Source: a phage
Length of the DNA: 64,000 bases
Strand: one strand, 5' to 3'
Assembly: GCA_036253035.1 (NCBI GenBank)
Contig: GCA_036253035.1_4123.1
Shown: positions 1-64,000 of the stretch, one piece after another
How the letters are laid out: each line of letters begins with the position of its first letter
Numbering within the stretch: the first letter of the stretch is position 1
Notes under the pieces: generated by a model
The model's input: only the letters and a program-made list of their open reading frames with translations
Database searches by the model: none
What the model was told of the DNA's origin: nothing
Translations under genes and position numbers: made by a program

Positions 1-598
1 ATGAACCACCACGGATAGGATGCCCACTACCACTTAAAAAGCTTTTCGGTGTAATATCAAACTCACCAAATTCAGGATCAATAATAGTTACTTTTGTTTT
101 AGTATTAATATAATTAACTTTGCTATAATCAAAATCAATGTCAGATCTCTTTTCTTTTGCTTCTTTAATAAATTGTTCTGTTGTTTTTGTTTTTTTTACA
201 ATATCGTTATTAATAGATCTAGAAGGATGTCCACAACCACTTAAAAAGTTGGTGGGTGTAATATCGAATTCACCATATTCAGGATCAATAATAGTTACTT
301 TTGTTTTAGTATTAATATAATTAACTTTGCTATAATCAAAATCAATGTCAGATCTCTTTTCTTTTGCTTCTTTAATAAATTGTTCTGTTGTTTTTTTAGA
401 TGAACCACCACGGATAGGATGCCCACTACCACTTAAAAAGTGATTGGGTGTAATATCAAACTCACCAAATTCAGGATCAATAATAGTTACTTTTGTAAAA
501 GAATTAATATAATTAACTTTACTATAATCAAAATCAATGTCAGTTCTTTTTTCTTTTGCGTCTTTAATGAATTGTTCAGTTGTTTTTTTAGCTGGCAT
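1..598 (-). CDS. tandem-repeat protein, N-terminal part (three ~65-aa repeats; gene continues past window start)
   Basis: ATG at 598 on minus strand, frame open to position 1; repeat unit FIKxAKEKRxDIDFDYSKVNYINxxTKVTIIDPEFGEFDITP..SGxGHP; resembles nucleic-acid-binding repeat modules found with phage homing endonucleases, Cys mostly lost. Confidence 0.55.
   Translation of the reverse strand, partial: MPAKKTTEQFIKDAKEKRTDIDFDYSKVNYINSFTKVTIIDPEFGEFDITPNHFLSGSGHPIRGGSSKKTTEQFIKEAKEKRSDIDFDYSKVNYINTKTKVTIIDPEYGEFDITPTNFLSGCGHPSRSINNDIVKKTKTTEQFIKEAKEKRSDIDFDYSKVNYINTKTKVTIIDPEFGEFDITPKSFLSGSGHPIRGGS
1..598. repeat. tandem direct repeat, about 3 copies of a ~200 bp unit (coding)
   Basis: near-identical blocks starting near 1, 205 and 400 (e.g. 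ccacttaaaaag...caggatcaataatagttacttttg recurs). Confidence 0.8.
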
Positions 599-648
599 TA
601 ATTAAAAACTCCAATTTAGTACTTTAATTTCTATAAAATAATTATAGC

Positions 649-676
649 AAAAAAGGCTGACCGAAGTCAACCTTTT
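649..676 (-). terminator. rho-independent terminator (GGUUGAC-UUCG-GUCAGCC hairpin + U tract)
   Basis: plus aaaaaaGGCTGACCGAAGTCAACC; on minus strand perfect stem with one G-U pair, UUCG tetraloop, followed by U run. Confidence 0.8.
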
Positions 677-679
677 CCT

Positions 680-1156
680 TTAATAGTTATTCATTTCATC
701 TTTGATTTGTTCTTCAATTTCATTCAACATATCTTTAACGTACTGTGGACATTCAACATCAGTAAACTTATACCACGTAGGCTTCATCTGGAGCTTCTCA
801 ATCAAACGGTCACGAGACATTTTAATCTCTGACTCCGTTGGTACGTAGTCATTACAAAACTCAGCAGGGAAGCCGCTAATGTCGTTTACTTCAGTGTTTT
901 GAATCTTCATACCACGACGCAGACATTCGTTGACAATATCAATATGACGCTTCTGTAAGTACAGTAACTTGTCGTAGAAAAATGTTACATGACCTGAACC
1001 TAACAGATAAGTACTGTTAATTTTGAAATCACGTACACGCTTACGTGCTTGAACGTGTTTTTGTACAGCACCAAATACACGTGGGAGTTCACGATATTCA
1101 GCCATCAGATGTTGGTCAGCAAGTTCTTTAACGTGTACTAAGTTAATGCGTGTCAT
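680..1156 (-). CDS. denV: endonuclease V, pyrimidine-dimer DNA glycosylase
   Basis: 158 aa; [32 protein letters not shown] closely matches T4 DenV as I recall it; RBS AGAGGA. Confidence 0.85.
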
Positions 1157-1191
1157 GTATTCATCCTCTCGTTTCGATGAAATGATTATAG

Positions 1192-1217
1192 CAAAAAGGG
1201 CTGACCGAAGTCAACCC
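1192..1217 (-). terminator. rho-independent terminator, same conserved hairpin
   Basis: GGGCTGACCGAAGTCAACCC flanked by A run (plus); stop codon of 1211..1624 lies inside hairpin. Confidence 0.75.
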
Positions 1218-1624
1218 TTTTTTCTTTCAATCAAACATAGTCTACCAGAATGTACCATGCGATGGTGATTAGAACAAAGAATCATACACTTTCGAATTTC
1301 ATCTTTGATAGCATCTCGACTTTTACTGAACATAGAACTTGGTGTATGTTCTTTGGTATTAGGGTCAAGATGGTGAAAGTCTAAACATTCTGGATACTTC
1401 ATCATACAAATACTACAACCATAAAATGATTTAACTCTGGTCATGAAATCTTTATTTTTTCTTTTGATTTCTTCAAGTTTTTTGACATCAGTTTTTTTAT
1501 TTCTGGTTTTCTTACTGGTAATATTACTACAACCTTTGCATGTATTTCTATGTTTCCCAGTATCTTTTCTTATACCAAATTCACTAATGTCTTTTTCAAT
1601 ATTACACGTGATACACTTCTTCAT
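1211..1624 (-). CDS. HNH endonuclease with N-terminal Cys-rich zinc finger
   Basis: 137 aa; CxxC..CxxC then DFHHLDP..CSNHHRMVH (HNH-type His/Asn pattern). Confidence 0.65.
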   Translation of the reverse strand: MKKCITCNIEKDISEFGIRKDTGKHRNTCKGCSNITSKKTRNKKTDVKKLEEIKRKNKDFMTRVKSFYGCSICMMKYPECLDFHHLDPNTKEHTPSSMFSKSRDAIKDEIRKCMILCSNHHRMVHSGRLCLIERKKG

Positions 1625-1636
1625 TGTTTAATCCAT

Positions 1637-1924
1637 TTATTCAACAATCCCCAACTTCACAATCTCATACCCGTCCAGATAGCCGTAGGAACACTCAGGT
1701 GTTTCATAAGATGAACCATCATGGATGCCCTGGCATTGACTTTTGGAATTCTCAAGCAATCGTTGTAGTACTGATACGTCATCAAGAACGTAATACAAGT
1801 TAGCATATAGGTCAGTTACAATACAGTACTCCAACATATCAAATGTATCAATCGAAATTTCAACCTTAGCAAATCGTTTCTTTTCTTTATTATACAGTGC
1901 GTACATATTAATCTCCATAATCAA
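1637..1924 (-). CDS. hypothetical protein
   Basis: minus ORF 95 aa tiled with neighbours. Confidence 0.5.
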   Translation of the reverse strand: MIMEINMYALYNKEKKRFAKVEISIDTFDMLEYCIVTDLYANLYYVLDDVSVLQRLLENSKSQCQGIHDGSSYETPECSYGYLDGYEIVKLGIVE

Positions 1925-2324
1925 GTTTAACTAACTTACCATTCAGATAACCAAAGTTTTCTGGCTTCGCATCTGAATAAAAGAAGTCAGTACTTAACTC
2001 TGAATTCAATGCTAAAGCACACAACTCCACCCAAAATAAACCCCTATGTTGAACTGGCTTACAACGTTTCTGTACAGTTACTAGTCCAGTACATGATGAC
2101 CACAAAGTAGGACAGATACCAGTATCACTACGATTGGAGTACTGCATCCACGAACGTTCATTGAGGTTAGCTATCATCCCTGTTAAGAATAGCTTCCAAC
2201 TTTTAAAGGTTGGAATCTTGATAGCATATTCCCCAATGAGGATAACAGTTCGTGTTGCACCTTTAAAATCTATATTCATATTTTTAATTAGAAGAACACA
2301 AACCAAGTCCAGAACAAATTCCAC
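1908..2324 (-). CDS. hypothetical protein
   Basis: minus ORF 138 aa. Confidence 0.5.
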   Translation of the reverse strand: MEFVLDLVCVLLIKNMNIDFKGATRTVILIGEYAIKIPTFKSWKLFLTGMIANLNERSWMQYSNRSDTGICPTLWSSCTGLVTVQKRCKPVQHRGLFWVELCALALNSELSTDFFYSDAKPENFGYLNGKLVKLDYGD

Positions 2325-2539
2325 ATTACAAATAAAGACATAGTGGTTTTATGTACGATATCAGCAGTACTGGTCCATCCTCCACCGTGTCCTATTCCAT
2401 TTATGAATAGAACTAAGAACAAGATACCATTTACTACAATAGTACATACTAAGTACACAAATACATTCCATGCAAGTCCAGGGGATACTAAAGTAAATGG
2501 TAAAACTATTAGTAGTATTAGAACTAATAATATTTTCAT
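2288..2539 (-). CDS. small membrane protein
   Basis: 83 aa, two hydrophobic helices (ILLVLILLIVLPF.., GILFLVLFINGIG). Confidence 0.5.
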   Translation of the reverse strand: MKILLVLILLIVLPFTLVSPGLAWNVFVYLVCTIVVNGILFLVLFINGIGHGGGWTSTADIVHKTTMSLFVMWNLFWTWFVFF

Positions 2540-2578
2540 TTATCGCCTCACTTAATTAACGTGACATATCACGTAATA

Positions 2579-2755
2579 TTAGTACGAATCAGATTCCCAG
2601 TACTCGATTGCTTCTTTCAGCAATTCTTTAGCACGTTGTTTTGCAATGCGAGCGGGAAACTGATATGTGTACATTAACTGACGCTTCACTTCATTCAGTG
2701 AAAGCTGTTCATGGTACAGTGCATCCATCAGTCGATTACGAGTACGTAGTTTCAT
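2579..2755 (-). CDS. small hypothetical protein (58 aa), not in ORF track
   Basis: MKLRTRNRLMDALYHEQLSLNEVKRQ..; RBS AAGGA 6 nt upstream of ATG. Confidence 0.45.
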   Translation of the reverse strand: MKLRTRNRLMDALYHEQLSLNEVKRQLMYTYQFPARIAKQRAKELLKEAIEYWESDSY

Positions 2756-2766
2756 ATAAGTTATCC

Positions 2767-3321
2767 TTATTTCAAAGAATCATAGTAAGCAGTGTCAAAG
2801 ATTGGAGTCATAATAACATAGTCAATACGGTCAATGTAAGTTGAACTCCACATTTCTGGTTTGTCATATAACTGACGCTCGCGTTCATTCATACGAGTCA
2901 GTACTTCTTCCAATTTACTACGTGAATCCATCAATGTATTACTCGAACCATAAGTGAAGTACTCAGTCCAATGATATTCATATTCAGTACTGATAGATTG
3001 AATAGTACCATCTTTGAAATGAGCTAAGGCATAACCTTTCTCTACAAAGTTATCAGGTGGAAGAACACCATCTGGATTAGTTTTCAAGGCTTGTGCTAAC
3101 TTTTCTTTAATTTCAGTTAACGTGCATACTGAACGAATGTTCTTCAGGTTTGATACTTGAAAATCACTGTACTTTCCAAAGAAAAAGACACGCCAATCTT
3201 TAGGTTCATTATCAGATACGGTAGCATTAGGATGATGGGCGAGTAAACGAAGAAGGCCAGCTTTATGACCGTTAATGTAGATTTCATGGATGTGGTTAGC
3301 AGTTTTCTTAAAAGTAATCAT
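2767..3321 (-). CDS. hypothetical protein
   Basis: minus ORF 184 aa. Confidence 0.6.
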   Translation of the reverse strand: MITFKKTANHIHEIYINGHKAGLLRLLAHHPNATVSDNEPKDWRVFFFGKYSDFQVSNLKNIRSVCTLTEIKEKLAQALKTNPDGVLPPDNFVEKGYALAHFKDGTIQSISTEYEYHWTEYFTYGSSNTLMDSRSKLEEVLTRMNERERQLYDKPEMWSSTYIDRIDYVIMTPIFDTAYYDSLK

Positions 3322-3369
3322 GGTAGTTCCTCGATTGTAGGGATGAGAAGTTCATCCCCCTTGATAAGC

Positions 3370-3397
3370 ATTATACAGTACTGAATGTGTTTGTCAA
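3370..3397 (-). promoter_or_regulatory. sigma-70-type promoter (TTGACA-16-TATAAT)
   Basis: minus strand GTTGACAaacacattcagtactgTATAATG; spacer contains CAGTACTG. Confidence 0.65.
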
Positions 3398-3398
3398 C

Positions 3399-3794
3399 TC
3401 AAAATAAATTCATTTCATGTGCGTATTGTGGTTCAAGATAAGATAAGTTTTTGAAACTGTCTTTCAATTCCGCAGCATCTACGTACACAGTACCAGGTAC
3501 ATTCCCCATAGTGAAGCCAACCCAAACAGTCATGTTTCCAGTTCCTAAGCGGGGCATTGATAGCGTCCCATCAGGTGAAACATCAAACGCTACACTAAAG
3601 TCATCCGTTACAACTTCCGAACCATTTTCCAGAATAATACAACCACGTTCTTTAAGCTTCTGAATGTGGATAGCAGCCTCTACAGCACGTTTAAAGTTAT
3701 AGTAAGACTCTTTATCCTCAAACATAGATTGTTTAACCAGACGCTTGTTTAGCTCGGTTACTTTGTACATTTGTCGCATTATTTCAACACCCAT
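3399..3794 (-). CDS. hypothetical protein
   Basis: minus ORF 131 aa. Confidence 0.55.
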   Translation of the reverse strand: MGVEIMRQMYKVTELNKRLVKQSMFEDKESYYNFKRAVEAAIHIQKLKERGCIILENGSEVVTDDFSVAFDVSPDGTLSMPRLGTGNMTVWVGFTMGNVPGTVYVDAAELKDSFKNLSYLEPQYAHEMNLF

Positions 3795-4033
3795 AGTGGT
3801 AGGATTTCATATGAACCTGGAGGTGCTGGATTGATAATCTCAGGGTATTCAGTACTGTTAGGATTACCACCAGCATTGAACTCAGCAAGTAATAATTCGA
3901 GTTCATTCCTATCATGTACAACAAACACGCAATATCCAGTTCCTTCTTCAAGAACTGTAGTTGACCCCGCACAATCCCATACGGTATCAATACATAATAA
4001 TTCTTTAGTGTTTTTATTACGCAACGCAAACAT
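3779..4033 (-). CDS. hypothetical protein
   Basis: 84 aa; strong RBS AGGAGA before ATG; preferred over alternate-frame ORF 3784..4086. Confidence 0.55.
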   Translation of the reverse strand: MFALRNKNTKELLCIDTVWDCAGSTTVLEEGTGYCVFVVHDRNELELLLAEFNAGGNPNSTEYPEIINPAPPGSYEILPLWVLK

Positions 4034-4042
4034 ATATGTCTC

Positions 4043-4387
4043 CTATCGATTCGGCATATTCGTTCGTAGTCGCAAGAGAAATTCAACCACTGACCATGTT
4101 GTAATGAAGGCTATATAAGTTGCAAGGAATCCAGTAAGAATAAATGCAACCAGCGTACTACCATTTGGGGAATCAGTTTTAATGCCGATGACACCATCGG
4201 CTACAGTGAAACATGTAGCCATTAATGTGTAACCTACGTACAACACAAAGAAAAACTCATTCTCCATTGAAGGATAGAAACGGTTAAACACTTTATAAAA
4301 TTTAAAGTACAGTAGGATTATACCAACAAAGGCATAGAATGTAAACAGTGTTGTTATAATATATGAGATTAGGTTCAAATTATACAT
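4043..4387 (-). CDS. membrane protein, paralog 1 of 3 (4 predicted TM)
   Basis: ATG at 4387 with GGAG RBS (track ORF starts 4411 at GTG); motifs F(K/R)Y.(V/T)L..R.YP and C-terminal R..NxPE(R/K) shared with next two genes. Confidence 0.6.
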   Translation of the reverse strand: MYNLNLISYIITTLFTFYAFVGIILLYFKFYKVFNRFYPSMENEFFFVLYVGYTLMATCFTVADGVIGIKTDSPNGSTLVAFILTGFLATYIAFITTWSVVEFLLRLRTNMPNR

Positions 4388-4388
4388 A

Positions 4389-4730
4389 TCAACGCTCCGG
4401 TAGATTATCACGTAATGTTTTAATTCGATGATACATTTTCATACCAATATTACCAAAGATACCATATCCAAGTACTAAAATGTATGCAATAAGCATAGTA
4501 ATAATTACTATAGTACCAAAACTATAATGTACACTACTGATACCCATTGTAGTTTCAACGATTATTTGAGAAACTGAAAGAATCAAAAGTACAACTACAA
4601 TTGGATGATTTGGGTACATTCGGTTGAACAACGTTTTGTACTTAAAGAAGCACAGTACTCCACCGAATAAGAAGTAAACAATGTAAATGCAAGCAACAGC
4701 ATAGGCAAACATGTTAGTGTAATAAATCAT
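4389..4730 (-). CDS. membrane protein, paralog 2 of 3
   Basis: 113 aa, hydrophobic, shared motifs as above. Confidence 0.6.
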   Translation of the reverse strand: MIYYTNMFAYAVACIYIVYFLFGGVLCFFKYKTLFNRMYPNHPIVVVLLILSVSQIIVETTMGISSVHYSFGTIVIITMLIAYILVLGYGIFGNIGMKMYHRIKTLRDNLPER

Positions 4731-4739
4731 TACAAATCC

Positions 4740-5078
4740 TTACTTTTCAGGGATATTAGAACGCCATATATCAATGCGATGAACTAGTCCAAAGAACAAC
4801 CATACTGGAACGGCAGCTATCATAACAACAAATGAAAACCCAGTCAAGACCGATACCAGATTTAATTCATCAGTACTATACCCACATATCAGTACTTCTA
4901 ATATTCCCCACGTACATGCACAAAACATCAAGAATGAAATTGGGGCATCATAGTAGATACGTTCATATAAAGTAGTGTATCGGAAGAATGCAATAATGTA
5001 GCAAAACATATAATACACCCAAACCAAAGATACTACATAAAATGATACTTTGTTTATTAATTCAAAATATTGTTCCAT
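4740..5078 (-). CDS. membrane protein, paralog 3 of 3
   Basis: 112 aa, hydrophobic, shared motifs as above. Confidence 0.6.
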   Translation of the reverse strand: MEQYFELINKVSFYVVSLVWVYYMFCYIIAFFRYTTLYERIYYDAPISFLMFCACTWGILEVLICGYSTDELNLVSVLTGFSFVVMIAAVPVWLFFGLVHRIDIWRSNIPEK

Positions 5079-5080
5079 TT

Positions 5081-5362
5081 TTACCCCAATATATATTCAG
5101 AGAGTAATGTATTAGCTTCATCTTTGTTCTTAAGGTAATACATGTAATATAGATTCGGTTCACCATCTTTAGCACTCAAATCGAAGTACTTTAAACTATG
5201 TACTTTCATAGTAAAAACAAATAATGGCTTAAAACCAATCTCACCGTACTTAATAAACAGTTCATCCAAATGAATGTAACTTTTTGATTTGGATAATTCT
5301 TTAACGTCTGCATCAATTTCAGATAAAAGATGCTTACCTATTAAGTTTTCAAATGAACGCAT
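5081..5362 (-). CDS. hypothetical protein
   Basis: minus ORF 93 aa. Confidence 0.5.
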   Translation of the reverse strand: MRSFENLIGKHLLSEIDADVKELSKSKSYIHLDELFIKYGEIGFKPLFVFTMKVHSLKYFDLSAKDGEPNLYYMYYLKNKDEANTLLSEYILG

Positions 5363-5423
5363 GATTTTATCCTTTACCGCAATTTTTATGGTTTATTAAG
5401 AATACACCAGAACATCAGTTCTG

Positions 5424-6065
5424 TCAATAAAAAACTGGATCTTCTTCAGTAACTGGTATTTCTCTACGTACATCACACGAAAGAGGATCAGTAATGAATA
5501 CATTGCCATCTTTATCCATCATGACATTACTGGAATGAATGTCTGGTACAAAACGCCCGTGAAACTCTTTCATGATGTTAGCAGCGACCGTCGCAATAGC
5601 AATCTCTTCAGAATTTCCACGCATATCATTCACTGAAGTAGCGTACTGACCAGCATGTGCATACGAATACAAATCACCAATTTTAGTACTAACAAAGTCA
5701 TCATAATTATTTTTTTGTTTAATTATAGGATAGTACTTGTCCATCTCATACCATCCAAAGTTTCCTTGTTCGTTGGCACTGTAGATCACTGGAAGAAACT
5801 TGGTTCCTGCGTTTTCAATGCAGTACTTTGCATAAGCACGAAAACCATCCCAGCGTGAAGTGGTTACTTTAAATGCACGTCCAGGATAGTTTTTATGTTC
5901 AACTACTACAGAGTACATCCCCATTCCAAGCAAAGTAAGTCCAGCAGCTTTAACTTGTGGAAAGATTACGCGTTCAGCATAAGGAATATCAAACTCCATC
6001 GCACAACGAGTTTTTGATGGACGCAAAATGTCAATTAAAGTTTTGAATATTTCTTGCTTAGTCAT
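5424..6065 (-). CDS. protein-kinase-like fold protein (putative Ser/Thr kinase)
   Basis: Gly-rich loop LGMGMYSVV, AFKV lysine motif, catalytic-loop-like DIHSSNVMMD, ITD; probable start ATG 6065 with AGGA RBS (track start 6098). Confidence 0.5.
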   Translation of the reverse strand: MTKQEIFKTLIDILRPSKTRCAMEFDIPYAERVIFPQVKAAGLTLLGMGMYSVVVEHKNYPGRAFKVTTSRWDGFRAYAKYCIENAGTKFLPVIYSANEQGNFGWYEMDKYYPIIKQKNNYDDFVSTKIGDLYSYAHAGQYATSVNDMRGNSEEIAIATVAANIMKEFHGRFVPDIHSSNVMMDKDGNVFITDPLSCDVRREIPVTEEDPVFY

Positions 6066-6101
6066 TACTTTATCCTCTGTAGTTAATATCAACATCATAA
6101 C

Positions 6102-6126
6102 AAAAAAGGCTGACCGAAGTCAACCC
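6102..6126 (-). terminator. rho-independent terminator, conserved UUCG hairpin
   Basis: aaaaaaGGCTGACCGAAGTCAACC. Confidence 0.8.
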
Positions 6127-6134
6127 TTTTATTA

Positions 6135-6554
6135 TCATTTACAGTTTTCTATAACTATTGCACGTTTTAGTATTTTACTTTCATAAACATACTTAAGATG
6201 ACCTTCTTCACGAATACGATTGAACACATATCCTAGTTTATCTTTTAGTACTGAAGCGGTATCAATGTCAAGATTAACTTCAACCCCTCCTGTTAATTTA
6301 ACTTTATATGTAAAGCTAAAAGCATCACCAGATTCAACCAATGGGACTACTTGTTCATACGTATTCAACATAACTCGTTCATCATTAACTAAATTATATA
6401 TTACAATATCACAAGTTTTTACCCCAATTTCCTCTAAGGTAGGAGCATTGTCTACTATAACATCTTTTACTGTATTAGCAACCTGTTTAGCATCTGCTGC
6501 ATATACATTAAAACTAAGAAGTACTAAAATAATACTTAAAAAAATCTTTTTCAT
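6135..6554 (-). CDS. secreted protein (signal peptide)
   Basis: 139 aa; MKKIFLSIILVLLSFNVYA|AD. Confidence 0.6.
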   Translation of the reverse strand: MKKIFLSIILVLLSFNVYAADAKQVANTVKDVIVDNAPTLEEIGVKTCDIVIYNLVNDERVMLNTYEQVVPLVESGDAFSFTYKVKLTGGVEVNLDIDTASVLKDKLGYVFNRIREEGHLKYVYESKILKRAIVIENCK

Positions 6555-6563
6555 TATATATCC

Positions 6564-6887
6564 TTATTTTATTTTACACGTCATATCGGGTTGTGCTGGT
6601 TTATTATTTTTAAAAGGATTAGGTTTTTTATCTTTCTTTTTATCTTTTAATGGTTTTTTGTCTTCTTTTTTATCTTTGTCTTTTTTATTGGTATCAGATT
6701 CAGTTGGAGTATTACATTGTGCTGGTGATGGGTTTGTTGGGTTACAGCTATTGTCTGGTGGGAGTTTTACTTCTTTACAATTGTAAAATAGTAAACTTTT
6801 ATTTGTGGTTAAATTATGAAAACGATAATTTATTTCATTATTATAATAAATTTTTTTAGTACTTTCAATGTCATTACACATTGCCAC
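6564..6887 (-). CDS. hypothetical Lys/Asp-rich low-complexity protein
   Basis: 107 aa, KDKDKKEDKKP repeats. Confidence 0.4.
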   Translation of the reverse strand: MAMCNDIESTKKIYYNNEINYRFHNLTTNKSLLFYNCKEVKLPPDNSCNPTNPSPAQCNTPTESDTNKKDKDKKEDKKPLKDKKKDKKPNPFKNNKPAQPDMTCKIK

Positions 6888-6891
6888 GGAA

Positions 6892-7143
6892 TCACCGAAA
6901 CTCTTTTTCTATTCCGAGTACATCCGTCTTACGCTCAGATAGTATACCTGAAGTATATGAATCTTTGTTGTCAAACGCATTAAATCCAATAGTTCTGTCG
7001 GTGTCGTGTATTATTCCTTTTGTGTATGAGGTAGTATAGAACTCCCCATTTCTGAAATCCTGCCTTGCTACGGAGCAATGATAATCTGCACCATAAGCAG
7101 TACTGGAAAATAATACAATTCCAAATATAATATATTTTTTCAT
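6892..7143 (-). CDS. secreted protein (signal peptide)
   Basis: 83 aa; MKKYIIFGIVLFSSTAYGA. Confidence 0.55.
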   Translation of the reverse strand: MKKYIIFGIVLFSSTAYGADYHCSVARQDFRNGEFYTTSYTKGIIHDTDRTIGFNAFDNKDSYTSGILSERKTDVLGIEKEFR

Positions 7144-7177
7144 TGTAATCCTCTTCTTAATTCCTCTTTTGTATTTA

Positions 7178-7202
7178 CAAAAAAAGGCTGACCGAAGTCA
7201 AC
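7178..7202 (-). terminator. rho-independent terminator, conserved UUCG hairpin
   Basis: aaaaaaaGGCTGACCGAAGTCAACC. Confidence 0.8.
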
Positions 7203-7213
7203 CTTTAGTTTTA

Positions 7214-8767
7214 TCATTTACCGTATTTGCTCATGATGTCCTTTTCCCAATGAGTTACGTTACCGTTATCGTAATCTTTAAAGGAATTATCAAGAGTAGT
7301 TAATGCATATTCGTATGCTTCAGGTGATTCAATGTCAACATCATCAGCACCATTTACTAAATCAGTCCATGCTTTTTGTAGTTTACGAGCATTTTTACCA
7401 ACATTACTTTTAATCCAACTAATGTTTTTGTTGATACTCTTATTATCAGCACCAGCTTTTTTACCAATATCGGATATCCACATCATTAGCTTTTGGAGTT
7501 CATGAATGGAGTTGTCGTTCATTTCACGATCTTTAGCCAATTCTGCTTCCATGCCATCAGTATCAGTACCATCTTTAGAACCTACATCAATTCCATGTTT
7601 AGCTAATAGTTTACCAAGTTCAAAGAATGCTGCCTCAGCAGGGAAGTCATAACCTTTGTCTTTGTAGTTGTTCCATGCACTATCAAACTCATCTACAAAT
7701 CGGTTGGCATAATCTGGATTGTCCACGAGAGCTTTGTACACTGCCATTGCATGTTCAAATCCTTCTTTGTCAGAACCAAACTCTCCCATTTCTGGACGAT
7801 GAATGTAACCATCCATATCAACAGTATCAGGTAAATCATCATGAGATGTTTCAGCATCTTTCTGGTCAACTGCACCTTCTTCATCATCACGCATCAGATA
7901 ACCATCTCGTGTAACCTTCTCACCGTGATCAGCTTCATACTTTTTCATAGTATTGAATGCAGCATCCATTGCAGTTACAAAACGACTCTTTTCACCTTGT
8001 ACATAAGATTTAAGTGCATCGTTAACTGCATCAGATACTAATTTAATCTTATCGTCTTTACCTTCCAGACGGTTTTCTAACTTAGCTAGTACATTCTTAA
8101 CTTGTTGAGCATTAGCACGGTCTTCTTTACCAATACTATCAAATGTTTTAAGTACGCTTTCAAGACTTACTTCCTCTTGTGCAGGCACATCACCTTGTTG
8201 CGTACCTTCAAGTGCACGCATTATAGTACTGAATACTTCAGTTGGTTCAGTACTGGTATTTCCACTCATTGCATCAAGTACAGCTTGTGCTTTGACTTTT
8301 AATTCTTCTTTAGGTACAGATTGCAATTCTTTCACAATACCTTGGATAAGTTGTGGTTTATTAGCAAAAATCTTACCTAACTTATCAGACAATTCTTTGA
8401 CAGGGTTAACCGCCTTTGGTGCTTCTTGTTTTGGTTCTTCTTTCGCAGGAGAAGACTTTTCTTTTTCTTCACGTTCCATATCAGCTAGGCGTTGTTTTTG
8501 TGTAGCATTAAGAAGTCCCAATGAATTAACATAACGTAGCTTTTCTAGCTCAGTCATGTTCTCAGTACTCTTAACTTCACCTGCTTCTGCGTTTGCTTTA
8601 CCAGCTAGACCAGTTCCTTGGTTACGTGATCCACGTGAACCTTGACCTGCTTGATAACTATTTGGTCGGCGGTTGCGTTCACTCCATTTATCCGAGTGAC
8701 CAGCCATGTTACCACCATTTTTATCAGTAAAATTACTTGGCATTTGATTTCTCTCCATAGATTTCAT
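7214..8767 (-). CDS. large hydrophilic protein, unknown function
   Basis: 517 aa, acidic/coiled; shares KYLxSLGLL motif with 9014..9397; TATAAATA-like motif about 25 nt upstream. Confidence 0.7.
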   Translation of the reverse strand: MKSMERNQMPSNFTDKNGGNMAGHSDKWSERNRRPNSYQAGQGSRGSRNQGTGLAGKANAEAGEVKSTENMTELEKLRYVNSLGLLNATQKQRLADMEREEKEKSSPAKEEPKQEAPKAVNPVKELSDKLGKIFANKPQLIQGIVKELQSVPKEELKVKAQAVLDAMSGNTSTEPTEVFSTIMRALEGTQQGDVPAQEEVSLESVLKTFDSIGKEDRANAQQVKNVLAKLENRLEGKDDKIKLVSDAVNDALKSYVQGEKSRFVTAMDAAFNTMKKYEADHGEKVTRDGYLMRDDEEGAVDQKDAETSHDDLPDTVDMDGYIHRPEMGEFGSDKEGFEHAMAVYKALVDNPDYANRFVDEFDSAWNNYKDKGYDFPAEAAFFELGKLLAKHGIDVGSKDGTDTDGMEAELAKDREMNDNSIHELQKLMMWISDIGKKAGADNKSINKNISWIKSNVGKNARKLQKAWTDLVNGADDVDIESPEAYEYALTTLDNSFKDYDNGNVTHWEKDIMSKYGK

Positions 8768-8798
8768 TTTTTTCTCTATGTCTATATTTATAGTATAA

Positions 8799-8822
8799 AG
8801 AAAAGGCTGACCGAAGTCAACC
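8799..8822 (-). terminator. rho-independent terminator, conserved UUCG hairpin
   Basis: gaaaaGGCTGACCGAAGTCAACC. Confidence 0.75.
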
Positions 8823-8830
8823 TTATTTTG

Positions 8831-8944
8831 TTACTTAGATTGTTCTTGTGCAGGTGGATTTACTTTTTGATCCACTACATAGAATACACCACCAACCAGT
8901 ACTGCGGCGATGAGTGCAGCAACTACAAATTTCAAACCTTGCAT
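8831..8944 (-). CDS. small membrane peptide (37 aa), not in ORF track
   Basis: MQGLKFVVAALIAAVLVGGVFYVVDQK..; RBS GAGGT; bracketed by two terminators. Confidence 0.45.
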   Translation of the reverse strand: MQGLKFVVAALIAAVLVGGVFYVVDQKVNPPAQEQSK

Positions 8945-8980
8945 ATATGATACCTCAGTTATATTGAGAAGTTATGATAC

Positions 8981-9006
8981 AACAAAGGGCTGACCTTAGT
9001 CAACCC
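8981..9006 (-). terminator. rho-independent terminator, variant of conserved hairpin
   Basis: GGGCTGACCTTAGTCAACCCC with flanking A/T runs. Confidence 0.7.
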
Positions 9007-9013
9007 CTTTTTA

Positions 9014-9397
9014 TTACTTCTTGAACTTATGTTTTTCACTTTCGATTGCATTCACGATTTCATCATGAATTTTACGAAGATTGTGAGTTTTCTTGAGAGA
9101 ATCATGCAATGCACGGAATGCAGAGTGTACTGTTGCTTTAAAGTGCTCTTTAGGAGTTACTTTAAGTTTCTCGATAATATCACGTACATAGATTGGGTGA
9201 TCCTCAAACACACGATTAAGCTCATGACCTAGTGATTCTAGGCTAAATGCTTTTTCACGGGATGGACGATCATGTGCAAGACTTTGGTCCGGTTTTAGAA
9301 GACCTAGTGAATCTAGATACTTGTGCTTATGTGCATTGTCTAGACCAGAAATATCAACATCATGTGATGGATCTTTCTTATTCCATTTATCAACCAT
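9014..9397 (-). CDS. hypothetical protein sharing N-terminal motif with 517-aa protein
   Basis: 127 aa; KYLDSLGLLKPDQ. Confidence 0.6.
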   Translation of the reverse strand: MVDKWNKKDPSHDVDISGLDNAHKHKYLDSLGLLKPDQSLAHDRPSREKAFSLESLGHELNRVFEDHPIYVRDIIEKLKVTPKEHFKATVHSAFRALHDSLKKTHNLRKIHDEIVNAIESEKHKFKK

Positions 9398-9475
9398 TTT
9401 TATAACTCCTATAAGAGATAAATTTTACTATAATATTTATAGTTCCGTTGTCATTTATATCGAATGACATAAAAC

Positions 9476-9503
9476 ATTATATCATAATAAGAATGGTTGT
9501 CCC
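9476..9503 (-). promoter_or_regulatory. promoter, extended -10 (TGaTATAAT) with weak -35
   Basis: minus GGGACA-16-TATAAT preceded by TG; upstream of 9014..9397. Confidence 0.4.
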
Positions 9504-9512
9504 AAAGTTAAA

Positions 9513-9956
9513 TTAGTACTGATCAAGTTCAGATGTAAAAATGAATGCATCCATGTCTTCCAACGTAAGTTTTAAGTCTGGTACATACTTAAGAATAACG
9601 CACTCTGGCTTCTTAATAGCAGCTTGATAAGCAGCAATGGCAAGGGATTCCAACTGCTGTGCTGTATAATTTTTACGTTCTGCATTAAAAACTTTGTTTT
9701 TGATATCACCACCTGGGAGTTTTTCAAACTCACGCATAACTGCGGCAAGAACATCGTCGGCAGTGTTACTATATACCCATTGGGGTAATTGCATTACATT
9801 ATAAATCACACCACTATCATCCATCAAAGAGATCCATTTATATCCATCACTCGCACTGAACAAACGCCCTTTTAGTACTGTATTATTGGTTAAATTTACA
9901 AATGCAAAAATATCTTGTTCGTTAAGTTCAATACTATTAACATTTACCCAACTCAT
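9513..9956 (-). CDS. hypothetical protein
   Basis: minus ORF 147 aa. Confidence 0.55.
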   Translation of the reverse strand: MSWVNVNSIELNEQDIFAFVNLTNNTVLKGRLFSASDGYKWISLMDDSGVIYNVMQLPQWVYSNTADDVLAAVMREFEKLPGGDIKNKVFNAERKNYTAQQLESLAIAAYQAAIKKPECVILKYVPDLKLTLEDMDAFIFTSELDQY

Positions 9957-9969
9957 TACGATTCCCTAT

Positions 9970-10566
9970 TCATAAATCACGAACAATATTCATTAAACAC
10001 AATTTAGGCTTTATAGCATTCAAAACCCATATGCACTCTTTGTAAGTAGCTATTATATCATCTAAATGCTCAGTCACAATACTTTCTTGAAAATATTCTT
10101 CATCATTGAGCTTTGCTAATTTAGTAACATCACATGTAGGTACTATAGGTCTGGATTGTACACCCATGCCATTATTAATATTAGTAAAATGTACAAAATT
10201 GTATTTCACTACACCTTTATCTAGATTTACTATACATGACAAGTTTTCCAACTCAGTTAGTTCTTTACTACAAGTAACATTAATGAAACCAGTATTATAG
10301 GCTCTATAATCATCTACTGATATCTCAAAATCATTACGCTGAAATATAAGTGAAATGAGTTTGTCCAGTGGTTTTACATTCATATATTTTAATGAATTTA
10401 CGTATGATACTTCAATCTTAGATGAAATTATTTTTTTACTAAGTGCAGTTAATTCTTTGTTAGATTTAACTGTTAAAACAATAGGTTTAAACCTAGAACT
10501 TTTGTTCTTTTTTGATACTTTAAAACGACCTTTACGATTCATAATTTCCTCAATTAATAATTTCAC
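9970..10566 (-). CDS. hypothetical protein
   Basis: minus ORF 198 aa. Confidence 0.6.
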   Translation of the reverse strand: MKLLIEEIMNRKGRFKVSKKNKSSRFKPIVLTVKSNKELTALSKKIISSKIEVSYVNSLKYMNVKPLDKLISLIFQRNDFEISVDDYRAYNTGFINVTCSKELTELENLSCIVNLDKGVVKYNFVHFTNINNGMGVQSRPIVPTCDVTKLAKLNDEEYFQESIVTEHLDDIIATYKECIWVLNAIKPKLCLMNIVRDL

Positions 10567-10771
10567 ATTTAACGTGTGGTTTATATAACATAATTAACCC
10601 ATTTTTAAGTACAATGATTGTTCCTCGGTCAGTAATAGAAACGTTTTTAATTATACTTTTTTTATATGTTTCAACATATTTCTCTTCGTAATTTATACAT
10701 TTAACATATTCTTTTTGTTTAGCACTTACAACAGTACTGAATAATATCAGTACAAGTACTATATATTTCAT
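10550..10771 (-). CDS. small secreted protein
   Basis: 73 aa; signal peptide MKYIVLVLILFSTVVSA. Confidence 0.5.
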   Translation of the reverse strand: MKYIVLVLILFSTVVSAKQKEYVKCINYEEKYVETYKKSIIKNVSITDRGTIIVLKNGLIMLYKPHVKCEIIN

Positions 10772-10823
10772 TACTATACCTTATAAACAAAAAGGAATTC
10801 ATTTAAGAATTCCTATTTTACAA

Positions 10824-11117
10824 TCATTTATCTAACATACCATTGTGTAAACGTTCATATACTTCAGTTCGACGCAAATTCACAATATCTTCTGCGTATT
10901 TTAATGTAAATGCCCATGCTTTTGGATGTACGTTAAGCTTCATACGAATTCGATTTTTCATCAACTCTCCACTTAAACGAATAAATTCGTGTACACCACG
11001 ACTACCGTATTCAGTAATTAAATCATTAATGTACATATCACGAAGAGTTTCATCTGCACATTCTTTAACCATTTCTACGTCAGCGACGATGCTTTCATTA
11101 ACTGAAGTACTGATCAT
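10824..11117 (-). CDS. hypothetical protein
   Basis: minus ORF 97 aa. Confidence 0.5.
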   Translation of the reverse strand: MISTSVNESIVADVEMVKECADETLRDMYINDLITEYGSRGVHEFIRLSGELMKNRIRMKLNVHPKAWAFTLKYAEDIVNLRRTEVYERLHNGMLDK

Positions 11118-11129
11118 TTTTAATTTACC

Positions 11130-11396
11130 TTATTTAAATTCGACTGTAATTTTATCACCTTCAACTACGAACTTACAGTTGTAGCGACGTGCCATATCCA
11201 TGTACATATGCTCAGAGTACCAAGGAACATCAATAATCGGATGCTCTGCGTATTGTAGAACTTCACGGTCGCCCACTGTAGTAATGATGAAAGGAATGTT
11301 CATCTCTCGTAAAAACAGTTCAGCACCAGGAGAACGATTAATAAATTCAGTATCATTACGTAAAGTAAATCCATTATATTGTAATTTAAGCTTCAT
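11130..11396 (-). CDS. hypothetical protein
   Basis: minus ORF 88 aa. Confidence 0.5.
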   Translation of the reverse strand: MKLKLQYNGFTLRNDTEFINRSPGAELFLREMNIPFIITTVGDREVLQYAEHPIIDVPWYSEHMYMDMARRYNCKFVVEGDKITVEFK

Positions 11397-11410
11397 ATGT
11401 TATCCTCTAT

Positions 11411-11755
11411 TCAATACCATTCTTTAAAACCATTAAGTTCGGCTATGTGAGTAATTATAACACATATAACATTCAGGTCAAGTATAATTTGATCATAATT
11501 TAATTTTATACGATCATCATTATATGCCCTAAAGACTACATCGTAATCAAAGAAATTTGCGTTTTCATCATTCATTGAAACGATTCGGTATCTACGTCTT
11601 CCATCTGTATTGAATATTGTTAAACACTGTTGAAACTTTCTCATTAACTGTTTAGATAGGATATTATAATATTCAATATCTTTTTGTGAATTACGTGGGT
11701 CATCAGGAAGATAGAATGAAACAAATTTCTTTAATTCTATTTGAGTTTTATCCAT
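11411..11755 (-). CDS. hypothetical protein
   Basis: minus ORF 114 aa. Confidence 0.5.
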   Translation of the reverse strand: MDKTQIELKKFVSFYLPDDPRNSQKDIEYYNILSKQLMRKFQQCLTIFNTDGRRRYRIVSMNDENANFFDYDVVFRAYNDDRIKLNYDQIILDLNVICVIITHIAELNGFKEWY

Positions 11756-12188
11756 ATATTACCTCATGTGTTTCTCTTTTACTTTGTCGGAACTCATCCT
11801 TTGCTTCCTTAACTGACATGATACGAACTAATTTAGCACTACCGCAATAGTACTGAACCTGATTACGACCAATGTCTACATGGTGGTCTGGAACTTCATA
11901 TACAGATATAGCAAACCCAGCACGATGCAATTTACCTAAGTCCATAGTGAAGAATCTGAACAAATCTTTCAAACTTTGACAGCCAAATACCCATCCACTT
12001 TTGATTGAATAGATCCCATCCTCAGTTGGTTCAGGTTGGAATTGAGAAGGTGTAGTCATGAGCAAACGGTCAAATCCATTTTTAGTACTGTATCTGGTTG
12101 AATACCGTGCAAACGGACCTACAGTTCGTGCAGGATCTAAGTTAGGTTCAATGTAACTAAATTTAAGTTCAAAACGATATACATACAT
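11748..12188 (-). CDS. hypothetical protein
   Basis: minus ORF 146 aa. Confidence 0.55.
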   Translation of the reverse strand: MYVYRFELKFSYIEPNLDPARTVGPFARYSTRYSTKNGFDRLLMTTPSQFQPEPTEDGIYSIKSGWVFGCQSLKDLFRFFTMDLGKLHRAGFAISVYEVPDHHVDIGRNQVQYYCGSAKLVRIMSVKEAKDEFRQSKRETHEVIYG

Positions 12189-12224
12189 AATTAAAATCCT
12201 CTAATTTATTAAGAGAATTATAAC

Positions 12225-12248
12225 AAAAAAGGCTGACCGAAGTCAACC
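12225..12248 (-). terminator. rho-independent terminator, conserved UUCG hairpin
   Basis: aaaaaaGGCTGACCGAAGTCAACC; stop codon of 12243..12434 embedded in hairpin. Confidence 0.75.
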
Positions 12249-12434
12249 TTTGTTTTGAAGTTCTTGAACTAATTGTCGTACTTCGTTAATATTATTACAC
12301 TGCTTTACAGTGAAGTAATCATACTTACGACCATAGGTTCTTGGGTCATCACCTTCCATATACTGCTGCACATCAAAGATTTGTAAGTAGGGATGCTGCA
12401 TAACACGAATATTTTCACTTTGATAAATCAACAT
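12243..12434 (-). CDS. hypothetical protein
   Basis: track ORF 12243..12488; internal ATG 12434 avoids overlap with upstream gene. Confidence 0.45.
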   Translation of the reverse strand: MLIYQSENIRVMQHPYLQIFDVQQYMEGDDPRTYGRKYDYFTVKQCNNINEVRQLVQELQNKG

Positions 12435-12438
12435 AATA

Positions 12439-12789
12439 TCAATCCTTATATTTACACAAGCCACCAAAACTAGTTTCTTTAGCACCACGACGCATCATAA
12501 CTAATTTAGCATATTGTGTACCATTACTATCTTCATATACATCTACTTCAATAAACGCTAAGAAGTTAGGGTCTGTGTCGTTAGAAAACTCAGTGAAGCT
12601 AATGTCGCCTACTGTATGCTCTTTAACAAACGTATATGATTGTCCATCAATATATACAATATCTCGATCGTCACTATCACCTTGATAGATATGTTTAATA
12701 TTACCATCTGTACAAACTAAACCTTCCAATGGTTCAGCATATGACAATCCACACATTAACATACATACAAAAAATAAAATAATTTTCAT
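12439..12789 (-). CDS. secreted protein (signal peptide)
   Basis: 116 aa; MKIILFFVCMLMCGLSYA|EP. Confidence 0.55.
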   Translation of the reverse strand: MKIILFFVCMLMCGLSYAEPLEGLVCTDGNIKHIYQGDSDDRDIVYIDGQSYTFVKEHTVGDISFTEFSNDTDPNFLAFIEVDVYEDSNGTQYAKLVMMRRGAKETSFGGLCKYKD

Positions 12790-12791
12790 GA

Positions 12792-13169
12792 TTATTTTCC
12801 TCCAACGTTAAGTGATTTCTTGTACTGATATTCTTTATAAGTACTATACCATATATCACCAACGTAAATCAAGTACCACGTAGCAGGATAAAGAGCCAAT
12901 CCAGTACTGATGTATACGAACTTTTGGTCAAGGACATCAAATACATGCAGAAGGAAAGTTACTCCCATAATGCAAGAACAAATTAACCATAAGTTATAAG
13001 CCATTGAATCGCAAGCAAAAATAGAATCAAGCTTAGAAATTAGGACATATTTGTTTGTTAAAATAAAATGAATTACTGCAACTAAACAATATCCTGCCAT
13101 AAAAATAGAAATTAAAAAAGACAGAATAATTGGAATATTCAACAACAAAAGTAAAATAGTGTTTACCAT
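12792..13169 (-). CDS. membrane protein
   Basis: 125 aa, multiple hydrophobic helices. Confidence 0.55.
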   Translation of the reverse strand: MVNTILLLLLNIPIILSFLISIFMAGYCLVAVIHFILTNKYVLISKLDSIFACDSMAYNLWLICSCIMGVTFLLHVFDVLDQKFVYISTGLALYPATWYLIYVGDIWYSTYKEYQYKKSLNVGGK

Positions 13170-13180
13170 TTTTTTAAGTC

Positions 13181-13540
13181 CTATATTTCACAGTGTAAGT
13201 TCAATTTATCTATATCTAGGTCACGGCGTACCGATGAGTCCAAGTAAATTACTATATAGATATCACCATTACCAGTTCTTGGGTCTACAATTAATATTAC
13301 GTTTGCTAATGTACCAGAATCATCTCTATAAGTCGAGATTTTTTTATTACCAATAATACTTTCTACTTTAAAACGATAAATCACGCCATCAACAACTATA
13401 TTTTTACCATTTCTAGGGTCGTTAGTCAATACATGCCACGTTCCCTTAGTACTACGACAATATGTTTCTGCTGCTGCACCATAACTAAAACATGAAAATA
13501 ATGCACACACAAGTGCTATTAATTTTATATAACTTTTCAT
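13181..13540 (-). CDS. secreted protein (signal peptide)
   Basis: 119 aa; MKSYIKLIALVCALFSCFSYGAAA. Confidence 0.55.
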   Translation of the reverse strand: MKSYIKLIALVCALFSCFSYGAAAETYCRSTKGTWHVLTNDPRNGKNIVVDGVIYRFKVESIIGNKKISTYRDDSGTLANVILIVDPRTGNGDIYIVIYLDSSVRRDLDIDKLNLHCEI

Positions 13541-13618
13541 AACAAACCTCTAACGAGAAATACTTCTGTACTATATATATGTACAGAAGTATTTAATACT
13601 ATAGAGGTATTTTGACTG

Positions 13619-13945
13619 TTACATCTTATTCGTGAACTTGAATTTGATAATATCAATCCAAATTTTAACATTTCCTGCAAATAGTGCTTTGATTAGCCAC
13701 ATAATTGCAACAAAGTTCTCAACTAAATCCAAAGTTTTAACTACTGCACCGAGTGGGAAGATAAAACTCAAAACCCATACAATTACTGAAACCACAACGA
13801 CTGTATAGAAAATACGCACAATCGGTGAATCAAGCATAAACAACTCAGAGAACTCTTTTTTATCATTATCATCAGTAATAAAGCATTCGTAAACCAGAAG
13901 CCAAATCAGAATTAAAGACGGAATTGAAATTAGTACTGATAGCAT
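13619..13945 (-). CDS. membrane protein
   Basis: 108 aa hydrophobic. Confidence 0.55.
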   Translation of the reverse strand: MLSVLISIPSLILIWLLVYECFITDDNDKKEFSELFMLDSPIVRIFYTVVVVSVIVWVLSFIFPLGAVVKTLDLVENFVAIMWLIKALFAGNVKIWIDIIKFKFTNKM

Positions 13946-13991
13946 ATTTTTTACCTCAAGTTTAAGTGTTAAGTTTCAGACTACAGGAACC

Positions 13992-14019
13992 ATTATACAG
14001 TACTACTAATGGTTGTCAA
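13992..14019 (-). promoter_or_regulatory. sigma-70-type promoter (TTGACA-16-TATAAT)
   Basis: minus GTTGACAaccattagtagtactgTATAATG. Confidence 0.6.
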
Positions 14020-14245
14020 CTGGTTTTTCTTCAATAAGCATAAGATAACTGATTACGAAGAGTAATACCGACACAATATCAATAACAGTAAAGCTCACGG
14101 GAATGATAATAGAAACCAGTACTAATGCCACGTTTAGCAAGAATACAGTAGTGATATCTACAATCGGTCGTTTAGTGGCTAATGCTACTAGTGTAGGATA
14201 AAACATAAACAATAGTGCAACAACAAAACTTAGTACTAGATACAT
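14006..14245 (-). CDS. small membrane protein
   Basis: 79 aa hydrophobic. Confidence 0.5.
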   Translation of the reverse strand: MYLVLSFVVALLFMFYPTLVALATKRPIVDITTVFLLNVALVLVSIIIPVSFTVIDIVSVLLFVISYLMLIEEKPVDNH

Positions 14246-14916
14246 TTCTTTTTCACCTTAATAAAATTATAACACAAAACCACATCAACATCTGGTTCAT
14301 CATACAAGTACTCAAAACGTTCTTTACTTCGTTTAGTACCAATATAATCACCATTCTTATGCCAACGCCATCCACCATCCTTTGGTTGTTCAGACTTCAG
14401 TACTGGGTGATAGCACAGGACAATTTCTTCTGGACCTTCAATTAGGTTCTTGTACTTATTCATAATCTGTTCAAGCGTATCTGCTACACCATAAGATGGA
14501 TGCATAAGATAAGACTCAGGACGTGGACGTCCACTTGGTAGAATATCATCAGTACTATTAAAGATAGCACGGAAGTCTTCAGATGTGTATAGACTTCCAT
14601 CTTCATGGATCATTGGGTATTCATCCACTACATCGTAATCAGTGAAGTGTTCAATTGCATGTCCAGGTCGATAACCTGCAAGGATACCTGCATGTTTAGT
14701 CTGGACAATAGTCATAACAGATGTATTGTTGTTTACAGTTGGATCATGAATTTCAGCCCAGAACGGATGATTTGGGTCAAAAGTTGCATTTACCAATGTA
14801 CACTCACCAATGTAATCAAACATAGTTTCCTTGAAGTTTAAAGAAACCCCACGTAATGCCCAGTCAGGTGAAGTGATGAAATTAAGATTAACTAACATAA
14901 GTATCCTCAGATGCAA
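14236..14916 (-). CDS. hypothetical protein
   Basis: minus ORF 226 aa. Confidence 0.6.
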   Translation of the reverse strand: MHLRILMLVNLNFITSPDWALRGVSLNFKETMFDYIGECTLVNATFDPNHPFWAEIHDPTVNNNTSVMTIVQTKHAGILAGYRPGHAIEHFTDYDVVDEYPMIHEDGSLYTSEDFRAIFNSTDDILPSGRPRPESYLMHPSYGVADTLEQIMNKYKNLIEGPEEIVLCYHPVLKSEQPKDGGWRWHKNGDYIGTKRSKERFEYLYDEPDVDVVLCYNFIKVKKKCI

Positions 14917-14929
14917 TTTTTTGATGTGG

Positions 14930-15145
14930 TTATTGTATCAAAGATGTATCGATTTGTACAACATTTATTGTAACTATTTCGTACATAAAATCAATTGCAT
15001 TGAACTCTGCATACCACTCTACAATCTCACAAGCAGCATCAACTTGGTTTTTCGCATTAACACGTCTGGCATAGGTGCTGCTCATTTTGAATCTACCATA
15101 TTCATAGACATTGTAGACACCATGACACCACCACATCTTAGTCAT
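14930..15145 (-). CDS. hypothetical protein
   Basis: track ORF 14930..15253; ATG 15145 overlaps upstream stop (ATGACTAA). Confidence 0.4.
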   Translation of the reverse strand: MTKMWWCHGVYNVYEYGRFKMSSTYARRVNAKNQVDAACEIVEWYAEFNAIDFMYEIVTINVVQIDTSLIQ

Positions 15146-15356
15146 TAATGCTAGGCCATACAGTGAATTGTAAGTCTTGGTATTCAAATTTACCAATATC
15201 ATTCTTCTTACGGAATGATTCTTCAACCTGAATTTCTGCGTCGTACTGACCATCGGCCTTTACTACGTACTTAAAATATTCTACATGTGAAAAACGATAC
15301 CCTTCTCCGTCTTGCTTGGATACTTGTACTGACCCTTCAACTAGATATAAATTCAT
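15138..15356 (-). CDS. hypothetical protein
   Basis: minus ORF 72 aa. Confidence 0.5.
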   Translation of the reverse strand: MNLYLVEGSVQVSKQDGEGYRFSHVEYFKYVVKADGQYDAEIQVEESFRKKNDIGKFEYQDLQFTVWPSIND

Positions 15357-15359
15357 TTG

Positions 15360-15581
15360 TCATTCTCCATCATATTCAGTGAGTATTACACTATGTACTG
15401 TTTCAATATAGCGTTGTGTTTTTGGTGTGTTGTACTTAGTTACTTCATCAAACAATTTAAATAGTGCATGTGTTGGACTTAATGCACGAACAAATACATC
15501 AATCTTCTGTACTTCTTTCTTATAACCACGTACATTATTAAACTCAGATACATGCTCATACACAATGTAGTAACGATTCAT
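15360..15581 (-). CDS. hypothetical protein
   Basis: minus ORF 73 aa. Confidence 0.5.
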   Translation of the reverse strand: MNRYYIVYEHVSEFNNVRGYKKEVQKIDVFVRALSPTHALFKLFDEVTKYNTPKTQRYIETVHSVILTEYDGE

Positions 15582-16093
15582 ATATTAAGTAGTTCCATAA
15601 ATTCATCGATCAAGGAAGTTCTAATGCACATAACAAATTCAAAATCAACATCGATAGTATCGAGTAGTTTGAACAACTTTGGTACATTTGGATCATTCAA
15701 CTGGAAGTTATGAATCAAGCTCTGTTGAAACACACTTTCTTCAGTACTGTAATCAATAACAAAATATTCAGCTACACCTGGAGGTGAATAAACATCATAT
15801 AATATCTGACGTTTATTGTGTGTTTCTGAACCAGGACAATATATAAGTTCTATTTCATACGAACCTGCCGAGGATCTATCATAAAACACAATTTCAGTAC
15901 TGATTATTTCACTACCATCACTTCGTTCATGAAAACATACATCGGCATATCGTTTGCCATTTGGCTTCAAAATCTCATGAGTTGTTTTACCATAACATTT
16001 ATCAGTTTCAATGTGAATTTTGTCTTGATATTCAGAACGTCTTACATCATTTCCACGATTAAACAATAAGATCAACAACTCATTAATATCCAT
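15578..16093 (-). CDS. EExxFQxS-motif family protein (outlying member)
   Basis: 171 aa; YSTEESVFQQSLIHNF. Confidence 0.6.
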   Translation of the reverse strand: MDINELLILLFNRGNDVRRSEYQDKIHIETDKCYGKTTHEILKPNGKRYADVCFHERSDGSEIISTEIVFYDRSSAGSYEIELIYCPGSETHNKRQILYDVYSPPGVAEYFVIDYSTEESVFQQSLIHNFQLNDPNVPKLFKLLDTIDVDFEFVMCIRTSLIDEFMELLNI

Positions 16094-16293
16094 TATTTCG
16101 CCTCGATAACCTTAAGGTTAACAAAATCACCTTTTACTTTCATGCATTTGAATTCAGTGCGAGTTTCATCCCCACTATCGCGAGGCCAATGAGTAGCAGA
16201 GTAGCACTGGTCTGGTGTTTTATATACACCTTCACCAATAGTACGAGTGATTTCACCATTGGTGAGAACTACTGCGAGATATAAAGTAAACAT
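16093..16293 (-). CDS. hypothetical protein
   Basis: track ORF 16093..16350; ATG 16293 with AAGG RBS. Confidence 0.45.
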   Translation of the reverse strand: MFTLYLAVVLTNGEITRTIGEGVYKTPDQCYSATHWPRDSGDETRTEFKCMKVKGDFVNLKVIEAK

Positions 16294-16303
16294 GATATTC
16301 GCC

Positions 16304-16450
16304 TTAGAATAATTTATTAATAATAATAGCACCCAACGCAAGAACTGCAATAATTACAGATACCCACATTACTGCATTCACTGTACCAGTTAGTTCTTTA
16401 TCAAACTCCCTGCACTTCTTACGGTACTCTTCCCACTCTTTGTTATTCAC
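16304..16450 (-). CDS. small C-terminal-TM peptide (48 aa, GTG start), not in ORF track
   Basis: AGGAG 7 nt before GTG; ..VNAVMWVSVIIAVLALGAIIINKLF. Confidence 0.35.
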   Translation of the reverse strand: MNNKEWEEYRKKCREFDKELTGTVNAVMWVSVIIAVLALGAIIINKLF

Positions 16451-16662
16451 ACTGCCGCTCCTAATAGGTCGGTAGCTTTCTTCAGTACTACGTCAATTGT
16501 TTCCAGTACTGCACCTTTGTGTTCAATTGATACAATATTATTATAAGTATCAAGGTCCAAGTACTCCATATATTCAGTTTTGAATACACGAACATCAGTA
16601 CTGGTGATTTTAAGATCGCAACCTTTATCCCAGATGACCTGCATCATTTCATTGGTAGTCAT
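16447..16662 (-). CDS. hypothetical protein
   Basis: minus ORF 71 aa. Confidence 0.5.
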   Translation of the reverse strand: MTTNEMMQVIWDKGCDLKITSTDVRVFKTEYMEYLDLDTYNNIVSIEHKGAVLETIDVVLKKATDLLGAAV

Positions 16663-16937
16663 TATTCAACCTTATCATAAACAAGTTTGTGAGTGCTCAG
16701 TACTTTGTTGAGATGACCAGGGCATTCATATACATACAATCGCTCCTGACGTTTTTCCCAACCACCACAGATACGACCTGATTGTGTGCATATTTCATAC
16801 TCGTTAATAAAAGACTTACCTGTGAATGTACAATCCTGACGAACTAAGTCTTTTGCACTAAACCTGCCGTCATCATTACATGCTGTAAGAAACATTGTAC
16901 AGAATACAAAGACAACTGTCAATAGTTTTTTAATCAT
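16662..16937 (-). CDS. lipoprotein
   Basis: 91 aa; lipobox LTAC after signal peptide. Confidence 0.55.
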   Translation of the reverse strand: MIKKLLTVVFVFCTMFLTACNDDGRFSAKDLVRQDCTFTGKSFINEYEICTQSGRICGGWEKRQERLYVYECPGHLNKVLSTHKLVYDKVE

Positions 16938-17302
16938 TGAACATCACCCCAACGGAAACCTTTCATATAATTCAAATTCACCTCAACGAGTTCATGTGTT
17001 TTTGTACACCAAATGGAGAGAGTTTTTGTAACATCACCAGGTTCAGATTCATAATTCACACAATAACCTTCAATGCGTAGAGTTTTGTTAGTCCAATGTT
17101 CCCACTCAATCCAAATTTCATTTGGATAATAAACCATATCTTCTTTGAACGTATGGAATTGATCCATTGGTAAATGACCTTTAACTTCAATTACTTCAGC
17201 ACTTCGAGCCAGTTTTTCAAGCTTGTACTTTATTTCAGCAAGATATTCTTCATCATTCAGACGAGTGAATAAATCTGTTGCACGGGTTGTATCAAGGCTC
17301 AT
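16934..17302 (-). CDS. hypothetical protein
   Basis: minus ORF 122 aa. Confidence 0.55.
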   Translation of the reverse strand: MSLDTTRATDLFTRLNDEEYLAEIKYKLEKLARSAEVIEVKGHLPMDQFHTFKEDMVYYPNEIWIEWEHWTNKTLRIEGYCVNYESEPGDVTKTLSIWCTKTHELVEVNLNYMKGFRWGDVQ

Positions 17303-17550
17303 TGTTGTACTCCATTAATCACTGAAGTGTTGATTCGTGTTTTTCCGCTAGTGTATCCAGTACTGGTGTTTGCATTAGGACAATAAACTGTATACAACGT
17401 TGCACCAGCACCTTCCTGTTGCATACGATAAATCTTACATCCTGCTTCTTTTAATTCAGTAGGGAGTTCAAAATCACTTGTGCGTTCTTTGGTTGAAGCA
17501 TCACATGCAGTGAGTAAAAATGCGACGAGTACTGCTACAATGTATTTCAT
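17299..17550 (-). CDS. lipoprotein
   Basis: 83 aa; MKYIVAVLVAFLLTAC (lipobox). Confidence 0.55.
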   Translation of the reverse strand: MKYIVAVLVAFLLTACDASTKERTSDFELPTELKEAGCKIYRMQQEGAGATLYTVYCPNANTSTGYTSGKTRINTSVINGVQQ

Positions 17551-17858
17551 TAACGAACCTCCACTTCTTGAGAAAGAGCATGAGTCAGTGCATTTGAGTT
17601 CGAACCATTCATTTCACGCTGACATACAAACATAATGGCATCTTGTACTGAACCTGCGATTTCATACTCACGACCTTCTGGATCAGTTACCAGATGTTCA
17701 ACGATACAACCACCCCTCAGTACAGAAGCACCAGTACTTACACTAATTCTGTAACCTAAGAAATCAAACTGCATACATGCGTCAGTAGGTTTCATCCAAT
17801 AACCGCTGTTTTGATTCAAATCGATGATTACAAAACCTTGAGTGTTAGTTTGAAACAT
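17550..17858 (-). CDS. hypothetical protein
   Basis: minus ORF 102 aa. Confidence 0.55.
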   Translation of the reverse strand: MFQTNTQGFVIIDLNQNSGYWMKPTDACMQFDFLGYRISVSTGASVLRGGCIVEHLVTDPEGREYEIAGSVQDAIMFVCQREMNGSNSNALTHALSQEVEVR

Positions 17859-17951
17859 AGTTAATTCCTTAATTAATTTAAAAGGGTGGAAACGCAGTGA
17901 CGAGTACGATTATGCTGTCTTTCCTTTCACTGCATTCCCTTTGATATAAAC

Positions 17952-17980
17952 ATTATACTGCTATTATTCAGTACTGTCAA
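17952..17980 (-). promoter_or_regulatory. sigma-70-type promoter (TTGACA-17-TATAAT)
   Basis: minus TTGACAgtactgaataatagcagTATAATG. Confidence 0.65.
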
Positions 17981-18270
17981 TCGATATAAGTACCTTTTTT
18001 AACATCACAGACTTCTTCCATCCAATGTGGATTTTCGTTTTTATCAGTGACGATTTGTTCTGCTTCTTCTTTTGTTTCAGCTAGGACAATACGATCCCCT
18101 TCATCCAAATCACGGATACGATACACTTTTAGATCTTGTTTCTTCTCAAAGATATTACACAGTTCACGTGCTTTTTCTTCATCGCACTTCCCTTCATTAG
18201 CATAAAACCAGATTGCTTTTTTAATAAGGTCACGTTCTTCTTTAGAAAAAGACATAATATTTCCTATCAT
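17977..18270 (-). CDS. hypothetical protein
   Basis: minus ORF 97 aa. Confidence 0.55.
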   Translation of the reverse strand: MIGNIMSFSKEERDLIKKAIWFYANEGKCDEEKARELCNIFEKKQDLKVYRIRDLDEGDRIVLAETKEEAEQIVTDKNENPHWMEEVCDVKKGTYID

Positions 18271-18300
18271 TTGTTAAAGTGGATTTCGTTTGATATAAAC

Positions 18301-18328
18301 ATTATACAGTACTGATATCTTATGTCAA
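18301..18328 (-). promoter_or_regulatory. sigma-70-type promoter, perfect consensus (TTGACA-16-TATAAT)
   Basis: minus TTGACAtaagatatcagtactgTATAATgtttatatcaaa. Confidence 0.75.
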
Positions 18329-18424
18329 GTATTAATCACCAAAAATCATCAGATACCCAAACCAACCCACACAGACGACTAAGCTAACAATACCAAAGAC
18401 AATCTCTAAAGTCATGTTGTATCC

Positions 18425-18643
18425 TTAATCAATGATTTTATATTCACGATGACCATAGAATCCAGCCTCAAGGATGCGATTACCATCAGCATCTTCCAAA
18501 TCCCACCCACGGGATGTTTCGGCAATAATAGTCATGATGTGACCTCTTGGGAAAATGCCACTCAGAGTGGATACATCCTCAAGTAATTGAACTTTCTTTC
18601 CAACATTGGAATTCGGTTTAAACATTTTATGGCCCTTATTCAT
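18425..18643 (-). CDS. hypothetical protein
   Basis: minus ORF 72 aa. Confidence 0.5.
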   Translation of the reverse strand: MNKGHKMFKPNSNVGKKVQLLEDVSTLSGIFPRGHIMTIIAETSRGWDLEDADGNRILEAGFYGHREYKIID

Positions 18644-18818
18644 TGATCACATCAAGTACTTTATCCAGCTTTTTACCAATGCTTTCCTTTGGTTTCTCAC
18701 CATTCTGGAATACATTAGAACTGCAATAGTCAGGACGTGTATTAGGAAACTTCTCCTGCATCCAACTATGACCATACACACCCAGCATAATACCAACAAT
18801 AAGAATGATAATTTGCAT
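18636..18818 (-). CDS. small membrane protein
   Basis: 60 aa; N-terminal TM helix. Confidence 0.45.
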   Translation of the reverse strand: MQIIILIVGIMLGVYGHSWMQEKFPNTRPDYCSSNVFQNGEKPKESIGKKLDKVLDVINE

Positions 18819-18895
18819 GATAAACCTCTTAATTAATGTTTTATTTTAGAACTCAATATAGAAAGTATACTCTAGTACTTCTTATATGTCAACTA

Positions 18896-19105
18896 TTATT
18901 CTTTCTCACCAACAAACAGTTTAACTTTTGTATTACTGTTATAACACCACATCTGTTCTTTGTTAATAGACATCCAGATATTTTTATTGACCTGTTCGTA
19001 GGTACTATCACGAACAGAAATACATTGATTCATGGAATTCATTGGAGTGATTTGTACACCGCTTTGCATGGAAAGAGCTACTACTAAAAAGATTACTGAA
19101 TTCAT
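18896..19105 (-). CDS. small secreted protein
   Basis: 69 aa; signal-peptide-like N-terminus. Confidence 0.5.
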   Translation of the reverse strand: MNSVIFLVVALSMQSGVQITPMNSMNQCISVRDSTYEQVNKNIWMSINKEQMWCYNSNTKVKLFVGEKE

Positions 19106-19693
19106 TGGATATTCCTTAATGGTTAATCATCCATCTCTTCGAGATGTCTGTTCGCTTCTAATACTACGTATTCTACGCGAATGATCAATAACTGTCAAGG
19201 ACTTTTAATATTGACGGGATTTGAGGAAGGGATTTTTCTTCCCCCCACAAGGAGGGAAATTTGACGCTGATGGTATCAGAGCTATTGCATTGAAGATTAC
19301 TCATAACGAGTGCGAAAGCGGGTCATCCTGTTTCTCTCTACTTCAGTTTCATATGACGGTCTACACTTTTAAACATAGTGTATCTTCATTAAGTATCTAT
19401 GCAATCAAATACTTAATGTGAGTACTCAAATTTTGGACGCAACTTTCCTGTACAAAATTCGATAACTCTCCCTTAGATAATTCGTAAGGTGTTATCCTTA
19501 TATGTCTATCAAGGAACCACCAGCTATCCTAACGTGGTTCTTTATACAGCCGCATTGCCGTGAGGGGTTCAAACTATGCCCACATCTAACGGGTTTCTTT
19601 TGCTGTTCGCACTGTCGGACTGCTCAACTGCCCTCTACGTTTTCGAGTGGATCAGGTACATGAATATCATGCCAACAGAATTGTACAAGATAA
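19106..19693 (-). ncRNA. candidate structured non-coding RNA (unclassified)
   Basis: about 590 bp with no credible ORF in a tightly packed genome, locally GC-richer, multiple stem-loops, extended -10 promoter upstream and terminator of sigma gene further upstream. Confidence 0.3.
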
Positions 19694-19704
19694 TTATATC
19701 ACAA
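19694..19704 (-). promoter_or_regulatory. extended -10 promoter element (TGTGATATAAT)
   Basis: same 11-mer recurs at 39745 and 63615 upstream of genes. Confidence 0.4.
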
Positions 19705-19723
19705 ACTTTTACTTCATCCCATA

Positions 19724-19755
19724 AAAAAAGGTTGGCATAAGCCAACCTTTTTTCT
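19724..19755. terminator. bidirectional rho-independent terminator
   Basis: aaaaaaaGGTTGGCataaGCCAACCtttttt. Confidence 0.8.
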
Positions 19756-20721
19756 TTAGAAATCTTCGTATTCGTACCCTTTTGCAAGTACTAGCTTCTT
19801 AAGCTTTTGCATAGCTTCACTGTACTTTCGATGTATTGATGAACGGGATTTAACATATTTTCCATTATCATCAACAAAACCATTATCAGCAATCTCACGA
19901 AGCGTTTCAGGTTCATATTCACCTAGACCATGAACACGATGGATAATCTCACGTTCTTTAGTACTCAATTCGTTAGTCAGTTCATTGATAGCATAACGTA
20001 AAGGTGCACGAATACTATCAACATTGAGGTTAAAATCAGAAGCAGGTGAATGAATAATGTCACCTAGTGTACCATCGGTAACACCGTCTAATGGTGCATC
20101 CAGAGAAGTGTATTCGCTTTGAAATAACAAACAGTTATTAACATGCTGAATCTCAATCCCAGTACCCTCTGAGATTATTTCAGGAGTTGGGCGAACACCA
20201 TGTTTACGCATATATTCCTGGCAGAATCTTTTTACTTTGATCTTATGAACACTCATATAACGTGGGAAGTGTACCATATAGTTAGCGTCAGAACTTTCGT
20301 TATAAACTGTCATGTAAATACTAGAAGAAGCATAGGTAATGAACTTAACATTCTTATTAAGATCAAAGGTTTTTAGTGCTCTCATGAACCCCTCAACACC
20401 ATATGAAATCTTATCTTCAAATGGGATATAACAAGTACATTTACTTGCTACATCAATAATAAGTCCATAATTGTAACGAACTAACAGTTCAGTGTTTTTC
20501 TTTACATTGATACCAGCTTGAATATCACGAATTAGATCTTCATTGGAAACATTTGGTGGTCGCTTAAGTGTAATATTATATTTGAAACTGCTTTGTACTT
20601 TACCTTCATTTTCATCTTTATCTTCAACGAAATCTAAGGCTTCTAGTGTGTTGACTTCTTCATTAGCAAAACATTCATCCAGAACTTCTTCGGCAATTGT
20701 ATTTAAATCAAGCTTTTTCAC
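19756..20721 (-). CDS. RNA polymerase sigma factor, sigma-70 family
   Basis: 321 aa, GTG start with AGGAGA RBS; region 2 EGFMRALKTFDLNKNVKFITYA and region 4-like TLREIAD..SRSSIHRKYSEAMQKLKK. Confidence 0.7.
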   Translation of the reverse strand: MKKLDLNTIAEEVLDECFANEEVNTLEALDFVEDKDENEGKVQSSFKYNITLKRPPNVSNEDLIRDIQAGINVKKNTELLVRYNYGLIIDVASKCTCYIPFEDKISYGVEGFMRALKTFDLNKNVKFITYASSSIYMTVYNESSDANYMVHFPRYMSVHKIKVKRFCQEYMRKHGVRPTPEIISEGTGIEIQHVNNCLLFQSEYTSLDAPLDGVTDGTLGDIIHSPASDFNLNVDSIRAPLRYAINELTNELSTKEREIIHRVHGLGEYEPETLREIADNGFVDDNGKYVKSRSSIHRKYSEAMQKLKKLVLAKGYEYEDF

Positions 20722-20742
20722 TTACATCTCCTAATGACGAAA

Positions 20743-21240
20743 TCAAAATCGATATACATTAATATTATCATCTGTGAAGCAATCATGGTTATGCACATCC
20801 ATGAAAGTACTAAACACTTTATCATATAAAGTTGTATGTTCTTCATGAATAGCAGCATCTAGCATGTATTCTCCACCACTACCCATAAAGAAAGTGTAGT
20901 CTTCATGTAGATATTCAAGTTTTTTAATAAACTTTCCTTTAGTTAAAATCATATGAATAACATAATCTTTAGAAAGAAGCACACAATGGCAACTTAACTT
21001 TCTGTCAGGTATAACTGGTACTTTATTAATTAACCAATCCAGTACTTTATCAATTTCACTTACTGACCCACTAGCACTGAATAAACGGTCATGTACATAT
21101 AAAGTTTTTTGATTAACAACTCCATATTGATATTTTGGTCTTAGTGGGAAAAAACCAAATAAGTTTCGTGGTATAGTTGACGTAACTCTAGAATCGGTAA
21201 TCAATAAATTTAATCGTTTATCAATATAAACAGTTGTCAT
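20743..21240 (-). CDS. hypothetical protein
   Basis: minus ORF 165 aa. Confidence 0.6.
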   Translation of the reverse strand: MTTVYIDKRLNLLITDSRVTSTIPRNLFGFFPLRPKYQYGVVNQKTLYVHDRLFSASGSVSEIDKVLDWLINKVPVIPDRKLSCHCVLLSKDYVIHMILTKGKFIKKLEYLHEDYTFFMGSGGEYMLDAAIHEEHTTLYDKVFSTFMDVHNHDCFTDDNINVYRF

Positions 21241-21241
21241 A

Positions 21242-21661
21242 TTAAACCTTATCTAAGAATTTATCGTATATATAAAATTCTTTATCGGTGAATACATTAA
21301 TTCTAGTATCGAATCTTTGCATCGTGTTCATATACAATGAACTTTTTAAATAAAAATACAAAGCAACAAATTCTGATATATGCATATTCTTTTTATTGTT
21401 ACATAAATTCTTTAGCATTTTGATGCTATCAAATTCTTCTTTATCAAATCTGTACTGGTAAAAATTGTATCTATTGGAACGGCACTCATAGATACGAAGT
21501 GCCATTATATCAATACATTCTTTAGATTTACAGTACTTATTCAATACGTCATAATCACCCGTACATAATGCTACAAAGATTTTATGTGCAAGCGTAGCTT
21601 TGCCCTCAATCGTATAATAGCCAAAGAATTTAATGATTAAGTACTGAATGAATGTAATCAT
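21242..21661 (-). CDS. hypothetical protein
   Basis: minus ORF 139 aa. Confidence 0.55.
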   Translation of the reverse strand: MITFIQYLIIKFFGYYTIEGKATLAHKIFVALCTGDYDVLNKYCKSKECIDIMALRIYECRSNRYNFYQYRFDKEEFDSIKMLKNLCNNKKNMHISEFVALYFYLKSSLYMNTMQRFDTRINVFTDKEFYIYDKFLDKV

Positions 21662-21666
21662 TTGAT

Positions 21667-21927
21667 TTAGAATTTCTCCGAAATTACTAGAGTGTCATCA
21701 TAATCTTCTGCAATCTCATGAAGAACTTTTAAGTTACTTTCACCAGAAACGCTTTGTACTTCGTTCAAAAGATAGTTTAGATCAACTTTAGTTACTTTTT
21801 CTGAATCAAATACACAGAAAGTCAATTCAGCGTTTGGACAGATCTTCTTCAGATTATCAGCAACAACTTGTTTGAAGTTGAAAGATGGGGAAGCAACCAG
21901 GTTAACTGCAACGAGAATAGATTTCAT
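21667..21927 (-). CDS. hypothetical protein
   Basis: minus ORF 86 aa. Confidence 0.5.
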   Translation of the reverse strand: MKSILVAVNLVASPSFNFKQVVADNLKKICPNAELTFCVFDSEKVTKVDLNYLLNEVQSVSGESNLKVLHEIAEDYDDTLVISEKF

Positions 21928-22001
21928 AATGTTTTCCTTTTTAGCTGATAATTAAATTAGGAGCACATTGTACTCCATATTATTTGTTATGTAAAATACT
22001 T

Positions 22002-22253
22002 TTAGATACCAAGTGCAGTAGATAACTCTTTACGTTTGTTATATGAATCAGATTCAATCTTACTTTTCTTGTTGAAAAGGGATTCAATATCCTTATAGAT
22101 TGCTTCGATAGATTTAGTTACTACCCATTCTGATTCTTGAAGCATACCTTGGAGTCGTGCGTACTCAACTTTAATAGTACTGCGAAGTTCTTCACAAACT
22201 TCTTCATTCTTAATTAGTGCAGCACTAAGTTCTTTGACCTTATCGATGTTCAT
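22002..22253 (-). CDS. hypothetical coiled-coil protein
   Basis: minus ORF 83 aa. Confidence 0.5.
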   Translation of the reverse strand: MNIDKVKELSAALIKNEEVCEELRSTIKVEYARLQGMLQESEWVVTKSIEAIYKDIESLFNKKSKIESDSYNKRKELSTALGI

Positions 22254-22287
22254 AAGTTCCTTACTCTAATTTGTTTTTAACAAAATA

Positions 22288-22316
22288 ATTATATATAACA
22301 TACTAAATTATGTCAA
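22288..22316 (-). promoter_or_regulatory. sigma-70-type promoter (TTGACA-17-TATAAT)
   Basis: plus attata(22288-22293)..tgtcaa(22311-22316). Confidence 0.6.
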
Positions 22317-22738
22317 GTATTTTTAGTACCTTCTTCTGCCATTTTTGTGATATACCAATTAAGTACTGATTTGTGTACCATAAAAAATGTGAATGCAAAT
22401 ATAGCAATAGCTGCTGATGTAACACTATTAGATAATGACCCAAGTTGGATGTTAGTACCTAAAATAACAATAAATGGATACAACACAATTAATCTACTGT
22501 AAGGTTCGTCTCCAGTATCACGGAGAAATACAAGCCTTTCATGATCAGTATCCATTGTGACAATTGAACAGAACATAAGTGCAGACATAAGAGCAATACC
22601 AATTTGTGCTACATTAGAAATTGTAAACCACAAAGGATTTAAACCATATGAAATATTATTTTCTGTACAGTAGTAACCAAACGAATTGAATGCACAAACT
22701 AAAAATACAAAAATACAAATCTTATTATAACCTCTCAT
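22313..22738 (-). CDS. membrane protein
   Basis: 141 aa, several TM helices. Confidence 0.55.
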   Translation of the reverse strand: MRGYNKICIFVFLVCAFNSFGYYCTENNISYGLNPLWFTISNVAQIGIALMSALMFCSIVTMDTDHERLVFLRDTGDEPYSRLIVLYPFIVILGTNIQLGSLSNSVTSAAIAIFAFTFFMVHKSVLNWYITKMAEEGTKNT

Positions 22739-23157
22739 TTGTTTAGCTCCGTTAATTTTCGTTTAACTTCTAGATCATGAAACTCATCTGCATATGAGTT
22801 TTGAACAGTTCTGATGTATTCCAACATAACAAACATAGTTCCACATACCCATAGATATGTATAGTAATCAAATACAAATGCATATAACATACACGGTACT
22901 AAAATGAAAGTGTAAACAAAACTATATCGGGTAGTTCCAAATACTTTCAGATATAACAAACGTCGATGATCACGGGCAAATGTATTGATGCACACTGAAA
23001 ATGTAATTAATGTATACCATGAAATACCCTGAATTAAACCTGAAACATTTAAAAGTTTATGTTCATCGGAAAACCCCAGTGCATTTAGCACTGGAGCCAT
23101 AACCCAACCAATAATACTAATAAGAAAAAGATATTTTGCATTACTTAGTGTGAACAT
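22735..23157 (-). CDS. membrane protein
   Basis: 140 aa, several TM helices. Confidence 0.55.
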   Translation of the reverse strand: MFTLSNAKYLFLISIIGWVMAPVLNALGFSDEHKLLNVSGLIQGISWYTLITFSVCINTFARDHRRLLYLKVFGTTRYSFVYTFILVPCMLYAFVFDYYTYLWVCGTMFVMLEYIRTVQNSYADEFHDLEVKRKLTELNK

Positions 23158-23158
23158 A

Positions 23159-23617
23159 TTACTTTAGTCCCCATGCTTTTTTGATTGCATCAACAGAGTT
23201 TTGGTCCACTACTTCCTTTTTTTCTGATGTAGTTTGAAGTTTATTAATTACATATTCCTTTGCATCTTTTTCTATCATAAATTTACCATCAACCAACACA
23301 CCAAAAACTTTAGAATTTCGGGCTGGATATGGATTAATTTCATCAAGAGTACGGACTTTCTTATCAACTATAATGGCTTTGATGTAACCAGTTTCAAGTA
23401 CTGTTGTAATCACAGTCATTTCAATTGCAACTGGTGAATCTTCCCAATACGCAATCCATTTAGTAAAGCTACGATCAGGTGAATCTTTTGTGCATTTTAA
23501 TTTAATTGCACTATTAAAAATGTATTGTTTAAAATTGTCATCGACAACTTCACTAATACTAAAATAACCTTCACGCTCTTCAACATTACGTTTGAAATTT
23601 GTAGCTAATACATCCAT
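23159..23617 (-). CDS. hypothetical protein
   Basis: minus ORF 152 aa. Confidence 0.6.
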   Translation of the reverse strand: MDVLATNFKRNVEEREGYFSISEVVDDNFKQYIFNSAIKLKCTKDSPDRSFTKWIAYWEDSPVAIEMTVITTVLETGYIKAIIVDKKVRTLDEINPYPARNSKVFGVLVDGKFMIEKDAKEYVINKLQTTSEKKEVVDQNSVDAIKKAWGLK

Positions 23618-23649
23618 TTTCCATCCCCCTTGGGTTACTTGGTGTGTTA

Positions 23650-23678
23650 ATTATAATACTAAGAATCTTTGTTGTCAA
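23650..23678 (-). promoter_or_regulatory. sigma-70-type promoter (TTGACA-17-TATAAT)
   Basis: plus attata(23650-23655)..tgtcaa(23673-23678). Confidence 0.6.
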
Positions 23679-24135
23679 ACTTTTCCCTCAAATATTTTTC
23701 TATTAATCTAATTTGTGTTGGTGGTAAGATAAAATAATCGTACATAGATTTACTACCATGTATCGAACAACCTACACTAATACTATAATCATATGGATAT
23801 AAGTATATTGGGTCTTGTATATCAGGTATGAAAACTATTCTTGATATATTACCATTTCCTATTCTTACTTGGACGTTATCATTATTATTAATATAATTTC
23901 TTATACAGTACTCAATTATACCATTTACTTTAGAATCATAACCATAATTTTTATATTCAGGAAAAATGAAATAGCGTTCATGGTATAGATATGAGCATAG
24001 TAATGCTGGGAAAAAATTCCAAAAACCTTCATGCTTTGCAATTGTTTGTGCATATTTAAAATGATTAGCATTACTAAAAATATTATACAGCACAAAATAC
24101 ACAAATGGACTAACCAACAACACTATTGTTAACAT
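23659..24135 (-). CDS. hypothetical protein with N-terminal TM helix
   Basis: minus ORF 158 aa. Confidence 0.55.
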   Translation of the reverse strand: MLTIVLLVSPFVYFVLYNIFSNANHFKYAQTIAKHEGFWNFFPALLCSYLYHERYFIFPEYKNYGYDSKVNGIIEYCIRNYINNNDNVQVRIGNGNISRIVFIPDIQDPIYLYPYDYSISVGCSIHGSKSMYDYFILPPTQIRLIEKYLREKFDNKDS

Positions 24136-24596
24136 CAGAAGCCTCTGTATTTTTCATACACTTCAACGCATTCCATGATTTTGTCATCGTCCATCATATC
24201 ATAGCCTTGTAGAAATTCTTCTTTATCAACCTTCCCTGCCATCATATCTGTGTCAGAAATTCTGGAGTCATAGAAGGAATACATATCTTTATAGTACTGG
24301 TTTTTGTGCTGCTCAATCTTTACTTTAGCATATCCAGCACAAAATGAAGGAGATTTAACAACTTCCCATTTATGCTTCTTGATGGGTTTATCATTAGCAT
24401 ATTTTTCCCTGTATGTCTGACGATAACGTTCACGCATTTCAGGCATGTATTCGTCAGCAGTACGTTTGGGGGGAGTTTTACCAGTCCCAATAGTTTTAAT
24501 AGTTTGACGTTGTTCTTCTGCGTGTACTGGGGAAATAAAACATGATGTGCCAAACAGTACTGCTACGATAACCATAAAATTCTTAAACATAATCAA
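24135..24596 (-). CDS. secreted protein (signal peptide)
   Basis: 153 aa; MIMFKNFMVIVAVLFGTSCFISPVHA|EE. Confidence 0.6.
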   Translation of the reverse strand: MIMFKNFMVIVAVLFGTSCFISPVHAEEQRQTIKTIGTGKTPPKRTADEYMPEMRERYRQTYREKYANDKPIKKHKWEVVKSPSFCAGYAKVKIEQHKNQYYKDMYSFYDSRISDTDMMAGKVDKEEFLQGYDMMDDDKIMECVEVYEKYRGF

Positions 24597-24820
24597 ACCT
24601 CTTTTACAATAATATCGATTGATACTGGAATTGCAATTTCACTATTACATGAATACACATCAGCACAGTACTCAATATCTAGAACTTTATAATATTTCTC
24701 AAACCCACAAATGGTAAGATTCAACGTTGACCCAACTACTGGGAGTACAGGAAATGATAAGAACGCAATTTTAGAATGAAATTCTTCATTGATATCTTGA
24801 TATACAGTTGCAGTAATCAC
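24593..24820 (-). CDS. hypothetical protein
   Basis: minus ORF 75 aa. Confidence 0.5.
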   Translation of the reverse strand: MITATVYQDINEEFHSKIAFLSFPVLPVVGSTLNLTICGFEKYYKVLDIEYCADVYSCNSEIAIPVSIDIIVKEV

Positions 24821-25401
24821 AATGGTAACTCCTGTAGTGGTTTCATAATACCGAGTACTGGGTGATTTTCAATCATTGGTCGCCCTGGTACACCAGTGAG
24901 GATAACTGGGATAGAACTAATATCTTTTACATAGTTGAATCCCTCAAACGTGAACTCTTGTTTTTTCTCATTATATAATACCCATAGTATTACGTCAGCT
25001 TTTTTCTGGATATTTTTTAACTGTCTAGTACTAACACATGGCCCAAAGTCAGTCCATGATTTATACTTGATACCTTTTACTTCAATACGAAGGTTGTTTA
25101 CCTTAATATCACATTCACCGTCGCGTGCTTCATTTTGGAATGCTGGATCGATATTAAGTTTAATACCAGTATTGTTTTCAATTTCATTAAAAAGTACTAA
25201 AGATGCGTGCTCACATACCATACCAACAAAATGACTATGTGCATGATTAAAACCATATGGCGATTTACTTGCTGGAGCCAAAAGTTTATATCTTTCTGAT
25301 TTTTCAATCGCTTTTGCCATAAAAGAATCAGCTTCATCTTTATATAACTTAACAGTCATTTTTCCATTTTTCAGTACTAATCTATTATCAATAACATTCA
25401 T
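24817..25401 (-). CDS. hypothetical protein (possible PD-(D/E)xK nuclease-like motif)
   Basis: 194 aa; DGECDIKVNNLRIEVKG; assignment weak. Confidence 0.55.
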   Translation of the reverse strand: MNVIDNRLVLKNGKMTVKLYKDEADSFMAKAIEKSERYKLLAPASKSPYGFNHAHSHFVGMVCEHASLVLFNEIENNTGIKLNIDPAFQNEARDGECDIKVNNLRIEVKGIKYKSWTDFGPCVSTRQLKNIQKKADVILWVLYNEKKQEFTFEGFNYVKDISSIPVILTGVPGRPMIENHPVLGIMKPLQELPL

Positions 25402-25517
25402 AAAAACACCTCATTATTCATTCACTACATGATAACACCAAATCATACACCAGTCAAACTCATTTTTTGGATATGCATAATAAATACGTTATAATAATTA
25501 TACCAATGGAGGGATAA

Positions 25518-26672
25518 ATGTCAAGGTCAATTGCTGCGGCTGGACACTATAAGTTTGGTGAATGTGGTTATGTTGTTGATGGTGCAATCCTCAACGATGG
25601 AACTAGACTAAAAAATATTAGAATCTATCGCCAAAGAAGCCATAGATTATATGATTTAGTTGATCCAAGAACTAATATAATATATCGTAAAGTACAAATA
25701 ACAACTAAAGATAATAAAGGTTATCTATTAAATTACAATAAAACTAATGACCAACTATTAAGTGAAATTAATAAAAATTGTTTCTTTGTTCGTGGATATT
25801 CTGAAGAGCCACAAGAAACTGATACTGGATTTGTATATAAATTTATGCTACATAAAACAATTTTAGGTAGTTCACAAACCTTGTATCATATGTATACACC
25901 TGAATGTGGTATTATAGATCGTGATATAGATAATATTCTCATTTCACCAGTATTTGTTGGTAATGACTCAATTAGTGGTAAATTATTCAACACTGGTTCA
26001 GAAATTGATACTAACGGTATGGTAATAACAATCGTATTACCAGACGGGACAGAATACTTTACTACCCAATTTGTTAATGATGCATTTACAATTCCAGTTG
26101 ATGTTATCACACAATCAGGGAAAGGTACTGCTACGCTCACTTCTCCATATTATAACACTAAAGTGGTGGAATTTGATGTTCTTGAAAGTGGTGAGGATAT
26201 TGATTTTGTTACATCAGTTCTTCTATCCCAATTTGAACCTGTTTCGGAAGGTGTATTTTCTGCGGTTGTTCCATTTGATGTTCATGATCGTGGACAGTAC
26301 TTAGCACTTCAAGCATACAGTGGTGACTTATATCAAGTTGGTGTAGATCTTTCTGTAGACGCAGAAGGTAATATTACTGTGTATCAAACTGATAATTTAC
26401 CTGTTTCTTTGAGTATAATCGGAAAAACACTGCATACTACTCCTTTCCATAAAGAATATACTTTAAGTGAGTGGGTTCTCGGTGAAGACTCTATGTACTC
26501 TATCTCAGTTCCAGTAACTGAACATGGTAAAGCACTACCACAAGTTCAATTATATTCTTCAGACAATCATGTAGTTCATAGTGAAATACAAGTGGATGAA
26601 GATGATAATGTAATTCTTAAAGTAGTAGAACCGCTTGACTGCTCAGTCGTAATAGTTGGTTACAACGCATAA
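25518..26672 (+). CDS. hypothetical protein; only plus-strand gene in window
   Basis: 384 aa; strong RBS GGAGGG; upstream TAATAAATA late-promoter-like motif; followed by bidirectional terminator. Confidence 0.7.
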   Translation: MSRSIAAAGHYKFGECGYVVDGAILNDGTRLKNIRIYRQRSHRLYDLVDPRTNIIYRKVQITTKDNKGYLLNYNKTNDQLLSEINKNCFFVRGYSEEPQETDTGFVYKFMLHKTILGSSQTLYHMYTPECGIIDRDIDNILISPVFVGNDSISGKLFNTGSEIDTNGMVITIVLPDGTEYFTTQFVNDAFTIPVDVITQSGKGTATLTSPYYNTKVVEFDVLESGEDIDFVTSVLLSQFEPVSEGVFSAVVPFDVHDRGQYLALQAYSGDLYQVGVDLSVDAEGNITVYQTDNLPVSLSIIGKTLHTTPFHKEYTLSEWVLGEDSMYSISVPVTEHGKALPQVQLYSSDNHVVHSEIQVDEDDNVILKVVEPLDCSVVIVGYNA

Positions 26673-26673
26673 T

Positions 26674-26709
26674 AAAAAAAGCCACTACATTGTAGTGGCT
26701 TTAATTTTA
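26674..26709. terminator. bidirectional rho-independent terminator
   Basis: aaaaaaaGCCACTACattGTAGTGGCtttaatttt between convergent genes. Confidence 0.8.
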
Positions 26710-26714
26710 TCTAA

Positions 26715-27527
26715 TTATTTGAAATTGTCACGTAGAACTTCTTCAAGTGTTTTATCTGGATTGCTAATGGCTACATTATAAATCAATTCTTTAAATGCAG
26801 TTAGTGCCTGCTCAGTTGCTTCTGGACCAAAGTTCTCACTAATGCTTTTAAACATACTTTGTGCACGTTCTGATTTGATACAACTAGTTACAAACTTGTC
26901 AATTTCATTACGAAGCTGCTTAGTTGTCATGTCACCAATGAGCATCTCACTAATTTCTTTTGGTTCATCTGCACTTGTTCGGACATTCGTAAAACCAAAC
27001 ACATCATCACCTGAGCCAAAGCTACGTTTTTCTTTTTTAGTTTCTTTTACTGGTTCTTCTTCAACTTCTTGTTCGTATTCTTTAGTAAAGAGATGAGATA
27101 GTACATCATCAAGATTTTTAACCATACCATCAATACGAGATTCAGCATTCTTGGATACATGTTTGAATGCTTGCTCTAGTGCTTTTTCTTGAATCTGGTC
27201 ACGAACATTATTAACTACATTACGAAGTTTTTCATTACAGTTGTCTAAAATTTCTAATACTTCACCAGTTTTGATTTTTTCCAAAAGTACATCTAAATCA
27301 GATTTTACATTTTGTTTTTGACTTACTTCACCATTAAGAATTGAATTCAATTCTTTAGCACCTTCAACTGCTTCTTCATGTGTTTTAAATTCAACTGGTA
27401 CATCAACACCATCCAGTACAATATTAAGCACTTTACCATCAACGTAGGCGTAGGAGTAAGATGCTTTTTTGAAAGAAATAGTTTTGAAGAAAATGTTGCT
27501 CATATTGATATACTCCTTAGTGCCCAC
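26715..27527 (-). CDS. hypothetical acidic protein
   Basis: minus ORF 270 aa. Confidence 0.65.
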   Translation of the reverse strand: MGTKEYINMSNIFFKTISFKKASYSYAYVDGKVLNIVLDGVDVPVEFKTHEEAVEGAKELNSILNGEVSQKQNVKSDLDVLLEKIKTGEVLEILDNCNEKLRNVVNNVRDQIQEKALEQAFKHVSKNAESRIDGMVKNLDDVLSHLFTKEYEQEVEEEPVKETKKEKRSFGSGDDVFGFTNVRTSADEPKEISEMLIGDMTTKQLRNEIDKFVTSCIKSERAQSMFKSISENFGPEATEQALTAFKELIYNVAISNPDKTLEEVLRDNFK

Positions 27528-27858
27528 TAGCTGGGAAGGTTTTAAACATATAGTGACATTGTACTAAATCATTGAACTTCAATCCGAAATCTTTAGTACC
27601 CATCAGTGTGTGATAAAAATAATGCGAAATTGTATTAGTTTCAGCGTCTTTAATATAGATACCAAATTCGGTACAGCAAAACTGAACAACTTCATTATAA
27701 CTTTCTAACTTGGAAATTACAAGTACTTGATCATAAGAATTTTTATCAAATCCAATGATGTACATTTCCTCTGTTTCTGGGTGTACAATCATCCCACCGC
27801 GAGAAATAATTTTCTCGAAGTTACTGCTCAAGTACTGAATTGTTGAACTTAAGTTCAT
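27517..27858 (-). CDS. hypothetical protein
   Basis: minus ORF 113 aa. Confidence 0.55.
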   Translation of the reverse strand: MNLSSTIQYLSSNFEKIISRGGMIVHPETEEMYIIGFDKNSYDQVLVISKLESYNEVVQFCCTEFGIYIKDAETNTISHYFYHTLMGTKDFGLKFNDLVQCHYMFKTFPASGH

Positions 27859-28062
27859 TTACAACTCCTTACGTATTACTCGTCCGGTAAGATGTTCATC
27901 TGTACAGAACTTCATTATAAATGCTTTTAGATGGAAGTCTTCTAAAATTCTATATGCTTGCGTTTTCATAACGACTTCCTTCTTCTCCACATCAACAATT
28001 ATATCATGTTTCTCGTGAAGTTCCTGGATCATTTGATATGAATTCAAACTTAGTACGCTCAT
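27859..28062 (-). CDS. hypothetical protein
   Basis: track ORF 27859..28071 (TTG); ATG 28062; overlaps next gene by ~59 nt. Confidence 0.4.
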   Translation of the reverse strand: MSVLSLNSYQMIQELHEKHDIIVDVEKKEVVMKTQAYRILEDFHLKAFIMKFCTDEHLTGRVIRKEL

Positions 28063-28378
28063 AACCACCAATGTCCTCCATCTCCCACAAAATTTGAACT
28101 GCCACTTCTAATTCGTGGTGAATTTGAAAATAACCATTACTTGCAGTGTAGATGTAGCCATTTTTAGTAATTGCATAACCCCACTTTTTACTTTGAGAAT
28201 GCATCTCACGTTTCAACCCATAAGGGGAAGGTGGCTTCTTGACTGGTTCTGGTTCTCGGTTTTCGTTGTAAATCTCTTGTTCGATTCGCAACGCTTTATG
28301 ATATGAGTATACATGAATCAGGCGACAAAGTACAATAGTAATGCAACAAATAATTGTAAATGTGATCAAGCTCATCAA
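28004..28378 (-). CDS. hypothetical protein with N-terminal TM helix
   Basis: minus ORF 124 aa. Confidence 0.55.
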   Translation of the reverse strand: MMSLITFTIICCITIVLCRLIHVYSYHKALRIEQEIYNENREPEPVKKPPSPYGLKREMHSQSKKWGYAITKNGYIYTASNGYFQIHHELEVAVQILWEMEDIGGYERTKFEFISNDPGTSRET

Positions 28379-28794
28379 TTTGCCCTCTGCCTAGATACAT
28401 ATTCATTAATTGCATCTTCCAAATCATACCCTGACATTTTTACATTATCAATAGAAACATGATATTTTTTCAGCACTTTTTGTCCAGCAGTGTTCTCCCA
28501 TATCGACCCATCAGGTTCAATATGAACTTTATGGTTCAGGATGAAATCAAACATTTCTTCTTTTGATAAGTTTGCTTTACGGGTTTCAATGTGATTAGTA
28601 TTAAGTAATTCACGAGTATGTTTAATTCCATATTCAGTGTGCTCACCAACACTACGATGCAAAACTTTTAACTGCTCGGCAGCAGTTTCTTCATCATAAA
28701 CATGAATAGTTTCAGTACTATATAAAATATCCTGAATATTACCAGTACTTACTTCTGTCCAAGTGTCTTTGAAATGAATTTTGATTGTTTTCAT
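28375..28794 (-). CDS. hypothetical protein
   Basis: minus ORF 139 aa. Confidence 0.55.
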   Translation of the reverse strand: MKTIKIHFKDTWTEVSTGNIQDILYSTETIHVYDEETAAEQLKVLHRSVGEHTEYGIKHTRELLNTNHIETRKANLSKEEMFDFILNHKVHIEPDGSIWENTAGQKVLKKYHVSIDNVKMSGYDLEDAINEYVSRQRAN

Positions 28795-28805
28795 AGAAGC
28801 TCGTA

Positions 28806-29252
28806 TTAGTTATATGCTGTGAATAGGTCAATGTTTTTATCATCTACACTGATTAATTTGCCAGTTGAACTAACAAACACAATATTTCCACCGGGCGTTA
28901 GTTGAACACGCTGGTTAACTGAATATTGCCCATTAAGGTTGTAATCAGCCCATTCGACTACATAACGTTGAATAACACCGTTAGTATCATAAAGATAAAC
29001 GTGTGTCACGTCACGCATTTTCAAACGTTCCAACAATGTAGAGTTATCCATGAAATCAGATGGTGTATTGCTGCGTAAAGCAATACCAAACTCACCGATA
29101 ACAGTACTAATTGTCAGTCCGTTTGAAAAACGGCTACAAAGAGTCTTCTCATCAGCAATATGCATCCATAAAACATTCTTTACATCAATATCAACAAATT
29201 CACAGTTTTCAAAAACCAAACCTACTTTGGAAACTTTACCATTAAATTGCAT
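28806..29252 (-). CDS. hypothetical protein
   Basis: minus ORF 148 aa. Confidence 0.55.
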   Translation of the reverse strand: MQFNGKVSKVGLVFENCEFVDIDVKNVLWMHIADEKTLCSRFSNGLTISTVIGEFGIALRSNTPSDFMDNSTLLERLKMRDVTHVYLYDTNGVIQRYVVEWADYNLNGQYSVNQRVQLTPGGNIVFVSSTGKLISVDDKNIDLFTAYN

Positions 29253-29652
29253 TAGTAACTCCTATTTTTTTATATTTTAAAATTAAATCACTCACGGCTT
29301 TCATTAGATTATATGGAATAGCTAACTCTTTAACAGTACTATCCATAAAATGTTCTTCTTCGGTATCATAAAATGTTGAACTATAGTGTTCACAATCATT
29401 TATACTATCATAAAAAGAAGACGTAAGTTTATCGACAATGACAGTGATTTGTTTACCAGTTTTGGTATATCCTACCTGAACGGTTAATCCAATATCATCA
29501 GCCTCTACACGAATTATAAACGAATTATTAGTATAGTTCAGCCAACAATCTTCACCAAAGTATACAACACTGTGTTTCTTCTGAAATGAAGTTGCGGTGT
29601 TAAGAACGCCAATAGCAACATCAACTGTTTTTTCATTTAAAATATTAGACAT
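29242..29652 (-). CDS. EExxFQxS-motif family protein
   Basis: C-terminal TEEEHFMDSTVKE; internal ATG 29652 avoids overlap. Confidence 0.55.
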   Translation of the reverse strand: MSNILNEKTVDVAIGVLNTATSFQKKHSVVYFGEDCWLNYTNNSFIIRVEADDIGLTVQVGYTKTGKQITVIVDKLTSSFYDSINDCEHYSSTFYDTEEEHFMDSTVKELAIPYNLMKAVSDLILKYKKIGVTNAI

Positions 29653-30061
29653 TTGTGTTCCTGCTTCGTATGTTTCGTGAAATCTCAAAAATACCATTCA
29701 ACTGTTCAACAGTTAAACCCTGTAAATCATAAACAGTTGATAGTTGAAAGAAAAGTTCTGAATCTATACTATCATGTTCAATTGGAAGATTCAAGAGGTC
29801 TTTGTTAATAAAATAATCATATGTTCGAATTGTCAAAGAATCACCAAAGATATCAATGTAAAATTTCGGAACATTATGTAACGAAACATCTATTAATATG
29901 TTTTCAGCATATCTACAAGAAATTTTAGAATTATTTTTATAAGATTGGTATGAAAAATTATAAGGTTCATCGACCAATGTGTATGATGAGGTATCACCTT
30001 CGGAAAATATTACACCACATTCAATAAGATGTGTTAACGACTTAGGTGGAATTTTTAACAT
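29645..30061 (-). CDS. EExxFQxS-motif family protein
   Basis: 138 aa; DSELFFQLSTVYDLQGLT. Confidence 0.6.
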   Translation of the reverse strand: MLKIPPKSLTHLIECGVIFSEGDTSSYTLVDEPYNFSYQSYKNNSKISCRYAENILIDVSLHNVPKFYIDIFGDSLTIRTYDYFINKDLLNLPIEHDSIDSELFFQLSTVYDLQGLTVEQLNGIFEISRNIRSRNTNV

Positions 30062-30062
30062 T

Positions 30063-30491
30063 TCACTTCCTATCCTTACTCATATTACTACGGATCACCC
30101 CACTAAGAAAACATATTTTCCTTAATGTATCATAACTGATATTTGTAAGATCATGTACAAAATTCAACTGCAAGTACATTTCTTCAGTTAATTGATTAAA
30201 TGTATCATCAACACAAATGTTAGTATGTTCCGTTATATCTATTTCTATATTATTTTCCCAAATATCAATGCTAACAGCATAGTCTGATGTATGTCTGGAT
30301 TGAACTGAAATAAAAATATTATTACTGTTGTATAATGTCTCGGTGTATCCATTCAAAAATGATCCAACGACAACATCAAAAATGCCATCTCTAATTGGAT
30401 TTTTTGTTTCAAACGTATCACTACAAACTTGACGGTATACAATGTCAACATACTTATCAATTAAAGTAAACAAATAACTCATTGCATTCAC
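30063..30491 (-). CDS. EExxFQxS-motif family protein
   Basis: 142 aa; TEEMYLQLNFVHDLT. Confidence 0.6.
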   Translation of the reverse strand: MNAMSYLFTLIDKYVDIVYRQVCSDTFETKNPIRDGIFDVVVGSFLNGYTETLYNSNNIFISVQSRHTSDYAVSIDIWENNIEIDITEHTNICVDDTFNQLTEEMYLQLNFVHDLTNISYDTLRKICFLSGVIRSNMSKDRK

Positions 30492-30496
30492 CTATA

Positions 30497-30527
30497 TAAG
30501 AAAAAAGGCCGATTCATCGAATCAGCC
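30497..30527 (-). terminator. rho-independent terminator
   Basis: minus GGCTGATTCgatGAATCGGCC + tttttt. Confidence 0.7.
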
Positions 30528-30716
30528 TTAAGTATAACACAGTAGAAGTTAAAAAGTCAACTTCTAAATTACAGCATCCAAGAGGAATAAAAAGATACTG
30601 TTAGAGGGTAACGAATATAATGAATTTGAGGGTAATATCATTATACGTAAAAAAGTGATAGCTTCTATACATAAGGAGGAATCAGTACTGACTAGAAGCT
30701 ATCGGGTTAAACGATT

Positions 30717-31001
30717 TCAGTACTGAGTGTTTAGTTTAGGATGAGTATTTCCATCTTCGATTTGTTTTAGAATCGAGTCACGAATTTCTACTGCCCCTTG
30801 ATAACTATATTTATCTTTTGGGATCACCCATGTATATTCGCCATCAGTGGTTTTAAAATCAATACATGGATTATCCCTGTATTCAGATGCAATGATTGCA
30901 ATAACATGTAATGAATTCAATGAATGATTTGTATAAGGATAATTGTTATTATCTCTGAACGTGAATGTTTTAAGTTCATCAGGTGCAACAATGAATTCCA
31001 T
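30717..31001 (-). CDS. hypothetical protein
   Basis: minus ORF 94 aa. Confidence 0.5.
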   Translation of the reverse strand: MEFIVAPDELKTFTFRDNNNYPYTNHSLNSLHVIAIIASEYRDNPCIDFKTTDGEYTWVIPKDKYSYQGAVEIRDSILKQIEDGNTHPKLNTQY

Positions 31002-31192
31002 TATTCATCCTCGTACTTCTTGAATGGTGGAACATCTACCTTGAAGTCTTTGCACATCTTAGTTGTACGAACTTCAGTACCGTTGTGATAATTTTTCTTA
31101 AATTCATAAGAAACATAATTACGAATACCAGGTGTATGAATAATAGCAAGAACCAATGTACGACCAAACAAGCATAATAAATTCCAGAACAT
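31001..31192 (-). CDS. hypothetical protein
   Basis: minus ORF 63 aa. Confidence 0.45.
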   Translation of the reverse strand: MFWNLLCLFGRTLVLAIIHTPGIRNYVSYEFKKNYHNGTEVRTTKMCKDFKVDVPPFKKYEDE

Positions 31193-31201
31193 ATGAATCT
31201 C

Positions 31202-31567
31202 CTAATTGTGGGTTTTAACCAAACGTGAGACAGCTAGTATAGCATTAACCTCATCCAATGTCAACCCACCAATGTCATTAATCATTGAGTACTGAAATAG
31301 TGATTCTTCAGTGTAATGGTAATCATGAGAAGCAATAAAGATTGCTGGTTTAGATGCATCCAAAATTATCTTTGTCATTGTACTATATATATCAAATTGA
31401 TATAATAGATTTTCACCTGTATATGCTACGTAGATATTATTTGAATAGGCTGGATGTACCATTGTAAAACCATCATAACATAATATTTTTATGTTCGGAT
31501 CGTCAAAATTGCCTGTATAAAGGTTATTACAAACATCTTGCATTATACGTACTATTAGACTAGTCAT
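31202..31567 (-). CDS. EExxFQxS-motif family protein
   Basis: 121 aa; TEESLFQYSMINDIGGLT. Confidence 0.6.
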   Translation of the reverse strand: MTSLIVRIMQDVCNNLYTGNFDDPNIKILCYDGFTMVHPAYSNNIYVAYTGENLLYQFDIYSTMTKIILDASKPAIFIASHDYHYTEESLFQYSMINDIGGLTLDEVNAILAVSRLVKTHN

Positions 31568-31985
31568 TTAATGGATTTAGTACCTCTTCTGGAATCAACT
31601 TTTGAACTTTAAGTATAGCTTTAATGTCCTCAAATGTTAATCCTAATATGTCGTTAAGGAGGCAGTACTGGAAGAATTTTTCTTCAGTATCAATATCGTT
31701 AACATTCAATTCAATTGATTCATCATCATAATCATAATCTTCATTATCACATTCATAACTTCTGAATATAACTTTTTCAAAATACACATCAAATGAATAA
31801 AAATGATTATTGAATTCATAACCAAGAAAAATATTAAAACATTTACTCAAATCTGTGGTTTGATTCAAATCTGGATCATAGCAAAATACTCTAACTTCAC
31901 CAATATCTTCTAATTGTACATCATGCAATGACCATGCGTTGTTTTTTAATACATAGTTCACCATTCTAACAATGTTGTATTTCAT
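31560..31985 (-). CDS. EExxFQxS-motif family protein
   Basis: 141 aa; TEEKFFQYCLLNDILGLT. Confidence 0.6.
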   Translation of the reverse strand: MKYNIVRMVNYVLKNNAWSLHDVQLEDIGEVRVFCYDPDLNQTTDLSKCFNIFLGYEFNNHFYSFDVYFEKVIFRSYECDNEDYDYDDESIELNVNDIDTEEKFFQYCLLNDILGLTFEDIKAILKVQKLIPEEVLNPLND

Positions 31986-31991
31986 AGTGTA

Positions 31992-32081
<90 letters not shown>

Positions 32082-32093
32082 AGAAGTAAGATA

Positions 32094-32194
<101 letters not shown>

Positions 32195-32249
32195 GCCAAG
32201 TGTCGGCATAGGTGCAGCACTACAAAGTACTTCAAGCTGTTTGGCAGTC

Positions 32250-32336
<87 letters not shown>

Positions 32337-32338
32337 TA

Positions 32339-32464
<126 letters not shown>

Positions 32465-32483
32465 GCATACTCGAAGTACCTCT

Positions 32484-32589
<106 letters not shown>

Positions 32590-32633
32590 AATTGCTTTAT
32601 AAGCTACTGAATCGGGAATCACAACCTCCCCAT

Positions 32634-33151
<518 letters not shown>

Positions 33152-33172
33152 TTATACCTCTCATTGTTTATG

Positions 33173-33244
<72 letters not shown>

Positions 33245-33248
33245 TAAT

Positions 33249-33856
<608 letters not shown>

Positions 33857-33907
33857 ATAAACCTCACTATACGTAACTTACACCATATACGTCTGATTGT
33901 GGAATTC

Positions 33908-33932
33908 ATTATATCAGTACTGAACTATTTAG

Positions 33933-33936
<4 letters not shown>
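33908..33936 (-). promoter_or_regulatory. sigma-70-type promoter (TTGACT-17-TATAAT)
   Basis: plus attata(33908-33913)..agtcaa(33931-33936). Confidence 0.6.
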
Positions 33937-34345
<409 letters not shown>

Positions 34346-34355
34346 GCTTTTTTTT

Positions 34356-34517
<162 letters not shown>

Positions 34518-34521
<4 letters not shown>

Positions 34522-34678
34522 AATCGTACCAGTAGTTCAATTAAGTACATTTCATATGCTGGATCGTTGATAAGTTTATCATACAGATGTGGCTCTGAAA
34601 TGAATTCCCAATGATACTTTAGCCATCTACCGATACCCGAATATCTAAAATTAATGTCATTCATCCATTCTTCATGTG

Positions 34679-34682
<4 letters not shown>
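34518..34682 (-). CDS. MTHEEW-family mini-protein (54 aa), copy 2
   Basis: MTHEEWMNDINFRYSGIGRW..; ATGA overlap with copy 1. Confidence 0.5.
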
Positions 34683-34843
<161 letters not shown>

Positions 34844-34866
34844 GGTTTTTAACCTTTAATTAAAAT

Positions 34867-34943
34867 TGGCCGAGGTAGAGGGACTTGAACCCCCAACCTA
34901 GAGATTAGAATTCTCTTGCACTATCCAATTGTGCTATACCCCG
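34867..34943 (-). tRNA. tRNA-Arg (anticodon UCU), CCA encoded
   Basis: acceptor CGGGGTA/TACCTCG, T-arm GGGGG-TTCAAGT-CCCTC, anticodon loop AUUCUAA. Confidence 0.8.
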
Positions 34944-34947
34944 TATT

Positions 34948-35063
<116 letters not shown>

Positions 35064-35096
35064 ATGTTATGTCCCATTATATAATGAATTAATGAT

Positions 35097-35315
35097 TTAT
35101 GCAAGTGCTTTAGATACACCGACACCAATAATTCCAGTGATATCGATATGGATATTGGCAAGTTGATTACTATCATATGGGTTTGTTTCTGTAATAACCA
35201 ATGTTGTATCATTGACTAAAACCACAGTACCTTTTACACGATAACCATGTAGTAGTACTTGAACCTCATCTTCAGGTTTTAATGATTGAATAACTTCAAA
35301 TAAAGTTGTTTCCAT
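35097..35315 (-). CDS. hypothetical protein
   Basis: track ORF 35097..35423; ATG 35315 with AAGGA RBS avoids overlap. Confidence 0.45.
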   Translation of the reverse strand: METTLFEVIQSLKPEDEVQVLLHGYRVKGTVVLVNDTTLVITETNPYDSNQLANIHIDITGIIGVGVSKALA

Positions 35316-35331
35316 TTTTTGTATTCCTTGT

Positions 35332-35514
35332 TTAGTTTTGATTATTTGACTTTCTAAATGCCAGTTCGCATATAAACCAGGGTTTTCTGGTATCCAAAAC
35401 ATATGACCTGAAAAGATTTTCATCTCTTAATATATCATAATGTACCTGACGAATGCCATTCCCAAAGCAGTCATGTTCTTTATGCTGTTTGGACATCCAT
35501 TCTTCGTGTGTCAT
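35332..35514 (-). CDS. MTHEEW-family mini-protein
   Basis: MTHEEWMSKQHKEHDCFGNGIRQVHYDIL.. Confidence 0.5.
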   Translation of the reverse strand: MTHEEWMSKQHKEHDCFGNGIRQVHYDILRDENLFRSYVLDTRKPWFICELAFRKSNNQN

Positions 35515-35515
35515 T

Positions 35516-35851
<336 letters not shown>

Positions 35852-35856
35852 TCTTA

Positions 35857-36033
35857 CTATTTTTTATCTCTAATAGCAAGCTCGTAGATGAACCAGTGGT
35901 TGGAATCTTCGTCCAAAACCAATGATTCGAACGTTTTTTTATCGTTCAAAACATCATAATGGCCTTGGCGTATACCAAATCCAAAATGATCATGTTTATA
36001 TTTTAGTGACTCTATCCATTCTTCATGTGTCAT
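35857..36033 (-). CDS. MTHEEW-family mini-protein
   Basis: MTHEEWIESLKYKHDHFGFGIRQGHYDVL.. Confidence 0.5.
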   Translation of the reverse strand: MTHEEWIESLKYKHDHFGFGIRQGHYDVLNDKKTFESLVLDEDSNHWFIYELAIRDKK

Positions 36034-36111
36034 TTTATGTATCCAGTTCAATTAAGTGTTTCATTTATTCTTCTGTAAAGAAAGCATTGCAATGGACAAT
36101 GGAAAAGGTTA

Positions 36112-36291
36112 TTATATTTTTTTGTCTCTAACCGCAAGCTCATAGATGAACCAACGATTTCCATTCTCATCTAGTACATATGATTCGAACTTATATTTGT
36201 CTCGTAAAATATCGAAATGACCATCAATAAATCCATTTCCAAACTGGTCATAACGTTTTTTCATCATTGCCATCCATTCTTCATGTGTCAT
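36112..36291 (-). CDS. MTHEEW-family mini-protein (59 aa), not in ORF track
   Basis: MTHEEWMAMMKKRYDQFGNGFIDGHFDIL.. Confidence 0.45.
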   Translation of the reverse strand: MTHEEWMAMMKKRYDQFGNGFIDGHFDILRDKYKFESYVLDENGNRWFIYELAVRDKKI

Positions 36292-36473
36292 CTCTTAATA
36301 TCCATAACGGCTATACTAAAATATGTACCAAAATCATCACAATTGATAATGTTGTTATAGTACTCAATTGGGTTACGCAATGATATATACAATTCAAGCT
36401 TAAAATAGTATATATCTGCTGCATTTATATTATAGTGTAGATTAAACCACTCATCAAATGTCTTAGGCTGCAT
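36288..36473 (-). CDS. hypothetical protein
   Basis: minus ORF 61 aa. Confidence 0.4.
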   Translation of the reverse strand: MQPKTFDEWFNLHYNINAADIYYFKLELYISLRNPIEYYNNIINCDDFGTYFSIAVMDIKR

Positions 36474-36867
36474 TATATTTATCTTTATAAAAATCCATGA
36501 TTTTAGTCAACAGTACTGCAATCGTATAATCTAAATCAGGATAAAGTAAATTGTACTGAAATTCTTCCTCAACACTATAGTTAGTGGTACAGTACTGGTA
36601 ATCTTTATAACCTATTGAAAAATAATTCGGATACAATGTACAACGAAAGCGATAAGCTTCATCTGTCATATAATCATTGTATTCAACACAGAAGTATAGT
36701 GATTTTGAATTTAATTCGATAAGCTCAACGAATCCATCAGGTAATGAATGGTTATAAATTACTGAATCTTCATTAAACCATTCATAGTATTTTTCCAAAA
36801 AATCACTAATGGATACATCCAGACTTTGTATAGGTGGAGTTATGATAATTTGAACTTCTTTATTCAT
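36463..36867 (-). CDS. EExxFQxS-motif family protein
   Basis: 134 aa; YSVEEEFQYNLLYPDLD. Confidence 0.6.
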   Translation of the reverse strand: MNKEVQIIITPPIQSLDVSISDFLEKYYEWFNEDSVIYNHSLPDGFVELIELNSKSLYFCVEYNDYMTDEAYRFRCTLYPNYFSIGYKDYQYCTTNYSVEEEFQYNLLYPDLDYTIAVLLTKIMDFYKDKYNAA

Positions 36868-37367
36868 TTCGACCCCTTACTATATTTCACGTATGGGTTA
36901 TCATACAGATCATAACTTTTTTGTGCACGTTCTTTTCGGCGTTCATACATGATTCTATCATACTCTTTAGCTTTCTGATTTGCTTCATTATACAATTTTA
37001 AAATTAGCAAAAATGCATCAAGATCGGGATAGTTTGCCGGATTGATAGTACTCAGCATAAATCGTTCTTCTTCAGTTCTAGCTAAGTCAAATTCATACTT
37101 AATAGTTTTATACCCACTCCATTTATATATATGCGTTACTTTATTAGTAAGTACATTATATTCAACGAAGTCAGTACTACCATCAAGTACACGAGTAATC
37201 TTAATAGATGTACCAATGACAATCTGCACAGAACTCATTTCTGAAGTTTTAAAGTAATAAATGTTATTACGGCGAAGATTAACTTCTCGATCTCCAATGC
37301 GAACATGCTTAATAACTTCCATTAATGGTTCTGGGACACCACGAATCGGCATGTTAGTATTCCTCAA
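36864..37367 (-). CDS. EExxFQxS-motif family protein (with extended C-terminus)
   Basis: 167 aa; TEEERFMLSTINPA. Confidence 0.6.
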   Translation of the reverse strand: MRNTNMPIRGVPEPLMEVIKHVRIGDREVNLRRNNIYYFKTSEMSSVQIVIGTSIKITRVLDGSTDFVEYNVLTNKVTHIYKWSGYKTIKYEFDLARTEEERFMLSTINPANYPDLDAFLLILKLYNEANQKAKEYDRIMYERRKERAQKSYDLYDNPYVKYSKGSK

Positions 37368-37923
37368 TAACGGTTAGGAATCTATCCCAACCAGTATAAG
37401 TGAAATGATCAAAGTATTGTTTTTCGCCACCTACCATATATACTTCAATTAAACCGTGGTCGAAATAATTTTTTGGTTTTTTAACTTCAGTTACGATTGC
37501 TTTATGTCTGAAACCATTATAATCAGTATATGTTACAATATCGTGAATTTTGATATTATCAGGTGTATAAGTGTTGGCGTTATTATTGAGAACATGAAGA
37601 TGATGGTCTACGATTTCTTTACTGGAAATTACTCCAAATATGTTACCAGAAAATACTTTATTACCATTACAGGTCAATGCCCAGCCATCACCAACTTCAA
37701 TAGATTCAAATACATAATGTGTGCAAATTTTAGATACATCTGACGTATCCCAGTAATCACCATCAAGATTGGTGAATTTATAAACAGTTTTGAGTTTTTC
37801 GCCATCAAATGAAAGCAATGATACTCCGATAACAACCGTTCCGTCTTCAAGAATAATATTAAATTTATTATTTGTATTAAAATATGCTTCTGACTCATAT
37901 GTGTTGAATTTAATAAAGTTCAT
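37354..37923 (-). CDS. hypothetical protein
   Basis: minus ORF 189 aa. Confidence 0.6.
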   Translation of the reverse strand: MNFIKFNTYESEAYFNTNNKFNIILEDGTVVIGVSLLSFDGEKLKTVYKFTNLDGDYWDTSDVSKICTHYVFESIEVGDGWALTCNGNKVFSGNIFGVISSKEIVDHHLHVLNNNANTYTPDNIKIHDIVTYTDYNGFRHKAIVTEVKKPKNYFDHGLIEVYMVGGEKQYFDHFTYTGWDRFLTVIEEY

Positions 37924-37970
37924 ATGTTCTCCTTAGTAAGTCATAGTATTATATCAGAGTTTCATTGCAC

Positions 37971-38363
37971 TTACCAGCATGTTTTCATAACTTCTGTGAT
38001 GTAAATCATTTTATCTTTTAGTGTGTAAGGGATGCAAATTTCACCTGGGCTTAACGTTGTGTTCTTTTGAAACTCATCTTCTTCGGAATCAGCCAGGTAA
38101 AATGGGTGTGTCACAAAGGTATCATCAACTGGACGATTATGTGGTTTCATTAATGCATCATGATTGACAAAATAATAAGCATCAATATCAGGACGGAAAT
38201 ACAAACAATCAACCTTAATGCACGGGTGTAACCATAAGGACAAAGAATATGTTATTTGGTTACCAATTTGTCTTGGGCCTGATGCAATTGTATTGATGTT
38301 ATTTTTATCTTGTACCATTTCATAAATGAAATCTATCATTTCGTGTAGTTCTGATTCAGTCAT
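37971..38363 (-). CDS. EExxFQxS-motif family protein (divergent)
   Basis: 130 aa; SEEDEFQKNTTLSP. Confidence 0.55.
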   Translation of the reverse strand: MTESELHEMIDFIYEMVQDKNNINTIASGPRQIGNQITYSLSLWLHPCIKVDCLYFRPDIDAYYFVNHDALMKPHNRPVDDTFVTHPFYLADSEEDEFQKNTTLSPGEICIPYTLKDKMIYITEVMKTCW

Positions 38364-38373
38364 TTTATTTCCT

Positions 38374-38410
38374 TAAAAAAATACCCAGTACTTGACTGGG
38401 TATTTACAAA
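38374..38410 (-). terminator. rho-independent terminator
   Basis: ATACCCAGTacttgACTGGGTAT flanked by A run (plus) giving U run on minus transcript. Confidence 0.7.
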
Positions 38411-38417
38411 GTAACGT

Positions 38418-38567
38418 TTAATCAGATTTCTTTTCGTAATCTGTAAAAACAGTCAGGATTGTTGCACATAGTGAATCAACTACTGATGCACGTGTGTTAT
38501 CAAGGTCTTTAGCTAGTGCTTGAATCTCTTGAAGTTTTACTACTAAGTCGATTTTTTGATTACTCAT
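38418..38567 (-). CDS. small hypothetical protein (49 aa), not in ORF track
   Basis: MSNQKIDLVVKLQEIQALAKDL..; RBS AGGAGAAGTAATG. Confidence 0.45.
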   Translation of the reverse strand: MSNQKIDLVVKLQEIQALAKDLDNTRASVVDSLCATILTVFTDYEKKSD

Positions 38568-38589
38568 TACTTCTCCTATTGGATGTTTT

Positions 38590-38880
38590 TTAGATATTAA
38601 TTTTTATACCACTAAGGTCTAGAACTTTTTTATTAGATACTGTTTCTGATTCTAATTTAGTTTCTTTTACCTCAGTGTTAATATTTACGTCATCTTTGAG
38701 AATATCAGGGATAATACCATGTTGAATATCATCGTACATAGAAACAACGGTTTCGGCACAAGATAACATTTCACGAACTTTGTACTGATAACCCTGTGGT
38801 AACTCATTGATGATTTCCATAATATCTAGTAATTTAGTTTGGACATCAATAAGAATTTTTCTTGATTTTTCTGGTTCCAT
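38590..38880 (-). CDS. hypothetical protein
   Basis: minus ORF 96 aa. Confidence 0.55.
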   Translation of the reverse strand: MEPEKSRKILIDVQTKLLDIMEIINELPQGYQYKVREMLSCAETVVSMYDDIQHGIIPDILKDDVNINTEVKETKLESETVSNKKVLDLSGIKINI

Positions 38881-39386
38881 TACTCCAACTCCACAACATT
38901 ACTTTTTTTGGATTTAATCACTGATGGTGGCTCATTAACGCTTGTTTGACCACGAAGTGATTTTTCCAACGCAATGATGCGTTTTAAAGTTTTTATTGAT
39001 GGTCGCTTCTTCGTCAACTCAGCTTTTGCTTCTGAATAATATTTTCTTACATATCCATAGGCATAATATTTTGAACCAATGAAAATTTCAGCAACTACTG
39101 GATTTGAGTATTGTGTATCAATTCCATCTAGATCCGTGTCTACCGAGTAGAATGAAATATTTGTATCACATGCTGAAATTTTAGCCACCAAAAGATTTGC
39201 ATCGAACTTATCTAAAATTAGAGAAATTGTTTTTTCGGCATCAGCACTATATGGCATAGCAGACATTAAAAGTTGGAATGTCTTAAAGTACTTACTTCCA
39301 CTAATCATGGTATTGAAAATCAATCCAATGGTGATTAATGCAAGTGTACCAATACACACAAACAAAAACCAATATTCAACACTCAT
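38880..39386 (-). CDS. hypothetical protein with N-terminal TM helix
   Basis: minus ORF 168 aa. Confidence 0.6.
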   Translation of the reverse strand: MSVEYWFLFVCIGTLALITIGLIFNTMISGSKYFKTFQLLMSAMPYSADAEKTISLILDKFDANLLVAKISACDTNISFYSVDTDLDGIDTQYSNPVVAEIFIGSKYYAYGYVRKYYSEAKAELTKKRPSIKTLKRIIALEKSLRGQTSVNEPPSVIKSKKSNVVELE

Positions 39387-39451
39387 TTATAAATCCTCTT
39401 ACTTTATATGATTAAAATGCCCCATCAAAAATGATGAGGCGGTAAGATAAA

Positions 39452-39661
39452 TTACTTACGATTTGCTTTACGCAGTTCAGATAGTTCTTCTTGAAGACTT
39501 TTCTTCCATGCAATCAAGTGAGCAAAACGGATTGGCCTTGCACCAGTACCGTGGAATACTGCTAGAGCTTCTTCTGCTTGATGAATCTGGAATTGAATGT
39601 AGTTCACAGTGCGGTCGAAGTCGGTGATATCTAGTACTTGTGCGTTAGTTTCTTTAGCCAT
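39452..39661 (-). CDS. hypothetical protein
   Basis: minus ORF 69 aa. Confidence 0.5.
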   Translation of the reverse strand: MAKETNAQVLDITDFDRTVNYIQFQIHQAEEALAVFHGTGARPIRFAHLIAWKKSLQEELSELRKANRK

Positions 39662-39744
39662 TTTAATACCCTTTTATTTCTTTTTTATGAAAAACCCTCA
39701 TCATTGAGGAATGGTTTGCATTTTAATATCTGCCGATAACAAAC

Positions 39745-39772
39745 ATTATATCACAATATCTGTTCTTGTCCA
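39745..39772 (-). promoter_or_regulatory. promoter, extended -10 TGTGATATAAT with TGGACA -35
   Basis: plus attata(39745-39750), tcaca, tgtcca(39767-39772). Confidence 0.55.
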
Positions 39773-39776
39773 ATTT

Positions 39777-40073
39777 TTAATTATTAGAAAGAACAATTTT
39801 TGAAACTGGTAAATCTGTATCATTTACACGTTGTTCATTATATCCATTCTGTACAAGAATGTCAATAACTTTAGACTTATCAATTGTAAATGATTCTAAC
39901 ATATCATATCGGTAATAACCAATAGTCTGACTGAACTCATATTTTCCTGGCTGTTGACGACAACACGTATTTGTTTCAGCCATAATCTTATTGATTAGGT
40001 AATATGTTTCAGTACTATCAATATTTGGAATATAGATCTTATCATCAAAATGAATTACTTCATGTTTATTCAT
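39777..40073 (-). CDS. hypothetical protein
   Basis: track ORF 39777..40136; ATG 40073. Confidence 0.45.
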   Translation of the reverse strand: MNKHEVIHFDDKIYIPNIDSTETYYLINKIMAETNTCCRQQPGKYEFSQTIGYYRYDMLESFTIDKSKVIDILVQNGYNEQRVNDTDLPVSKIVLSNN

Positions 40074-40335
40074 AGAGTGATTCAATCTCCGCTTTAAGAA
40101 TGGAAATGATCTCTTTCTGAAGACCAGTAATTTCACTGTTCAAAGATGATAGTCGCTTTGATAATGCCATGAATTGCTTTGCATCTTCTTTAGAACGGTC
40201 ATTTCGTACTTTATCAGAACTCCAGTTAGCATATGATTGCTCATCTTTCCTGTTAAGGATATCCCAGTCTAAACGTACTAGTTTACGTTCTTTCTTCAGT
40301 TCGCTTAAGCGAGATTTCATTTCGTCTTTAGTCAT
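40066..40335 (-). CDS. hypothetical coiled-coil protein
   Basis: minus ORF 89 aa. Confidence 0.5.
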   Translation of the reverse strand: MTKDEMKSRLSELKKERKLVRLDWDILNRKDEQSYANWSSDKVRNDRSKEDAKQFMALSKRLSSLNSEITGLQKEIISILKAEIESLYE

Positions 40336-40625
40336 TAGATTGTTCCTTTCATGAAGTCTGGAATAACGATTACGATAGGAGGATTATACTCTACATAACC
40401 ATTTTTTGTCAATAGACTTTTAATATCTGAAATCACATTATCATGCTGTTCAATATCTTTGTCACAAAAGATTTCCAATTCTTTCTGAAACGGTTTTTTA
40501 ACCGAGATGTTTTGAGTCAGTGTTTGGATTCTCTGTAACATATCAATTGGATCTGGACTAAACTCATTACCAACATAAAGAGTACCAGATGCATCTTTTT
40601 CTAGCAAGACTTCTAAAATTTTCAT
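40335..40625 (-). CDS. hypothetical protein
   Basis: minus ORF 96 aa. Confidence 0.5.
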   Translation of the reverse strand: MKILEVLLEKDASGTLYVGNEFSPDPIDMLQRIQTLTQNISVKKPFQKELEIFCDKDIEQHDNVISDIKSLLTKNGYVEYNPPIVIVIPDFMKGTI

Positions 40626-41458
40626 TTCGTATCCTTCAATTTACTAAAGTTTTCTCGTGTAAATCCAGGAACTGGAAAATATACATCACAGTCAACATCA
40701 GGATTCATAATTACCATGTCATTACATATTATATCACGAATTTTACTGCCGTCCACGATTTTTTGCATTAAATCATTCCATTTTTTACGAGAAATAACGA
40801 ATGTACTAATTATACATAAATCATGTCCACGTTTTGAAATATATCCTAGTACTTCATTATCGTAAACAACACGTATGGTAACTTTTCCAATTGTAACCCC
40901 TCTTACTGGATTAATACTAGTATCTTCAAAAATTAATTCTAATTTAAGTTTACCATTCGAAATAAGTGATGAAGTATATTTAGAAACCATTTTATCAATT
41001 TCTTGAGTTAAATCATCTCTACCTAGATATTCAAATACAGAATAAGTTAATTCGTCTGCATCTAACTGTTGGATAGTTGGAAGCTGTGCAACCATATCTA
41101 AAGATACAGGTTCGATATATATTCTTTCAATATCAGAAGATTGTACAAATAGACAACCATCAGGTGTCGTATCTCTAACAATTTCGGCATAATATGTATA
41201 AAGATAAAAAACATTAGACTCTGATGAGTCAGTTTCTACCCAAATCTCAGATTGTTTCATTTCATCTTTATGAAGAATTCGTTGAGTAAATCCTATGTAA
41301 AAACCAAGATATAAATCATCATCAGTTTCAAACGGATTAAACATCAAATACGGATATTTGTCAAGGTACTCATTGAACTTACGCTGTACATCTCTATCAC
41401 AATCCATGATATACTTTCGGAATTCAGAAATGATTATTTTTTCTAATGACATAATCAA
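40622..41458 (-). CDS. hypothetical protein
   Basis: minus ORF 278 aa. Confidence 0.65.
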   Translation of the reverse strand: MIMSLEKIIISEFRKYIMDCDRDVQRKFNEYLDKYPYLMFNPFETDDDLYLGFYIGFTQRILHKDEMKQSEIWVETDSSESNVFYLYTYYAEIVRDTTPDGCLFVQSSDIERIYIEPVSLDMVAQLPTIQQLDADELTYSVFEYLGRDDLTQEIDKMVSKYTSSLISNGKLKLELIFEDTSINPVRGVTIGKVTIRVVYDNEVLGYISKRGHDLCIISTFVISRKKWNDLMQKIVDGSKIRDIICNDMVIMNPDVDCDVYFPVPGFTRENFSKLKDTK

Positions 41459-41652
41459 TCCTCAAGATGCATGTAGTACATAAACATCGCCAACCATATA
41501 AAAAACCCGAAACAACGAAGTAAAATATCAATTGTTGGATCTGTCCCACCATTAACTTGGTAAACGATTACTGGGATTAAAGCAATAGTAATAGACACAG
41601 CACATAAGATGAATGCAACAAACACCTCAAACATAAACTTAATCGTTTCCAT
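41455..41652 (-). CDS. small membrane protein
   Basis: 65 aa, two TM helices. Confidence 0.5.
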   Translation of the reverse strand: METIKFMFEVFVAFILCAVSITIALIPVIVYQVNGGTDPTIDILLRCFGFFIWLAMFMYYMHLED

Positions 41653-42211
41653 TATTATCCTTCAATGTGTAGTGTAGTACATCTAAAAAGTTATACATTG
41701 ATTCATTACGCACAACCTTGATTGTTAAATTACGACAACCCAACATACGTTTGAGGCGACGCTTCACCGCAGTTAAATCATGTGTACTATTCGTATACAG
41801 ACCATTAACCTGACCTGGAACAGTTGGCACATGAAGAATGTAATCATAATTCATTAGTAAGCGTTGATTATATTTCTTTAATGCTTGCTTGTATTCTGAA
41901 ATATTTTCAAAGAATGTACAATAACGGTCGTAACGATTCATTTTATTCAAAATTGAAATACGAAAAGCGTCACCACTATTCCAATCATCTTCAGTTGGGT
42001 TTGGGTTGATATGTGCCATGTTAGCTGTACTGTACCCACCACTTGTGAAAACTTCAGAATATCCATTCTCAAAAACATACAATGTTGCTTTGTGGCCTCG
42101 GAATTCTTTACGGTACTTTGACAGTACTTGAATGTGATTACGCTTGGACTTGTACATCTCGTAACCTTCATAATCTGAACTGAATTCACAAATTTTATCA
42201 ACACCAGCCAT
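41639..42211 (-). CDS. hypothetical protein
   Basis: minus ORF 190 aa. Confidence 0.6.
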   Translation of the reverse strand: MAGVDKICEFSSDYEGYEMYKSKRNHIQVLSKYRKEFRGHKATLYVFENGYSEVFTSGGYSTANMAHINPNPTEDDWNSGDAFRISILNKMNRYDRYCTFFENISEYKQALKKYNQRLLMNYDYILHVPTVPGQVNGLYTNSTHDLTAVKRRLKRMLGCRNLTIKVVRNESMYNFLDVLHYTLKDNNGND

Positions 42212-42243
42212 TTCGTATATCCTCGTTTAATTAATATAGGAGT

Positions 42244-42272
42244 ATTATATATACTCCATTTTCATGTGTCAA
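42244..42272 (-). promoter_or_regulatory. sigma-70-type promoter (TTGACA-17-TATAAT)
   Basis: plus attata(42244-42249)..tgtcaa(42267-42272). Confidence 0.6.
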
Positions 42273-42411
42273 GCTTTATAATACGGAAGACTTTTTACTA
42301 AAGATTCAGACGTATTATTTTTTACCCATGTACTACCGTTATCATTAGATACGTATCCAGTACCATTAATAAATTTACGCATAATACCAGTAAAAATATT
42401 AGTATACACCA

Positions 42412-42609
42412 TTACTCAGTATCCTTTGGTTTAGAATGTAAACCATACTTTTCATCATAACGATCATAGGTAGTACCATTAGTACTAGCTTTGATGCTTT
42501 CAGTACGATTGATTGGTTCAATCTTAACACCACGATAACCAATCTCTTCTTTAAATTGTTCCCATGATTCACGTAAACTCATTTTAGCCCCTTTTGTTAT
42601 TTCATACAC
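42412..42609 (-). CDS. hypothetical protein
   Basis: minus ORF 65 aa. Confidence 0.45.
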   Translation of the reverse strand: MYEITKGAKMSLRESWEQFKEEIGYRGVKIEPINRTESIKASTNGTTYDRYDEKYGLHSKPKDTE

Positions 42610-42740
42610 TCACGTAGGTCAATCTTTTCTACTGACCCACCGAGCACTAGATAGTGAAAATTAGAATCTTTGTTTGCCATATTCAAAAGATCTGCTTTCT
42701 GTTGAAGCGTAAAGCGTGAAGTACTGTTACGTACTGGCAT
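42597..42740 (-). CDS. small hypothetical protein (47 aa), not in ORF track
   Basis: MPVRNSTSRFTLQQKADLLNMANKD..; strong RBS AAGGAG. Confidence 0.45.
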   Translation of the reverse strand: MPVRNSTSRFTLQQKADLLNMANKDSNFHYLVLGGSVEKIDLRECMK

Positions 42741-42742
42741 AG

Positions 42743-43186
42743 TTACTCCTTAAAGTAGATATCACGAATTTGTTTAATCATCTCTAACTCTTGAAGTCCT
42801 ATCATACCAAAGTCTTCTTGTATTGTCAACTGCTGAAAGTACATTTCTTCTAAATTATTGTACGGGATCTCAACAAGATTCAAAGGCTCACTTTCCACAC
42901 GATAAATTGTATCTTGTACATCATGTTTTTCGATATGAATACTAAATGTATCTTTTTGAATTCTAAATTTATAAAATGTTTGATTTGTTGTAAACAAACC
43001 AACTTTAGGATGGAATCCCATTTGAATACACAAACAATCTTCATCCTTATATTTCAAGTATATAGCTTTTGACGTTGCTAGTACTTTAGATTTTGGGAAA
43101 TAAAAATCACCCATCAGCTTCTGACGTTTCCAGTCCTCATATACAACTGGATGCTTAACCTTCTTCAATTGGTGCAGTACTGTCAT
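42743..43186 (-). CDS. EExxFQxS-motif family protein
   Basis: 147 aa; NLEEMYFQQLTIQEDFG. Confidence 0.6.
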   Translation of the reverse strand: MTVLHQLKKVKHPVVYEDWKRQKLMGDFYFPKSKVLATSKAIYLKYKDEDCLCIQMGFHPKVGLFTTNQTFYKFRIQKDTFSIHIEKHDVQDTIYRVESEPLNLVEIPYNNLEEMYFQQLTIQEDFGMIGLQELEMIKQIRDIYFKE

Positions 43187-43566
43187 AGTTTTTTCCAGTC
43201 CAATGAATCGAAATCGATTTGTTCAGGATTATCAACAGCGACAACTCGTGCATTATGAAGAGTTTCAAAGTAGCCGTTCCACGGTGTACGTACTGGGATT
43301 TTTTCATCTCCAATTTTTACAAAGAAAGAGAATTCACATGACATTGGATCAAACCATTCTTTATGTTTGGCTTCATCGATTATTGTAGCACGTTCGTTAC
43401 TATATGCATCATCGAGTTTCTTAAAGAATACCCAATGCTCTTTCAAAGACTGTAATGCTACAACTGCCTCATCCTTTGATTCCCATTGAACATCCAATGT
43501 ATTGGTAACTGAATCTTCAGTTTCAGTGTCCCCTGTAGTGTAATGTACTTCAATGCAGTATTTCAT
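43183..43566 (-). CDS. hypothetical protein
   Basis: minus ORF 127 aa. Confidence 0.55.
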   Translation of the reverse strand: MKYCIEVHYTTGDTETEDSVTNTLDVQWESKDEAVVALQSLKEHWVFFKKLDDAYSNERATIIDEAKHKEWFDPMSCEFSFFVKIGDEKIPVRTPWNGYFETLHNARVVAVDNPEQIDFDSLDWKKL

Positions 43567-44018
43567 TATTCATCACCTTTTAGTAATTTACAAATTTCAA
43601 TCATATGATAATAACATGTATTCCAAAATTGTCCATTAGTACTTCCAACATCATGCACAGTACTTAGCTGGAACACATATTCATCGTTAAACATATTTTT
43701 CATATCTTCAACGTAACATTCTTTTTTAGAATCATAGTTATATTCTATACTCATTTCTCCATCTGGGTCAAGTGATATTGATGATATGTCTTGAACGAAG
43801 GCGGGGTTTGTTGGAGAAAAGTATAACGTAAGTTGATAGCAGTCTGGGTCAGTTTCATAACAATACACAATATTATAATTCCCACCCGTGGTTGGGCTGT
43901 ATTTAAATTCTGTTTTATTAGTATTTGACATGCTATACCCAAGGTTCTTTATCTCTTGGAGATGTAATAATATTTTATGTAAAGTTCCTAAAACATGAAT
44001 CAAATTATCAATTTTCAT
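43566..44018 (-). CDS. EExxFQxS-motif family protein
   Basis: 150 aa; DEYVFQLSTVHDVG. Confidence 0.6.
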   Translation of the reverse strand: MKIDNLIHVLGTLHKILLHLQEIKNLGYSMSNTNKTEFKYSPTTGGNYNIVYCYETDPDCYQLTLYFSPTNPAFVQDISSISLDPDGEMSIEYNYDSKKECYVEDMKNMFNDEYVFQLSTVHDVGSTNGQFWNTCYYHMIEICKLLKGDE

Positions 44019-44557
44019 TTACGTTCCTTTAAAAAGTTCAGTTTAAAAGTTTTACCAAATTCCATTGTAGCTTTACCCAGATTGTTAATATTTTCTTTCA
44101 ACATTTCTTGCATCTTCCTAATACTTTCATTCCAGGCTTCTTCTTCTTTGCGGAGGACTGGTCGCAATCGTTCCTGAATATCGTTAAAACGTGTATTGAG
44201 TTCAACCAATGATTCATATGTGAAATCTTTCATATCGATGATAGTACTACGTTGAAAGAATTCTTCTTCAGACAAATTACTTAAAATGATTTTATCACGA
44301 CCAATAGATAATGTCAATTCATCATCTTTATTTTTTTTAATTACAATACTAACAGGTGTTTTTAATGTAATGCAAATATCATGATTATTAAATGTTTCAG
44401 TTTGGTTTGACATTCTGAATTGAAGTTTCCCAGATAAAGCATGTACTGGTGATGGTTTCTTTTTACCAGTAATAACATCTTCCCATGAATCGAGAATATT
44501 ATTAATAATTTTAACATAAGGAATTGGCATATATGCACCTATGAAAAATCCACGCAA
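44015..44557 (-). CDS. EExxFQxS-motif family protein (with extended C-terminus)
   Basis: 180 aa; SEEEFFQRSTIIDM. Confidence 0.6.
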   Translation of the reverse strand: MRGFFIGAYMPIPYVKIINNILDSWEDVITGKKKPSPVHALSGKLQFRMSNQTETFNNHDICITLKTPVSIVIKKNKDDELTLSIGRDKIILSNLSEEEFFQRSTIIDMKDFTYESLVELNTRFNDIQERLRPVLRKEEEAWNESIRKMQEMLKENINNLGKATMEFGKTFKLNFLKERK

Positions 44558-44572
44558 TGCGTGGATTTGTAA

Positions 44573-45103
44573 TTATTCAAGTATAGTAATTTCAATTAAA
44601 CGAATTTCGATAAACTCGTTTTCAGTTTCCCATGACGTGCCAAATTTCTTTTCAAGTTCAGATTTCACATCACTTTTAAATTTTCCCATAGTATTAGGAA
44701 TAATTTGTTTGGTTAATTTGTCGTAACCACAATAAAACATAGGTTTCTCCCTTCGAGATATTAGCTGAACAAAATCTTTTGGATATGCAGGTATGTTATG
44801 CATCACTTCATGAATACACTCAGTACTTGAATCTTGTACTTTGTACATTACATTAAGTTTACCTCTGAAATTTGCGGTCATATCAACAATAGTTCCTTTA
44901 CCCGATTTAAGTAAAGTTCCATTCTTTGAATGAGAGCAATAAAATACCTCATCACCAATATTAGGATAATACAAATTAAATTCTAATTCAGATTTTACAG
45001 CCAGCCGTTTGAAACTTTCTGTACGTTTTATATAAGTTTGGTATTTGTTTATGTTCAAAAGAATATCTCTCTTAGTAAATGTGATATAACTGGCATAGTC
45101 CAT
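44573..45103 (-). CDS. hypothetical protein
   Basis: minus ORF 176 aa; 5' end overlaps methyltransferase gene. Confidence 0.5.
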   Translation of the reverse strand: MDYASYITFTKRDILLNINKYQTYIKRTESFKRLAVKSELEFNLYYPNIGDEVFYCSHSKNGTLLKSGKGTIVDMTANFRGKLNVMYKVQDSSTECIHEVMHNIPAYPKDFVQLISRREKPMFYCGYDKLTKQIIPNTMGKFKSDVKSELEKKFGTSWETENEFIEIRLIEITILE

Positions 45104-45915
45104 CCATTCCCAAGCATTTTGTATGCTTGTGTCTTACTAGACACTTTAAAGAAATCTTCAGGAACACCCTGTAATTTACAACATTCTACTACACTTAAGT
45201 GTCTATAGTCAATATTTCTTTTGCCATTCTCTAATAGATATTGACGACTGATCACTGGGTCACGAAACACCAATTGTCGTCTGGATTTATTAAAGTACTG
45301 GTTACAATCACCACCTTTAAAATAGTTAGCATCTATACAGTACGAAGCGGTTCTGTCAGTGTACCAACCATCTTCAATAATATCTTGAAGTTTAGGTGCA
45401 TTGGATAATGCAGGTGGTATAAAAAGCTTATCAGTACTGTACCAGTAATATCTCTGCCTGAAGTGAGGCGTATAATGCTGGGAGTTTATCAGTACTGGCG
45501 TGATTCCTAAAATACTATTAATGTATTCTTTGAAATCTTCCTTCATTTTAACATTTTCAAACAGAAATTTCAAGTTAGGATTGAGACTTTTGATATGATC
45601 AAAAATTTCAACCATTACTAAAAATAACTGCCCACGTATATCATTTAAACCACCCTGTTTACCTGCAACTGACCAGGCTTGGCATGGGAAACCACCCATT
45701 AATAAATCTATTTTGTCCCACTCAATATCCCATTCTCTCCACTTAGTTACATCACCCAATTGGATAATATCAGGAAAGTTAGATTGAGATTCAGCTATTG
45801 CGTACTTATCAATTTCGGATGAATAATATTTTTCAACTGGGATACCCGCATCTTGCAATGCCATATATCCCACACTCATTCCATTAAAAAGAGAAAGTAC
45901 TCGGATAGGTTTCAT
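45055..45915 (-). CDS. DNA (cytosine-5)-methyltransferase
   Basis: 286 aa; motif IV GGFPCQAWS, ENV, C-terminal QAYKMLGNGWTMPV. Confidence 0.75.
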   Translation of the reverse strand: MKPIRVLSLFNGMSVGYMALQDAGIPVEKYYSSEIDKYAIAESQSNFPDIIQLGDVTKWREWDIEWDKIDLLMGGFPCQAWSVAGKQGGLNDIRGQLFLVMVEIFDHIKSLNPNLKFLFENVKMKEDFKEYINSILGITPVLINSQHYTPHFRQRYYWYSTDKLFIPPALSNAPKLQDIIEDGWYTDRTASYCIDANYFKGGDCNQYFNKSRRQLVFRDPVISRQYLLENGKRNIDYRHLSVVECCKLQGVPEDFFKVSSKTQAYKMLGNGWTMPVISHLLREIFF

Positions 45916-45967
45916 ATAAAATCCTTTTTATATTGTTAAGGTACTATAATATATTATAGCATCTTAT

Positions 45968-46258
45968 TTAGAAATCTTCCAAACTTTTTTCATCACACCA
46001 TCGTGATGTACAGATGATTGCAGATGCCAGAATTGAAGCACTTGCACGTCCTCCACCGAGTAAATACTGGCTAATTACGCCAATCATATTGAACACTTTA
46101 TCATACTCGGTTAGTTGTTCAAAACCTTTCTTCCAATGCTGATATTCTTCTTCTGTGACATTAAACTCACCATCAAGTTCCTTTAAAATCTTTTTAAGCA
46201 CAGCACTATGTTCACTCATCATCATCTCCATATCGTTCGTCATAAAAATCATCATCAC
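45968..46258 (-). CDS. hypothetical protein
   Basis: minus ORF 96 aa. Confidence 0.5.
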   Translation of the reverse strand: MMMIFMTNDMEMMMSEHSAVLKKILKELDGEFNVTEEEYQHWKKGFEQLTEYDKVFNMIGVISQYLLGGGRASASILASAIICTSRWCDEKSLEDF

Positions 46259-46297
46259 GATCTAATGGTTCTTTTGGCTTTTCAGACATATATTTCC

Positions 46298-46558
46298 TCA
46301 CATGGTAAAGGTATTATCACCATCCATATCTTCATCAGTTGCTTCAGCTAATGTCTTGATTGTAAGTAATCCACGCTTCACGTACATCATGAAGACCTTT
46401 TCATAATTACCAAACATAATCTCAGGTGACATGTAATTCTCTGTTACAATGACGATTGGACGGCCCTGTGAAAGCATACGAAACATAGTACGATATTTGT
46501 CAAATGTGCGAAATTCATCCATGTTCATCATGTGGCGTTTACGAACTACTTTAGTCAT
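46298..46558 (-). CDS. hypothetical protein
   Basis: minus ORF 86 aa. Confidence 0.5.
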   Translation of the reverse strand: MTKVVRKRHMMNMDEFRTFDKYRTMFRMLSQGRPIVIVTENYMSPEIMFGNYEKVFMMYVKRGLLTIKTLAEATDEDMDGDNTFTM

Positions 46559-46572
46559 CTTATTACCTTTAG

Positions 46573-47013
46573 TTAATTGAACTCTACTTCTGGATAATGA
46601 TTATAGAACATCTCACGAACTGCGTCAAGATGTTCTTGAAATTGTTTTATATCTTCTAATGATGGTGCATCAATAACAGTACTAAGTTGAAACAACGATT
46701 CTTCTGTGTTATATAGTGACATATCAAATGAATTATTGTTGTCATCAGTTATGATATTATCACAAATTTCGTAAGTGTCAATACAAACATCATCAAGTGT
46801 TGTATTATCATATACAGTGTATACGAATACAAAAATAAAAGAAGAATGTTCTTTACCATAACGGGGTGGGTCATATGTCACATAGCATTTGTGGTCAAAT
46901 GTATCGAGTTCCATAGACACCACCCCAGCTTCACGATATTCATTAGTTTCACTGGTAAGATCCGGTATTGATGTTATCGAAAGTAAGTGGAGAAATTTAC
47001 TTGGATTTAGCAT
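46573..47013 (-). CDS. EExxFQxS-motif family protein
   Basis: 146 aa; TEESLFQLSTVIDAPSL. Confidence 0.6.
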   Translation of the reverse strand: MLNPSKFLHLLSITSIPDLTSETNEYREAGVVSMELDTFDHKCYVTYDPPRYGKEHSSFIFVFVYTVYDNTTLDDVCIDTYEICDNIITDDNNNSFDMSLYNTEESLFQLSTVIDAPSLEDIKQFQEHLDAVREMFYNHYPEVEFN

Positions 47014-47468
47014 TTCACCACCATTGGATTTTGCGACTGTATATTAAAAAGGGATAATACAAAAGTACTCAATTTTTCGAAACAATCTACTAATACATTT
47101 AACTCATCATAACTAACACCAATTTCACGAATAAGCGATTGTTGAAAGAATCCTTCTTCGGTTAACGTTAAACTACTAACCTCAGTTATGTTATAATAAC
47201 TTTGGGATGTTGTGGTTGATATTAGTTGTATTGCAATCGTATCTGATGTTGTGTTGTACAGATATAAATATTTTGTTTTTCTTTCCAATGGATCTATACA
47301 TGAAAGATCGATCATGTCATAGGTTTTTCCAATAAAAATATTACAATCATCTGACAATTCACAACAAATGCGTATATGTTCTTTCGGGTCATGAACACGT
47401 TGTGTGTCAAATTCACATGACATTGCAATTTCAAAATGATTTTTTATTTCGTCAACATTCATCTGCAC
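47007..47468 (-). CDS. EExxFQxS-motif family protein
   Basis: 153 aa; TEEGFFQQSLIREIG. Confidence 0.6.
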   Translation of the reverse strand: MQMNVDEIKNHFEIAMSCEFDTQRVHDPKEHIRICCELSDDCNIFIGKTYDMIDLSCIDPLERKTKYLYLYNTTSDTIAIQLISTTTSQSYYNITEVSSLTLTEEGFFQQSLIREIGVSYDELNVLVDCFEKLSTFVLSLFNIQSQNPMVVKC

Positions 47469-47836
47469 CCACCATTAATTCTTATATTTGTATAGTTTAA
47501 TGCTTTTTTAATAATACCAATTTCTGTAATTCCTATTACATTTTTCTCAATCAATGACAATTGGAATAGTTCCTCTTCGGAAATATCAATACTGTGGATT
47601 CTTGTACAATAATCGTTGAAGTCATATACATATCGTATTGTATAGTCGTTTATAGAAACTGATACAATTGCAATTCCATCATGGATGTAAGTTAGTTCAT
47701 TTGAGTATCTATTAAAAATTAACCTATCTGGTGAACCTATTGGTAGTTGAAATGTATTTCTAGTATCTTGAACAATAACAAAATCATCATCTATATTTCT
47801 ACTCAGAACACCCAAAATATCATATATAGTAGTCAT
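47459..47836 (-). CDS. EExxFQxS-motif family protein
   Basis: 125 aa; SEEELFQLSLIEKN. Confidence 0.6.
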   Translation of the reverse strand: MTTIYDILGVLSRNIDDDFVIVQDTRNTFQLPIGSPDRLIFNRYSNELTYIHDGIAIVSVSINDYTIRYVYDFNDYCTRIHSIDISEEELFQLSLIEKNVIGITEIGIIKKALNYTNIRINGGCR

Positions 47837-47837
47837 G

Positions 47838-48242
47838 TTATTCTTTACCTTCAGCAGTTCTGATAATTTTCATAACTTCTCTGGATAGTGCGTATATTTT
47901 TTTATAGTACTCAAATGTAACTGAACCAAAATCATTAATAGTACTAGCCATGAAGAACGATTCTTCTGTATATAGTTCATTTGACAAAGCAACCAGTTCT
48001 TGGTGAAATTTTGCGTCCTTCCAATAACGAAATTCAAAAACAAATTGTCCGTCATGACCGACTCTACAACATTCAGAACGATCACTGTCTACACAGCTAA
48101 ACACAATATCCCTTTCAGAGTCGTACCAGATATTTCCAATATTTGTTTCAATAACAGCATAATCAATTTTTTTAGAATTTGGAATTAAACCTTTTTTCAC
48201 CAGCACTAAACTGGTATTATCAATATCTAGTAAACTTACCAT
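47838..48242 (-). CDS. EExxFQxS-motif family protein
   Basis: 134 aa; TEESFFMASTINDFG. Confidence 0.6.
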   Translation of the reverse strand: MVSLLDIDNTSLVLVKKGLIPNSKKIDYAVIETNIGNIWYDSERDIVFSCVDSDRSECCRVGHDGQFVFEFRYWKDAKFHQELVALSNELYTEESFFMASTINDFGSVTFEYYKKIYALSREVMKIIRTAEGKE

Positions 48243-48243
48243 A

Positions 48244-48654
48244 TCAATTCCCCATTACTAAAGTGTTTTTAATCTCCAACAATTCACTATACATATTCTT
48301 CAATTGTAATATATCTTCAAAAGTAATACCACCAAGATCATCAACTAATGAACGTTGGAATAAAGATTCACTTGTTTGTAATGTATCTAAATCGGTGATT
48401 TTTAATAAAGAACTTGGATTAAGTGTTTCGACTAGTAGTATGTTTTTGTATGGTACATATGTGATCTTGATGTTCTTTTTATAATTAATCTTATAAAATC
48501 GCATAATTGACGATTCATCACTTAGTTGGATAATTGGGTCGTCTTGTTCATTAGACCACCATACAGTACTAGTCATATGATTGACGTGGTGGTTCAATTC
48601 TGATATATCCAAATCTAAAAAATATTTTAGTTCATTGTGTAAATCTAAACTCAT
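48244..48654 (-). CDS. EExxFQxS-motif family protein
   Basis: 136 aa; TSESLFQRSLVDDLGGIT. Confidence 0.6.
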   Translation of the reverse strand: MSLDLHNELKYFLDLDISELNHHVNHMTSTVWWSNEQDDPIIQLSDESSIMRFYKINYKKNIKITYVPYKNILLVETLNPSSLLKITDLDTLQTSESLFQRSLVDDLGGITFEDILQLKNMYSELLEIKNTLVMGN

Positions 48655-48709
48655 AAATTTATCCTCAATGCAGCATCATCATGTATTGTAGGATAAACCC
48701 ACAATAATG

Positions 48710-49105
48710 TCAAGATGTGAAATAATTATACCAGTAATATAGTTCTTTTAATTCTTCAGTACTGAACAATACTTCTTCTATTGTAGATTGTTGAAAGTGA
48801 TATTCATCATTTAGATACATAGAAATATTACTATATACTTTCCTATTGTATTGACATAAAAAAGAAGTTTTTTGATTAATGTATTCAGTAAATGTTAATT
48901 TATCTAACTCAATATCGAATGATAATTTAATAATATGACTATTATCATTTACATACATTAGTTTCTTTGAAAAATGATCAATTGTAATATATTCTTTATG
49001 AGAGAACTGAAATATATTATTAAATTTATTACCATTTGTGCTTCTAAATTTTTCAAGGTAATAAGAAAGTGGTTTAATTATTGAAGTTCCAATATTGTTC
49101 TTCAT
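48710..49105 (-). CDS. EExxFQxS-motif family protein
   Basis: 131 aa; NDEYHFQQSTIEEV. Confidence 0.55.
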   Translation of the reverse strand: MKNNIGTSIIKPLSYYLEKFRSTNGNKFNNIFQFSHKEYITIDHFSKKLMYVNDNSHIIKLSFDIELDKLTFTEYINQKTSFLCQYNRKVYSNISMYLNDEYHFQQSTIEEVLFSTEELKELYYWYNYFTS

Positions 49106-49118
49106 ATATCCTCAATTT

Positions 49119-49146
49119 TAGATAAGAAAAATGCCCCGAAGATCGG
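49119..49146 (-). terminator. rho-independent terminator
   Basis: GCCCCGAagaTCGGGGC with flanking A/T runs. Confidence 0.65.
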
Positions 49147-49265
49147 GGCAGTACTAAAATGATTTTGTACCAAAAGGGGAATAAGAACAAAATGAAAATA
49201 TAATAACGCATCATTATTATGTAAGGGAGGAAAGTAACATGATATGTTAACCATTTCTGGTATAT

Positions 49266-49817
49266 TTATTTATCATTTAATTCTTTAAGTTGGGTTTGTA
49301 TATCTTTAGTTATATTTCGAATTTTCTTAAAGCAATAAACACTATCGTCCAATTCGATTTTAAGTTCATGTGTAAATGCATACAGAAGTTCAGCAAATAC
49401 TAAATCTTGACGCATCCAGTTTCCATCTTTATATAAAGTCATTACACAATATGGGCATTCACTATTAGAAGTTTGCTTTCCAATAAAAACACTTTGAATT
49501 GATTCATGCTTAAAGCCAATAAAACTTTCATTTATTTTTTTAATTTCAGTACTGATATCGAATTTAGCACTGGTGTTGATTGCAAAAATTTTATTCCCAC
49601 TTTCATCAGTATTGATATTGAGTTCAATATCACTACCTAGTTTACGTACTGCTAGAGTATAAAGAAGTAATTCATACATGTCGTAACTTGTTACATTACC
49701 ATTTGGTGCAATTACATCAACACTAACACCGTGCATTTTTACTTCTGTATTAAATCCATCTTTATCAGAAAGAAAATCAGTGATTTGCTTTGTAAGGATT
49801 TTAATTTGGTCTATCAT
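49266..49817 (-). CDS. hypothetical protein
   Basis: minus ORF 183 aa. Confidence 0.6.
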   Translation of the reverse strand: MIDQIKILTKQITDFLSDKDGFNTEVKMHGVSVDVIAPNGNVTSYDMYELLLYTLAVRKLGSDIELNINTDESGNKIFAINTSAKFDISTEIKKINESFIGFKHESIQSVFIGKQTSNSECPYCVMTLYKDGNWMRQDLVFAELLYAFTHELKIELDDSVYCFKKIRNITKDIQTQLKELNDK

Positions 49818-49837
49818 ATTTCATTTCCTTATGTGAT

Positions 49838-49863
49838 AAAAGCCTCCATTATGGAGGCTTTTG
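49838..49863. terminator. bidirectional rho-independent terminator
   Basis: aaAGCCTCCattatGGAGGCTtttt. Confidence 0.7.
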
Positions 49864-49870
49864 TATTTAC

Positions 49871-50299
49871 TTAGAGAGATTCTTCGTATTCAGCAACAAT
49901 CCCAACCATTTCATTAATGAACTTGATGTGAGAATGTGTCACTGTACGGAAGTCGTAAACAAGTGACTGTTGGAAAAATACATCTTCATCAAGAGAACCA
50001 TCAAAGTTCAAATCAATGTTTTCATCGTCATTGCTTGGTGCAACTTTAATATTCAGAAGATTTTCATCAACTGCAAGTTTTACAACACAACCCAGTGCAA
50101 TGGCAAGAACATATGCTGGTTTCTTAGCTTTTTCATTACGGAATGGTGCACGTAGAGCACAAAAAGTACTGCTAATCTCATCATTTGGTTCTTTGTATTT
50201 AACATTGACCATTAGTTCTTCGATTTTGACGCTCTCAATAACACGACCAGTTTCTGGAGCGAAGAAAGAATGTTCACGGATAGTTTGTTCGATATTCAT
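49871..50299 (-). CDS. EExxFQxS-motif family protein
   Basis: 142 aa; DEDVFFQQSLVYDF. Confidence 0.6.
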   Translation of the reverse strand: MNIEQTIREHSFFAPETGRVIESVKIEELMVNVKYKEPNDEISSTFCALRAPFRNEKAKKPAYVLAIALGCVVKLAVDENLLNIKVAPSNDDENIDLNFDGSLDEDVFFQQSLVYDFRTVTHSHIKFINEMVGIVAEYEESL

Positions 50300-50302
50300 A
50301 TA

Positions 50303-50497
50303 TTATTCCTTATTTAGATTGCTAAAAATACGAAGATTGCGGTTTGCTTTAAACTGTTTCAAATCACCAAATCTATCATCAACGATGAAAGTTGCTGATT
50401 TCTTTGACTGACATATTGTACAAATCAACATACCTTGTATTGTATACTCAGTTGAGCAATTTGTACAGTACTTTTTTTCATAAAGTTCAGTACTCAT
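50303..50497 (-). CDS. small zinc-ribbon protein
   Basis: 64 aa; CTNC..(14)..CTIC. Confidence 0.5.
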   Translation of the reverse strand: MSTELYEKKYCTNCSTEYTIQGMLICTICQSKKSATFIVDDRFGDLKQFKANRNLRIFSNLNKE

Positions 50498-50829
50498 AAA
50501 ACCTTCACATCAGTACGTTTTTCTCTTTGTTCTTTTTTAACCTCATCAGTTCTAGTATCTTCTAATTGTAACACAACTTCTTTTAGAATGTCAACATCAA
50601 TTGTTGCTTCTACATATTGATAGTCGTTTACACCAAAAACATACTTTACTGCAACCCATACACGGTTATACCATTTTAAAAAAGGATTTAAACGCATACT
50701 TATCAGACATTGACCAAGTTTATCATCTCCATATTCCTCTGTCAAGTCAAATTGTGCAATGTGAACGCAATGCTCCATTTTATCGCCACAAGAACAACGT
50801 AAAATATACTCTTTACTATCTTCACTCAT
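50494..50829 (-). CDS. hypothetical protein
   Basis: minus ORF 111 aa. Confidence 0.55.
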   Translation of the reverse strand: MSEDSKEYILRCSCGDKMEHCVHIAQFDLTEEYGDDKLGQCLISMRLNPFLKWYNRVWVAVKYVFGVNDYQYVEATIDVDILKEVVLQLEDTRTDEVKKEQREKRTDVKVL

Positions 50830-51248
50830 ACTGGATAAGCCTTTAAAAATTGTTTAAGAACTCCAAACTTAGATGAATCGTAATCGTATTGATAGTTAAG
50901 CTCTCGCTTATCATTCATACGATACACCATATGAAAATTTGGATAACCAATTCTAACAGGTTTTTTAGGATTAGCAAGTAAAATTGCCCATTCTTTTACA
51001 GGAAATACGTTTTCAGACAGCATTTTGATATTTGTTTCAAAATACTTCATGGCTTGCTTTCCGTGCTTGTAATCTTCTTCACTAATCTCTTGACAATCAA
51101 TTCTATGTGTTTCGGTATCTAACACCCATTGTTGATCTTCGGTATATAAATCAATTACATCATCAATAGTATAACTATCAGGTAAATCATAAAATACCCA
51201 ATGAGATAAACCAGAACTTACACCAATTCGAATTTTAAAGAACTTCAT
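50826..51248 (-). CDS. hypothetical protein
   Basis: minus ORF 140 aa. Confidence 0.55.
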   Translation of the reverse strand: MKFFKIRIGVSSGLSHWVFYDLPDSYTIDDVIDLYTEDQQWVLDTETHRIDCQEISEEDYKHGKQAMKYFETNIKMLSENVFPVKEWAILLANPKKPVRIGYPNFHMVYRMNDKRELNYQYDYDSSKFGVLKQFLKAYPV

Positions 51249-51406
51249 TCTTTATCACCTTTTACATAATTATAACACACGACACAGTGAATTACAAGAA
51301 GAATTATTTCCACAATATTAAGAGACAATACATGACTCTGCGGTGTGAAAAGTGCCAATAACAACATTATAGCAGGTATTGTGAATATTTTCCAAGTTTT
51401 TTTCAT
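51245..51406 (-). CDS. small membrane protein
   Basis: track ORF 51245..51550; ATG 51406 gives MKKTWKIFTIPAIMLLLALF.. Confidence 0.4.
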   Translation of the reverse strand: MKKTWKIFTIPAIMLLLALFTPQSHVLSLNIVEIILLVIHCVVCYNYVKGDKE

Positions 51407-51407
51407 T

Positions 51408-51638
51408 TTATTCCTTTGTATATGCATATGGTAAAAATAAAACCTCTGCATTAGGAATGCATTGTGCCAATCCTTCAACAATAGATTTGTTTTTATTACA
51501 TTGCCAAACTTTAGTAATTTTATGTCTAAATACTTTTTTATCAACGACAATCCAGTACATGTCCATTTTAACAGTACTGTTATCAGATGGTGTTAGTAAA
51601 GTATCGATGTCATATGTATCAAAGATTTTGTCGTTCAT
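51408..51638 (-). CDS. hypothetical protein
   Basis: minus ORF 76 aa. Confidence 0.5.
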   Translation of the reverse strand: MNDKIFDTYDIDTLLTPSDNSTVKMDMYWIVVDKKVFRHKITKVWQCNKNKSIVEGLAQCIPNAEVLFLPYAYTKE

Positions 51639-51900
51639 ATAATCTCCTAATAAAATATTCTCGATTCTCTCTTATATACCCAGATACACAGTTAGTTGTG
51701 GCTTGGTTAGTGAATGAAATCTCACTATTGGACACGCCATTTGCATCACACAAAGGACATATTCCCATGTACTTGGGGGTCGGGTAGGTGTCCAATTTGT
51801 ATTTTCCATTACATACCATGTACTGCTGTGGCAATACATCTAATATTATTTCATATTCTTCATCAAACACCTTGAAGCATACCCAACATTTACCCATCAT
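51619..51900 (-). CDS. Cys-rich putative zinc-binding protein
   Basis: 93 aa; CWVC..CPLC. Confidence 0.5.
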   Translation of the reverse strand: MMGKCWVCFKVFDEEYEIILDVLPQQYMVCNGKYKLDTYPTPKYMGICPLCDANGVSNSEISFTNQATTNCVSGYIRENREYFIRRLYERQNL

Positions 51901-52381
51901 AGTTTTCCTTTAACACAGTTCTTATATATTCGAATGTTTTAACAAACCAATCATGTTCGTCGGATACATCTACAACTTTACCACCATATACATAGTAATG
52001 GTAAAAAGGCAACTTGCTTTTTCTTAATCTTTCGGCTAACTCTGGATTTTGAATTATTTTAGCACAAATAGCATCTTGAATAATAGAAATACAATCATCC
52101 GTCATTTCAATTCGATCATGCATATATTTGTTAGCGGCTGCTTTTGCTGCTGCACCAGATACTTTTCTAAGGTCATCATGTTTTTGCCCAGTTAAAAACC
52201 AAAAGTAAAATGTTTCAACTGAAGGGAACCAACCATATGGTTCAAGTGTGAAGCTATGCGAAGAAAAGTTAGATAGATCTCTACCTAACTTCGTTCTGGC
52301 TTTACTATAAATGTTAATATGTCGGTATCCATCATCAGTAGGGTCAATGAAGTTAAATGACTCTTCTGGGAATTCAAACAT
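51890..52381 (-). CDS. NADAR/YbiA-like (DUF1768-like) protein
   Basis: 163 aa; LSNFSSHSF, IIQDAICAKIIQNPELAERLRKS resemble YbiA-family motifs as I recall them. Confidence 0.45.
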   Translation of the reverse strand: MFEFPEESFNFIDPTDDGYRHINIYSKARTKLGRDLSNFSSHSFTLEPYGWFPSVETFYFWFLTGQKHDDLRKVSGAAAKAAANKYMHDRIEMTDDCISIIQDAICAKIIQNPELAERLRKSKLPFYHYYVYGGKVVDVSDEHDWFVKTFEYIRTVLKENYDG

Positions 52382-52383
52382 AA

Positions 52384-52737
52384 TTATTCTTCTTCTCCTG
52401 AAGGTGTTCCACGTAGTTTATCAAAATCAACCCAAATACCATGCTGGTTTTTAAATCGACATTTCTCATAGTACCAACTATAGTCTGTTTCAACACCTTG
52501 TGAAATAGAACGCACACTACAATCATACATATTATATAAATGTTCCCTGACAATATATGTATTAATCAGTACAACGAATAATACAATAATACCACAGATT
52601 TTAGGATGGTCCATAATCAAGTCAAGTACTGAACTAGTTTCAGAACTATCAATCTTACTTCTACAAATAGCAACAATTTTAAGAACAGCGAATGATACCA
52701 GTAATGAAATTACAATAACACTTAAATAAATTAGCAT
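52384..52737 (-). CDS. membrane protein
   Basis: 117 aa, N-terminal TM helices. Confidence 0.55.
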   Translation of the reverse strand: MLIYLSVIVISLLVSFAVLKIVAICRSKIDSSETSSVLDLIMDHPKICGIIVLFVVLINTYIVREHLYNMYDCSVRSISQGVETDYSWYYEKCRFKNQHGIWVDFDKLRGTPSGEEE

Positions 52738-52740
52738 AAA

Positions 52741-53322
52741 TTACACTCCTACACCAAAACGTAAAATAATATTATTAACAAACACTAAATCAAAAGGTGA
52801 CTTTGGTTCAGATACTGAGTACTGAAATGATTCTGCTGCGAAATTTTCTCTATTATACCATGTTTCAGAATTTATTAGCATTTTTTTATCACCAATCGTC
52901 ACTGAATGTAATGGAACATTTGAAGAAGAATTTATTGAATATGCATTAAGATTACCGTTTTCATCTAATGTGATACTAAGATAATATTTTTTCTCAATAT
53001 CAGGAATAAGTTCTTTTGTATACGAATAGATTGAATCAACCCATTCATCATGTACATTTTCTGCACCAATCAGGTGTCCGAATGATAAATTACGTTTAAC
53101 TGGCTTTGATCCTGGTCGAGTTAGAATGAATTGTTTTGTTAAGTAAAAATTATTATGTTTTACTTCAATATTAACATTTTTAAAATTCACCACTTTATCA
53201 TATACATTTCGAAAAACTGTTATATCCCAAGTACTAATTTCATCCATAATACTTATCACCAGTTCTTCTAGTTCTTGTATAAATGGCAAATCATCTTGAT
53301 GAAATCTAGTCATGGTTTTCAT
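52741..53322 (-). CDS. hypothetical protein
   Basis: minus ORF 193 aa. Confidence 0.6.
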   Translation of the reverse strand: MKTMTRFHQDDLPFIQELEELVISIMDEISTWDITVFRNVYDKVVNFKNVNIEVKHNNFYLTKQFILTRPGSKPVKRNLSFGHLIGAENVHDEWVDSIYSYTKELIPDIEKKYYLSITLDENGNLNAYSINSSSNVPLHSVTIGDKKMLINSETWYNRENFAAESFQYSVSEPKSPFDLVFVNNIILRFGVGV

Positions 53323-53923
53323 ATACCTTTTTCAAATTCATAATTTCAAGAATGCTGTATTCTTTATCACCAATCAAATCTTCAGTGAATGCAGTGGGGT
53401 CAGCATCGCTATACAACTTACCATTGATGATAACACAACCATTACTAAGATACAATGCACTCATGATCTGTTGTCCTTCTTTCACATTTTGTGCTAGACC
53501 TGTATTTGTTACTACAAATCCATTTGTTGCTAATGATGATGTTAGTTCTGACCATTCAACTGATATTAAGTCGCGATAGTCCTTAGATACTTTTATATTC
53601 ACAATACAAGCAACTCGTTTAATAGGTGGAGTGCTAATCGTGTACATTTGTGGTTGTTGGTAATTAGAGTTGTATGTTTGTGGTGTTTTAACAGCAGTTC
53701 CTGAATTTTGAGTTGATTTGGTAATTACTGGTTCTACACTGGGGACTGTTGTTCTTAGTGATATAATACGTCCAGTTTCATCCAATTTAAGGACTAAACG
53801 ATGAGTTTCATCCTCAGAGTAATAGGGAAACAAGCCACCGGAATTCATATTTTGAAGCATTTTAATTAATTCATAAGTATTTTTTAAAAACATAGTACAC
53901 CCCATAGAAAAGGGGGAGTACAA
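53306..53923 (-). CDS. hypothetical protein
   Basis: minus ORF 205 aa. Confidence 0.6.
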   Translation of the reverse strand: MYSPFSMGCTMFLKNTYELIKMLQNMNSGGLFPYYSEDETHRLVLKLDETGRIISLRTTVPSVEPVITKSTQNSGTAVKTPQTYNSNYQQPQMYTISTPPIKRVACIVNIKVSKDYRDLISVEWSELTSSLATNGFVVTNTGLAQNVKEGQQIMSALYLSNGCVIINGKLYSDADPTAFTEDLIGDKEYSILEIMNLKKVYENHD

Positions 53924-53941
53924 AGTACTCCCAACATTTAA

Positions 53942-54496
53942 TTATAGTTTAATTGATTCTTGAATACCAGTATCCATTGCTTTCTTGGTACGTGTATCAG
54001 ATACTACTGTACAAAGGTGTTCAATATTTTCACTTGGAAACGTATTCGAATCAAGAATTTTGGAATTCCAGAAGCCTTTGCGGAACTTAGCATAATCAGT
54101 ACACTGGTCAATTTTCATTTTCTGAAGATTGTTGAACTTTGTACGTCCTGTTTCAATTGTCACCATCAATTCCTGATAAATTTTAGGATCAAGATTTGGA
54201 ACCTGTTGTTGAATCTGTGACATTACAAACTTCTGGTCAACACCTTCACGCCCTTTAAAGTATGATTCAATCGTTTCTTTCAACGCATCTTTATACTTAT
54301 CGGCTACTTGAACCTTATCTTGAATAGTAAGAGTATAATTGCTAAGTTGACTTTCTGATGCATCATAATACTTTTTAATGTTTCCTTCAAACTCAACTGC
54401 ACGATCATGTGCACCAACATACATACTAATAGAACCAAACACCATTAGTACGATAACTACCAAAATACCAATTAACGCAAGGAGTTTACCATTCAT
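53942..54496 (-). CDS. LemA-like membrane-anchored protein (tentative)
   Basis: 184 aa; single N-terminal TM then helical domain; size and layout match LemA family; ATGA overlap with upstream gene. Confidence 0.45.
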   Translation of the reverse strand: MNGKLLALIGILVVIVLMVFGSISMYVGAHDRAVEFEGNIKKYYDASESQLSNYTLTIQDKVQVADKYKDALKETIESYFKGREGVDQKFVMSQIQQQVPNLDPKIYQELMVTIETGRTKFNNLQKMKIDQCTDYAKFRKGFWNSKILDSNTFPSENIEHLCTVVSDTRTKKAMDTGIQESIKL

Positions 54497-55587
54497 AAAT
54501 CGTTATCCCTCATATAAAGGCCAATGAAAATAGACAGAATCAACAACACAATGGAAGCACCGATAAGAACATCTTTTCTAGGTTCCATTTTTACTGACAA
54601 GTACTCAAACTCTTTATTAGAGAGTCTCTCAAAATGTTTGTCAATATTATGTACTTCTTTAACTAGTAAGTCAAGAGTTAATTTTTCATTTAATGCATCA
54701 ATACGCATCTTTGCATGTAACTCTTCATTCTTCATTCCTTGTGCAAATGATGTACTGTAAAATTTTACAACGTTACCATCATTGTCAATACCAAAGAACA
54801 TAATAACATCATTCTTCTTACCACCACGCCACGATGCAAGGGTAGCATCAACAAAATCAACATCTTTGTAATCATAAACTAGTACTTGGATGTTTACCTG
54901 CTTTCGTGCACCCATCGTTTTTAGCTCATTACGAAGGTATTCATCGTAACCATCAACGTTGTAATTTGTAGTGTTAATTACGTGATGTGTTTTGTAATAA
55001 TCAACTACACTTGGGTATTCTGGAATAGTACTAAGATACTTTTCATCATACATGTTGTGTAGTTCTTCAGGACTAAACAATGAGTTCTTATCAGCAAATA
55101 GATAGTTGATATATGAACTCTCTGCTGCGGCATAGTCACCAATAATAACTTGCTGCCAACGTGGTGGTGTCATTGTACCTTGACGGTTCACACGTTCAAT
55201 CTCAAACTCACCTACTGTACTTTTCACATACCAATCAACTTCATATGAGTAATCAAAAACCTTATATGATTCACACTCACGATGTGATTTACCTTTACTA
55301 TCATATCGCGTATGGCACTTCTCATGCCATGTATAGTGCTTACATGAACTAGATTGTGTGCAATATTCTTTGTGGCTGTATTTTGAAGTTACTTGACCAT
55401 TCAGAATCTCAACATCATAAAGCTGGCTATAGTTGATTGCGTATGAAATACCAAGAACAAGAGCCGCACCAACCAGACAACAAGCAATATGAATCAATAG
55501 TTCTTTAGTACTGATATGCTTATCGTACATGTATTTCATAACGAATACAACGATAAGAGCAGGTATTAACAGAATAATGAAATTCAT
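54493..55587 (-). CDS. membrane protein with N- and C-terminal TM helices and Cys-rich loop
   Basis: 364 aa; translationally coupled to LemA-like gene. Confidence 0.6.
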   Translation of the reverse strand: MNFIILLIPALIVVFVMKYMYDKHISTKELLIHIACCLVGAALVLGISYAINYSQLYDVEILNGQVTSKYSHKEYCTQSSSCKHYTWHEKCHTRYDSKGKSHRECESYKVFDYSYEVDWYVKSTVGEFEIERVNRQGTMTPPRWQQVIIGDYAAAESSYINYLFADKNSLFSPEELHNMYDEKYLSTIPEYPSVVDYYKTHHVINTTNYNVDGYDEYLRNELKTMGARKQVNIQVLVYDYKDVDFVDATLASWRGGKKNDVIMFFGIDNDGNVVKFYSTSFAQGMKNEELHAKMRIDALNEKLTLDLLVKEVHNIDKHFERLSNKEFEYLSVKMEPRKDVLIGASIVLLILSIFIGLYMRDNDL

Positions 55588-55590
55588 GTA

Positions 55591-56280
55591 TTAATCCATT
55601 TTAAGCTTGTTTAGACAGAATGAAATCTGGATTGCTTCACGTGCTGCATCAAACAGTGGGTGATGTAACTCCAACCCATTAATCCCACACGTATTTGCAT
55701 ATGTGATAAATTTATCCAACTGTACCGAAACGATTTCATCCATTTCAATACGAGCTTCTTCATTCAATAAACGTTTCAATGTGCGTGCATTTTCAGGTGC
55801 ATCATACTTCCACAACTCACCAGCGTTCATTAGTTTTAAATGGTTTGCTTGTAAAATACTACAATCGAAGTTACATCCGTTGCCCCAGACTGAATGAGGA
55901 ACTTCTTCACCATAATCATTGTAACGTAATTCTTTCCAGAAATCAACAATACTACTGTATGCAAAAAATCGTCGTGATTGACCATTCGGTCCATACAGTT
56001 CAGGTGCTTTGAGTTTCATAGTACTGGCAACTTCAGAATATGCATTAGAGTATTCTTTCTGACATGTATTCATCCAAAAATCCATTGCACCTGCGTCTGA
56101 TTTTAAACCAGCAGCAACTTGATCCTGGTATGGTAATTTAATATATAAGAACTGACGAATGTCATTTTCAGGTTTACTTGGAACTACTACTGCTGCGTAA
56201 TTTGGGATAATAATATCATAACCGGAAAGTTCAGGTGTTCCAAGAGCTTCAATATCAACACTAATATGACGACGTTTCAT
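55591..56280 (-). CDS. DEDD-family 3'-5' exonuclease (DexA-like)
   Basis: 229 aa; N-terminal ISVDIEALG exo I motif, C-terminal HHPLFDA. Confidence 0.6.
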   Translation of the reverse strand: MKRRHISVDIEALGTPELSGYDIIIPNYAAVVVPSKPENDIRQFLYIKLPYQDQVAAGLKSDAGAMDFWMNTCQKEYSNAYSEVASTMKLKAPELYGPNGQSRRFFAYSSIVDFWKELRYNDYGEEVPHSVWGNGCNFDCSILQANHLKLMNAGELWKYDAPENARTLKRLLNEEARIEMDEIVSVQLDKFITYANTCGINGLELHHPLFDAAREAIQISFCLNKLKMD

Positions 56281-56300
56281 AAGTTAGTTCCTTATCTGTA

Positions 56301-56345
56301 CATTAAAAAGAGTGCGTTTTCAATAAGATTATATTAAAAACGCAC
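56301..56345 (-). terminator. long hairpin terminator overlapping next promoter
   Basis: GAGTGCGTTTT..AAAACGCACTC (11-bp stem). Confidence 0.5.
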
Positions 56346-56356
56346 TCATATGTCAA
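56328..56356 (-). promoter_or_regulatory. sigma-70-type promoter (TTGACA-17-TATAAT)
   Basis: plus attata(56328-56333)..tgtcaa(56351-56356). Confidence 0.55.
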
Positions 56357-56359
56357 CTA

Positions 56360-57496
56360 TTACTTGTTAGCTTTTTCGGCAATTTCACGAAGAGTGTCTT
56401 CCAGTTCATAGGAAAGTTGTGCAATTTCCTGTTTAGCACGTTCACGTTCCAATTTGCCTTTTTTCTCTTCTTCAATAACTGCTTCAATACTGTCAATCAT
56501 CGTTTTATGTACATTACGCAAGGTTTTAATATCCACAATACCACGGTTGTTTGCCTTTGCTGCGTCCAACATATTTGCTGCAACCATTTTAGAGTTAGTT
56601 TCCAAAAGACGGTTTGTCTCATTATCAATTAGATTGCCTAGTTCATTATCCTTACGTTGACGCTCGGAAATTAACTGTTCAGCCAATTGAGACTTCCATG
56701 CTGGAATAACAACAGATTTTAAATCTTCAAACTTAGAAACAGTGTTCAAGTTTACTTTTTTCATACTCATCAAACGTGGACCACTTAGCTCGCACATCAT
56801 GATAAGACGACGAATCTTATCTTCTTGTTTAGAAAGTGCTTCACAAATCATCTTTTGCTCTTGAATAGCAAAAGAGTCTACATTTTTGTCTGCTTGCATT
56901 TCTAATAATAATGCATCTTGTGTTTTAGTTACTTCTTCTAAACCAACTAATGTATCACGTAATTCAAACAAATATTCTTTGTTTTCATTATATGCTTTAT
57001 CAAGCCATTCACATTCTCCGTGCTGGCGATTAATACCAGTTTGAAGAGTTTTCATAATTTCGTCAATTTGCTCTTTACTGTTTTTGTACTGATCACCTAC
57101 TTTCTGTTGAGCATTAACAAAGAATTTCTTAATACGACCAACAATTGATTTATCTTCTTGAAGACTGTCAATATCAACTGCACGAGTCAACGTAAGAATT
57201 GTGGTGATTGATTTACCAAACTCGGTATTGTCATCCGTTACATTAACTTTAGACATAATTTCATCAGCCAAACGCCCAACAGCAGCACCAGCAGTTGTAC
57301 CAACAGTATTGATGTTTTGAACTGTTAGAGACATAGTATTTCCCTTAACATCTTTCAGTACTGGTAGTGATTTTGTAGTTTGGTTAAAAATATCACTTGC
57401 ATCAATTGTATGACCTTTAGACGCAGTTTTAGTAGTGCGTTTTGCTGATTTAGCTGCGGTGGATGCTTTTTTAGGATTGATTTCTTTCTCGGACAT
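56360..57496 (-). CDS. TelA/KlaA-like (toxic-anion-resistance family) protein, tentative
   Basis: 378 aa, long helical acidic protein; family call from size and composition only. Confidence 0.4.
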   Translation of the reverse strand: MSEKEINPKKASTAAKSAKRTTKTASKGHTIDASDIFNQTTKSLPVLKDVKGNTMSLTVQNINTVGTTAGAAVGRLADEIMSKVNVTDDNTEFGKSITTILTLTRAVDIDSLQEDKSIVGRIKKFFVNAQQKVGDQYKNSKEQIDEIMKTLQTGINRQHGECEWLDKAYNENKEYLFELRDTLVGLEEVTKTQDALLLEMQADKNVDSFAIQEQKMICEALSKQEDKIRRLIMMCELSGPRLMSMKKVNLNTVSKFEDLKSVVIPAWKSQLAEQLISERQRKDNELGNLIDNETNRLLETNSKMVAANMLDAAKANNRGIVDIKTLRNVHKTMIDSIEAVIEEEKKGKLERERAKQEIAQLSYELEDTLREIAEKANK

Positions 57497-57544
57497 TTAG
57501 TATTCCTCGTTTAATTTAATATGATGTGCTGCTCTGTGATAAAC

Positions 57545-57573
57545 ATTATACGGGCAGCACGTATGATAGTCAA
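57545..57573 (-). promoter_or_regulatory. sigma-70-type promoter (TTGACT-17-TATAAT)
   Basis: plus attata(57545-57550)..agtcaa(57568-57573). Confidence 0.6.
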
Positions 57574-57581
57574 GTATTTTT

Positions 57582-58709
57582 TTACTCTTTGTTACCATAT
57601 GCCAGATTACGAATAATTTCTACAGTACTCTCATCCACAGCTTTACCTGTCTGTGATTGTAAACGATTGATAATCAAAGGAATAGTAATAGTTTGAATAT
57701 CTACCATACGATTCATATCAACTTGATATTGCTTACTTGTTGCAATAATGCTCGTTTCAGTCATGGAGGTGGTGATTCCCATTTTCATAATACGTTCTAA
57801 TGTTAATTCATATTCAAACGCATCATCCACACAACGTAGTGCGTATTCACAACCCAACTTACCATATTCAAGTTCATTTTTGATTTCATTAACTTCGTTT
57901 CTAAGTTCTGAAAACATCGTACTAAGACCACTAAACTTATTAGTGTCATACTTAACTGCTTCATTTAGTGCTTTCATCACTTTTGGCAAATCTGATGGTT
58001 GCACTTTGATATCAGTTTTACCAAACAATTTCTGTGTAAAGGTCGGCTTCAATGGGAACAACGTTTCCAACGCAACAGTAAGGTTATTCATAAGCATTCT
58101 AATATAATCACTATGCTGTTGTAATGCTGAGTTAAGATCCAATTGACGTTCTGAAATTTGTTGAATCTTAGTTCCAATTTCTTGTGCACAAACTGGTAAG
58201 TTTACAAACCAGTCTAGTACTTTTACTGAATTCTTTTCAATAGTACTAGGGAATTCAACCCATCTTTCAATGTCATCAATTCTGCTATCGTCTGGGTTGA
58301 TAGGTTTTTTCTTAAGAACAATAGGTGCAGGTACATCTGGTGATGTTTGTACCAAGTCTAAACGTGGTTTGGCACGACCTTCTTTCCATTCACGATATTC
58401 ACGCTCTAATGGCGGTACTGGCATGTTAGGATCAATTCTAATATTACTAAAATGAATTTTATCCTTCATTAAATCAAGAACTTTCAGACGTTTATTATCA
58501 AAATAGATTTCATCTAATGACAGAGTTTTTACATCAAATAACGGATTACCCAATGAGTCATAGGTGCGGCGAACAATTACATTATAAATGTATTTTTTGT
58601 TTGATGAACGGTCATATTGTTTCAATAAAGAGTTCAGTACATAATTATAGTTAAATTCTTGAATCTCAACTTCTTTGCCATTTTCAATGAAAAAATATTT
58701 ACCTTTCAT
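57582..58709 (-). CDS. hypothetical protein
   Basis: minus ORF 375 aa. Confidence 0.65.
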   Translation of the reverse strand: MKGKYFFIENGKEVEIQEFNYNYVLNSLLKQYDRSSNKKYIYNVIVRRTYDSLGNPLFDVKTLSLDEIYFDNKRLKVLDLMKDKIHFSNIRIDPNMPVPPLEREYREWKEGRAKPRLDLVQTSPDVPAPIVLKKKPINPDDSRIDDIERWVEFPSTIEKNSVKVLDWFVNLPVCAQEIGTKIQQISERQLDLNSALQQHSDYIRMLMNNLTVALETLFPLKPTFTQKLFGKTDIKVQPSDLPKVMKALNEAVKYDTNKFSGLSTMFSELRNEVNEIKNELEYGKLGCEYALRCVDDAFEYELTLERIMKMGITTSMTETSIIATSKQYQVDMNRMVDIQTITIPLIINRLQSQTGKAVDESTVEIIRNLAYGNKE

Positions 58710-58805
58710 TATAAAACCTCATAATCAATTAAAATTTACGCTATGGTGATATTGTACATACTTCGACTACACATGTCAACACCTGAAAAGAAAAAAGGAC
58801 GCACC

Positions 58806-59624
58806 TTAGTGCATCCTTTTGTTACTTTTATCCTTGTACCATACAAATGTCTTGACAGGTGGATATTTTTCATTCTTTGGTGGTTCAGGCATGTCGTATA
58901 CAGTTGCATTTCTAAACTTAAGAATGTATGTGTCCATTAAACGGATTATACAATAGTTTAAACATTTTTGTGCTCTTTCTTTCCAAAAATGTTTATATGG
59001 TTCTGGACAACCAAGATAATCAAGTTTATACATACTCATAGCAACTTGCATAAATCTTTGGGCCGAGAATTTTCGCTTATCAATCTTACTTGCTCTGTGT
59101 TGGTCACATGTCCAACTTGATACACCAGGCAAGTGACAAAACAAATCAAAACTAACCATACTATCAAAGTATTTGTTATGACCATGTAACTCACCATAAA
59201 ATACAGCTTCTGACACAGTATCATATAATGAGAAATTTGAATGTATATGTTCATTATCAAAAATACTTTTTAAATCTTTATAAGTTTCTGGAACAGGTGG
59301 CTCAGGTAATACTTCACCGAATACTTCAACACACCATATCTTCCATAAACCTTTTGTAAATTTATTTTCTAATTCTCTATCACTATCAATATAAAAAGTT
59401 TTTTCATTTATGAAAACTTTTCTAGCCATGTATGCTTTAAAAATTGCATCTGGATCAATGTCTTCACGATTTACATCATCCCAGCCTTTACCAATTCTTG
59501 AAATTTCAAATCTACGCATATACATACGACATGCTAAATCTTTAGTAAGGCTGCGACGATACTTTTCATCCTGATGTAATTTGGTTGTTTCGTGAAGAGA
59601 TTTAAGCATATTTAAAATTCTCAT
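58806..59624 (-). CDS. hypothetical protein
   Basis: minus ORF 272 aa. Confidence 0.65.
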   Translation of the reverse strand: MRILNMLKSLHETTKLHQDEKYRRSLTKDLACRMYMRRFEISRIGKGWDDVNREDIDPDAIFKAYMARKVFINEKTFYIDSDRELENKFTKGLWKIWCVEVFGEVLPEPPVPETYKDLKSIFDNEHIHSNFSLYDTVSEAVFYGELHGHNKYFDSMVSFDLFCHLPGVSSWTCDQHRASKIDKRKFSAQRFMQVAMSMYKLDYLGCPEPYKHFWKERAQKCLNYCIIRLMDTYILKFRNATVYDMPEPPKNEKYPPVKTFVWYKDKSNKRMH

Positions 59625-60301
59625 CGCAACACCAAATATTTCCCGTTTCTTCCAATTACATATTGATCACCACTTCGTAGTACTGTATAGCTTTCCCCTA
59701 GTATGGAACTAAGACGCGAAGTGTCTAATTGTGTATCATTCTTTAATAACTTTTTCACATATGTTTCTGAAACAAAACCGCTTCCAGTACTGTAATGTAA
59801 TTTACCATATGCTGTTTTTAATGTCAACATGTTTCCTTCTTTGATTACTGAAACACCAGCATAATCAAGGAACTCACTAATTGAACTAGGAATACCCAAA
59901 TCAATTCTCTGCTGTATTTCTTCAAAATCAACATCGATTGGGTCATTAACACCATATAGTTGTATTTTCCAACCTGGGTCTGGACAAATATTTTCAATAG
60001 TTTTAATTAAACGTAAAAGTTTTTCAGGGAATTCAGCATTTCGTTCCATTTCAACATAAACTTGATATCGACCATCTAAATTTGGTGTTTCTGCTGCTTC
60101 TGTATCAGCTACATCAATAGGTGATTTTTCAATAAAAGAAGATAAATCATATGCTGCATCAAAATTGTTAAGTACCTGAAACATAATAACAATATTACTA
60201 TCTTCAATTTTAGGAGTATATTCATCAACACTAATGATAGGATGAATCAAATCTTTGAGAACTTGCGGACGTAAGCCTTGTTCATTTAATTTCTTTTTCA
60301 T
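59621..60301 (-). CDS. hypothetical protein
   Basis: minus ORF 226 aa. Confidence 0.65.
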   Translation of the reverse strand: MKKKLNEQGLRPQVLKDLIHPIISVDEYTPKIEDSNIVIMFQVLNNFDAAYDLSSFIEKSPIDVADTEAAETPNLDGRYQVYVEMERNAEFPEKLLRLIKTIENICPDPGWKIQLYGVNDPIDVDFEEIQQRIDLGIPSSISEFLDYAGVSVIKEGNMLTLKTAYGKLHYSTGSGFVSETYVKKLLKNDTQLDTSRLSSILGESYTVLRSGDQYVIGRNGKYLVLR

Positions 60302-60864
60302 TACATTCCACCTTCTTGTGTCTCATCCGTTACTTCTACATCTAAATCCACATCATCACCAGTTACAGGTTCTTCAATATTCTCAGGAGAATTCATTGGA
60401 TTACTATTGAATTCTGCTGCCATTAGTTTATATTCATCAAAACTTTCTGGATTAATCAAGTTTCGTGGAATCTGCACTCTAACCAATAGTACTGGTATTC
60501 TTTCATTTTTTGGTATACGTACCGATCCTGATTGTGTCGCAACACTTTTCATATCAGCTTGTCGATTAGGTTCTTTGATAGGAGTTATTTCATAATCAGC
60601 TTTAACATATACTTTAGTACCATGCTTCTCCAAAATAGAGAATGCTGTCGGATCAGGGAAGTTTTCACGATAGTATTTAAAAGTTACAGTACACCAATAC
60701 TTACTTACAATTGGCCCCTCTACCAACTCACCCTCAATAATTCCTTTATACGCATATAAATCATTATCATCGAAATATTTCTCTACAGCAAGAAGTATAT
60801 CTAACATACCACTGTTATCATACAACTGCTGAATAGCATTATCTGTATAATCTAAATCGTCCAT
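60301..60864 (-). CDS. hypothetical acidic protein
   Basis: minus ORF 187 aa. Confidence 0.65.
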   Translation of the reverse strand: MDDLDYTDNAIQQLYDNSGMLDILLAVEKYFDDNDLYAYKGIIEGELVEGPIVSKYWCTVTFKYYRENFPDPTAFSILEKHGTKVYVKADYEITPIKEPNRQADMKSVATQSGSVRIPKNERIPVLLVRVQIPRNLINPESFDEYKLMAAEFNSNPMNSPENIEEPVTGDDVDLDVEVTDETQEGGM

Positions 60865-60960
60865 ATTTTATATTATCCTTAAAAACTAGCACATATAATA
60901 CTATTTACTACTTTTAAAATACAACAAAAGGGGTTTGAATCAAACCCCAATTTAAAAGTT

Positions 60961-61605
60961 TTATTTGTAATATTTACCTAGTACTGAATAAATTTTCAGT
61001 CTAAGTTCTGTCCAGTTTTCGATATATTCAAAACCACTATGATTCTTATACATAGTATTATGAGAACATCCCATCATAACTGATGGAATACCAAGACCCA
61101 TAGCAGTTTCAATATTATTGATATAATCATCAATCATTAGTTTTACATCATATCGTGTTTGTAAATCCTCTAATGCTTCTTTCTTTGATTCATTCATTTC
61201 TATGATAATAATCTCATCAAAGCAGTTTTCACCAAATTCACGCATTAGATTTACATTTCGTAAAACTTCACCATAGCCTTTTTTACCACATTTTGTGAGT
61301 ACTACGAATTTTTCTTTATGAAAACGATCACGTAGCTCTTGTACAATATCAACTGTATTTGGTTCGACTGGCTTTAACAACCCAAACAAATATGATTGTT
61401 GGTTGAACTGTTCAAGAATCTTTTTAACTTCAGGTTGAGGAACACCCAACCAGTCTGATAAATCATATTCTAATGGGTATGGTGTTGATGGTGTGATATT
61501 ATAAGTTTGTTTTACAAACTCAGAAAGCATACCCATATGGTCCAATAGAACTTCATCACAATCAAAAACTATACAACGTGGTTTCATTACATGTTCCCCG
61601 AACAA
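60961..61605 (-). CDS. HAD-superfamily hydrolase (5'-nucleotidase-like)
   Basis: 214 aa; motif I FDCDEVL (DxDxV). Confidence 0.55.
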   Translation of the reverse strand: MFGEHVMKPRCIVFDCDEVLLDHMGMLSEFVKQTYNITPSTPYPLEYDLSDWLGVPQPEVKKILEQFNQQSYLFGLLKPVEPNTVDIVQELRDRFHKEKFVVLTKCGKKGYGEVLRNVNLMREFGENCFDEIIIIEMNESKKEALEDLQTRYDVKLMIDDYINNIETAMGLGIPSVMMGCSHNTMYKNHSGFEYIENWTELRLKIYSVLGKYYK

Positions 61606-62576
61606 ATTAGGTCAATCTCACACAGTAAAGCACTAAGATTCATTTCACGGTCTGATACTGTTGCTTGCTTAACAACTGCATCACGAATTTTAACTTTAAT
61701 CTTCATCAGTGTGATTTCATCAGTACTGAACATTTCAGCATTACGATACAGATAAGAAAAGAATGCATCCATCTCATCATCAGGGATATTTTGTACAATT
61801 TGTTCACGCATTTGGCGAATGTTTCCTGCCTTTAATGCTTCAACAATTGCAGTACGATACCCTGCTGAATTTTCAATACTATCTTCAAGTTTTACTAGCT
61901 TACCATCAACAACTGAACTTTGCAATACGTTTAGTGTTTTACGGAAATCAGGATAGGAAGCATTGATATACTTTTGAACTTGTTCAACACTATCATCACT
62001 ACTCAAATCAACACCTTCTGCTAGAAGAATATTATAAATTCGAGTCATGAATTGTTCCATATCATGCTTTTCGATTGTAATAACTTGAACACGAGAAATG
62101 ATAGGTTTTTGAATTTTATGTGGTTCGTTACTTGTTAAAATAAAGCGAGCATTTTCATGATAGTCTTCCATTACACGTTTCAAACTACCTTGTGCTTTGT
62201 GGTTCATCTGCTCCATTTCTTCAAGAACAAAAATACGATATCTACCAAAACATGATAGCTTTGCTGCGGCATCGATTTTGTCACGAACAGCATCAATGCC
62301 TTCATCGGACATGTTAAGCGTGGTCACATCACTTGGATCAAGGTGTCCATTTTGAACTAGTCCATTAATTAGTACTTTGATCGCAGATGTTTTACCAGTT
62401 CCTGCTGGGCCAAAAAACCCAATATGTGGAATGTCACCAGTCTTAATCCATTCTTCCATTTTCTGGCGTAGTGCATCGTTTTTTGATACATAATCTTCCA
62501 TTGATTGTGGGCGATATTTTTCAGTCCATAGTGTGGTCATTTGTATTTCCTTATGTGTACGTGTTATAGAATCCAA
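61587..62576 (-). CDS. clamp-loader AAA+ ATPase subunit (T4 gp44 / RFC small-subunit-like)
   Basis: 329 aa; EKYRPQ, Walker A GPAGTGKT, FVLEEMEQ, SRVQVITI (SRC-like). Confidence 0.8.
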   Translation of the reverse strand: MDSITRTHKEIQMTTLWTEKYRPQSMEDYVSKNDALRQKMEEWIKTGDIPHIGFFGPAGTGKTSAIKVLINGLVQNGHLDPSDVTTLNMSDEGIDAVRDKIDAAAKLSCFGRYRIFVLEEMEQMNHKAQGSLKRVMEDYHENARFILTSNEPHKIQKPIISRVQVITIEKHDMEQFMTRIYNILLAEGVDLSSDDSVEQVQKYINASYPDFRKTLNVLQSSVVDGKLVKLEDSIENSAGYRTAIVEALKAGNIRQMREQIVQNIPDDEMDAFFSYLYRNAEMFSTDEITLMKIKVKIRDAVVKQATVSDREMNLSALLCEIDLICSGNM

Positions 62577-62836
62577 TCGGCTGAATTATATAATAAAGCC
62601 GTGAAAAGTTCTTCTGTCATTTCCAATTGATTTAATAAAAAATTAAAAGAATTTGCCTTATTTTTAATCCCAGTACTTTCAGCTTGGGCTGATGCAACTA
62701 ATAAAACTTTAAACATATCATGTGAAACTTCATATACATATTTGGTATTTTTTCTATCTTCAAACATGAATCTTCCGTTTTTAGATACTAATGTTACATC
62801 CTTGAAACTAAATTTTCCATCATCAGTTATCATCAA
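62564..62836 (-). CDS. hypothetical protein
   Basis: minus ORF 90 aa. Confidence 0.5.
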   Translation of the reverse strand: MMITDDGKFSFKDVTLVSKNGRFMFEDRKNTKYVYEVSHDMFKVLLVASAQAESTGIKNKANSFNFLLNQLEMTEELFTALLYNSADWIL

Positions 62837-62889
62837 AATCTGTCCAAATAAAAAGCCCAGATATTCATCCGAGCTTTAATTATATTTTA

Positions 62890-63216
62890 TTAACGACCAA
62901 AGGTTAGCATTTTAGTTCGTGGATCTTCATCTGAAACTAAACTAACTGCGGCTGGGTAATCAACCAAGTTTAATTCAATACCATCAACTTCAATAGTTCT
63001 TGACCATCGACCATGATCAATTAAAATCCATTGACCTTCTTTAATATCAGTAATGTCTTCGCCTACAGAATAAACTTTTGCCCAGCGAGAACGAATACCT
63101 CTAATTTTACCGTCATCGTTTGTTAAAACGATACCACCTGCTGTTTTGCGTTCACCATGTTCCAGTTCAGTTACCAGTACTTTACCTTTACATGCAGTCA
63201 TTACTTTATTAGTCAT
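62890..63216 (-). CDS. GroES-like co-chaperonin (Cpn10 family)
   Basis: 108 aa; KTAGGIVLT mobile-loop-adjacent motif, size and beta-rich profile. Confidence 0.55.
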   Translation of the reverse strand: MTNKVMTACKGKVLVTELEHGERKTAGGIVLTNDDGKIRGIRSRWAKVYSVGEDITDIKEGQWILIDHGRWSRTIEVDGIELNLVDYPAAVSLVSDEDPRTKMLTFGR

Positions 63217-63224
63217 TTAATATA

Positions 63225-63569
63225 TTACTCCTGATCTTTGGTTCTAGCTCGACGTGGTGCTTTCTTCTCTTCAGAAACCTCAGCTTCTTGTTCTTCGGGC
63301 TTAACTTCAAAACTCTCATCATCCCATACTTCATCCGTACCATGTTCAGTACTATGAAGTTGATGTTCAGGGATATAATCAGGAATTTGCATTTCTCGTT
63401 CTTTTTCTTGAATCAACTCTTCACGAGTTTTAATAATTGTTCCACCTGAACCGATTTTATCACCACGTGCGTTTAAATTAGCATTACCTAATGCTACCTG
63501 ATGTTGATTTTGGTACTTGAGCATATCCATGTCAATTGTTGTACCACGATAAGTTGTATGTTTAGACAT
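63225..63569 (-). CDS. hypothetical acidic protein
   Basis: minus ORF 114 aa. Confidence 0.55.
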   Translation of the reverse strand: MSKHTTYRGTTIDMDMLKYQNQHQVALGNANLNARGDKIGSGGTIIKTREELIQEKEREMQIPDYIPEHQLHSTEHGTDEVWDDESFEVKPEEQEAEVSEEKKAPRRARTKDQE

Positions 63570-63614
63570 ATCAAAATCCTTTTATTGTATGTGTGATATA
63601 AGCCTACAATAAAC

Positions 63615-63625
63615 ATTATATCACA
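63615..63625 (-). promoter_or_regulatory. extended -10 promoter element (TGTGATATAAT)
   Basis: minus catgTGtgaTATAATgttt; inverted copy of the same motif 16 bp away. Confidence 0.4.
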
Positions 63626-63632
63626 TGTTTTT

Positions 63633-64000
63633 CTACCATTTCAAAAATTCGTTAACATCAAGTTCGTACTTCAATGAATCTACCATATGTAGTCCAATCA
63701 AAAACAAACAGTATGATGCAACAGAGCTTCCACGACCTAGACCCCAAAAGATCTCATTTTCTTCCATATAATCAACAAGCCATATCATACATCTTAATAG
63801 CTTTGTCATATTATAATATTCATATAAATCTAGTTCATACTCAACACGCTTTCGTGCTTCATCTGATGTACATTTTTGTAAGAAAAAGTCACGTAGATTT
63901 ATATTATCGTATACTGGATCATAACGCCAAAGTTCATGATTTTTATCATGCTCGATAGTATAATCCAGCATACGTTGTTCTAAGCCAAATTTTTTACAGT
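63633..64000 (-). CDS. DnaE (family-C polymerase) N-terminal-region homolog, C-terminal part of an ORF that starts beyond window end
   Basis: frame open to 64000; ..RVEYELDLYEYYNM..IWLVDYMEE..GLGRGSSVASYCL..ELDVNEFL parallels E. coli DnaE ..RLETELQVINQMGF..YFLIVMEF..GPGRGSGAGSLVAYAL..DLLFERFL as I recall it; ORF stops where PDFDVDF would follow. Confidence 0.5.
   Translation of the reverse strand, partial: CKKFGLEQRMLDYTIEHDKNHELWRYDPVYDNINLRDFFLQKCTSDEARKRVEYELDLYEYYNMTKLLRCMIWLVDYMEENEIFWGLGRGSSVASYCLFLIGLHMVDSLKYELDVNEFLKW

Follow-up and report, generated by a model that had tools for sequence, protein, structure and literature searches.

A clade-restricted excess of the palindrome AGTACT in RaK2-like Enterobacterales jumbo phages and its putative phage-encoded reader

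Introduction

The closest described counterpart of the sequence word reported here is HIP1 (GCGATCGC), the Highly Iterated Palindrome of cyanobacteria, whose role was obscure for decades (PMC5861425; bioRxiv 10.64898/2026.06.24.733823). Like HIP1, AGTACT is a short exact palindrome in many-fold excess at about one copy per gene, occurs both in and between ORFs, is conserved beyond controls across genomes, is spaced non-randomly, and is restricted to one lineage. However, HIP1 is an 8-mer of cellular chromosomes, whereas AGTACT is a 6-mer in a virus, and HIP1 overlaps two orphan-methylase sites (GATC and CGATCG), whereas AGTACT overlaps neither of the activities inferred for these phages, CpG and Dam-type. 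A 10-90 kb periodicity is a feature of HIP1, and wiring into early promoters is an added feature of the phage word.

The Neisseria DUS, the Pasteurellaceae USS, and Chi are likewise words that mark a whole genome as "self" and occur at much higher density in the owner than in foreign DNA; they resemble AGTACT in occupying coding DNA in all frames, affecting peptide composition, and being more evenly spaced than random. These words are read by a dedicated protein machine, the counterpart of which is putative for AGTACT, and they are non-palindromic (Chi being orientation-dependent) with known readers (ComP, RecBCD), whereas AGTACT is palindromic and its owner is a lytic phage. AGTACT is also the recognition site of ScaI and Eco255I, and its exact-hexamer stringency is enzyme-like, but a cognate enzyme gene was not found in the window, i.e., the whole 64,000-nt stretch of phage DNA analyzed here. 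Phages normally lose restriction sites, and 23 other palindromic hexamers are completely gone from this genome, whereas AGTACT is multiplied eight-fold. The SlmA-binding sequence GTGAGTACTCAC of E. coli shares its central six bases with AGTACT, the hosts encode SlmA, and infection leads to filamentation, but the essential SlmA flanks (G1, T2, and a purine at position 3) are missing around AGTACT. Lastly, in P1 (C1), phiC31 ("conons"), and baculoviruses (hr/IE-1), one virus-encoded dimer reads many dispersed sites, as is proposed here for AGTACT, and copies of multi-operator phage repressor sites over the -35/-10 elements are operators, similar to the proposed promoter role of AGTACT. Those systems use tens of 14-30 bp sites that are nearly all intergenic, whereas AGTACT comprises about 900 six-base sites, mostly in genes.

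Results

Abundance of AGTACT

The window contains exactly 162 AGTACT sites (2.53 per kb), against a base-composition expectation of 21.5. The initial annotation had estimated roughly 120 sites against about 20 expected; its count was too low, and the over-representation is stronger than first claimed. Dinucleotide shuffles of the window gave 17.7±3.9 sites (maximum 28 in 100 shuffles), Markov models predicted 17.3 (order 1), 32.8 (order 2), and 61.4 (order 3), and simulated order-3 sequences contained 62±8. The order-4 expectation of 126 is inflated because the 5-mers of AGTACT itself feed the model. Synonymous-codon shuffling within the window genes yielded 37.8±5.3 sites (maximum 59, n=300) compared to 141 observed in coding sequence, and shuffling of codon order yielded 20.9±4.5. 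The excess, for which exact counting against such controls had been suggested, therefore survives dinucleotide, Markov, and codon controls. Among all hexamers in the window, AGTACT is the most over-represented by a wide margin, and only the exact hexamer is enriched (7.5x); none of its 18 one-mismatch variants exceeds 2x. Neither AGTACA (38) nor TGTACT (40), two of these variants, is biased by strand in the window.

Placement, flanks, and spacing

Copies within coding sequence occur in varied frames, as had been stated (63, 32, and 46 for the 141 sites of 162 in ORFs), and each frame exceeds its own synonymous-shuffle mean by 3.5 to 5x. The density is 2.5 per kb in coding sequence vs 2.8 in intergenic DNA, and the position within genes is uniform. 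Upkeep of AGTACT costs codon choice and, mildly, protein sequence, with dipeptides such as Ser-Thr (103 vs 72) and Val-Leu (160 vs 111) also bent towards the word. A tRNA-Ser(ACU) gene (Table 1) may compensate for AGT codons imposed by in-frame AGT-ACT sites.

The flanks are reverse-complement symmetric, with C at -1, G at +1, and T/A farther out; the preference at position -1 is for C or A, whereas positions -3/-2 are uninformative. The claim that AGTACT is embedded in longer palindromes holds only weakly, as perfect extension past the core by at least 1 bp is near chance (53 vs 45 expected) and four sites extend by at least 3 bp. The longest extended form, TATTCAGTACTGAATA, may represent the complete optimal site. 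Sites are spaced more evenly than random (variance/mean of 0.70 in 1-kb bins, P=4e-5, when five phages totaling 287 kb are pooled); taken individually, only the window and a single locus of CBB reach significance. Genome-wide, pairs of sites 19-24 bp apart number 30 vs 13.6 expected.

Table 1. Coordinates of AGTACT sites and associated features in the window.
Feature	Position	Strand	Remarks
AGTACT copies, dispersed	1..64000	.	162: 141 in ORFs (three frames), 21 intergenic; flanks show a weak, symmetric preference, ttCAGTACTGaa
AGTACT in spacer, promoter TTGACAaacacattcAGTACTgTATAAT	3377..3382	-	ATG 56 nt downstream
AGTACT in spacer, promoter TTGACAaccattagtAGTACTgTATAAT	13999..14004	-	
AGTACT overlapping -35 hexamer (TTGACAGTACT)	17970..17975	-	next promoter downstream of TTGACAtaagatatcAGTACTgTATAAT promoter
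AGTACT in spacer, promoter TTGACAtaagatatcAGTACTgTATAAT	18308..18313	-	upstream of ORF 17977-18270
AGTACT pair, 20 bp apart, bracketing -35-like TTGACT (AGTACTtgactaaatagttcAGTACTgataaaat)	33456..33481	-	just upstream of tRNA-Ser(ACU)/Met/Asn cluster
AGTACT in spacer, promoter TTGACTaaatagttcAGTACTgaTATAAT	33916..33921	-	TG of the site at extended -10 position
AGTACT in spacer, promoter TTGATTaaatagttcAGTACTgTATAAT	34325..34330	-	ATG 39 nt downstream
Densest local cluster	16484..16704	.	five sites in 220 bp within small ORFs; includes 21-bp pair 16484/16505
Further intragenic AGTACT pairs, 19-24 bp apart	4872/4891, 8225/8249, 10733/10755, 34379/34399, 43638/43659, 50467/50489		
16-bp perfect palindrome TATTCAGTACTGAATA	32515..32530	.	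19 nt upstream of TACAAT -10-like hexamer
14-bp perfect palindrome ATTCAGTACTGAAT	32637..32650	.	intergenic
AGTACT atop terminator-like hairpin acccagtcaAGTACTgggtattttttt	38387..38392	-	
AGTACT within stem of hairpin GGGAGTACtttGTACTCCC	53924..53929	-	
tRNA-Ser, anticodon ACU	33346..33437	-	decodes AGU
C5 cytosine DNA methyltransferase, 286 aa	45055..45915	-	Pfam PF00145, E=7.5e-38

Distribution among phages and conservation of sites

The window derives from an Asteriusvirus jumbo phage with 99% identity to E. coli phage G17. The complete genome of the 99%-identical phage EC22.5-2 contains 913 AGTACT sites in 350 kb (7.7x expectation), and its minimum regional density of 1.7 per kb is still about 5x expectation. 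A copy of exact AGTACT is kept roughly every 400 bp throughout the ~350 kb genome, both in coding DNA (all frames) and in non-coding DNA. Enrichment of 5-7.5x was also found in RaK2, GAP32, CBB, Serratia BF, 121Q, and three environmental contigs, and the genera carrying it are Asterius-, Alcyoneus-, Mimas-, and Eneladusvirus. PA5oct, Atu_ph07, XacN1, T4, phi92, and about 50 metagenomic relatives (tail-sheath identity of at most 50%) are not enriched (0-2.3x expectation), and no substitute palindrome was found in them either. Enrichment is all-or-none among relatives, with a single origin in the RaK2-like clade. In a single 50 kb sample of E. coli K-12, there are 3 sites (0.06 per kb), making host DNA in this sample about 40x sparser in AGTACT than the phage and the word about 4x under-represented.

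Conservation of sites exceeds that of control hexamers of the same composition between GAP32 and CBB (69% vs 41%, P=2e-8), CBB and BF (43-49% vs 27%, P 0.001-0.01), and the window and phage A4 (57% vs 35%, P=7e-5). These comparisons show individual sites to be under purifying selection. Within the same genome as the excess, AGTACT is missing entirely from a conserved block of 5 kb and another of 8 kb, and 23 of the 64 palindromic hexamers are missing from the 350 kb. An 8.3 kb block adjoining the right terminal repeat contains no AGTACT; its coding strand has 45 copies of the non-palindromic AGTACA, which occur in every frame and share the C…G flanks of AGTACT.

Promoters and the terminal repeat

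The initial annotation placed an extended form, CAGTACTG, just upstream of the -10 hexamer in many consensus promoters and quoted four of them. Three sets of coordinates were exact (3376-3383, 18307-18314, and 34324-34331) and the fourth is 33915-33922, one base off the 33914-33921 given. All four copies lie on the minus strand, 1-2 nt upstream of TATAAT, in TTGACA-N16/17-TATAAT promoters. "Many", on the other hand, does not describe the window, where AGTACT occupies the spacer in 5 of 35 strong promoters and is missing from that of the other 30, and where about 10 of the 162 sites fall within sigma-70 promoters. In the first 25 kb of G17 (1-25 kb), 40 of 160 sites are followed at 1-2 nt by a TATAAT-like hexamer, compared to 0-8 at other offsets, and across 1-50 kb, 18 of 31 strong promoters have AGTACT at a fixed position, many with a second site abutting the -35 hexamer. 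The G17 region with promoter-placed sites is the direct terminal repeat of 20.7 kb (also PMC11895373), where AGTACT density peaks and where pairs of sites bracket the -35 element in an operator-like layout. In the regions of RaK2, GAP32, and CBB that were sampled, no fixed placement relative to -10 hexamers was found, and therefore promoter placement cannot be the ancestral function. AGTACT is not part of any of the three classes of promoter known from CBB/GAP32 (PMC5259590). The promoter association is real, and it is strong in the Asteriusvirus terminal-repeat early region only.

Discussion

A putative clade-encoded reader

Because the excess is real, selected, and confined to one clade, the most reasonable interpretation is that AGTACT serves as a functional site of a reader specific to these phages; at about 8x chance throughout the clade, the excess points to such a putative reader. 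The proposal in the initial annotation of a functional site for a phage activity is in line with the enrichment, selection, and clade specificity, whereas its link to the C5 methyltransferase is not upheld (see below). Our preferred explanation, offered tentatively, is that selection maintains AGTACT as a highly iterated palindrome in RaK2-like Enterobacterales jumbo phages, where it is read by a putative symmetric factor that the clade encodes. A two-fold symmetric factor, most likely a dimeric DNA-binding protein, would read duplex AGTACT, with a full preferred site of about ttCAGTACTGaa. The ~900 dispersed copies would draw this factor to phage rather than host DNA, as a self-mark or organizer. 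Asteriusviruses may have co-opted the sites as operators in the immediate-early region of the terminal repeat, where one copy sits in the -35/-10 spacer, frequently accompanied by another directly adjacent to the -35 hexamer. The two copies, 20-22 bp apart, would lie on the same helix face, and build-up of the factor may lead to binding at the paired sites and turn off the early promoters served by host sigma-70. Scans of the window proteins against Pfam, NCBIfam, and PHROGs found no DNA-binding candidate, and an HTH regulator beside the CBB sigma gene has no homologue in the sampled Asteriusvirus DNA. Near-absolute six-base stringency is more common in restriction/modification enzymes than in transcription factors, which counts against this reading, and the block containing only AGTACA is not predicted by a strictly symmetric duplex reader.

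Alternative explanations

It is unlikely, although plausible, that a site-specific enzyme encoded by the clade acts on AGTACT instead. This would be either a methyltransferase/base modifier or a restriction-like nickase/endonuclease, whose marks or breaks at the dense sites would be used in choosing the strand for repair, in recombination-dependent replication, in loading clamps for late transcription, or in processing concatemers at the terminal repeats. The exact-hexamer specificity resembles that of restriction enzymes, and nearly all other G/C-containing palindromes are purged while AGTACT is tolerated and multiplied, which suggests protection by modification. HIP1, the nearest analogue, is recognized by orphan methylases (bioRxiv 10.64898/2026.06.24.733823), the terminal repeat is densest in AGTACT, and one-stranded AGTACA in the 8.3 kb block could yield single-strand events only. 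However, among the 134 proteins of the window, neither a ScaI-type endonuclease nor a further methylase was found, methylation alone leaves over-representation unexplained, and phage/host Dam sites are not similarly enriched. The C5 methyltransferase, whose presence was confirmed (Table 1), is an unlikely reader because it is a CpG-type enzyme and AGTACT is CpG-free: RaK2, which shares the enrichment, has m5CpG by bisulfite sequencing (PMC3622015), and phi92 encodes a homologue 51% identical to the window enzyme but has no AGTACT in a 20 kb sample (6.6 expected). The sole other annotated methylase of RaK2, a 172-aa phage Dam-family protein (PF05869), likewise misfits a GATC-less 6-bp site. The AGTACA block (45 coding-strand copies and no AGTACT) would be better accommodated if the word were read on one strand, as ssDNA or RNA, with the palindrome simply allowing either strand to be used; examples are a recognition or start site for a T4-type gp61 primase or an mRNA AGUAC(U/A) for a phage RNA-binding protein/endoribonuclease. 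We consider this doubtful. Evenly distributed sites, a few hundred bp apart, would suit regular priming, the clade encodes gp61/gp41 homologues, and a hexamer would equal a pentamer primer plus one cryptic base, as inferred from T4. Nevertheless, known primases read three bases, PA5oct has this primase as well yet lacks any such motif, symmetric flanks are expected of duplex recognition, AGTACA and TGTACT are unbiased by strand in the window, and fixed spacer positions upstream of transcription starts are hard to square with RNA.

All enriched phages infect Enterobacterales, while relatives infecting Pseudomonas, Agrobacterium, and Xanthomonas are not enriched, and a host factor could accordingly be the reader, with the phage multiplying sites to hijack or titrate it. 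Such a factor is improbable: phylogeny and host range are confounded, and the unrelated coliphages T4 and phi92 are unenriched, although the scarcity of AGTACT in the E. coli sample would be consistent with it. The nucleoid-occlusion protein SlmA, hijacking or titration of which could block division, has a 12-bp site centered on AGTACT (PMC3020112), and Sharanji, a 99% relative, causes filamentation on infection (PMC11895373). SlmA was nonetheless rejected by its own site rules, which require G1, T2, A4, G5, and a purine at position 3 with position 6 lax (PMC3020112): 0 of the 162 window sites match GTRAGTACTYAC, one flank matches in 5 only, GTRAGYRCTYAC is found nowhere in the window, and the flanking preferences described above do not fit. 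A neutral drive lacking any function of the word, through mismatch repair or gene conversion biased towards AGTACT or through mutational/codon-pair bias, seems very improbable. Homing-endonuclease genes (Hef-like) of RaK2 do have normal AGTACT density (2.9-3.5 per kb), one-mismatch neighbors are slightly raised (up to 2x), and word bias has a precedent in very-short-patch repair. Against this stand conservation well over that of same-composition hexamers in three independent comparisons, the even spacing, the failure of codon-preserving shuffles (38 vs 141) to account for the excess, the bent dipeptides, and the conserved site-free blocks; moreover, a depleted source word was not found among the neighbors of AGTACT, and known repair biases are far below a 7-14 fold effect. 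Least credible, and refuted as a general explanation, is that AGTACT is a mere part of the early-promoter consensus (spacer/extended -10) and that its count reflects many promoters. The fixed position in five window promoters and in G17 fits such a role, and a 17-nt spacer puts the TG of AGTACT at the extended -10, but the sites lie mostly and uniformly in ORFs, most strong window promoters lack one, RaK2, GAP32, and CBB are equally enriched with no positional tie to the -10 in the parts sampled, and the described promoter classes of CBB/GAP32 lack AGTACT.

Another word is also concentrated in the terminal repeat of the same phage, where true E. coli Chi is separately enriched.

Abundance and exactness of AGTACT

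The hexamer AGTACT is an exact palindromic word that is specific to one clade of jumbo phages, occurs throughout their genomes, and is under selection both on its individual sites and on its coverage. By megablast, the window derives from an Asteriusvirus jumbo phage; the 10 kb tested were 99.1% identical to vB_EcoM_G17 and Sharanji, both phages of E. coli, and position 75932 of G17 is equivalent to window position 30000. PBECO4, 121Q, and slurp01 are also relatives. Nearly all ORFs lie on the minus strand and the G+C content is 33.3%. AGTACT occurs 162 times, compared to 21.5 copies expected from base composition. The initial annotation had counted about 120 sites by eye against about 20 expected; both the excess and the expectation hold, while the count was too low. 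Dinucleotide shuffles yielded 17.7 ± 3.9 copies (maximum 28 in 100 shuffles), and the Markov controls that had been proposed at that stage leave the excess in place, with expectations of 17.3, 32.8, and 61.4 at orders 1, 2, and 3, respectively (62 ± 8 when order 3 was simulated). The order-4 expectation of 126 is an inflated figure because AGTAC and GTACT are enriched solely via AGTACT itself.

AGTACT is by a wide margin the most over-represented hexamer in the window, where the runner-up palindrome is TGTACA (54 versus 21.5 expected), and it also ranks first in EC22.5-2, a 99%-identical relative of 350 kb. The exact word occurs at 7.5 times its expectation, and all 18 one-mismatch variants fall at 0.4–2.0 times theirs. 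The preceding base is C in 50% of the copies and the following base is G in 43%. T/A is weakly favored at more distant positions, and the resulting extended form is ttCAGTACTGaa; on average, the flank information is confined to the bases directly adjoining the core. Avoidance of G at –1 and C at +1 was considered as a strong signal, but is only mild given the NAGT/ACTN background. Embedding in longer palindromes, as had been claimed, was borne out only weakly: perfect extension past the core is near chance and terminator stems hold only two sites, so longer palindromes or hairpins are rejected as the cause. Restriction avoidance would leave a site under-represented in the phage genome, but AGTACT is 7.5–7.7 times over-represented. 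Many other palindromic hexamers are missing, 26 of the 64 from the window and 23 from all 350 kb of EC22.5-2, with an extreme purge of G/C-containing palindromes (47 copies of GCGC are expected in the window and none is present).

Coding context and codon use

Genes were called from ORFs, which gave 142 genes and 88% coding sequence; 141 of the window sites are within ORFs (2.50 per kb) and 21 are outside (2.78 per kb). The placement of AGTACT in coding sequence in varied frames, noted in the initial annotation, is confirmed, with 63 sites in the AGT-ACT frame and 32 and 46 in the other two, each 3.5 to 5 times its expectation, and with uniform placement along genes. Shuffling of synonymous codons within genes produced 37.8 ± 5.3 copies (maximum 59 in 300 shuffles) against the 141 observed, and shuffling of codon order produced 20.9 ± 4.5. 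The initial annotation had allowed that the frequency might fall within expectation once dinucleotide and codon usage were controlled; it does not, because the excess exceeds both kinds of control. An artefact of composition or codon use is thus excluded by the dinucleotide, Markov (orders 1–3), synonymous-codon, and codon-order controls together.

Among the Ser-Thr dipeptides encoded in the window, 63 of 103 are spelled AGTACT, compared to 15 predicted from codon usage, and the dipeptides themselves are in excess (Ser-Thr 103 versus 72; Val-Leu 160 versus 111). Selection for AGTACT would account for otherwise odd features, namely the skewed Ser/Thr codon use and the presence of tRNA-Ser(ACU). 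Of the Ser codons, 32% are AGT, for the most part owing to in-frame AGT-ACT sites, and the anticodon of this tRNA-Ser is an unusual one that reads AGU. The promoter of the tRNA cluster bears paired AGTACT sites.

Distribution among phages and in the host

The whole-genome figures are those of the unannotated 99% relative EC22.5-2 rather than of the window's own record, and give 913 copies in 350 kb against 119 expected (7.7 times). Density falls from 6.3 per kb in the repeat/early region to 2.9 and 2.6 per kb in the early-middle regions and to 1.7 per kb across the rest of the genome. Samples from other genera, taken from unrelated regions (replication, structural, and early genes), are similarly rich in RaK2 (114 copies in 50 kb, 16.6 expected), GAP32 (114 in 50 kb), CBB (112 in 50 kb), and Serratia phage BF (51 in 25 kb, 8.3 expected). 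The word is not enriched in PA5oct (3 in 50 kb, 16.6 expected), Atu_ph07 (1 in 25 kb), XacN1 (0 in 25 kb), T4 (2 in 12 kb), or phi92 (0 in 20 kb), and the T4 and phi92 samples reject a general coliphage or T4-like trait. A tail-sheath profile scan of IMG/VR gave the same division, with all nine loci at ≥66% identity enriched 5.3–7.5 times and all of the ~50 loci at ≤50% identity at 0–2.3 times; IMG/VR 3300031414 and 3300031417 count among the AGTACT-rich genomes. Because enriched and unenriched relatives separate in this way, and the IMG/VR loci divide by identity, the trait is all-or-none, consistent with a single origin. No substitute palindrome that would indicate motif switching was found in PA5oct or the ~50 IMG/VR loci. 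Within the clade the core is constant and the –1/+1 flanks vary by genus: C…G is preferred in Asterius- and Alcyoneusvirus, and Mimas- and Eneladusvirus favor A at –1.

In E. coli K-12 (positions 1,000,001–1,050,000), AGTACT occurs 3 times versus 11.6 expected, an approximately 4-fold under-representation in this one 50 kb sample, and is ~40 times sparser than in the phage (0.06 versus 1.7–6.3 per kb, again from the single 50 kb sample). Two Hef-like homing-endonuclease genes of RaK2 were considered as recent arrivals that would be free of the motif, but they carry AGTACT at normal density (2.9–3.5 per kb); therefore, either they are no recent arrivals in the clade or sites accrue quickly.

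Conservation and spacing of sites

In alignments of homologous regions, with hexamers of the same composition as controls, AGTACT was retained at 69% of sites between GAP32 and CBB (controls 41%, P = 2e-8), 43–49% between CBB and BF (controls 27%, P = 0.001–0.01), and 57% between the window and phage A4 (controls 35%, P = 7e-5). Sites also turn over: in an earlier alignment of the window with A4, 33 copies in the window are missing from A4 and 23 in A4 are missing from the window. The sites are under-dispersed in 1-kb bins (variance/mean 0.53 in the window, P = 0.0007; 0.70 over 287 kb pooled from five phages, P = 4e-5), an evenness that is clear in the window and in the pooled bins, although most loci taken singly do not reach significance. 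Pairs 19–24 bp apart are in excess, with 30 versus 13.6 expected in the whole of EC22.5-2 and 26 versus 10.6 in a pooled statistic that includes homologous, non-independent loci.

Promoters and the terminal repeat

AGTACT has been recruited, in a lineage-specific manner, into the early promoters of the terminal repeat. The window contains 35 near-consensus promoters (TTGACA-N16–18-TATAAT), all on the minus strand. In five promoters, AGTACT lies in the spacer and ends 1–2 nt before TATAAT (Table), and three more sites overlap a –35 hexamer; across the window, 18 sites lie 1–2 nt from a –10 hexamer versus ~5 at other gaps. The four such promoter sites located in the initial annotation are all genuine, with one displaced by a base. 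In the first 25 kb of G17, a TATAAT-like hexamer follows 40 of 160 sites by 1–2 nt (other offsets, 0–8), intergenic density reaches 10.8 per kb, and a site lies no more than 120 nt upstream of 53 of the 69 genes. Over G17 1–50 kb, AGTACT occupies the fixed position in 18 of 31 strong promoters, and in many a second copy abuts the –35 hexamer, 20–22 bp from the first (e.g., AGTACTtgcaattagttttcAGTACTgTATAAT). The recurring architecture in the repeat is AGTACT-(0–1)-[–35]-(8–9)-AGTACT-(1–2)-[–10], in which palindromes cover the –35 and spacer and are often paired on one helical face, as expected of operators for a dimeric repressor.

Gene-by-gene identity (G17_00614 onward repeats G17_00001 onward) identifies the two ends of G17 as a direct terminal repeat, where AGTACT and sigma-70 promoters are both at their most abundant; the repeat of Sharanji was determined as 20,668 bp by PhageTerm (PMC11895373). 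The regions sampled from RaK2, GAP32, and CBB lack this fixed promoter placement, save for occasional TTGACAGTACT overlaps, and AGTACT is not part of any of the three classes of promoter reported in CBB and GAP32 (PMC5259590).

Coordinates of features in the window and in related phages
Feature	Sequence	Position	Strand	Remark
AGTACT in promoter spacer	window	3377	-	
AGTACT in promoter spacer	window	13999	-	
AGTACT in promoter spacer	window	18308	-	
AGTACT in promoter spacer	window	33916	-	
AGTACT in promoter spacer	window	34325	-	–35 is TTGATT
Sigma-70 family protein	window	19756-20721	-	regions 2, 3, and 4
SBS-like near-match TTGAGTACTCAC	window	19421		~330 bp downstream of sigma gene
tRNA-Ser, anticodon ACU	window	33346-33437	-	
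ORF matching A4 methyltransferase CDS	window	44015-44557	-	
ORF matching A4 methyltransferase CDS	window	44573-45103	-	
C5 cytosine methyltransferase	window	45055-45915	-	complete small enzyme; also matches A4 CDS
Hairpin-spacer module	window	~670	-	
Hairpin-spacer module	window	1214	-	
Hairpin-spacer module	window	12246	-	
Hairpin-spacer module	G17	43913		
Hairpin-spacer module	G17	45327		
Hairpin-spacer module	G17	46609		
Chi	window	3867		
Chi	window	19517		
Direct terminal repeat, left copy	G17	1-20,668		
Direct terminal repeat, right copy	G17	350,150-370,817		
AGTACT-free block, paralogue array	EC22.5-2	50,892-55,891		
AGTACT-free block, paralogue array	G17	~344.9-350.28 kb		1909-7280 of L104, the right-end stretch of G17
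AGTACT-free block, 8.3 kb	EC22.5-2	58,324-66,610		
AGTACT-free block, 8.3 kb	G17	334,747-342,469		
Hef-like homing endonuclease	RaK2 sample (L002)	23148-24881		
Hef-like homing endonuclease	RaK2 sample (L002)	43038-44747		

AGTACT-free blocks beside the repeat

Two blocks of EC22.5-2 are free of AGTACT. One is a 5 kb tandem array of genes for ~70-aa paralogues, which in G17 runs as far as the inner margin of the right-hand terminal repeat, and at that boundary the density of AGTACT jumps to ~6 per kb. The other, of 8.3 kb with ~22 unannotated genes, is conserved in all Asteriusviruses; it excludes the palindrome and instead contains a form of the word that is polar and non-palindromic. On its coding strand, 45 of 47 AGTAC pentamers are followed by A, and GTACT occurs once; the resulting AGTACA is distributed over the three frames (18/18/11), usually has C…G flanks (CAGTACAG), and reaches ~15 times its compositional expectation. 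No such strand bias is present in the window (AGTACA 38, TGTACT 40). The AGTACA block is predicted by none of the explanations considered here, and keeps open either sensing of one strand or a need to avoid cutting or binding at full palindromes in this region.

Candidate readers of AGTACT

Several proteins were considered as the reader, that is, a putative factor recognizing AGTACT. The binding site of SlmA, GTGAGTACTCAC, which depends on G1, T2, A4, and G5 and on a purine at position 3 (PMC3020112), has a core in common with AGTACT. By these rules, G1, T2, and the purine have to flank AG(Y)(R)CT on either side, yet none of the 162 sites matches both flanks in full and five match one flank; no SBS-like 12-mer was found in the window, and SlmA sites are rejected on the flank rules. 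An SBS-like near-match lies downstream of the gene for a sigma-70 family protein, which is 35% identical to the sigma factor of CBB.

The initial annotation had linked AGTACT to the C5 cytosine methyltransferase encoded in the window, a connection that is not supported. Homologues occur in CBB (76% identity), K64-1 (64%), RaK2 (64%, via K64-1), and phi92 (51%); RaK2 DNA carries m5CpG as determined by bisulfite (PMC3622015), AGTACT has no CpG, and the phi92 homologue occurs beside 0 AGTACT in 20 kb. The other annotated methylase of RaK2 is a 172-aa Dam-family protein (PF05869) whose site is not in AGTACT. In A4, the cytosine methyltransferase is annotated as a CDS of 1899 nt that matches three window ORFs, the latter two of which overlap out of frame; the discrepancy between A4 and the window may be one of annotation or a frameshift.

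No DNA-binding candidate was found among the 134 window proteins (Pfam and NCBIfam) or the 10 ORFs adjoining the sigma gene (PHROGs), in scans that recovered the sigma-70 family protein, a clamp loader, endonuclease V, and TelA, among others. Relaxed Pfam searches of genes downstream of AGTACT promoters and tblastn of window proteins against sampled loci of other genera likewise yielded none, and an HTH_37 regulator of CBB led nowhere.

Possible functions of AGTACT

The pattern suggests that a symmetric reader encoded by the clade may recognize AGTACT on duplex DNA. Our favored candidate is a DNA-binding protein that acts as a dimer and serves two purposes: its dispersed sites would mark and organize phage DNA, set off from host DNA in which the word is almost absent, and its paired sites, which cover the –35 and spacer, would act as operators of immediate-early promoters. 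We hold this combined reading tentatively, at somewhat short of an even chance. The main rival, in which the word is the target of a site-specific enzyme such as a modifier or nickase, is unlikely; the restriction-like stringency for AGTACT and the tolerance of this ScaI-type site while 23 palindromic hexamers have been eliminated from the genome agree well with it, and neither annotated methylase has its site in AGTACT. Reading of the word as single-stranded DNA or RNA is more doubtful, with the polar AGTACA block on its side and the strand balance of the window on the other.

Recognition by a host factor, for which SlmA was the candidate considered, is very improbable, and slightly more so is a neutral repair drive that generates the excess, set beside the retention of individual sites beyond control words. 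That AGTACT represents just promoters is close to negligible. A sigma-70 element would keep a fixed distance to the –10 hexamer, which applies to a subset only, and would be confined upstream of genes, which AGTACT is not; a promoter element is rejected as the general cause because 87% of the sites (141 of 162) are intragenic, with uniform placement, and 30 of the 35 strong window promoters lack the word.

More broadly, AGTACT could be a self/non-self barcode encoded in the sequence of a lytic jumbo phage without hypermodified bases, with a clade-specific reader exploiting the ~40-fold difference in density between phage and host; this is possible, although we consider it rather unlikely. AGTACT does show what is expected of a self-DNA tag, being evenly spread and denser in the phage than in other DNA of the same cell, with the host represented by a single 50 kb sample. 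Such a reader would direct a genome-wide process (protection, replication/recombination, compaction, or transcription control) solely to phage DNA. The grammar of such a barcode would include operator pairs packed at very high density in the terminal repeat and exclusion from the two conserved blocks beside it, with a polar one-strand dialect, AGTACA, in one. It would be a functional counterpart of the modified cytosine of T4 or of bacterial uptake sequences, and suggests how an unmodified phage genome could be told apart from host DNA.

The closest analogue is HIP1 of cyanobacteria, an exact palindrome that is hyper-abundant within and between genes, selectively conserved, and non-randomly spaced, and whose function is debated (PMC5861425; bioRxiv 10.64898/2026.06.24.733823). 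HIP1 is in addition periodic over 10–90 kb. AGTACT resembles it in exactness, abundance, conservation, and, at short range, non-random spacing, being a short exact palindrome found in and between ORFs in all frames and conserved beyond control words; a cognate orphan methylase, a further HIP1-type feature, is not seen among the annotated methylases. As self-tags, both uptake sequences and Chi offer parallels. To our knowledge, such highly iterated words are known from bacterial chromosomes and not from phage genomes. AGTACT enrichment is unmentioned in the results of full-text searches on AGTACT and phages and in the genome papers of RaK2, CBB, and Sharanji, and we found no report in these sources of such a word in a phage.

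With ~900 selected copies, a lytic phage provides a system that is small, quick, and amenable to genetics for studying what such words do, a question that for HIP1 is three decades old. The word points to a sequence reader new to science among the >80% unannotated genes of these jumbo phages. Host restriction of the ScaI type would be a major vulnerability for these phages, or else the sites are protected. AGTACT also provides a simple marker of this clade in metagenomes.

Other repeated elements

In the window and in G17 (Table), a module recurs that consists of a consensus promoter whose spacer is a terminator hairpin (TTGACTtcggtcagccctttttgcTATAAT). In the terminal-repeat region, the E. 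coli Chi sequence (GCTGGTGG) shows strong enrichment and an orientation bias; G17 1–50 kb contains 11 copies of CCACCAGC and 3 of GCTGGTGG (~0.2 expected for each). The whole of EC22.5-2 has 28 copies of Chi versus 2.2 expected, and two copies occur in the window.

Follow-up and report, generated by a model that had tools for sequence, protein, structure and literature searches.

The first 598 nucleotides of the phage DNA analysed here (a stretch of 64,000 nt, referred to below as the window) probably form the 5' part of a homing endonuclease gene that is free-standing, belongs to the T5orf172 branch of the GIY-YIG superfamily and is built with variant modules. The phage is an Asteriusvirus-like (121Q-type) jumbo phage of E. 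coli, and the gene lies in a hyperplastic early-gene region of its genome. Judging by the nearest complete orthologue, the complete protein should have about 430 aa, with about five modules of about 65 aa followed by a C-terminal nuclease domain of about 105 aa. This is a known kind of gene, ordinary in its class; the new point is the variant DNA-binding module. The features concerned are:

1-598, minus strand: repeat gene, 5' part; 199 codons by translation, from the ATG at 598-596 and running off position 1
400-587, minus strand: module R1, the N-terminal one; D, F, H, R where the zinc site was (IIDPEFGEF...GHPIR)
208-395, minus strand: module R2; D, Y, H, R; SGCGHPSR
1-188, minus strand: module R3; D, F, H, R; immediately followed by the contig end
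599-679, minus strand: upstream control region of the repeat gene, with an RBS-like GGAG (609-612), a sigma-70-like promoter and a stem-loop
680-1156, minus strand: denV, pyrimidine dimer DNA glycosylase, 158 aa (Pfam PF03013 Pyr_excise, E 8.6e-15; PHROG 1183, E 7e-59)
1185-1216, minus strand: second stem-loop and promoter cassette, between the HNH gene and denV (motif count, promoter scan)
1211-1624, minus strand: free-standing HNH endonuclease gene, 137 aa (PHROG 2255 'HNH endonuclease', E 2.9e-32)

The repeat gene and its missing 3' end

The stop-free minus-strand frame at 1-598 encodes three tandem units of about 65 aa. The DNA contains three direct 188-nt copies (400-587, 208-395 and 1-188, with spacings of 192 and 207 nt) that are 88-93% identical to the reference copy, and Tandem Repeats Finder reported 3.0 copies with 83% matches and a score of 837, far above chance. 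An earlier reading of the sequence alone had seen at least three copies of such a unit in the first gene, and both results bear it out. The protein units have 64-69 aa and contain SGSGHP, SGCGHP and SGSGHP. No further module copies were found by tblastn in the window outside 1-598. Over its first half the protein sequence of R2 is identical to that of R3, suggesting intragenic gene conversion or an assembly chimera.

The sequence before position 1, which the sequence-only reading had asked for, was sought and position 1 proved to be the end of the contig. The gene is cut there because the assembly broke inside the tandem repeat, and the truncation is thus an assembly artefact, not a biological one. 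P0001, a protein labelled 'partial', is 100% identical to the window fragment over 199 aa and lies at 1-598 of two 350-kb contigs, JAYLQA010000003.1 and JAYLPG010000003.1. At the opposite end of the first of these sister contigs, in its last 375 nt and on the same strand, lies P0121 (124 aa, also 'partial'), which shares the VWJ25 locus-tag prefix with P0001. P0121 is the missing 3' end of the repeat gene. Between the two fragments the assembly lacks the middle of the gene, for which the length in phage Turkey3 would predict about 326 nt. The Turkey3 orthologue XMR01473.1 is complete (432 aa) and consists of five modules and a C-terminal nuclease domain; P0002 is another complete orthologue, with three units and the same C-terminal domain. 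From its visible fragments the gene of the window looks ordinary and intact. Annotators may find it useful to know that the two 'partial' proteins, one at each contig end, come from a single gene.

The repeat gene is the exact break point of at least three independent assemblies and also of ECO103 4-12-1 and EC22.5-2, and it accounts for several short-read assemblies of these phages breaking at exactly that point. These breaks, and the resemblance of R2 to an R3/R2 hybrid, are what would be expected if the triplication were in part a collapsed or chimeric short-read repeat, with a copy number and an R2 sequence that are not real. That reading has very little probability: such tandem modules occur in hundreds of independent proteins, complete ones included, and the same 199-aa product was obtained from three contigs. 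The architecture is therefore real, the uncertainty being confined to the number of copies and to the fine sequence of R2.

The nuclease domain

The sequence-only reading had proposed a domain search for a catalytic nuclease, and this found a T5orf172-like domain of the GIY-YIG superfamily, encoded by the 3' end of the repeat gene. When P0121 was used as a tblastn query it matched ICP1 ORF130, 'tcgB putative homing endonuclease' (39% identity over 90% of the query, E 2e-19); ICP1 Gp130 is a T5orf172 HEG (PMC8096241, PMC10448857). A word-indexed protein search with the C-terminal domain returned two proteins, and the family was gathered by exhaustive profile search, which gave 792 cluster representatives in which the domain is always C-terminal. 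Among 100 family members, 21 matched T5orf172 (best E 6e-5) and 10 matched MUG113 (best E 5e-6), and none matched any other nuclease family. P0121 by itself matched MUG113 with E 0.005 and 17.8 bits, which is below the Pfam cut-off of 22.3.

All nine family-invariant residues (Y25, K39, G41, R49, C75, E79, D98, G99 and E102) are kept in P0121. Y25, K39-x-G41, R49, E79 and E102 do not vary among 100-153 homologues, and from their order and the secondary structure we infer that they are the GIY, YIG, Arg and Glu positions; with that equivalence, P0121 has the catalytic Tyr, Arg and Glu. The domain as modelled by AlphaFold (pLDDT 91.7) has a beta-beta-alpha-beta-alpha topology and shows, as a prediction, a GIY-YIG fold. 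Foldseek gave no significant match in the PDB for either the nuclease model or the module model.

Homology and predicted structure of the modules

A protein search with the window fragment gave 2184 homologues, and the fragment matched PHROG 559 'HNH endonuclease' (E 2e-32) and PHROG 681 'endonuclease' (E 3e-26). It is 51% identical (E 5e-77) to P0003, a protein that scores above the Pfam thresholds for DUF4379 (E 8e-16) and DUF723 (E 4e-9). P0001 has a precomputed PF05265 match; the copy of PF05265.19 used here does not retrieve the window protein, even with E allowed to reach 1. By homology, then, the units are modules of the DUF723/DUF4379/CapR type, with putative DNA binding. A resemblance to modules attached to homing endonucleases had been noted earlier and is upheld by the PHROG matches, by the 2184 homologues and by an alignment of 263 units. 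Other Pfam matches of the 199-aa fragment (Muted, EF-hand_12, Peptidase_C58 and others) were sub-threshold and repeat-driven and were rejected as spurious, and an NCBIfam search gave nothing meaningful. In the AlphaFold model of R1 a helix is followed by a beta-hairpin and a short helix (block pLDDT 87-92), and the model of the whole window fragment (pLDDT 85) has the same fold in each unit.

Replacement of the zinc ligands

The ligand columns were defined on the alignment of 263 units, of which 211 are canonical, C-P-x-H...C-x-x-C (CHCC). The window units instead read D-P-E-[FY]...H-P-x-R, with D-F-H-R, D-Y-H-R and D-F-H-R at the C-H-C-C columns, so that the C-x2-H...C-x2-C pattern is lost by substitution at all four positions. 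The sequence-only reading had held that the zinc-ligand cysteines were mostly replaced; the replacement stands, but 'mostly' does not, since every member of the ligand set C, H, C, C has gone. The first Cys of 'VCIIC' is a Cys in 124/263 units and so is no conserved ligand column.

The substitution is shared. D[YF][HNS]R units make up 34 of the 263, and the signature D-x2-[FY]...[HNS]-x2-R is common to at least 15 proteins of 40-75% identity, and intermediate forms are almost lacking. Of 16 proteins with Asp at the first ligand position, 14 carry variant units exclusively. Variant units are found fused to T5orf172-like, canonical MUG113-type and HNH nuclease domains. As read from the alignment, the zinc site has been replaced in an all-or-none block switch within a conserved sub-lineage, and the product appears to be a stable zinc-free variant and not a decayed one. 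A site that still bound metal through its Asp and His was considered and is unlikely, as position 4 is always Arg and position 2 is Phe or Tyr; the His itself is Asn or Ser in about 10/36 units.

The gene had also been suspected of being a degenerating homing endonuclease, in which case it would be a decaying pseudogene that lost its zinc ligands under relaxed selection. Real decay does occur in relatives. In WPEC5 the repeat gene is broken into two CDS with scattered repeat fragments, some of them inverted, and the neighbouring HNH gene survives as an internally deleted remnant in seven phages; in the phage of the window an internal frameshift or stop is possible because the middle of the gene is unsequenced. 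For the repeat gene itself decay is nevertheless very improbable, and the analysis gave the suspicion no support. One fixed four-residue signature in 34 units and at least 15 proteins is the opposite of random decay, the fragments of 199 and 124 codons are open, the invariants of the catalytic domain are intact, the truncation is an artefact, the Turkey3 and P0002 orthologues are complete, and AlphaFold models the modules with high confidence.

In CapR, which has a related module, changing four Cys to Ser abolishes DNA binding, and CapR alone has been demonstrated to bind DNA sequence-specifically, in a Cys-dependent manner (PMC8096241). Because Cys is essential there, a lineage without zinc ligands is unexpected, and DNA binding by a Cys-free module is presumed from its conservation. 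It is tentatively proposed, at somewhat less than even odds, that the variant units are a naturally evolved metal-independent form of the DUF723/CapR module, in which an Asp-Arg salt bridge and an aromatic residue replace the zinc, specific DNA binding is kept, and which, after arising, was passed by shuffling to three or more different nuclease domains. If so, nature would have provided a clean case of a zinc finger converted to a zinc-free fold, and possibly a zinc-independent scaffold of the 'beads on a string' kind with which DNA recognition could be programmed. The discrete, conserved zinc-ligand-free lineage offers a testable case of compensated metal-site loss.

Neighbouring genes and cassettes

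As had been read from the sequence, the repeat gene has denV as its immediate neighbour and an HNH gene as the next one; the Pfam and PHROG matches confirm both. The two endonuclease genes lie on either side of denV, which is conserved. Over the last ~24 codons of denV (680-753) there is no homology to the Turkey3 codons (blastn gap 677-752), which places a mosaic boundary there. The HNH protein contains 'DFHHLDPN...LCSNHHRMVH', so that HNH motif and profile agree; it also matches four other HNH PHROGs and, weakly, Pfam HNH_2 (E 0.06).

The promoter of the repeat gene has a -35 element TTGACT (670-665), an 18-nt spacer and a TG-extended -10 element TATAAT (646-641), with a scan score of 11/12. 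The stem-loop GGTTGAC-TTCG-GTCAGCC (655-672) overlaps it; this motif occurs seven times in the window against 0.02 expected. The same cassette is found directly downstream of the stop of the repeat gene on the sister contig, and cassettes bracket each endonuclease gene. The denV island as a whole is edged by repeated stem-loop/promoter cassettes. Between an empty and a filled site the difference is exactly one cassette, and it is on this ground alone that the cassettes are given a putative role in recombination.

Distribution among relatives

The presence/absence comparison suggested by the sequence-only reading was made, and both the repeat gene and the HNH gene proved to be present in some close relatives and absent from others. 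Window 1-640 is matched in 11 phage records, compared with 64 for the flanks; the slot of the repeat gene is empty in fEgEco12 and holds other genes in 121Q and SHEFM2K. The full HNH gene is present in 10 phage records and an 85-nt remnant in seven more; in the remnant allele window ~1292-1609 has been deleted in frame between ATACACTT repeats. 121Q lacks window 1232-1635 altogether and has no HNH gene, which is also absent from sister contig L003 and present on L004. Intact, internally deleted, fragmented and empty states are thus all represented, and the Asteriusvirus denV island displays the complete life cycle of an endonuclease gene. The mobile-element neighbourhood surmised earlier is a hot spot in which both genes are variably present.

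Outside R2 the repeat gene is nearly the same as in Turkey3, with 187/188 (R3), 19/19, 203/203 (R1) and 375/375 nt identical (~99.8%), whereas R2 has 162/188 identical nt; of the 22 codon differences from Turkey3, 21 are in R2. The flanks are 93-97% identical to those of Turkey3 (denV 97.4%, right flank 93.4%).

The distribution bears on whether the gene still homes. It may be a domesticated or neofunctionalised relative of a HEG, serving as a sequence-specific repressor (for which PLE CapR and I-TevI are models) or, as a nuclease, attacking competing phages, satellites or the DNA of the host (for which ICP1 Odn is the model). Proteins of the T5orf172/CapR type have been co-opted repeatedly (PMC8096241, PMC10448857), the repeat gene has its own strong early-type promoter and its module array is visibly constrained. 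This explanation is nonetheless unlikely. The nuclease domain keeps every invariant residue, whereas CapR has lost the domain; the gene is clustered with other endonuclease-like genes; and it is missing from most close relatives while being near-identical across diverged backgrounds, a pattern which points to a selfish element rather than a fixed useful function. Presence and absence bounded by cassettes could also arise by ordinary recombination between cassettes without endonuclease activity, and according to the authors of PMC10448857 homing cannot be inferred from sequence alone.

If the gene is, as preferred here, a homing endonuclease gene, it might work as follows. No zinc would be needed for the modules to fold, and the place of the metal would be taken by an Asp-Arg salt bridge together with an aromatic residue. 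A single module would recognise a few base pairs, and the array as a whole would therefore have a long target. At co-infection the nuclease would cut phage genomes without the gene near denV, and recombinational repair would copy the repeat gene and neighbouring markers into the cut genomes. The near-identical repeats could recombine with one another, altering copy number and specificity. The bracketing stem-loop/promoter cassettes would give the repeat gene its own early transcription and might offer homology for the gain or loss of whole cassettes.

Comparison with known systems

T5orf172 HEGs with repeated zinc-finger-like modules are a recently described class. Those with repeated CapR/DUF723/DUF4379 zinc fingers include gp130, gp121, gp53 and gp174 of the Vibrio phage ICP1 (Netter et al. 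2021, PMC8096241; Barth et al. 2023, PMC10448857). The repeat gene resembles the ICP1 HEGs in its homologous C-terminal nuclease domain (gp130), in the N-terminal 'beads on a string' of ~65-aa modules and in its nucleotide-level repeats with signs of intragenic recombination. Like them it is free-standing, beside a conserved gene, and clustered with endonuclease genes at a mosaic boundary. It differs from them, and from CapR, in that every module has all four zinc ligands replaced (D, F/Y, H/N/S, R). The nuclease subfamily is also divergent, mostly below the Pfam thresholds for T5orf172 and MUG113, and the carrier is a ~350-kb E. coli jumbo phage instead of ICP1. I-TevI and the seg genes, GIY-YIG homing endonucleases of T4, are also among the closest known systems.

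Zinc-ribbon ribosomal proteins reportedly exist in C- and C+ forms, the subject of 'Two C or not two C' by Makarova et al. in 2001. In both cases a small zinc-ribbon/treble-clef module has a Cys form and a Cys-free form with function retained, putatively so here. Unlike the ribosomal proteins, the modules described here have one fixed signature (Asp...Arg and an aromatic residue), which is regarded as compensatory, and the variant is in a mobile DNA-binding module that has spread to several nuclease partners.

The cassettes have a counterpart in the PeSL (promoter-early stem-loop) cassettes of T4-type phages, said to have been described by Arbiol et al. in 2010. Those of the window differ in sequence and belong to another lineage (Asteriusvirus). 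Both kinds combine an early sigma-70 promoter with an overlapping, conserved stem-loop, recur between the small early genes of a hyperplastic region, and lie at the boundaries of variable gene cassettes.

Results and discussion

The repeat gene is a 199-codon open frame whose ATG is at 598-596 and which is still open at position 1 of the window. A 188-nt unit is present in it as three direct copies, spaced by 192 and 207 nt and 88-93% identical to the reference copy (Tandem Repeats Finder score 837), which are translated into units of 64-69 aa containing SGSGHP and SGCGHP. Both denV and an HNH endonuclease gene lie upstream on the same strand. The sequence-only reading, which had described three such repeats beside denV and an HNH gene, was right about this arrangement.

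1-598 (-), repeat gene, 5' part
400-587, 208-395 and 1-188 (-), units R1, R2 and R3
680-1156 (-), denV (Pfam Pyr_excise, E 8.6e-15; PHROG 1183, E 7e-59)
1211-1624 (-), HNH endonuclease gene, 137 aa (PHROG 2255, E 2.9e-32)

Further along the window, a small multi-pass membrane protein seems to be encoded by tandem paralogues, the neighbouring ORFs 4043-4411, 4389-4730 and 4740-5078 (-; 112-122 aa), all three with a similar C-terminal tail, R..N.P[NE][RK]. The counterpart of a 224-aa ORF at 5424-6098 (-) is annotated as a protein kinase in phages 121Q and SHEFM2K and matches Pfam Phage_T7_kinase on the sister contigs.

The region is 93-99% identical to 121Q-type (Asteriusvirus) E. coli jumbo phages. 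In E. coli O157 assemblies, 350-kb contigs encode at position 1-598 a protein that is identical to the 199-aa product and is named 'partial' in the database. When the C-terminal domain of the nearest complete orthologue was used as query, another 'partial' protein was retrieved (P0121, 124 aa), with the same VWJ25 locus-tag prefix. Its gene fills the final 375 nt of JAYLQA010000003.1 and has the same orientation as the 5' fragment at position 1 of that contig; over the first ~1.3 kb, this contig and the window are 99.8% identical. As the two fragments lie at opposite ends of this contig on one strand, the contig represents a circular assembly that was opened within the tandem repeat. Thus position 1 is an assembly break and no biological end, and the two 'partial' proteins are one gene. 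Three or more E. coli O157 assemblies break in this gene family, as do the phage assemblies ECO103 4-12-1 and EC22.5-2. In ECO103 4-12-1, denV is on a separate 2-kb contig (OR844668.1, 1994 bp) with repeat-gene fragments on both sides. The fragments come from two distinct endonuclease genes of the zinc-less-module kind, so that denV is bracketed by two there.

The orthologue in phage Turkey3 has 432 aa, comprising five units and a C-terminal domain of ~105 aa; a metagenomic relative (P0002, 73% identical) has three units and the same domain. If the source phage is like Turkey3, ~326 nt (one unit and half another) are missing from the gene.

A profile search with the C-terminal domain found 792 cluster representatives, proteins of 120-590 aa in which the domain is always C-terminal. 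Nine residues are invariant in the family (Y25, K39, G41, R49, C75, E79, D98, G99 and E102, P0121 numbering) and all are kept in P0121. P0121 alone falls slightly under the Pfam threshold for nuclease families, and the only such families matched by members of the domain family are T5orf172 (21/100) and MUG113 (10/100), which both belong to the Pfam GIY-YIG clan. The AlphaFold model of the domain (pLDDT 91.7) has a beta-beta-alpha-beta-alpha core, and Foldseek returned no significant match to it. By tblastn the domain is present in 319 phage records, including ORF130 of ICP1 ('putative homing endonuclease'; 39% identity, E 2e-19). The literature treats the ORF130 gene as a T5orf172 homing endonuclease and groups T5orf172 with GIY-YIG (PMC8096241, PMC10448857). 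The search for a catalytic domain therefore yielded a predicted T5orf172-like nuclease with its invariant residues retained.

The 199-aa fragment has 2184 homologues. A typical one (P0003, 51% identical) reaches the Pfam thresholds for DUF4379 ('probable treble clef zinc finger') and DUF723; in 79 of 100 relatives of the nuclease domain, CapR domains take their place. When 263 units from the best 120 hits were aligned, the zinc-ligand columns read C-H-C-C in 211 (C-P-x-H-G...G-C-P-x-C) and D-[YF]-[HNS]-R in 34, with nearly no intermediates. Asp at the first position occurs in 16 proteins, 14 of which have such units exclusively, and R1, R2 and R3 are all of the D/aromatic/H/R type. The same alignment led to rejection of the first Cys of 'VCIIC' as a conserved zinc ligand. 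The variant units precede four kinds of C-terminal domain:

T5orf172-like, as in the window's gene
canonical MUG113-type (homologues P0014, P0087)
HNH (homologues P0004, P0011, P0030, P0104)
a second GIY-YIG-like type (homologue P0006)

Each window unit was modelled by AlphaFold as a helix, beta-hairpin and short helix (block pLDDT 87-93, linkers weaker), and a structure search with the array model found no similar solved structure. The variant units may adopt a zinc-free fold, in which Asp would pair with Arg and the aromatic residue would fill the former metal site. A four-residue signature that is fixed, apparently compensated and shared by many proteins is the opposite of decay. The suggestion of a degenerating gene is thus not supported for the window copy; real decay is found in relatives.

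Only 11 of the 64 phage records matching window 1-3000 have anything like 1-640, and the interval from denV to a conserved 257-aa gene (the denV slot) differs in content by phage.

Content of the denV slot in related phages
fEgEco12: empty
121Q: 119-aa and 64-aa genes adjoining denV; farther on, a 79-aa gene and one for a 487-aa protein in which three CapR domains occur
SHEFM2K: a different 474-aa 'homing endonuclease'
Turkey3: repeat gene intact
WPEC5: broken copy and scattered fragments

In WPEC5, many repeat-unit fragments, some inverted, extend over ~3 kb (L001 2150-2584, 2996-3156, 3780-5226) inside small annotated 'hypothetical' ORFs, which looks like a graveyard of the repeat gene.

The nearest relative in the flanks is SHEFM2K (99.1-99.4%), which is without the repeat gene. 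In Turkey3 the right flank is only 93.4% and denV 97.4% identical to the window, yet outside R2 the repeat gene is identical at 187/188, 19/19, 203/203 and 375/375 positions. Of the 22 codons that differ from Turkey3, 21 are in R2 (208-395), the first half of which has the same protein sequence as R3. Such a pattern suggests gene conversion between repeats of the gene, or possibly a chimera of short-read assembly. A mosaic boundary lies in the final ~24 codons of denV, on the side of the repeat gene: by blastn this 3' end (677-752) matches 121Q and fEgEco12, but nothing in Turkey3, WPEC5 or SHEFM2K. Among relatives, the denV product ranges in length from 144 to 171 aa.

The full HNH gene was found in 10 phage records and an 85-nt remnant in seven more, including Turkey3, SHEFM2K and WPEC5. 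The remnant is an in-frame deletion allele (window ~1292-1609) with the deletion between two ATACACTT repeats, which joins MKKCI to the last ~22 residues. In 121Q, window 1232-1635 is wholly absent, and the source assembly set itself has two sister contigs that differ in this gene. This is a textbook series of presence, decay and absence. As both this gene and the repeat gene are present in some relatives and absent in others, the proposed mobile-element neighbourhood holds, and presence/absence polymorphism exists.

Beyond the contig junction, just downstream of the repeat gene, are genes for a 547-aa protein with a weak DUF559 match and for one of 447 aa in which a CapR domain occurs; in 121Q, gp221 contains three such domains. 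These endonuclease-like genes outside the window are:

L008 locus, 691-2334
L007 locus, 674-2017
L009 locus, 3510-4973

These genes make the denV region an island of endonuclease genes.

An 18-nt stem-loop, GGTTGACTTCGGTCAGCC (GGTTGAC-TTCG-GTCAGCC), has seven minus-strand copies within the first 12.3 kb of the window (0.02 expected):

655-672 (-)
1199-1216 (-)
6108-6125 (-)
7186-7203 (-)
8805-8822 (-)
8988-9005 (-)
12231-12248 (-)

A promoter scan placed its TTGACT as the -35 box of an 11/12 sigma-70 promoter with a TG-extended -10. The copies flank the repeat gene, denV and the neighbouring module, bracketing single genes or small gene groups, and since each carries a predicted promoter, each gene would have its own early-type transcription. 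Where the source has two copies, ~3 kb apart, the empty site in fEgEco12 contains exactly one; filled and empty alleles of relatives thus differ by a single cassette, and the cassettes could offer homology for gain or loss of whole cassettes. They resemble the PeSL cassettes of T4-type phages.

Comparison with known systems

Judged by its sequence, the repeat gene belongs to a known class, the free-standing T5orf172-type homing endonuclease genes, and is apparently intact; its putative DNA-binding module is a variant, zinc-ligand-free form of a known one. In CapR four Cys are needed for DNA binding, which their change to Ser abolishes (PMC8096241), whereas the window units have D, F/Y, H and R at the ligand positions; a zinc-free fold would be notable for this reason. 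The patterns at the denV locus match those described for T5orf172 genes: repeat-driven recombination, islands of endonuclease genes around conserved genes, and location of the genes at exchange boundaries (PMC10448857).

Follow-up and report, generated by a model that had tools for sequence, protein, structure and literature searches.

A recurrent jumbo-phage hairpin that may unite an intrinsic terminator and a sigma-70-type promoter

What kind of element is a hairpin that recurs almost letter for letter between phage genes? The closest described systems are the promoter-early stem-loops (PeSLs) of the T4-type phages RB49/phi1, T4/PST and KVP40/nt-1 (Arbiol et al. 2010, PMC2839356; Comeau et al. 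2014, PMC4122927). In RB49/phi1, promoter and terminator activity and mini-circles were shown by experiment, and a crossover was mapped in the loop (PMC2839356). Here we analyze a 64,000-nt stretch of DNA (the window) from an Asteriusvirus jumbo phage (genome ~350 kb) in the 121Q/PBECO4/G17 group of coliphages, in which one hairpin recurs seven times. Like the PeSLs, it is part of an intergenic composite of an upstream stop codon, an AT-rich run, sigma-70-like -35 and -10 boxes, a stable terminator-like stem-loop, a Shine-Dalgarno sequence (SD) and an ATG; likewise, it has many copies, gathered in a region of small ORFan genes. We propose, with a probability of about 0.78, that the hairpin is a dual-coded terminator and promoter cassette between co-oriented genes.

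Seven copies between co-oriented genes

The hairpin consists of the arms GGTTGAC and GTCAGCC around a TTCG loop. Its exact 18-mer, GGTTGACTTCGGTCAGCC, occurs six times, and a seventh copy differs at two positions (loop TAAG); all lie on the minus strand between 655 and 12248. The near-verbatim reuse of hairpin and U tract in the original prediction is thus borne out, with 0.02 matches to the 18-mer expected by chance and seven matches reached in none of 100 shuffles. The ranges given there cover these sites together with the adjoining A/T runs and are shifted by 1 nt at 7178-7202. A scan of the remaining ~51 kb of the window, looser TTGAC-N3-8-GTCA forms included, found no further copies, so that all seven lie within 12 kb. 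A pattern assuming perfectly complementary arms gave no match, which is how the wobble pair in the stem was recognized. All seven copies are intergenic and oriented as the genes are, they occupy 7 of the 12 intergenic spacers longer than 20 nt between 0.6 and 13 kb, and the order of elements is the same in each: stop codon, A-run, hairpin, T-run, -10, SD and ATG.

The following coordinates all refer to the minus strand. Copy 1 (641-676) comprises an A-run (673-676), the hairpin (655-672) with the -35 box TTGACT at 665-670, a T-run (649-654) and TGc followed by TATAAT (641-646); it lies 3' of the endoV stop codon, and the next gene starts with the ATG at 598-596 and continues past the window end. 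In copy 2 (1185-1221) the hairpin is at 1199-1216, the -35 box at 1209-1214 and the -10 box TATAAT, with TGc, at 1185-1190; this copy is predicted to drive endoV (680-1156). Directly upstream lies a free-standing HNH endonuclease gene (1211-1624), identified through PHROGs (phrog_2255, E 2.9e-32), endoV being the only flanking ORF identified by Pfam. Copy 3 (6094-6129; hairpin 6108-6125) has TATGAT at 6094-6099 with TGt, and its predicted target is a T7 gp0.7-like protein kinase gene whose true start is likely the ATG at 6065-6063, preceded by the SD agagga. Copy 4 (7172-7207; hairpin 7186-7203) has a run of seven Ts and, with no sigma-70 -10, a late-type box gTAAATAc at 7177-7172; it lies 3' of a virion structural gene (7214-8767) and 5' of the ORF at 6892-7143. 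In copy 5 (8785-8826; hairpin 8805-8822) the -10 box TATACT (8792-8797, spacer 17) is overlapped by a T4-late-type sequence, TATAAATA, at 8792-8785, and the virion structural gene follows with its ATG at 8767. Between copies 6 and 5 lies a one-gene cassette (8831-8944), a 37-codon ORF orthologous to G17_00113. Copy 6 (8974-9010), the variant with a UAAG loop, has its hairpin at 8988-9005, a weak T-run (CUUUGUUG) and TATCAT at 8974-8979, and lies 3' of a structural-protein gene (9014-9397). Finally, copy 7 (12217-12252; hairpin 12231-12248), with TATAAT at 12217-12222 and TGt, is predicted to drive the ORF at 11748-12188.

The claim that two genes end inside the stem holds for both. The HNH ORF ends AAG GGT TGA, with its stop codon at 1213-1211 in copy 2, and the ORF at 12243-12434 ends AAA GGT TGA, with its stop codon at 12245-12243 in copy 7; each stop codon is the TGA within GGTTGAC.

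Terminator and promoter features in one sequence

The sense RNA of each copy folds at -14 to -20 kcal/mol (z -4 to -5.6) and a T-run follows each, whereas the antisense RNA folds more weakly (-9 to -14 kcal/mol) because there the U3.G16 pair is replaced by a C.A mismatch. A GC-rich hairpin 3' of a stop codon, with an immediate U-tract on the transcribed strand (weak in copy 6), is what characterizes an intrinsic terminator. In the G17 record, ARNold-predicted terminators (-13.5 to -17 kcal/mol) coincide with these hairpins, and the orthologous CDS G17_00122 is annotated as ending within one of them; Table S8 of the CBB paper likewise gives ARNold terminators at such sites. No known RNA family matches the element in an Rfam scan of 1-14 kb at a permissive E-value, which returned sub-threshold chance matches only (MicX, 26 bits against a gathering score of 75).

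Pairing is kept where the sequence varies. All seven pairs are retained in almost all of 25 variant 18-mers, the changes in the 3' arm being transitions that create G.U pairs, and one variant carries a double compensatory change (GATTGAC/GTCAGTC). The first flanking pair covaries (GC 48, AT 8, GT 3, TA 1, CG 1), flanking A/U pairs lengthen the stem, and the loops favour the stable RNA tetraloops UUCG, UACG, UCCG and GUAA. Selection for one very stable structure, one of two causes originally suggested for the uniformity, gains support from this retained pairing and from the C(UUCG)G loop. Pair-preserving changes fall in the 3' arm rather than the 5' arm at 21:1 (p=5e-4), the -35 arm being nearly invariant, as expected if the 5' arm doubles as a -35 box. 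In viral contigs (IMG/VR), the perfect palindrome with GTCAACC is about 10-fold rarer than the wobble form (5 vs 39 stretches). The wobble in GTCAGCC was also considered as a means of deleting an antisense TTGAC -35 box and was rejected, since WPEC5 and 121Q have GTCAACC at orthologous sites; such avoidance would be a preference at most, and is speculation.

The same 5' arm contains TTGACT, a sigma-70 -35 box. A spacer of 17-18 nt, made up of the remaining loop letters, the 3' arm and the T-run, separates it from a TGnTATAAT-type -10 box, after which come an SD and an ATG. With the exception of copy 4, every copy in the window (6 of 7) has sigma-70-like -35 and -10 boxes 17/18 nt apart, the -10 being TATAAT, TATGAT, TATACT or TATCAT; a promoter scan scored copies 1, 2 and 7 at 11 of 12 matches with TG, and copies 3, 5 and 6 at 10 of 12. 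Among 74 distinct contexts from many phages, a strong -10 at spacer 17/18 is present in 55, against a background of 2.8% after T-rich runs (p~6e-69, a value that overstates independence, as p-values from these contexts do, because they include orthologues). The TGn extension is found in 47 of 62 contexts, an SD and ATG lie downstream in 62 of 74 (median 43 nt), and a stop-like triplet lies 0-12 nt 5' of the hairpin in 72 of 74; in the window, a GAGG-type SD and an ATG follow all seven copies, and the stop is within the hairpin in copies 2 and 7. With a spacer of mostly 18 nt and with TTGACT in place of TTGACA as the -35 box, promoter strength would hinge on the TGn extension. The strong sigma-70-like promoters of the window are all (33/33) on the minus strand. 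Copy 6 has both a poor U-tract and a weaker -10 (TATCAT). The phage encodes an RpoD-like sigma factor (19765-20721, minus strand; 35% identity to fHe-Yen9-03 g503), which could read these promoters besides host sigma-70; their reader may thus not necessarily be the host factor. Of the original reading of the sites as terminators, the hairpin, U-tract and in-stem stop codon stand; the promoter half, a -35 box with an extended -10 at 17-18 nt, had been missed.

Relatives, cassette junctions and distribution

The window is 96-98.6% identical to Asteriusvirus phages; the genome has 33% GC, and the neighbouring genes are mostly hypothetical. A motif search in related phages found the hairpin in ~5-10 places per 350 kb genome (in 121Q, 7 of 8 within one ~20 kb stretch), with orthologous copies at stable positions. 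The same module occurs in Straboviridae (including the T4-type Aeromonas phage 65 and KVP40-like Vibrio phages), in Vequintavirinae and in all RaK2-like genera; we therefore conclude that its uniformity reflects overlapping constraints, not recent spread. Recent spread by recombination, the other cause originally suggested, does not explain it: the 18-mer is still identical at orthologous sites of phages that share only ~85% identity, and it is present in other genera and families. In 596 Gb of bacterial genomes the exact 18-mer has 50 matches, scattered and single, against roughly 17 expected by chance from our own arithmetic; the 18-mer is therefore neither a general bacterial element nor borrowed from the host. 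A small RNA was also considered and set aside: the conserved segment 3' of the motif at some other loci is not present in this window. A literature search with the sequence string returned nothing relevant, and neither promoters nor terminators are treated in the RaK2 paper; the GAP32 paper may contain an earlier description.

Relatives display cassette gains, losses and swaps adjoining the hairpins, with junctions at five of the seven copies. Non-homology adjoins the hairpin edges at copies 2, 4, 5 and 6 (G17, SD-15, 121Q, WPEC5, UB). For example, the HNH gene is absent from G17 and 121Q and survives as decayed remnants in SHEFM2K and WPEC5, and G17 and 121Q have a half hairpin (GGTTGACTTCGGT followed by tacaca) at a place where the copy in the window is complete and two genes are missing from the window. 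Junction clusters within 25 bp of a hairpin number 5 of 23, against 0.88 expected under uniform placement (P=0.002); compared with other intergenic spacers there is no significant enrichment (5/7 vs 2/5, Fisher p=0.56), so the elements may be borders merely as occupants of gene boundaries. Because cassette junctions and a half hairpin are seen, we conclude that recombination happens at these sites, probably using the elements as borders; it does not account for the identity of the copies.

A proposed dual-coded cassette, its rivals and its known counterparts

How could one sequence serve both functions? The anatomy of the sequence, its conservation, its RNA-type covariation and the junctions are observed; from these we infer termination, initiation, the sigma factor used and the mode of recombination. 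Each cassette would be ~45 nt long on the minus strand. As RNA, a stem of GGUUGAC and GUCAGCC closed by UUCG, preceded by (A)n and followed by (U)4-7, would act as an intrinsic terminator on transcripts that come in from upstream, and as the hairpin at their 3' ends. In the DNA duplex, these letters would act as a sigma-70-type promoter, with TTGACT of the 5' arm as the -35 box, the loop remainder, 3' arm and T-run as a 17-18 nt spacer, TGnTATAAT next, and SD and ATG ~25-30 nt beyond. Transcription would stop and then restart at one spot, insulating each gene or small gene group, and in two copies the TGA of TTGAC would also end the upstream gene. We propose that the -35 box fixes the 5' arm and base pairing the 3' arm, that the UUCG tetraloop with its C-G closing pair maximizes stability, and that promoter spacing sets the length of the T-run; the sequence would be uniform because few bases are free, and dual coding is most likely behind this uniformity. 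Given their ~35-40 nt of common sequence and their cassette arrangement, the elements would in turn be borders at which genes are repeatedly gained, lost or replaced, as has been suggested for PeSLs.

It is unlikely that the sites are simply one reused intrinsic terminator, the TTGAC and TATAAT-like boxes being by-products of an AT-rich genome and of a separate promoter of the next gene. ARNold and a local scan do call the sites terminators, the published G17 and CBB annotations give them solely as such, and both the low GC content and copy 4, with no sigma-70 -10, are consistent with this. A pure terminator, however, does not need TTGAC in particular, and the position of the -10 boxes, fixed relative to TTGACT, the frequent TGn and the conservation of the 5' arm well beyond that of the 3' arm, even for changes that keep the pair, all argue for a promoter. 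Less probable again is a DNA operator, on which a dimeric phage or host protein would bind the palindrome over the -35 box and shut the promoters after the early phase. Operators classically take the form of an inverted repeat over a -35 box, the copies are grouped in an early-type region, and such a role is compatible with terminator function; yet as DNA the repeat is imperfect (T3 opposite G16), variants lose more DNA symmetry while retaining G.U pairing in RNA, and the perfect palindrome is the rarer form. Stable RNA tetraloops, an ever-present adjacent U-tract and stem extension by flanking A/U pairs likewise point to RNA, and no candidate binding protein was identified.

The junctions raise a further alternative, which we regard as very improbable: that the hairpin is primarily a mobile or recombinogenic repeat, one that resembles a MITE or is the target of a homing endonuclease or a site-specific recombinase, with regulation secondary. 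The cassette junctions at hairpin edges, the half hairpin, the HNH gene inserted directly against copy 2 and the identical 18-mer in unrelated phage families would fit such a repeat. Against it, neither terminal inverted repeats past the stem nor target-site duplications are present, an associated transposase or recombinase is likewise absent, the copies are few per genome and positionally stable as orthologues, junctions are no commoner than at other intergenic spacers, and the conserved features are the regulatory ones.

Returning to the dual-coded cassette, we tentatively suggest an extension of it: the 18-nt sequence may be a triple-coded module (terminator stem, -35 box and sometimes stop codon), shared letter for letter by three or more separate lineages of large lytic myoviruses (RaK2-like jumbo phages, Straboviridae and Vequintavirinae), either as a horizontally exchanged regulatory cassette or as a convergent optimum. 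The G.U wobble would make this module directional, with a strong hairpin in the sense RNA only and a -35 box on one strand only, and it could be a portable insulator for new genes in early regions, unnoticed since it has been annotated only as a terminator. The hosts of the three lineages are enterobacteria, Vibrio, Aeromonas and Xanthomonas. The dual-coded reading would correct the annotation of 121Q-like and RaK2-like jumbo phages, where the sites stand only as terminators, and would show how an early region, most of whose genes have no known function, is divided into transcription units. It would also offer a clean natural case of overlapping codes freezing a sequence and, if verified, a ~45-nt terminator-plus-promoter insulator ready-made for phage engineering and synthetic biology.

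Finally, how does this unit compare with known elements? Like Rho-independent UUCG terminators, it has a GC-clamped 7-bp stem with added A:U pairs, a C(UUCG)G loop and a tail of 4-7 Us; unlike ordinary terminators, which are individually diverse and lack a promoter, one sequence is reused here and its 5' arm appears constrained as a -35 box. It also resembles the extended -10 sigma-70 and T4-family early promoters used by large lytic phages that rely early on host RNA polymerase, with TTGAC(T/A), a 17-18 nt spacer, TGnTATAAT and an upstream A-rich tract; unlike in those promoters, the spacer is mostly 18 nt and wholly terminator sequence, and the phage has its own RpoD-like sigma factor. PeSLs are associated with indels and replacements between close relatives, their crossover having been mapped inside the stem-loop, and the junctions seen here may be of this kind. 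The PmSLs of nt-1 join a stem-loop with other promoter classes, to which the late-type boxes at copies 4 and 5 are comparable, and classic PeSL placements occur elsewhere in the window, with a hairpin just 5' of a -35 at ~58779 and a -10 in a hairpin loop at ~56356. In contrast to PeSLs, the phage here belongs to Asteriusvirus in the RaK2-like clade, not to Straboviridae; the stem differs from the RB49 G(n)-loop-C(n) and nt-1 A3-4G3...C3T3-4 forms; the -35 hexamer is the 5' arm itself, so that terminator and promoter would overlap fully; the same 18-nt core recurs from copy to copy and in different genera, where published PeSLs follow a looser consensus; and the stop codon can sit in the stem. 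Whereas the activities of the RB49/phi1 PeSLs were established experimentally, those proposed here are read from sequence. The idea of insulated, exchangeable gene cassettes would thereby apply outside the T4-type phages as well, in a form that is unusually compact and conserved, and by this comparison the hairpin unit, which closely resembles PeSLs, appears to be a new compact example of them rather than a new kind of element.

Hairpin copies and the predicted promoter half of the module

What does the recurring hairpin of this phage encode? Judged from its sequence, it is a genuine feature with more to it than a terminator. Exact matches to the 18-mer GGTTGACTTCGGTCAGCC lie at 655-672, 1199-1216, 6108-6125, 7186-7203, 8805-8822, and 12231-12248, and a variant with the loop TAAG lies at 8988-9005; numbered by rising position these are copies 1 to 7, the variant being copy 6. 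The minus strand carries all seven, along with all of the genes around them, and the RNA reading direction assumed in the original prediction is thus correct. Only 0.02 copies are expected, none of 100 shuffles reached seven, and the looser pattern TTGAC-N3-8-GTCA gave no additional copy across the 64 kb. Between 0.6 and 13 kb there are 12 intergenic spacers of more than 20 nt, and 7 of them contain the motif. The prediction that two genes stop within the stem also holds: ORF 1211-1624 ends AAG GGT TGA and ORF 12243-12434 ends AAA GGT TGA, each TGA being that of GGTTGAC. The orthologue of the latter ORF is annotated in the phage G17 record as terminating within a predicted terminator.

On the minus strand every copy presents the same order of parts: stop codon, A-run, GGTTGAC-TTCG-GTCAGCC, T-run, a G(C/T)TATAAT-like box, ~25 nt, GAGG, and ATG. 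The T-runs of copies 1, 2, 3, 4, 5, and 7 lie at ~649-654, 1193-1198, 6102-6107, 7179-7185, 8799-8804, and 12225-12230, and the −10 boxes of copies 1, 2, 3, 5, 6, and 7 at 641, 1185, 6094, 8792, 8974, and 12217. The 5′ arm contains TTGACT, and a promoter scan returned TTGACT-18-TATAAT with a TG extension at copies 1, 2, and 7 (11/12 matches) and 10/12 matches at copies 3, 5, and 6. We gathered contexts of the exact 18-mer from IMG/VR (39 stretches, 55 matches) and from relatives. Among 62 distinct contexts, a −10 box lies 17–18 nt past TTGACT in 54, and TGn precedes the −10 box in 47. Under a stricter definition, 55 of 74 contexts carry a strong −10 box at the same offset, compared with a 2.8% background after T-rich runs (p~6e-69, a value inflated by the orthologues among the 74 contexts); even so, the effect size is not marginal. 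A Shine-Dalgarno sequence and ATG follow in 62 of the 74. We note that at six loci outside the window (L003, L012 from 121Q, L019, L026, L039, and L103 from Xanthomonas phage XbC2) the hairpin-promoter is followed by a conserved ~50-nt segment, ...ggcagata..gc..ctaacccatagggtgc..., rather than by a Shine-Dalgarno sequence and ATG. The window holds no copy of this segment, which could represent a small RNA expressed from the same module.

Previous annotation captures the terminator half. Window positions 622-13000 are 96–98.6% identical to the Asteriusvirus jumbo coliphages SHEFM2K, slurp01, G17, 121Q, and PBECO4 (~350 kb), and in the G17 record the same sites are labelled as ARNold terminators and nothing else. 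The related genomes number ~67. Similarly, the phage CBB paper lists Torf39, Torf515, Torf518, and Torf520 in its terminator table, and they are absent from its promoter table; the RaK2 paper discusses neither promoters nor terminators. Throughout the literature searched, hairpins of the RaK2-like clade are given only as terminators, and Rfam has no family matching the element.

Predicted promoter classes and transcription units

Late-type boxes follow two of the copies, gTAAATAc at copy 4 and an exact TATAAATA at copy 5 (8792-8785), and the hairpin is therefore paired with more than one promoter class. Exact T4-late-type TATAAATA boxes number only two on the minus strand across the 64 kb (9441-9434 and 8792-8785); both agree with the late motif described for CBB and GAP32, and they lie directly upstream of annotated virion structural genes at 9014-9397 and 7214-8767, respectively. 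These two genes sit in an otherwise early-looking region. The window has 33 strong sigma-70-like promoters, all on the minus strand, and among strong promoters of this type it encodes an RpoD-like sigma-70-family factor (19765-20721, minus strand; 35% identity, E 5e-63 to fHe-Yen9-03 g503). Because of this factor, these promoters may be read by host sigma-70, by the phage-encoded factor, or by both. Promoters of a second class occur on the minus strand at 3397, 14019, 18328, and 33936, with a variant at 17980. They combine a perfect TTGACA −35 box and a 16–17 nt spacer with the palindrome CAGTACTG directly before the −10 box (cagtactgTATAATg); this palindrome could serve as an operator or be a spacer motif that these promoters have in common.

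The copies would divide the region into successive transcription units. Unit 1 enters from upstream of copy 7, continues up to ORF 12243-12434, and ends at copy 7, the promoter of which opens unit 2, four genes that end at a different hairpin (~10814-10793). Downstream of that hairpin, unit 3 comprises ORFs 10550-10771, 9970-10566, and 9513-9956, followed by structural gene 9014-9397 (preceded by a separate TATAAATA box at 9441), and ends at copy 6. The copy 6 promoter serves a 37-codon ORF ending at copy 5 (unit 4), the copy 5 promoter serves structural gene 7214-8767, ending at copy 4 (unit 5), and from copy 4 three small ORFs extend to copy 3 (unit 6). Unit 7, from the copy 3 promoter to copy 2, contains a T7 gp0.7-like protein kinase gene, ~14 small genes, and then an HNH gene, with internal promoters at ~5427 and ~3397. 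Finally, the copy 2 promoter serves endoV, ending at copy 1 (unit 8), and the copy 1 promoter serves a repeat-containing gene that continues past the window edge, so that the end of unit 9 is outside the window.

Two genes in these units merit comment. The longest-ORF start of the kinase gene, ATG 6098, falls within the −10 box of copy 3; the true start is likely ATG 6065-6063, after agagga, in agreement with the G17 annotation, and the 121Q and RefSeq annotations carry the longer form. The coding sequence of the unit 9 gene (1-598, minus strand, ATG 598-596) consists of tandemly repeated units of ~190 bp (about 1-190, 190-400, and 400-600). It is missing in most Asteriusvirus relatives, whose homology to the window begins at ~622, coinciding with copy 1. 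In WPEC5, many diverged copies (L046 1450-4311) underlie genes that carry DUF4379 and endonuclease annotations.

Cassette junctions in relatives

Comparison with six relatives by blastn, followed by base-by-base inspection, clearly identifies the elements as cassette borders. At the copy 1 site, G17 and 121Q have endoV, a half hairpin (GGTTGACTTCGGT|tacaca), two genes, and a full copy, whereas in the window endoV adjoins the full copy directly, which implies a crossover inside the hairpin. The copy 2 hairpin directly abuts an inserted 400-bp gene for an HNH endonuclease (phrog_2255, E 3e-32), which G17 and 121Q lack and of which SHEFM2K and WPEC5 have decayed versions. The copy 4 hairpin is joined by three differing upstream sequences (in the window, in SD-15, and in 121Q/WPEC5), two additional WPEC5 genes end at the 5′ edge of the copy 5 hairpin, and in UB a different gene replaces everything from the 3′ edge of copy 6 onward. 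Of 23 junction clusters, 5 lie within 25 bp of a hairpin, compared with 0.88 expected (P=0.002); the comparison of motif spacers with other intergenic spacers is not significant (5/7 versus 2/5, p=0.56). Separately, SHEFM2K (L043 8816-9229) and WPEC5 have an extra ~414-bp gene relative to window position ~5385, in the spacer of the promoter at ~5427-5399, a cassette insertion at a hairpin-free promoter spacer.

Uniformity of the hairpin and relation to PeSLs

Why are the copies so uniform? Recent spread within this genome, close to one of the two explanations originally offered, does not explain it. The core persists in orthologous copies whose flanking sequences have diverged (WPEC5 has ~85% overall identity). 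Together with a −10 or late box at an unchanged offset, the module recurs in jumbo phages of Klebsiella (K64-1, RaK2), Cronobacter, Pectobacterium (CBB), Yersinia, Serratia, and Erwinia, and it is also found in Xanthomonas phage XbC2 (Mimasvirus), Aeromonas phage 65 (Straboviridae), KVP40-like Vibrio phages, and Cronobacter phage CR9 (Vequintavirinae). Bacterial genomes totalling 596 Gb contain only 50 scattered single matches to the 18-mer, compared with roughly 17 by chance according to our own arithmetic. Thus, given the conserved core, the presence of the module in other genera and families, and the paucity of bacterial matches, the uniformity is old and maintained.

The variation that does occur points to RNA structure. 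The 18-mer pairs as G-C, G-C, U.G, U-A, G-C, A-U, and C-G around a UUCG loop; predicted folding energies are −14 to −20 kcal/mol for the sense RNA but only −9 to −14 kcal/mol for the antisense RNA, because the U.G wobble is a C.A mismatch on the opposite strand. The pair flanking the stem covaries across the 62 contexts (GC 48, AT 8, GT 3, TA 1, CG 1). Allowing up to three mismatches yielded 25 distinct 18-mers in 112 contexts. In this set the 5′ arm hardly changes, the loop shifts mainly to other stable tetraloops (UAAG, UCCG, UACG, UUCA, GUAA), the 3′ arm shows transitions that preserve pairing via G.U, and one copy carries a double compensatory change (GATTGAC...GTCAGTC). Pair-preserving changes in the 3′ and 5′ arms number 21:1, versus 5:3 expected (p=5e-4), the pattern expected if the sense-strand RNA structure is selected and the 5′ arm is also fixed as a −35 box. 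We propose that overlapping constraint is the simplest cause of the uniformity: the 5′ arm would be fixed by the −35 box and the 3′ arm by pairing with it, C(UUCG)G would be the loop of greatest stability while also contributing base six of the −35 hexamer, and the 17–18 nt promoter spacing would hold the U-tract to 4–7 nt.

The closest described system is the promoter-early stem-loop (PeSL) of T4-type phages (PMC2839356, PMC4122927), which shares with the element its parts list, genomic setting, and proposed role. PeSL promoter and terminator activities, and PeSL mini-circles, have been shown by experiment (PMC2839356), and the crossover placed inside the hairpin at the copy 1 site would resemble the one mapped for the RB49 PeSL mini-circles. 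Likewise, the PmSLs of phage nt-1, like copies 4 and 5, combine the hairpin with more than one promoter class. Classic PeSL placements occur at other window promoters: a −20.8 kcal/mol terminator hairpin (58790-58830, minus strand) ~12 nt upstream of the TTGACA −35 box at 58779, and a −23 kcal/mol hairpin (56290-56345, minus strand), followed by UUUUU, whose loop carries the TATAAT −10 box of the promoter at 56356. On sequence and comparative evidence, the element is best filed as a PeSL-type composite terminator-promoter cassette, especially compact and conserved. The class is already known, and it is this form that we add: unlike PeSLs, the element resides in a phage outside the T4-type group, has another stem sequence and a core that is invariant across genera, overlaps its −35 box fully with its stem, and sometimes holds a stop codon within that stem.
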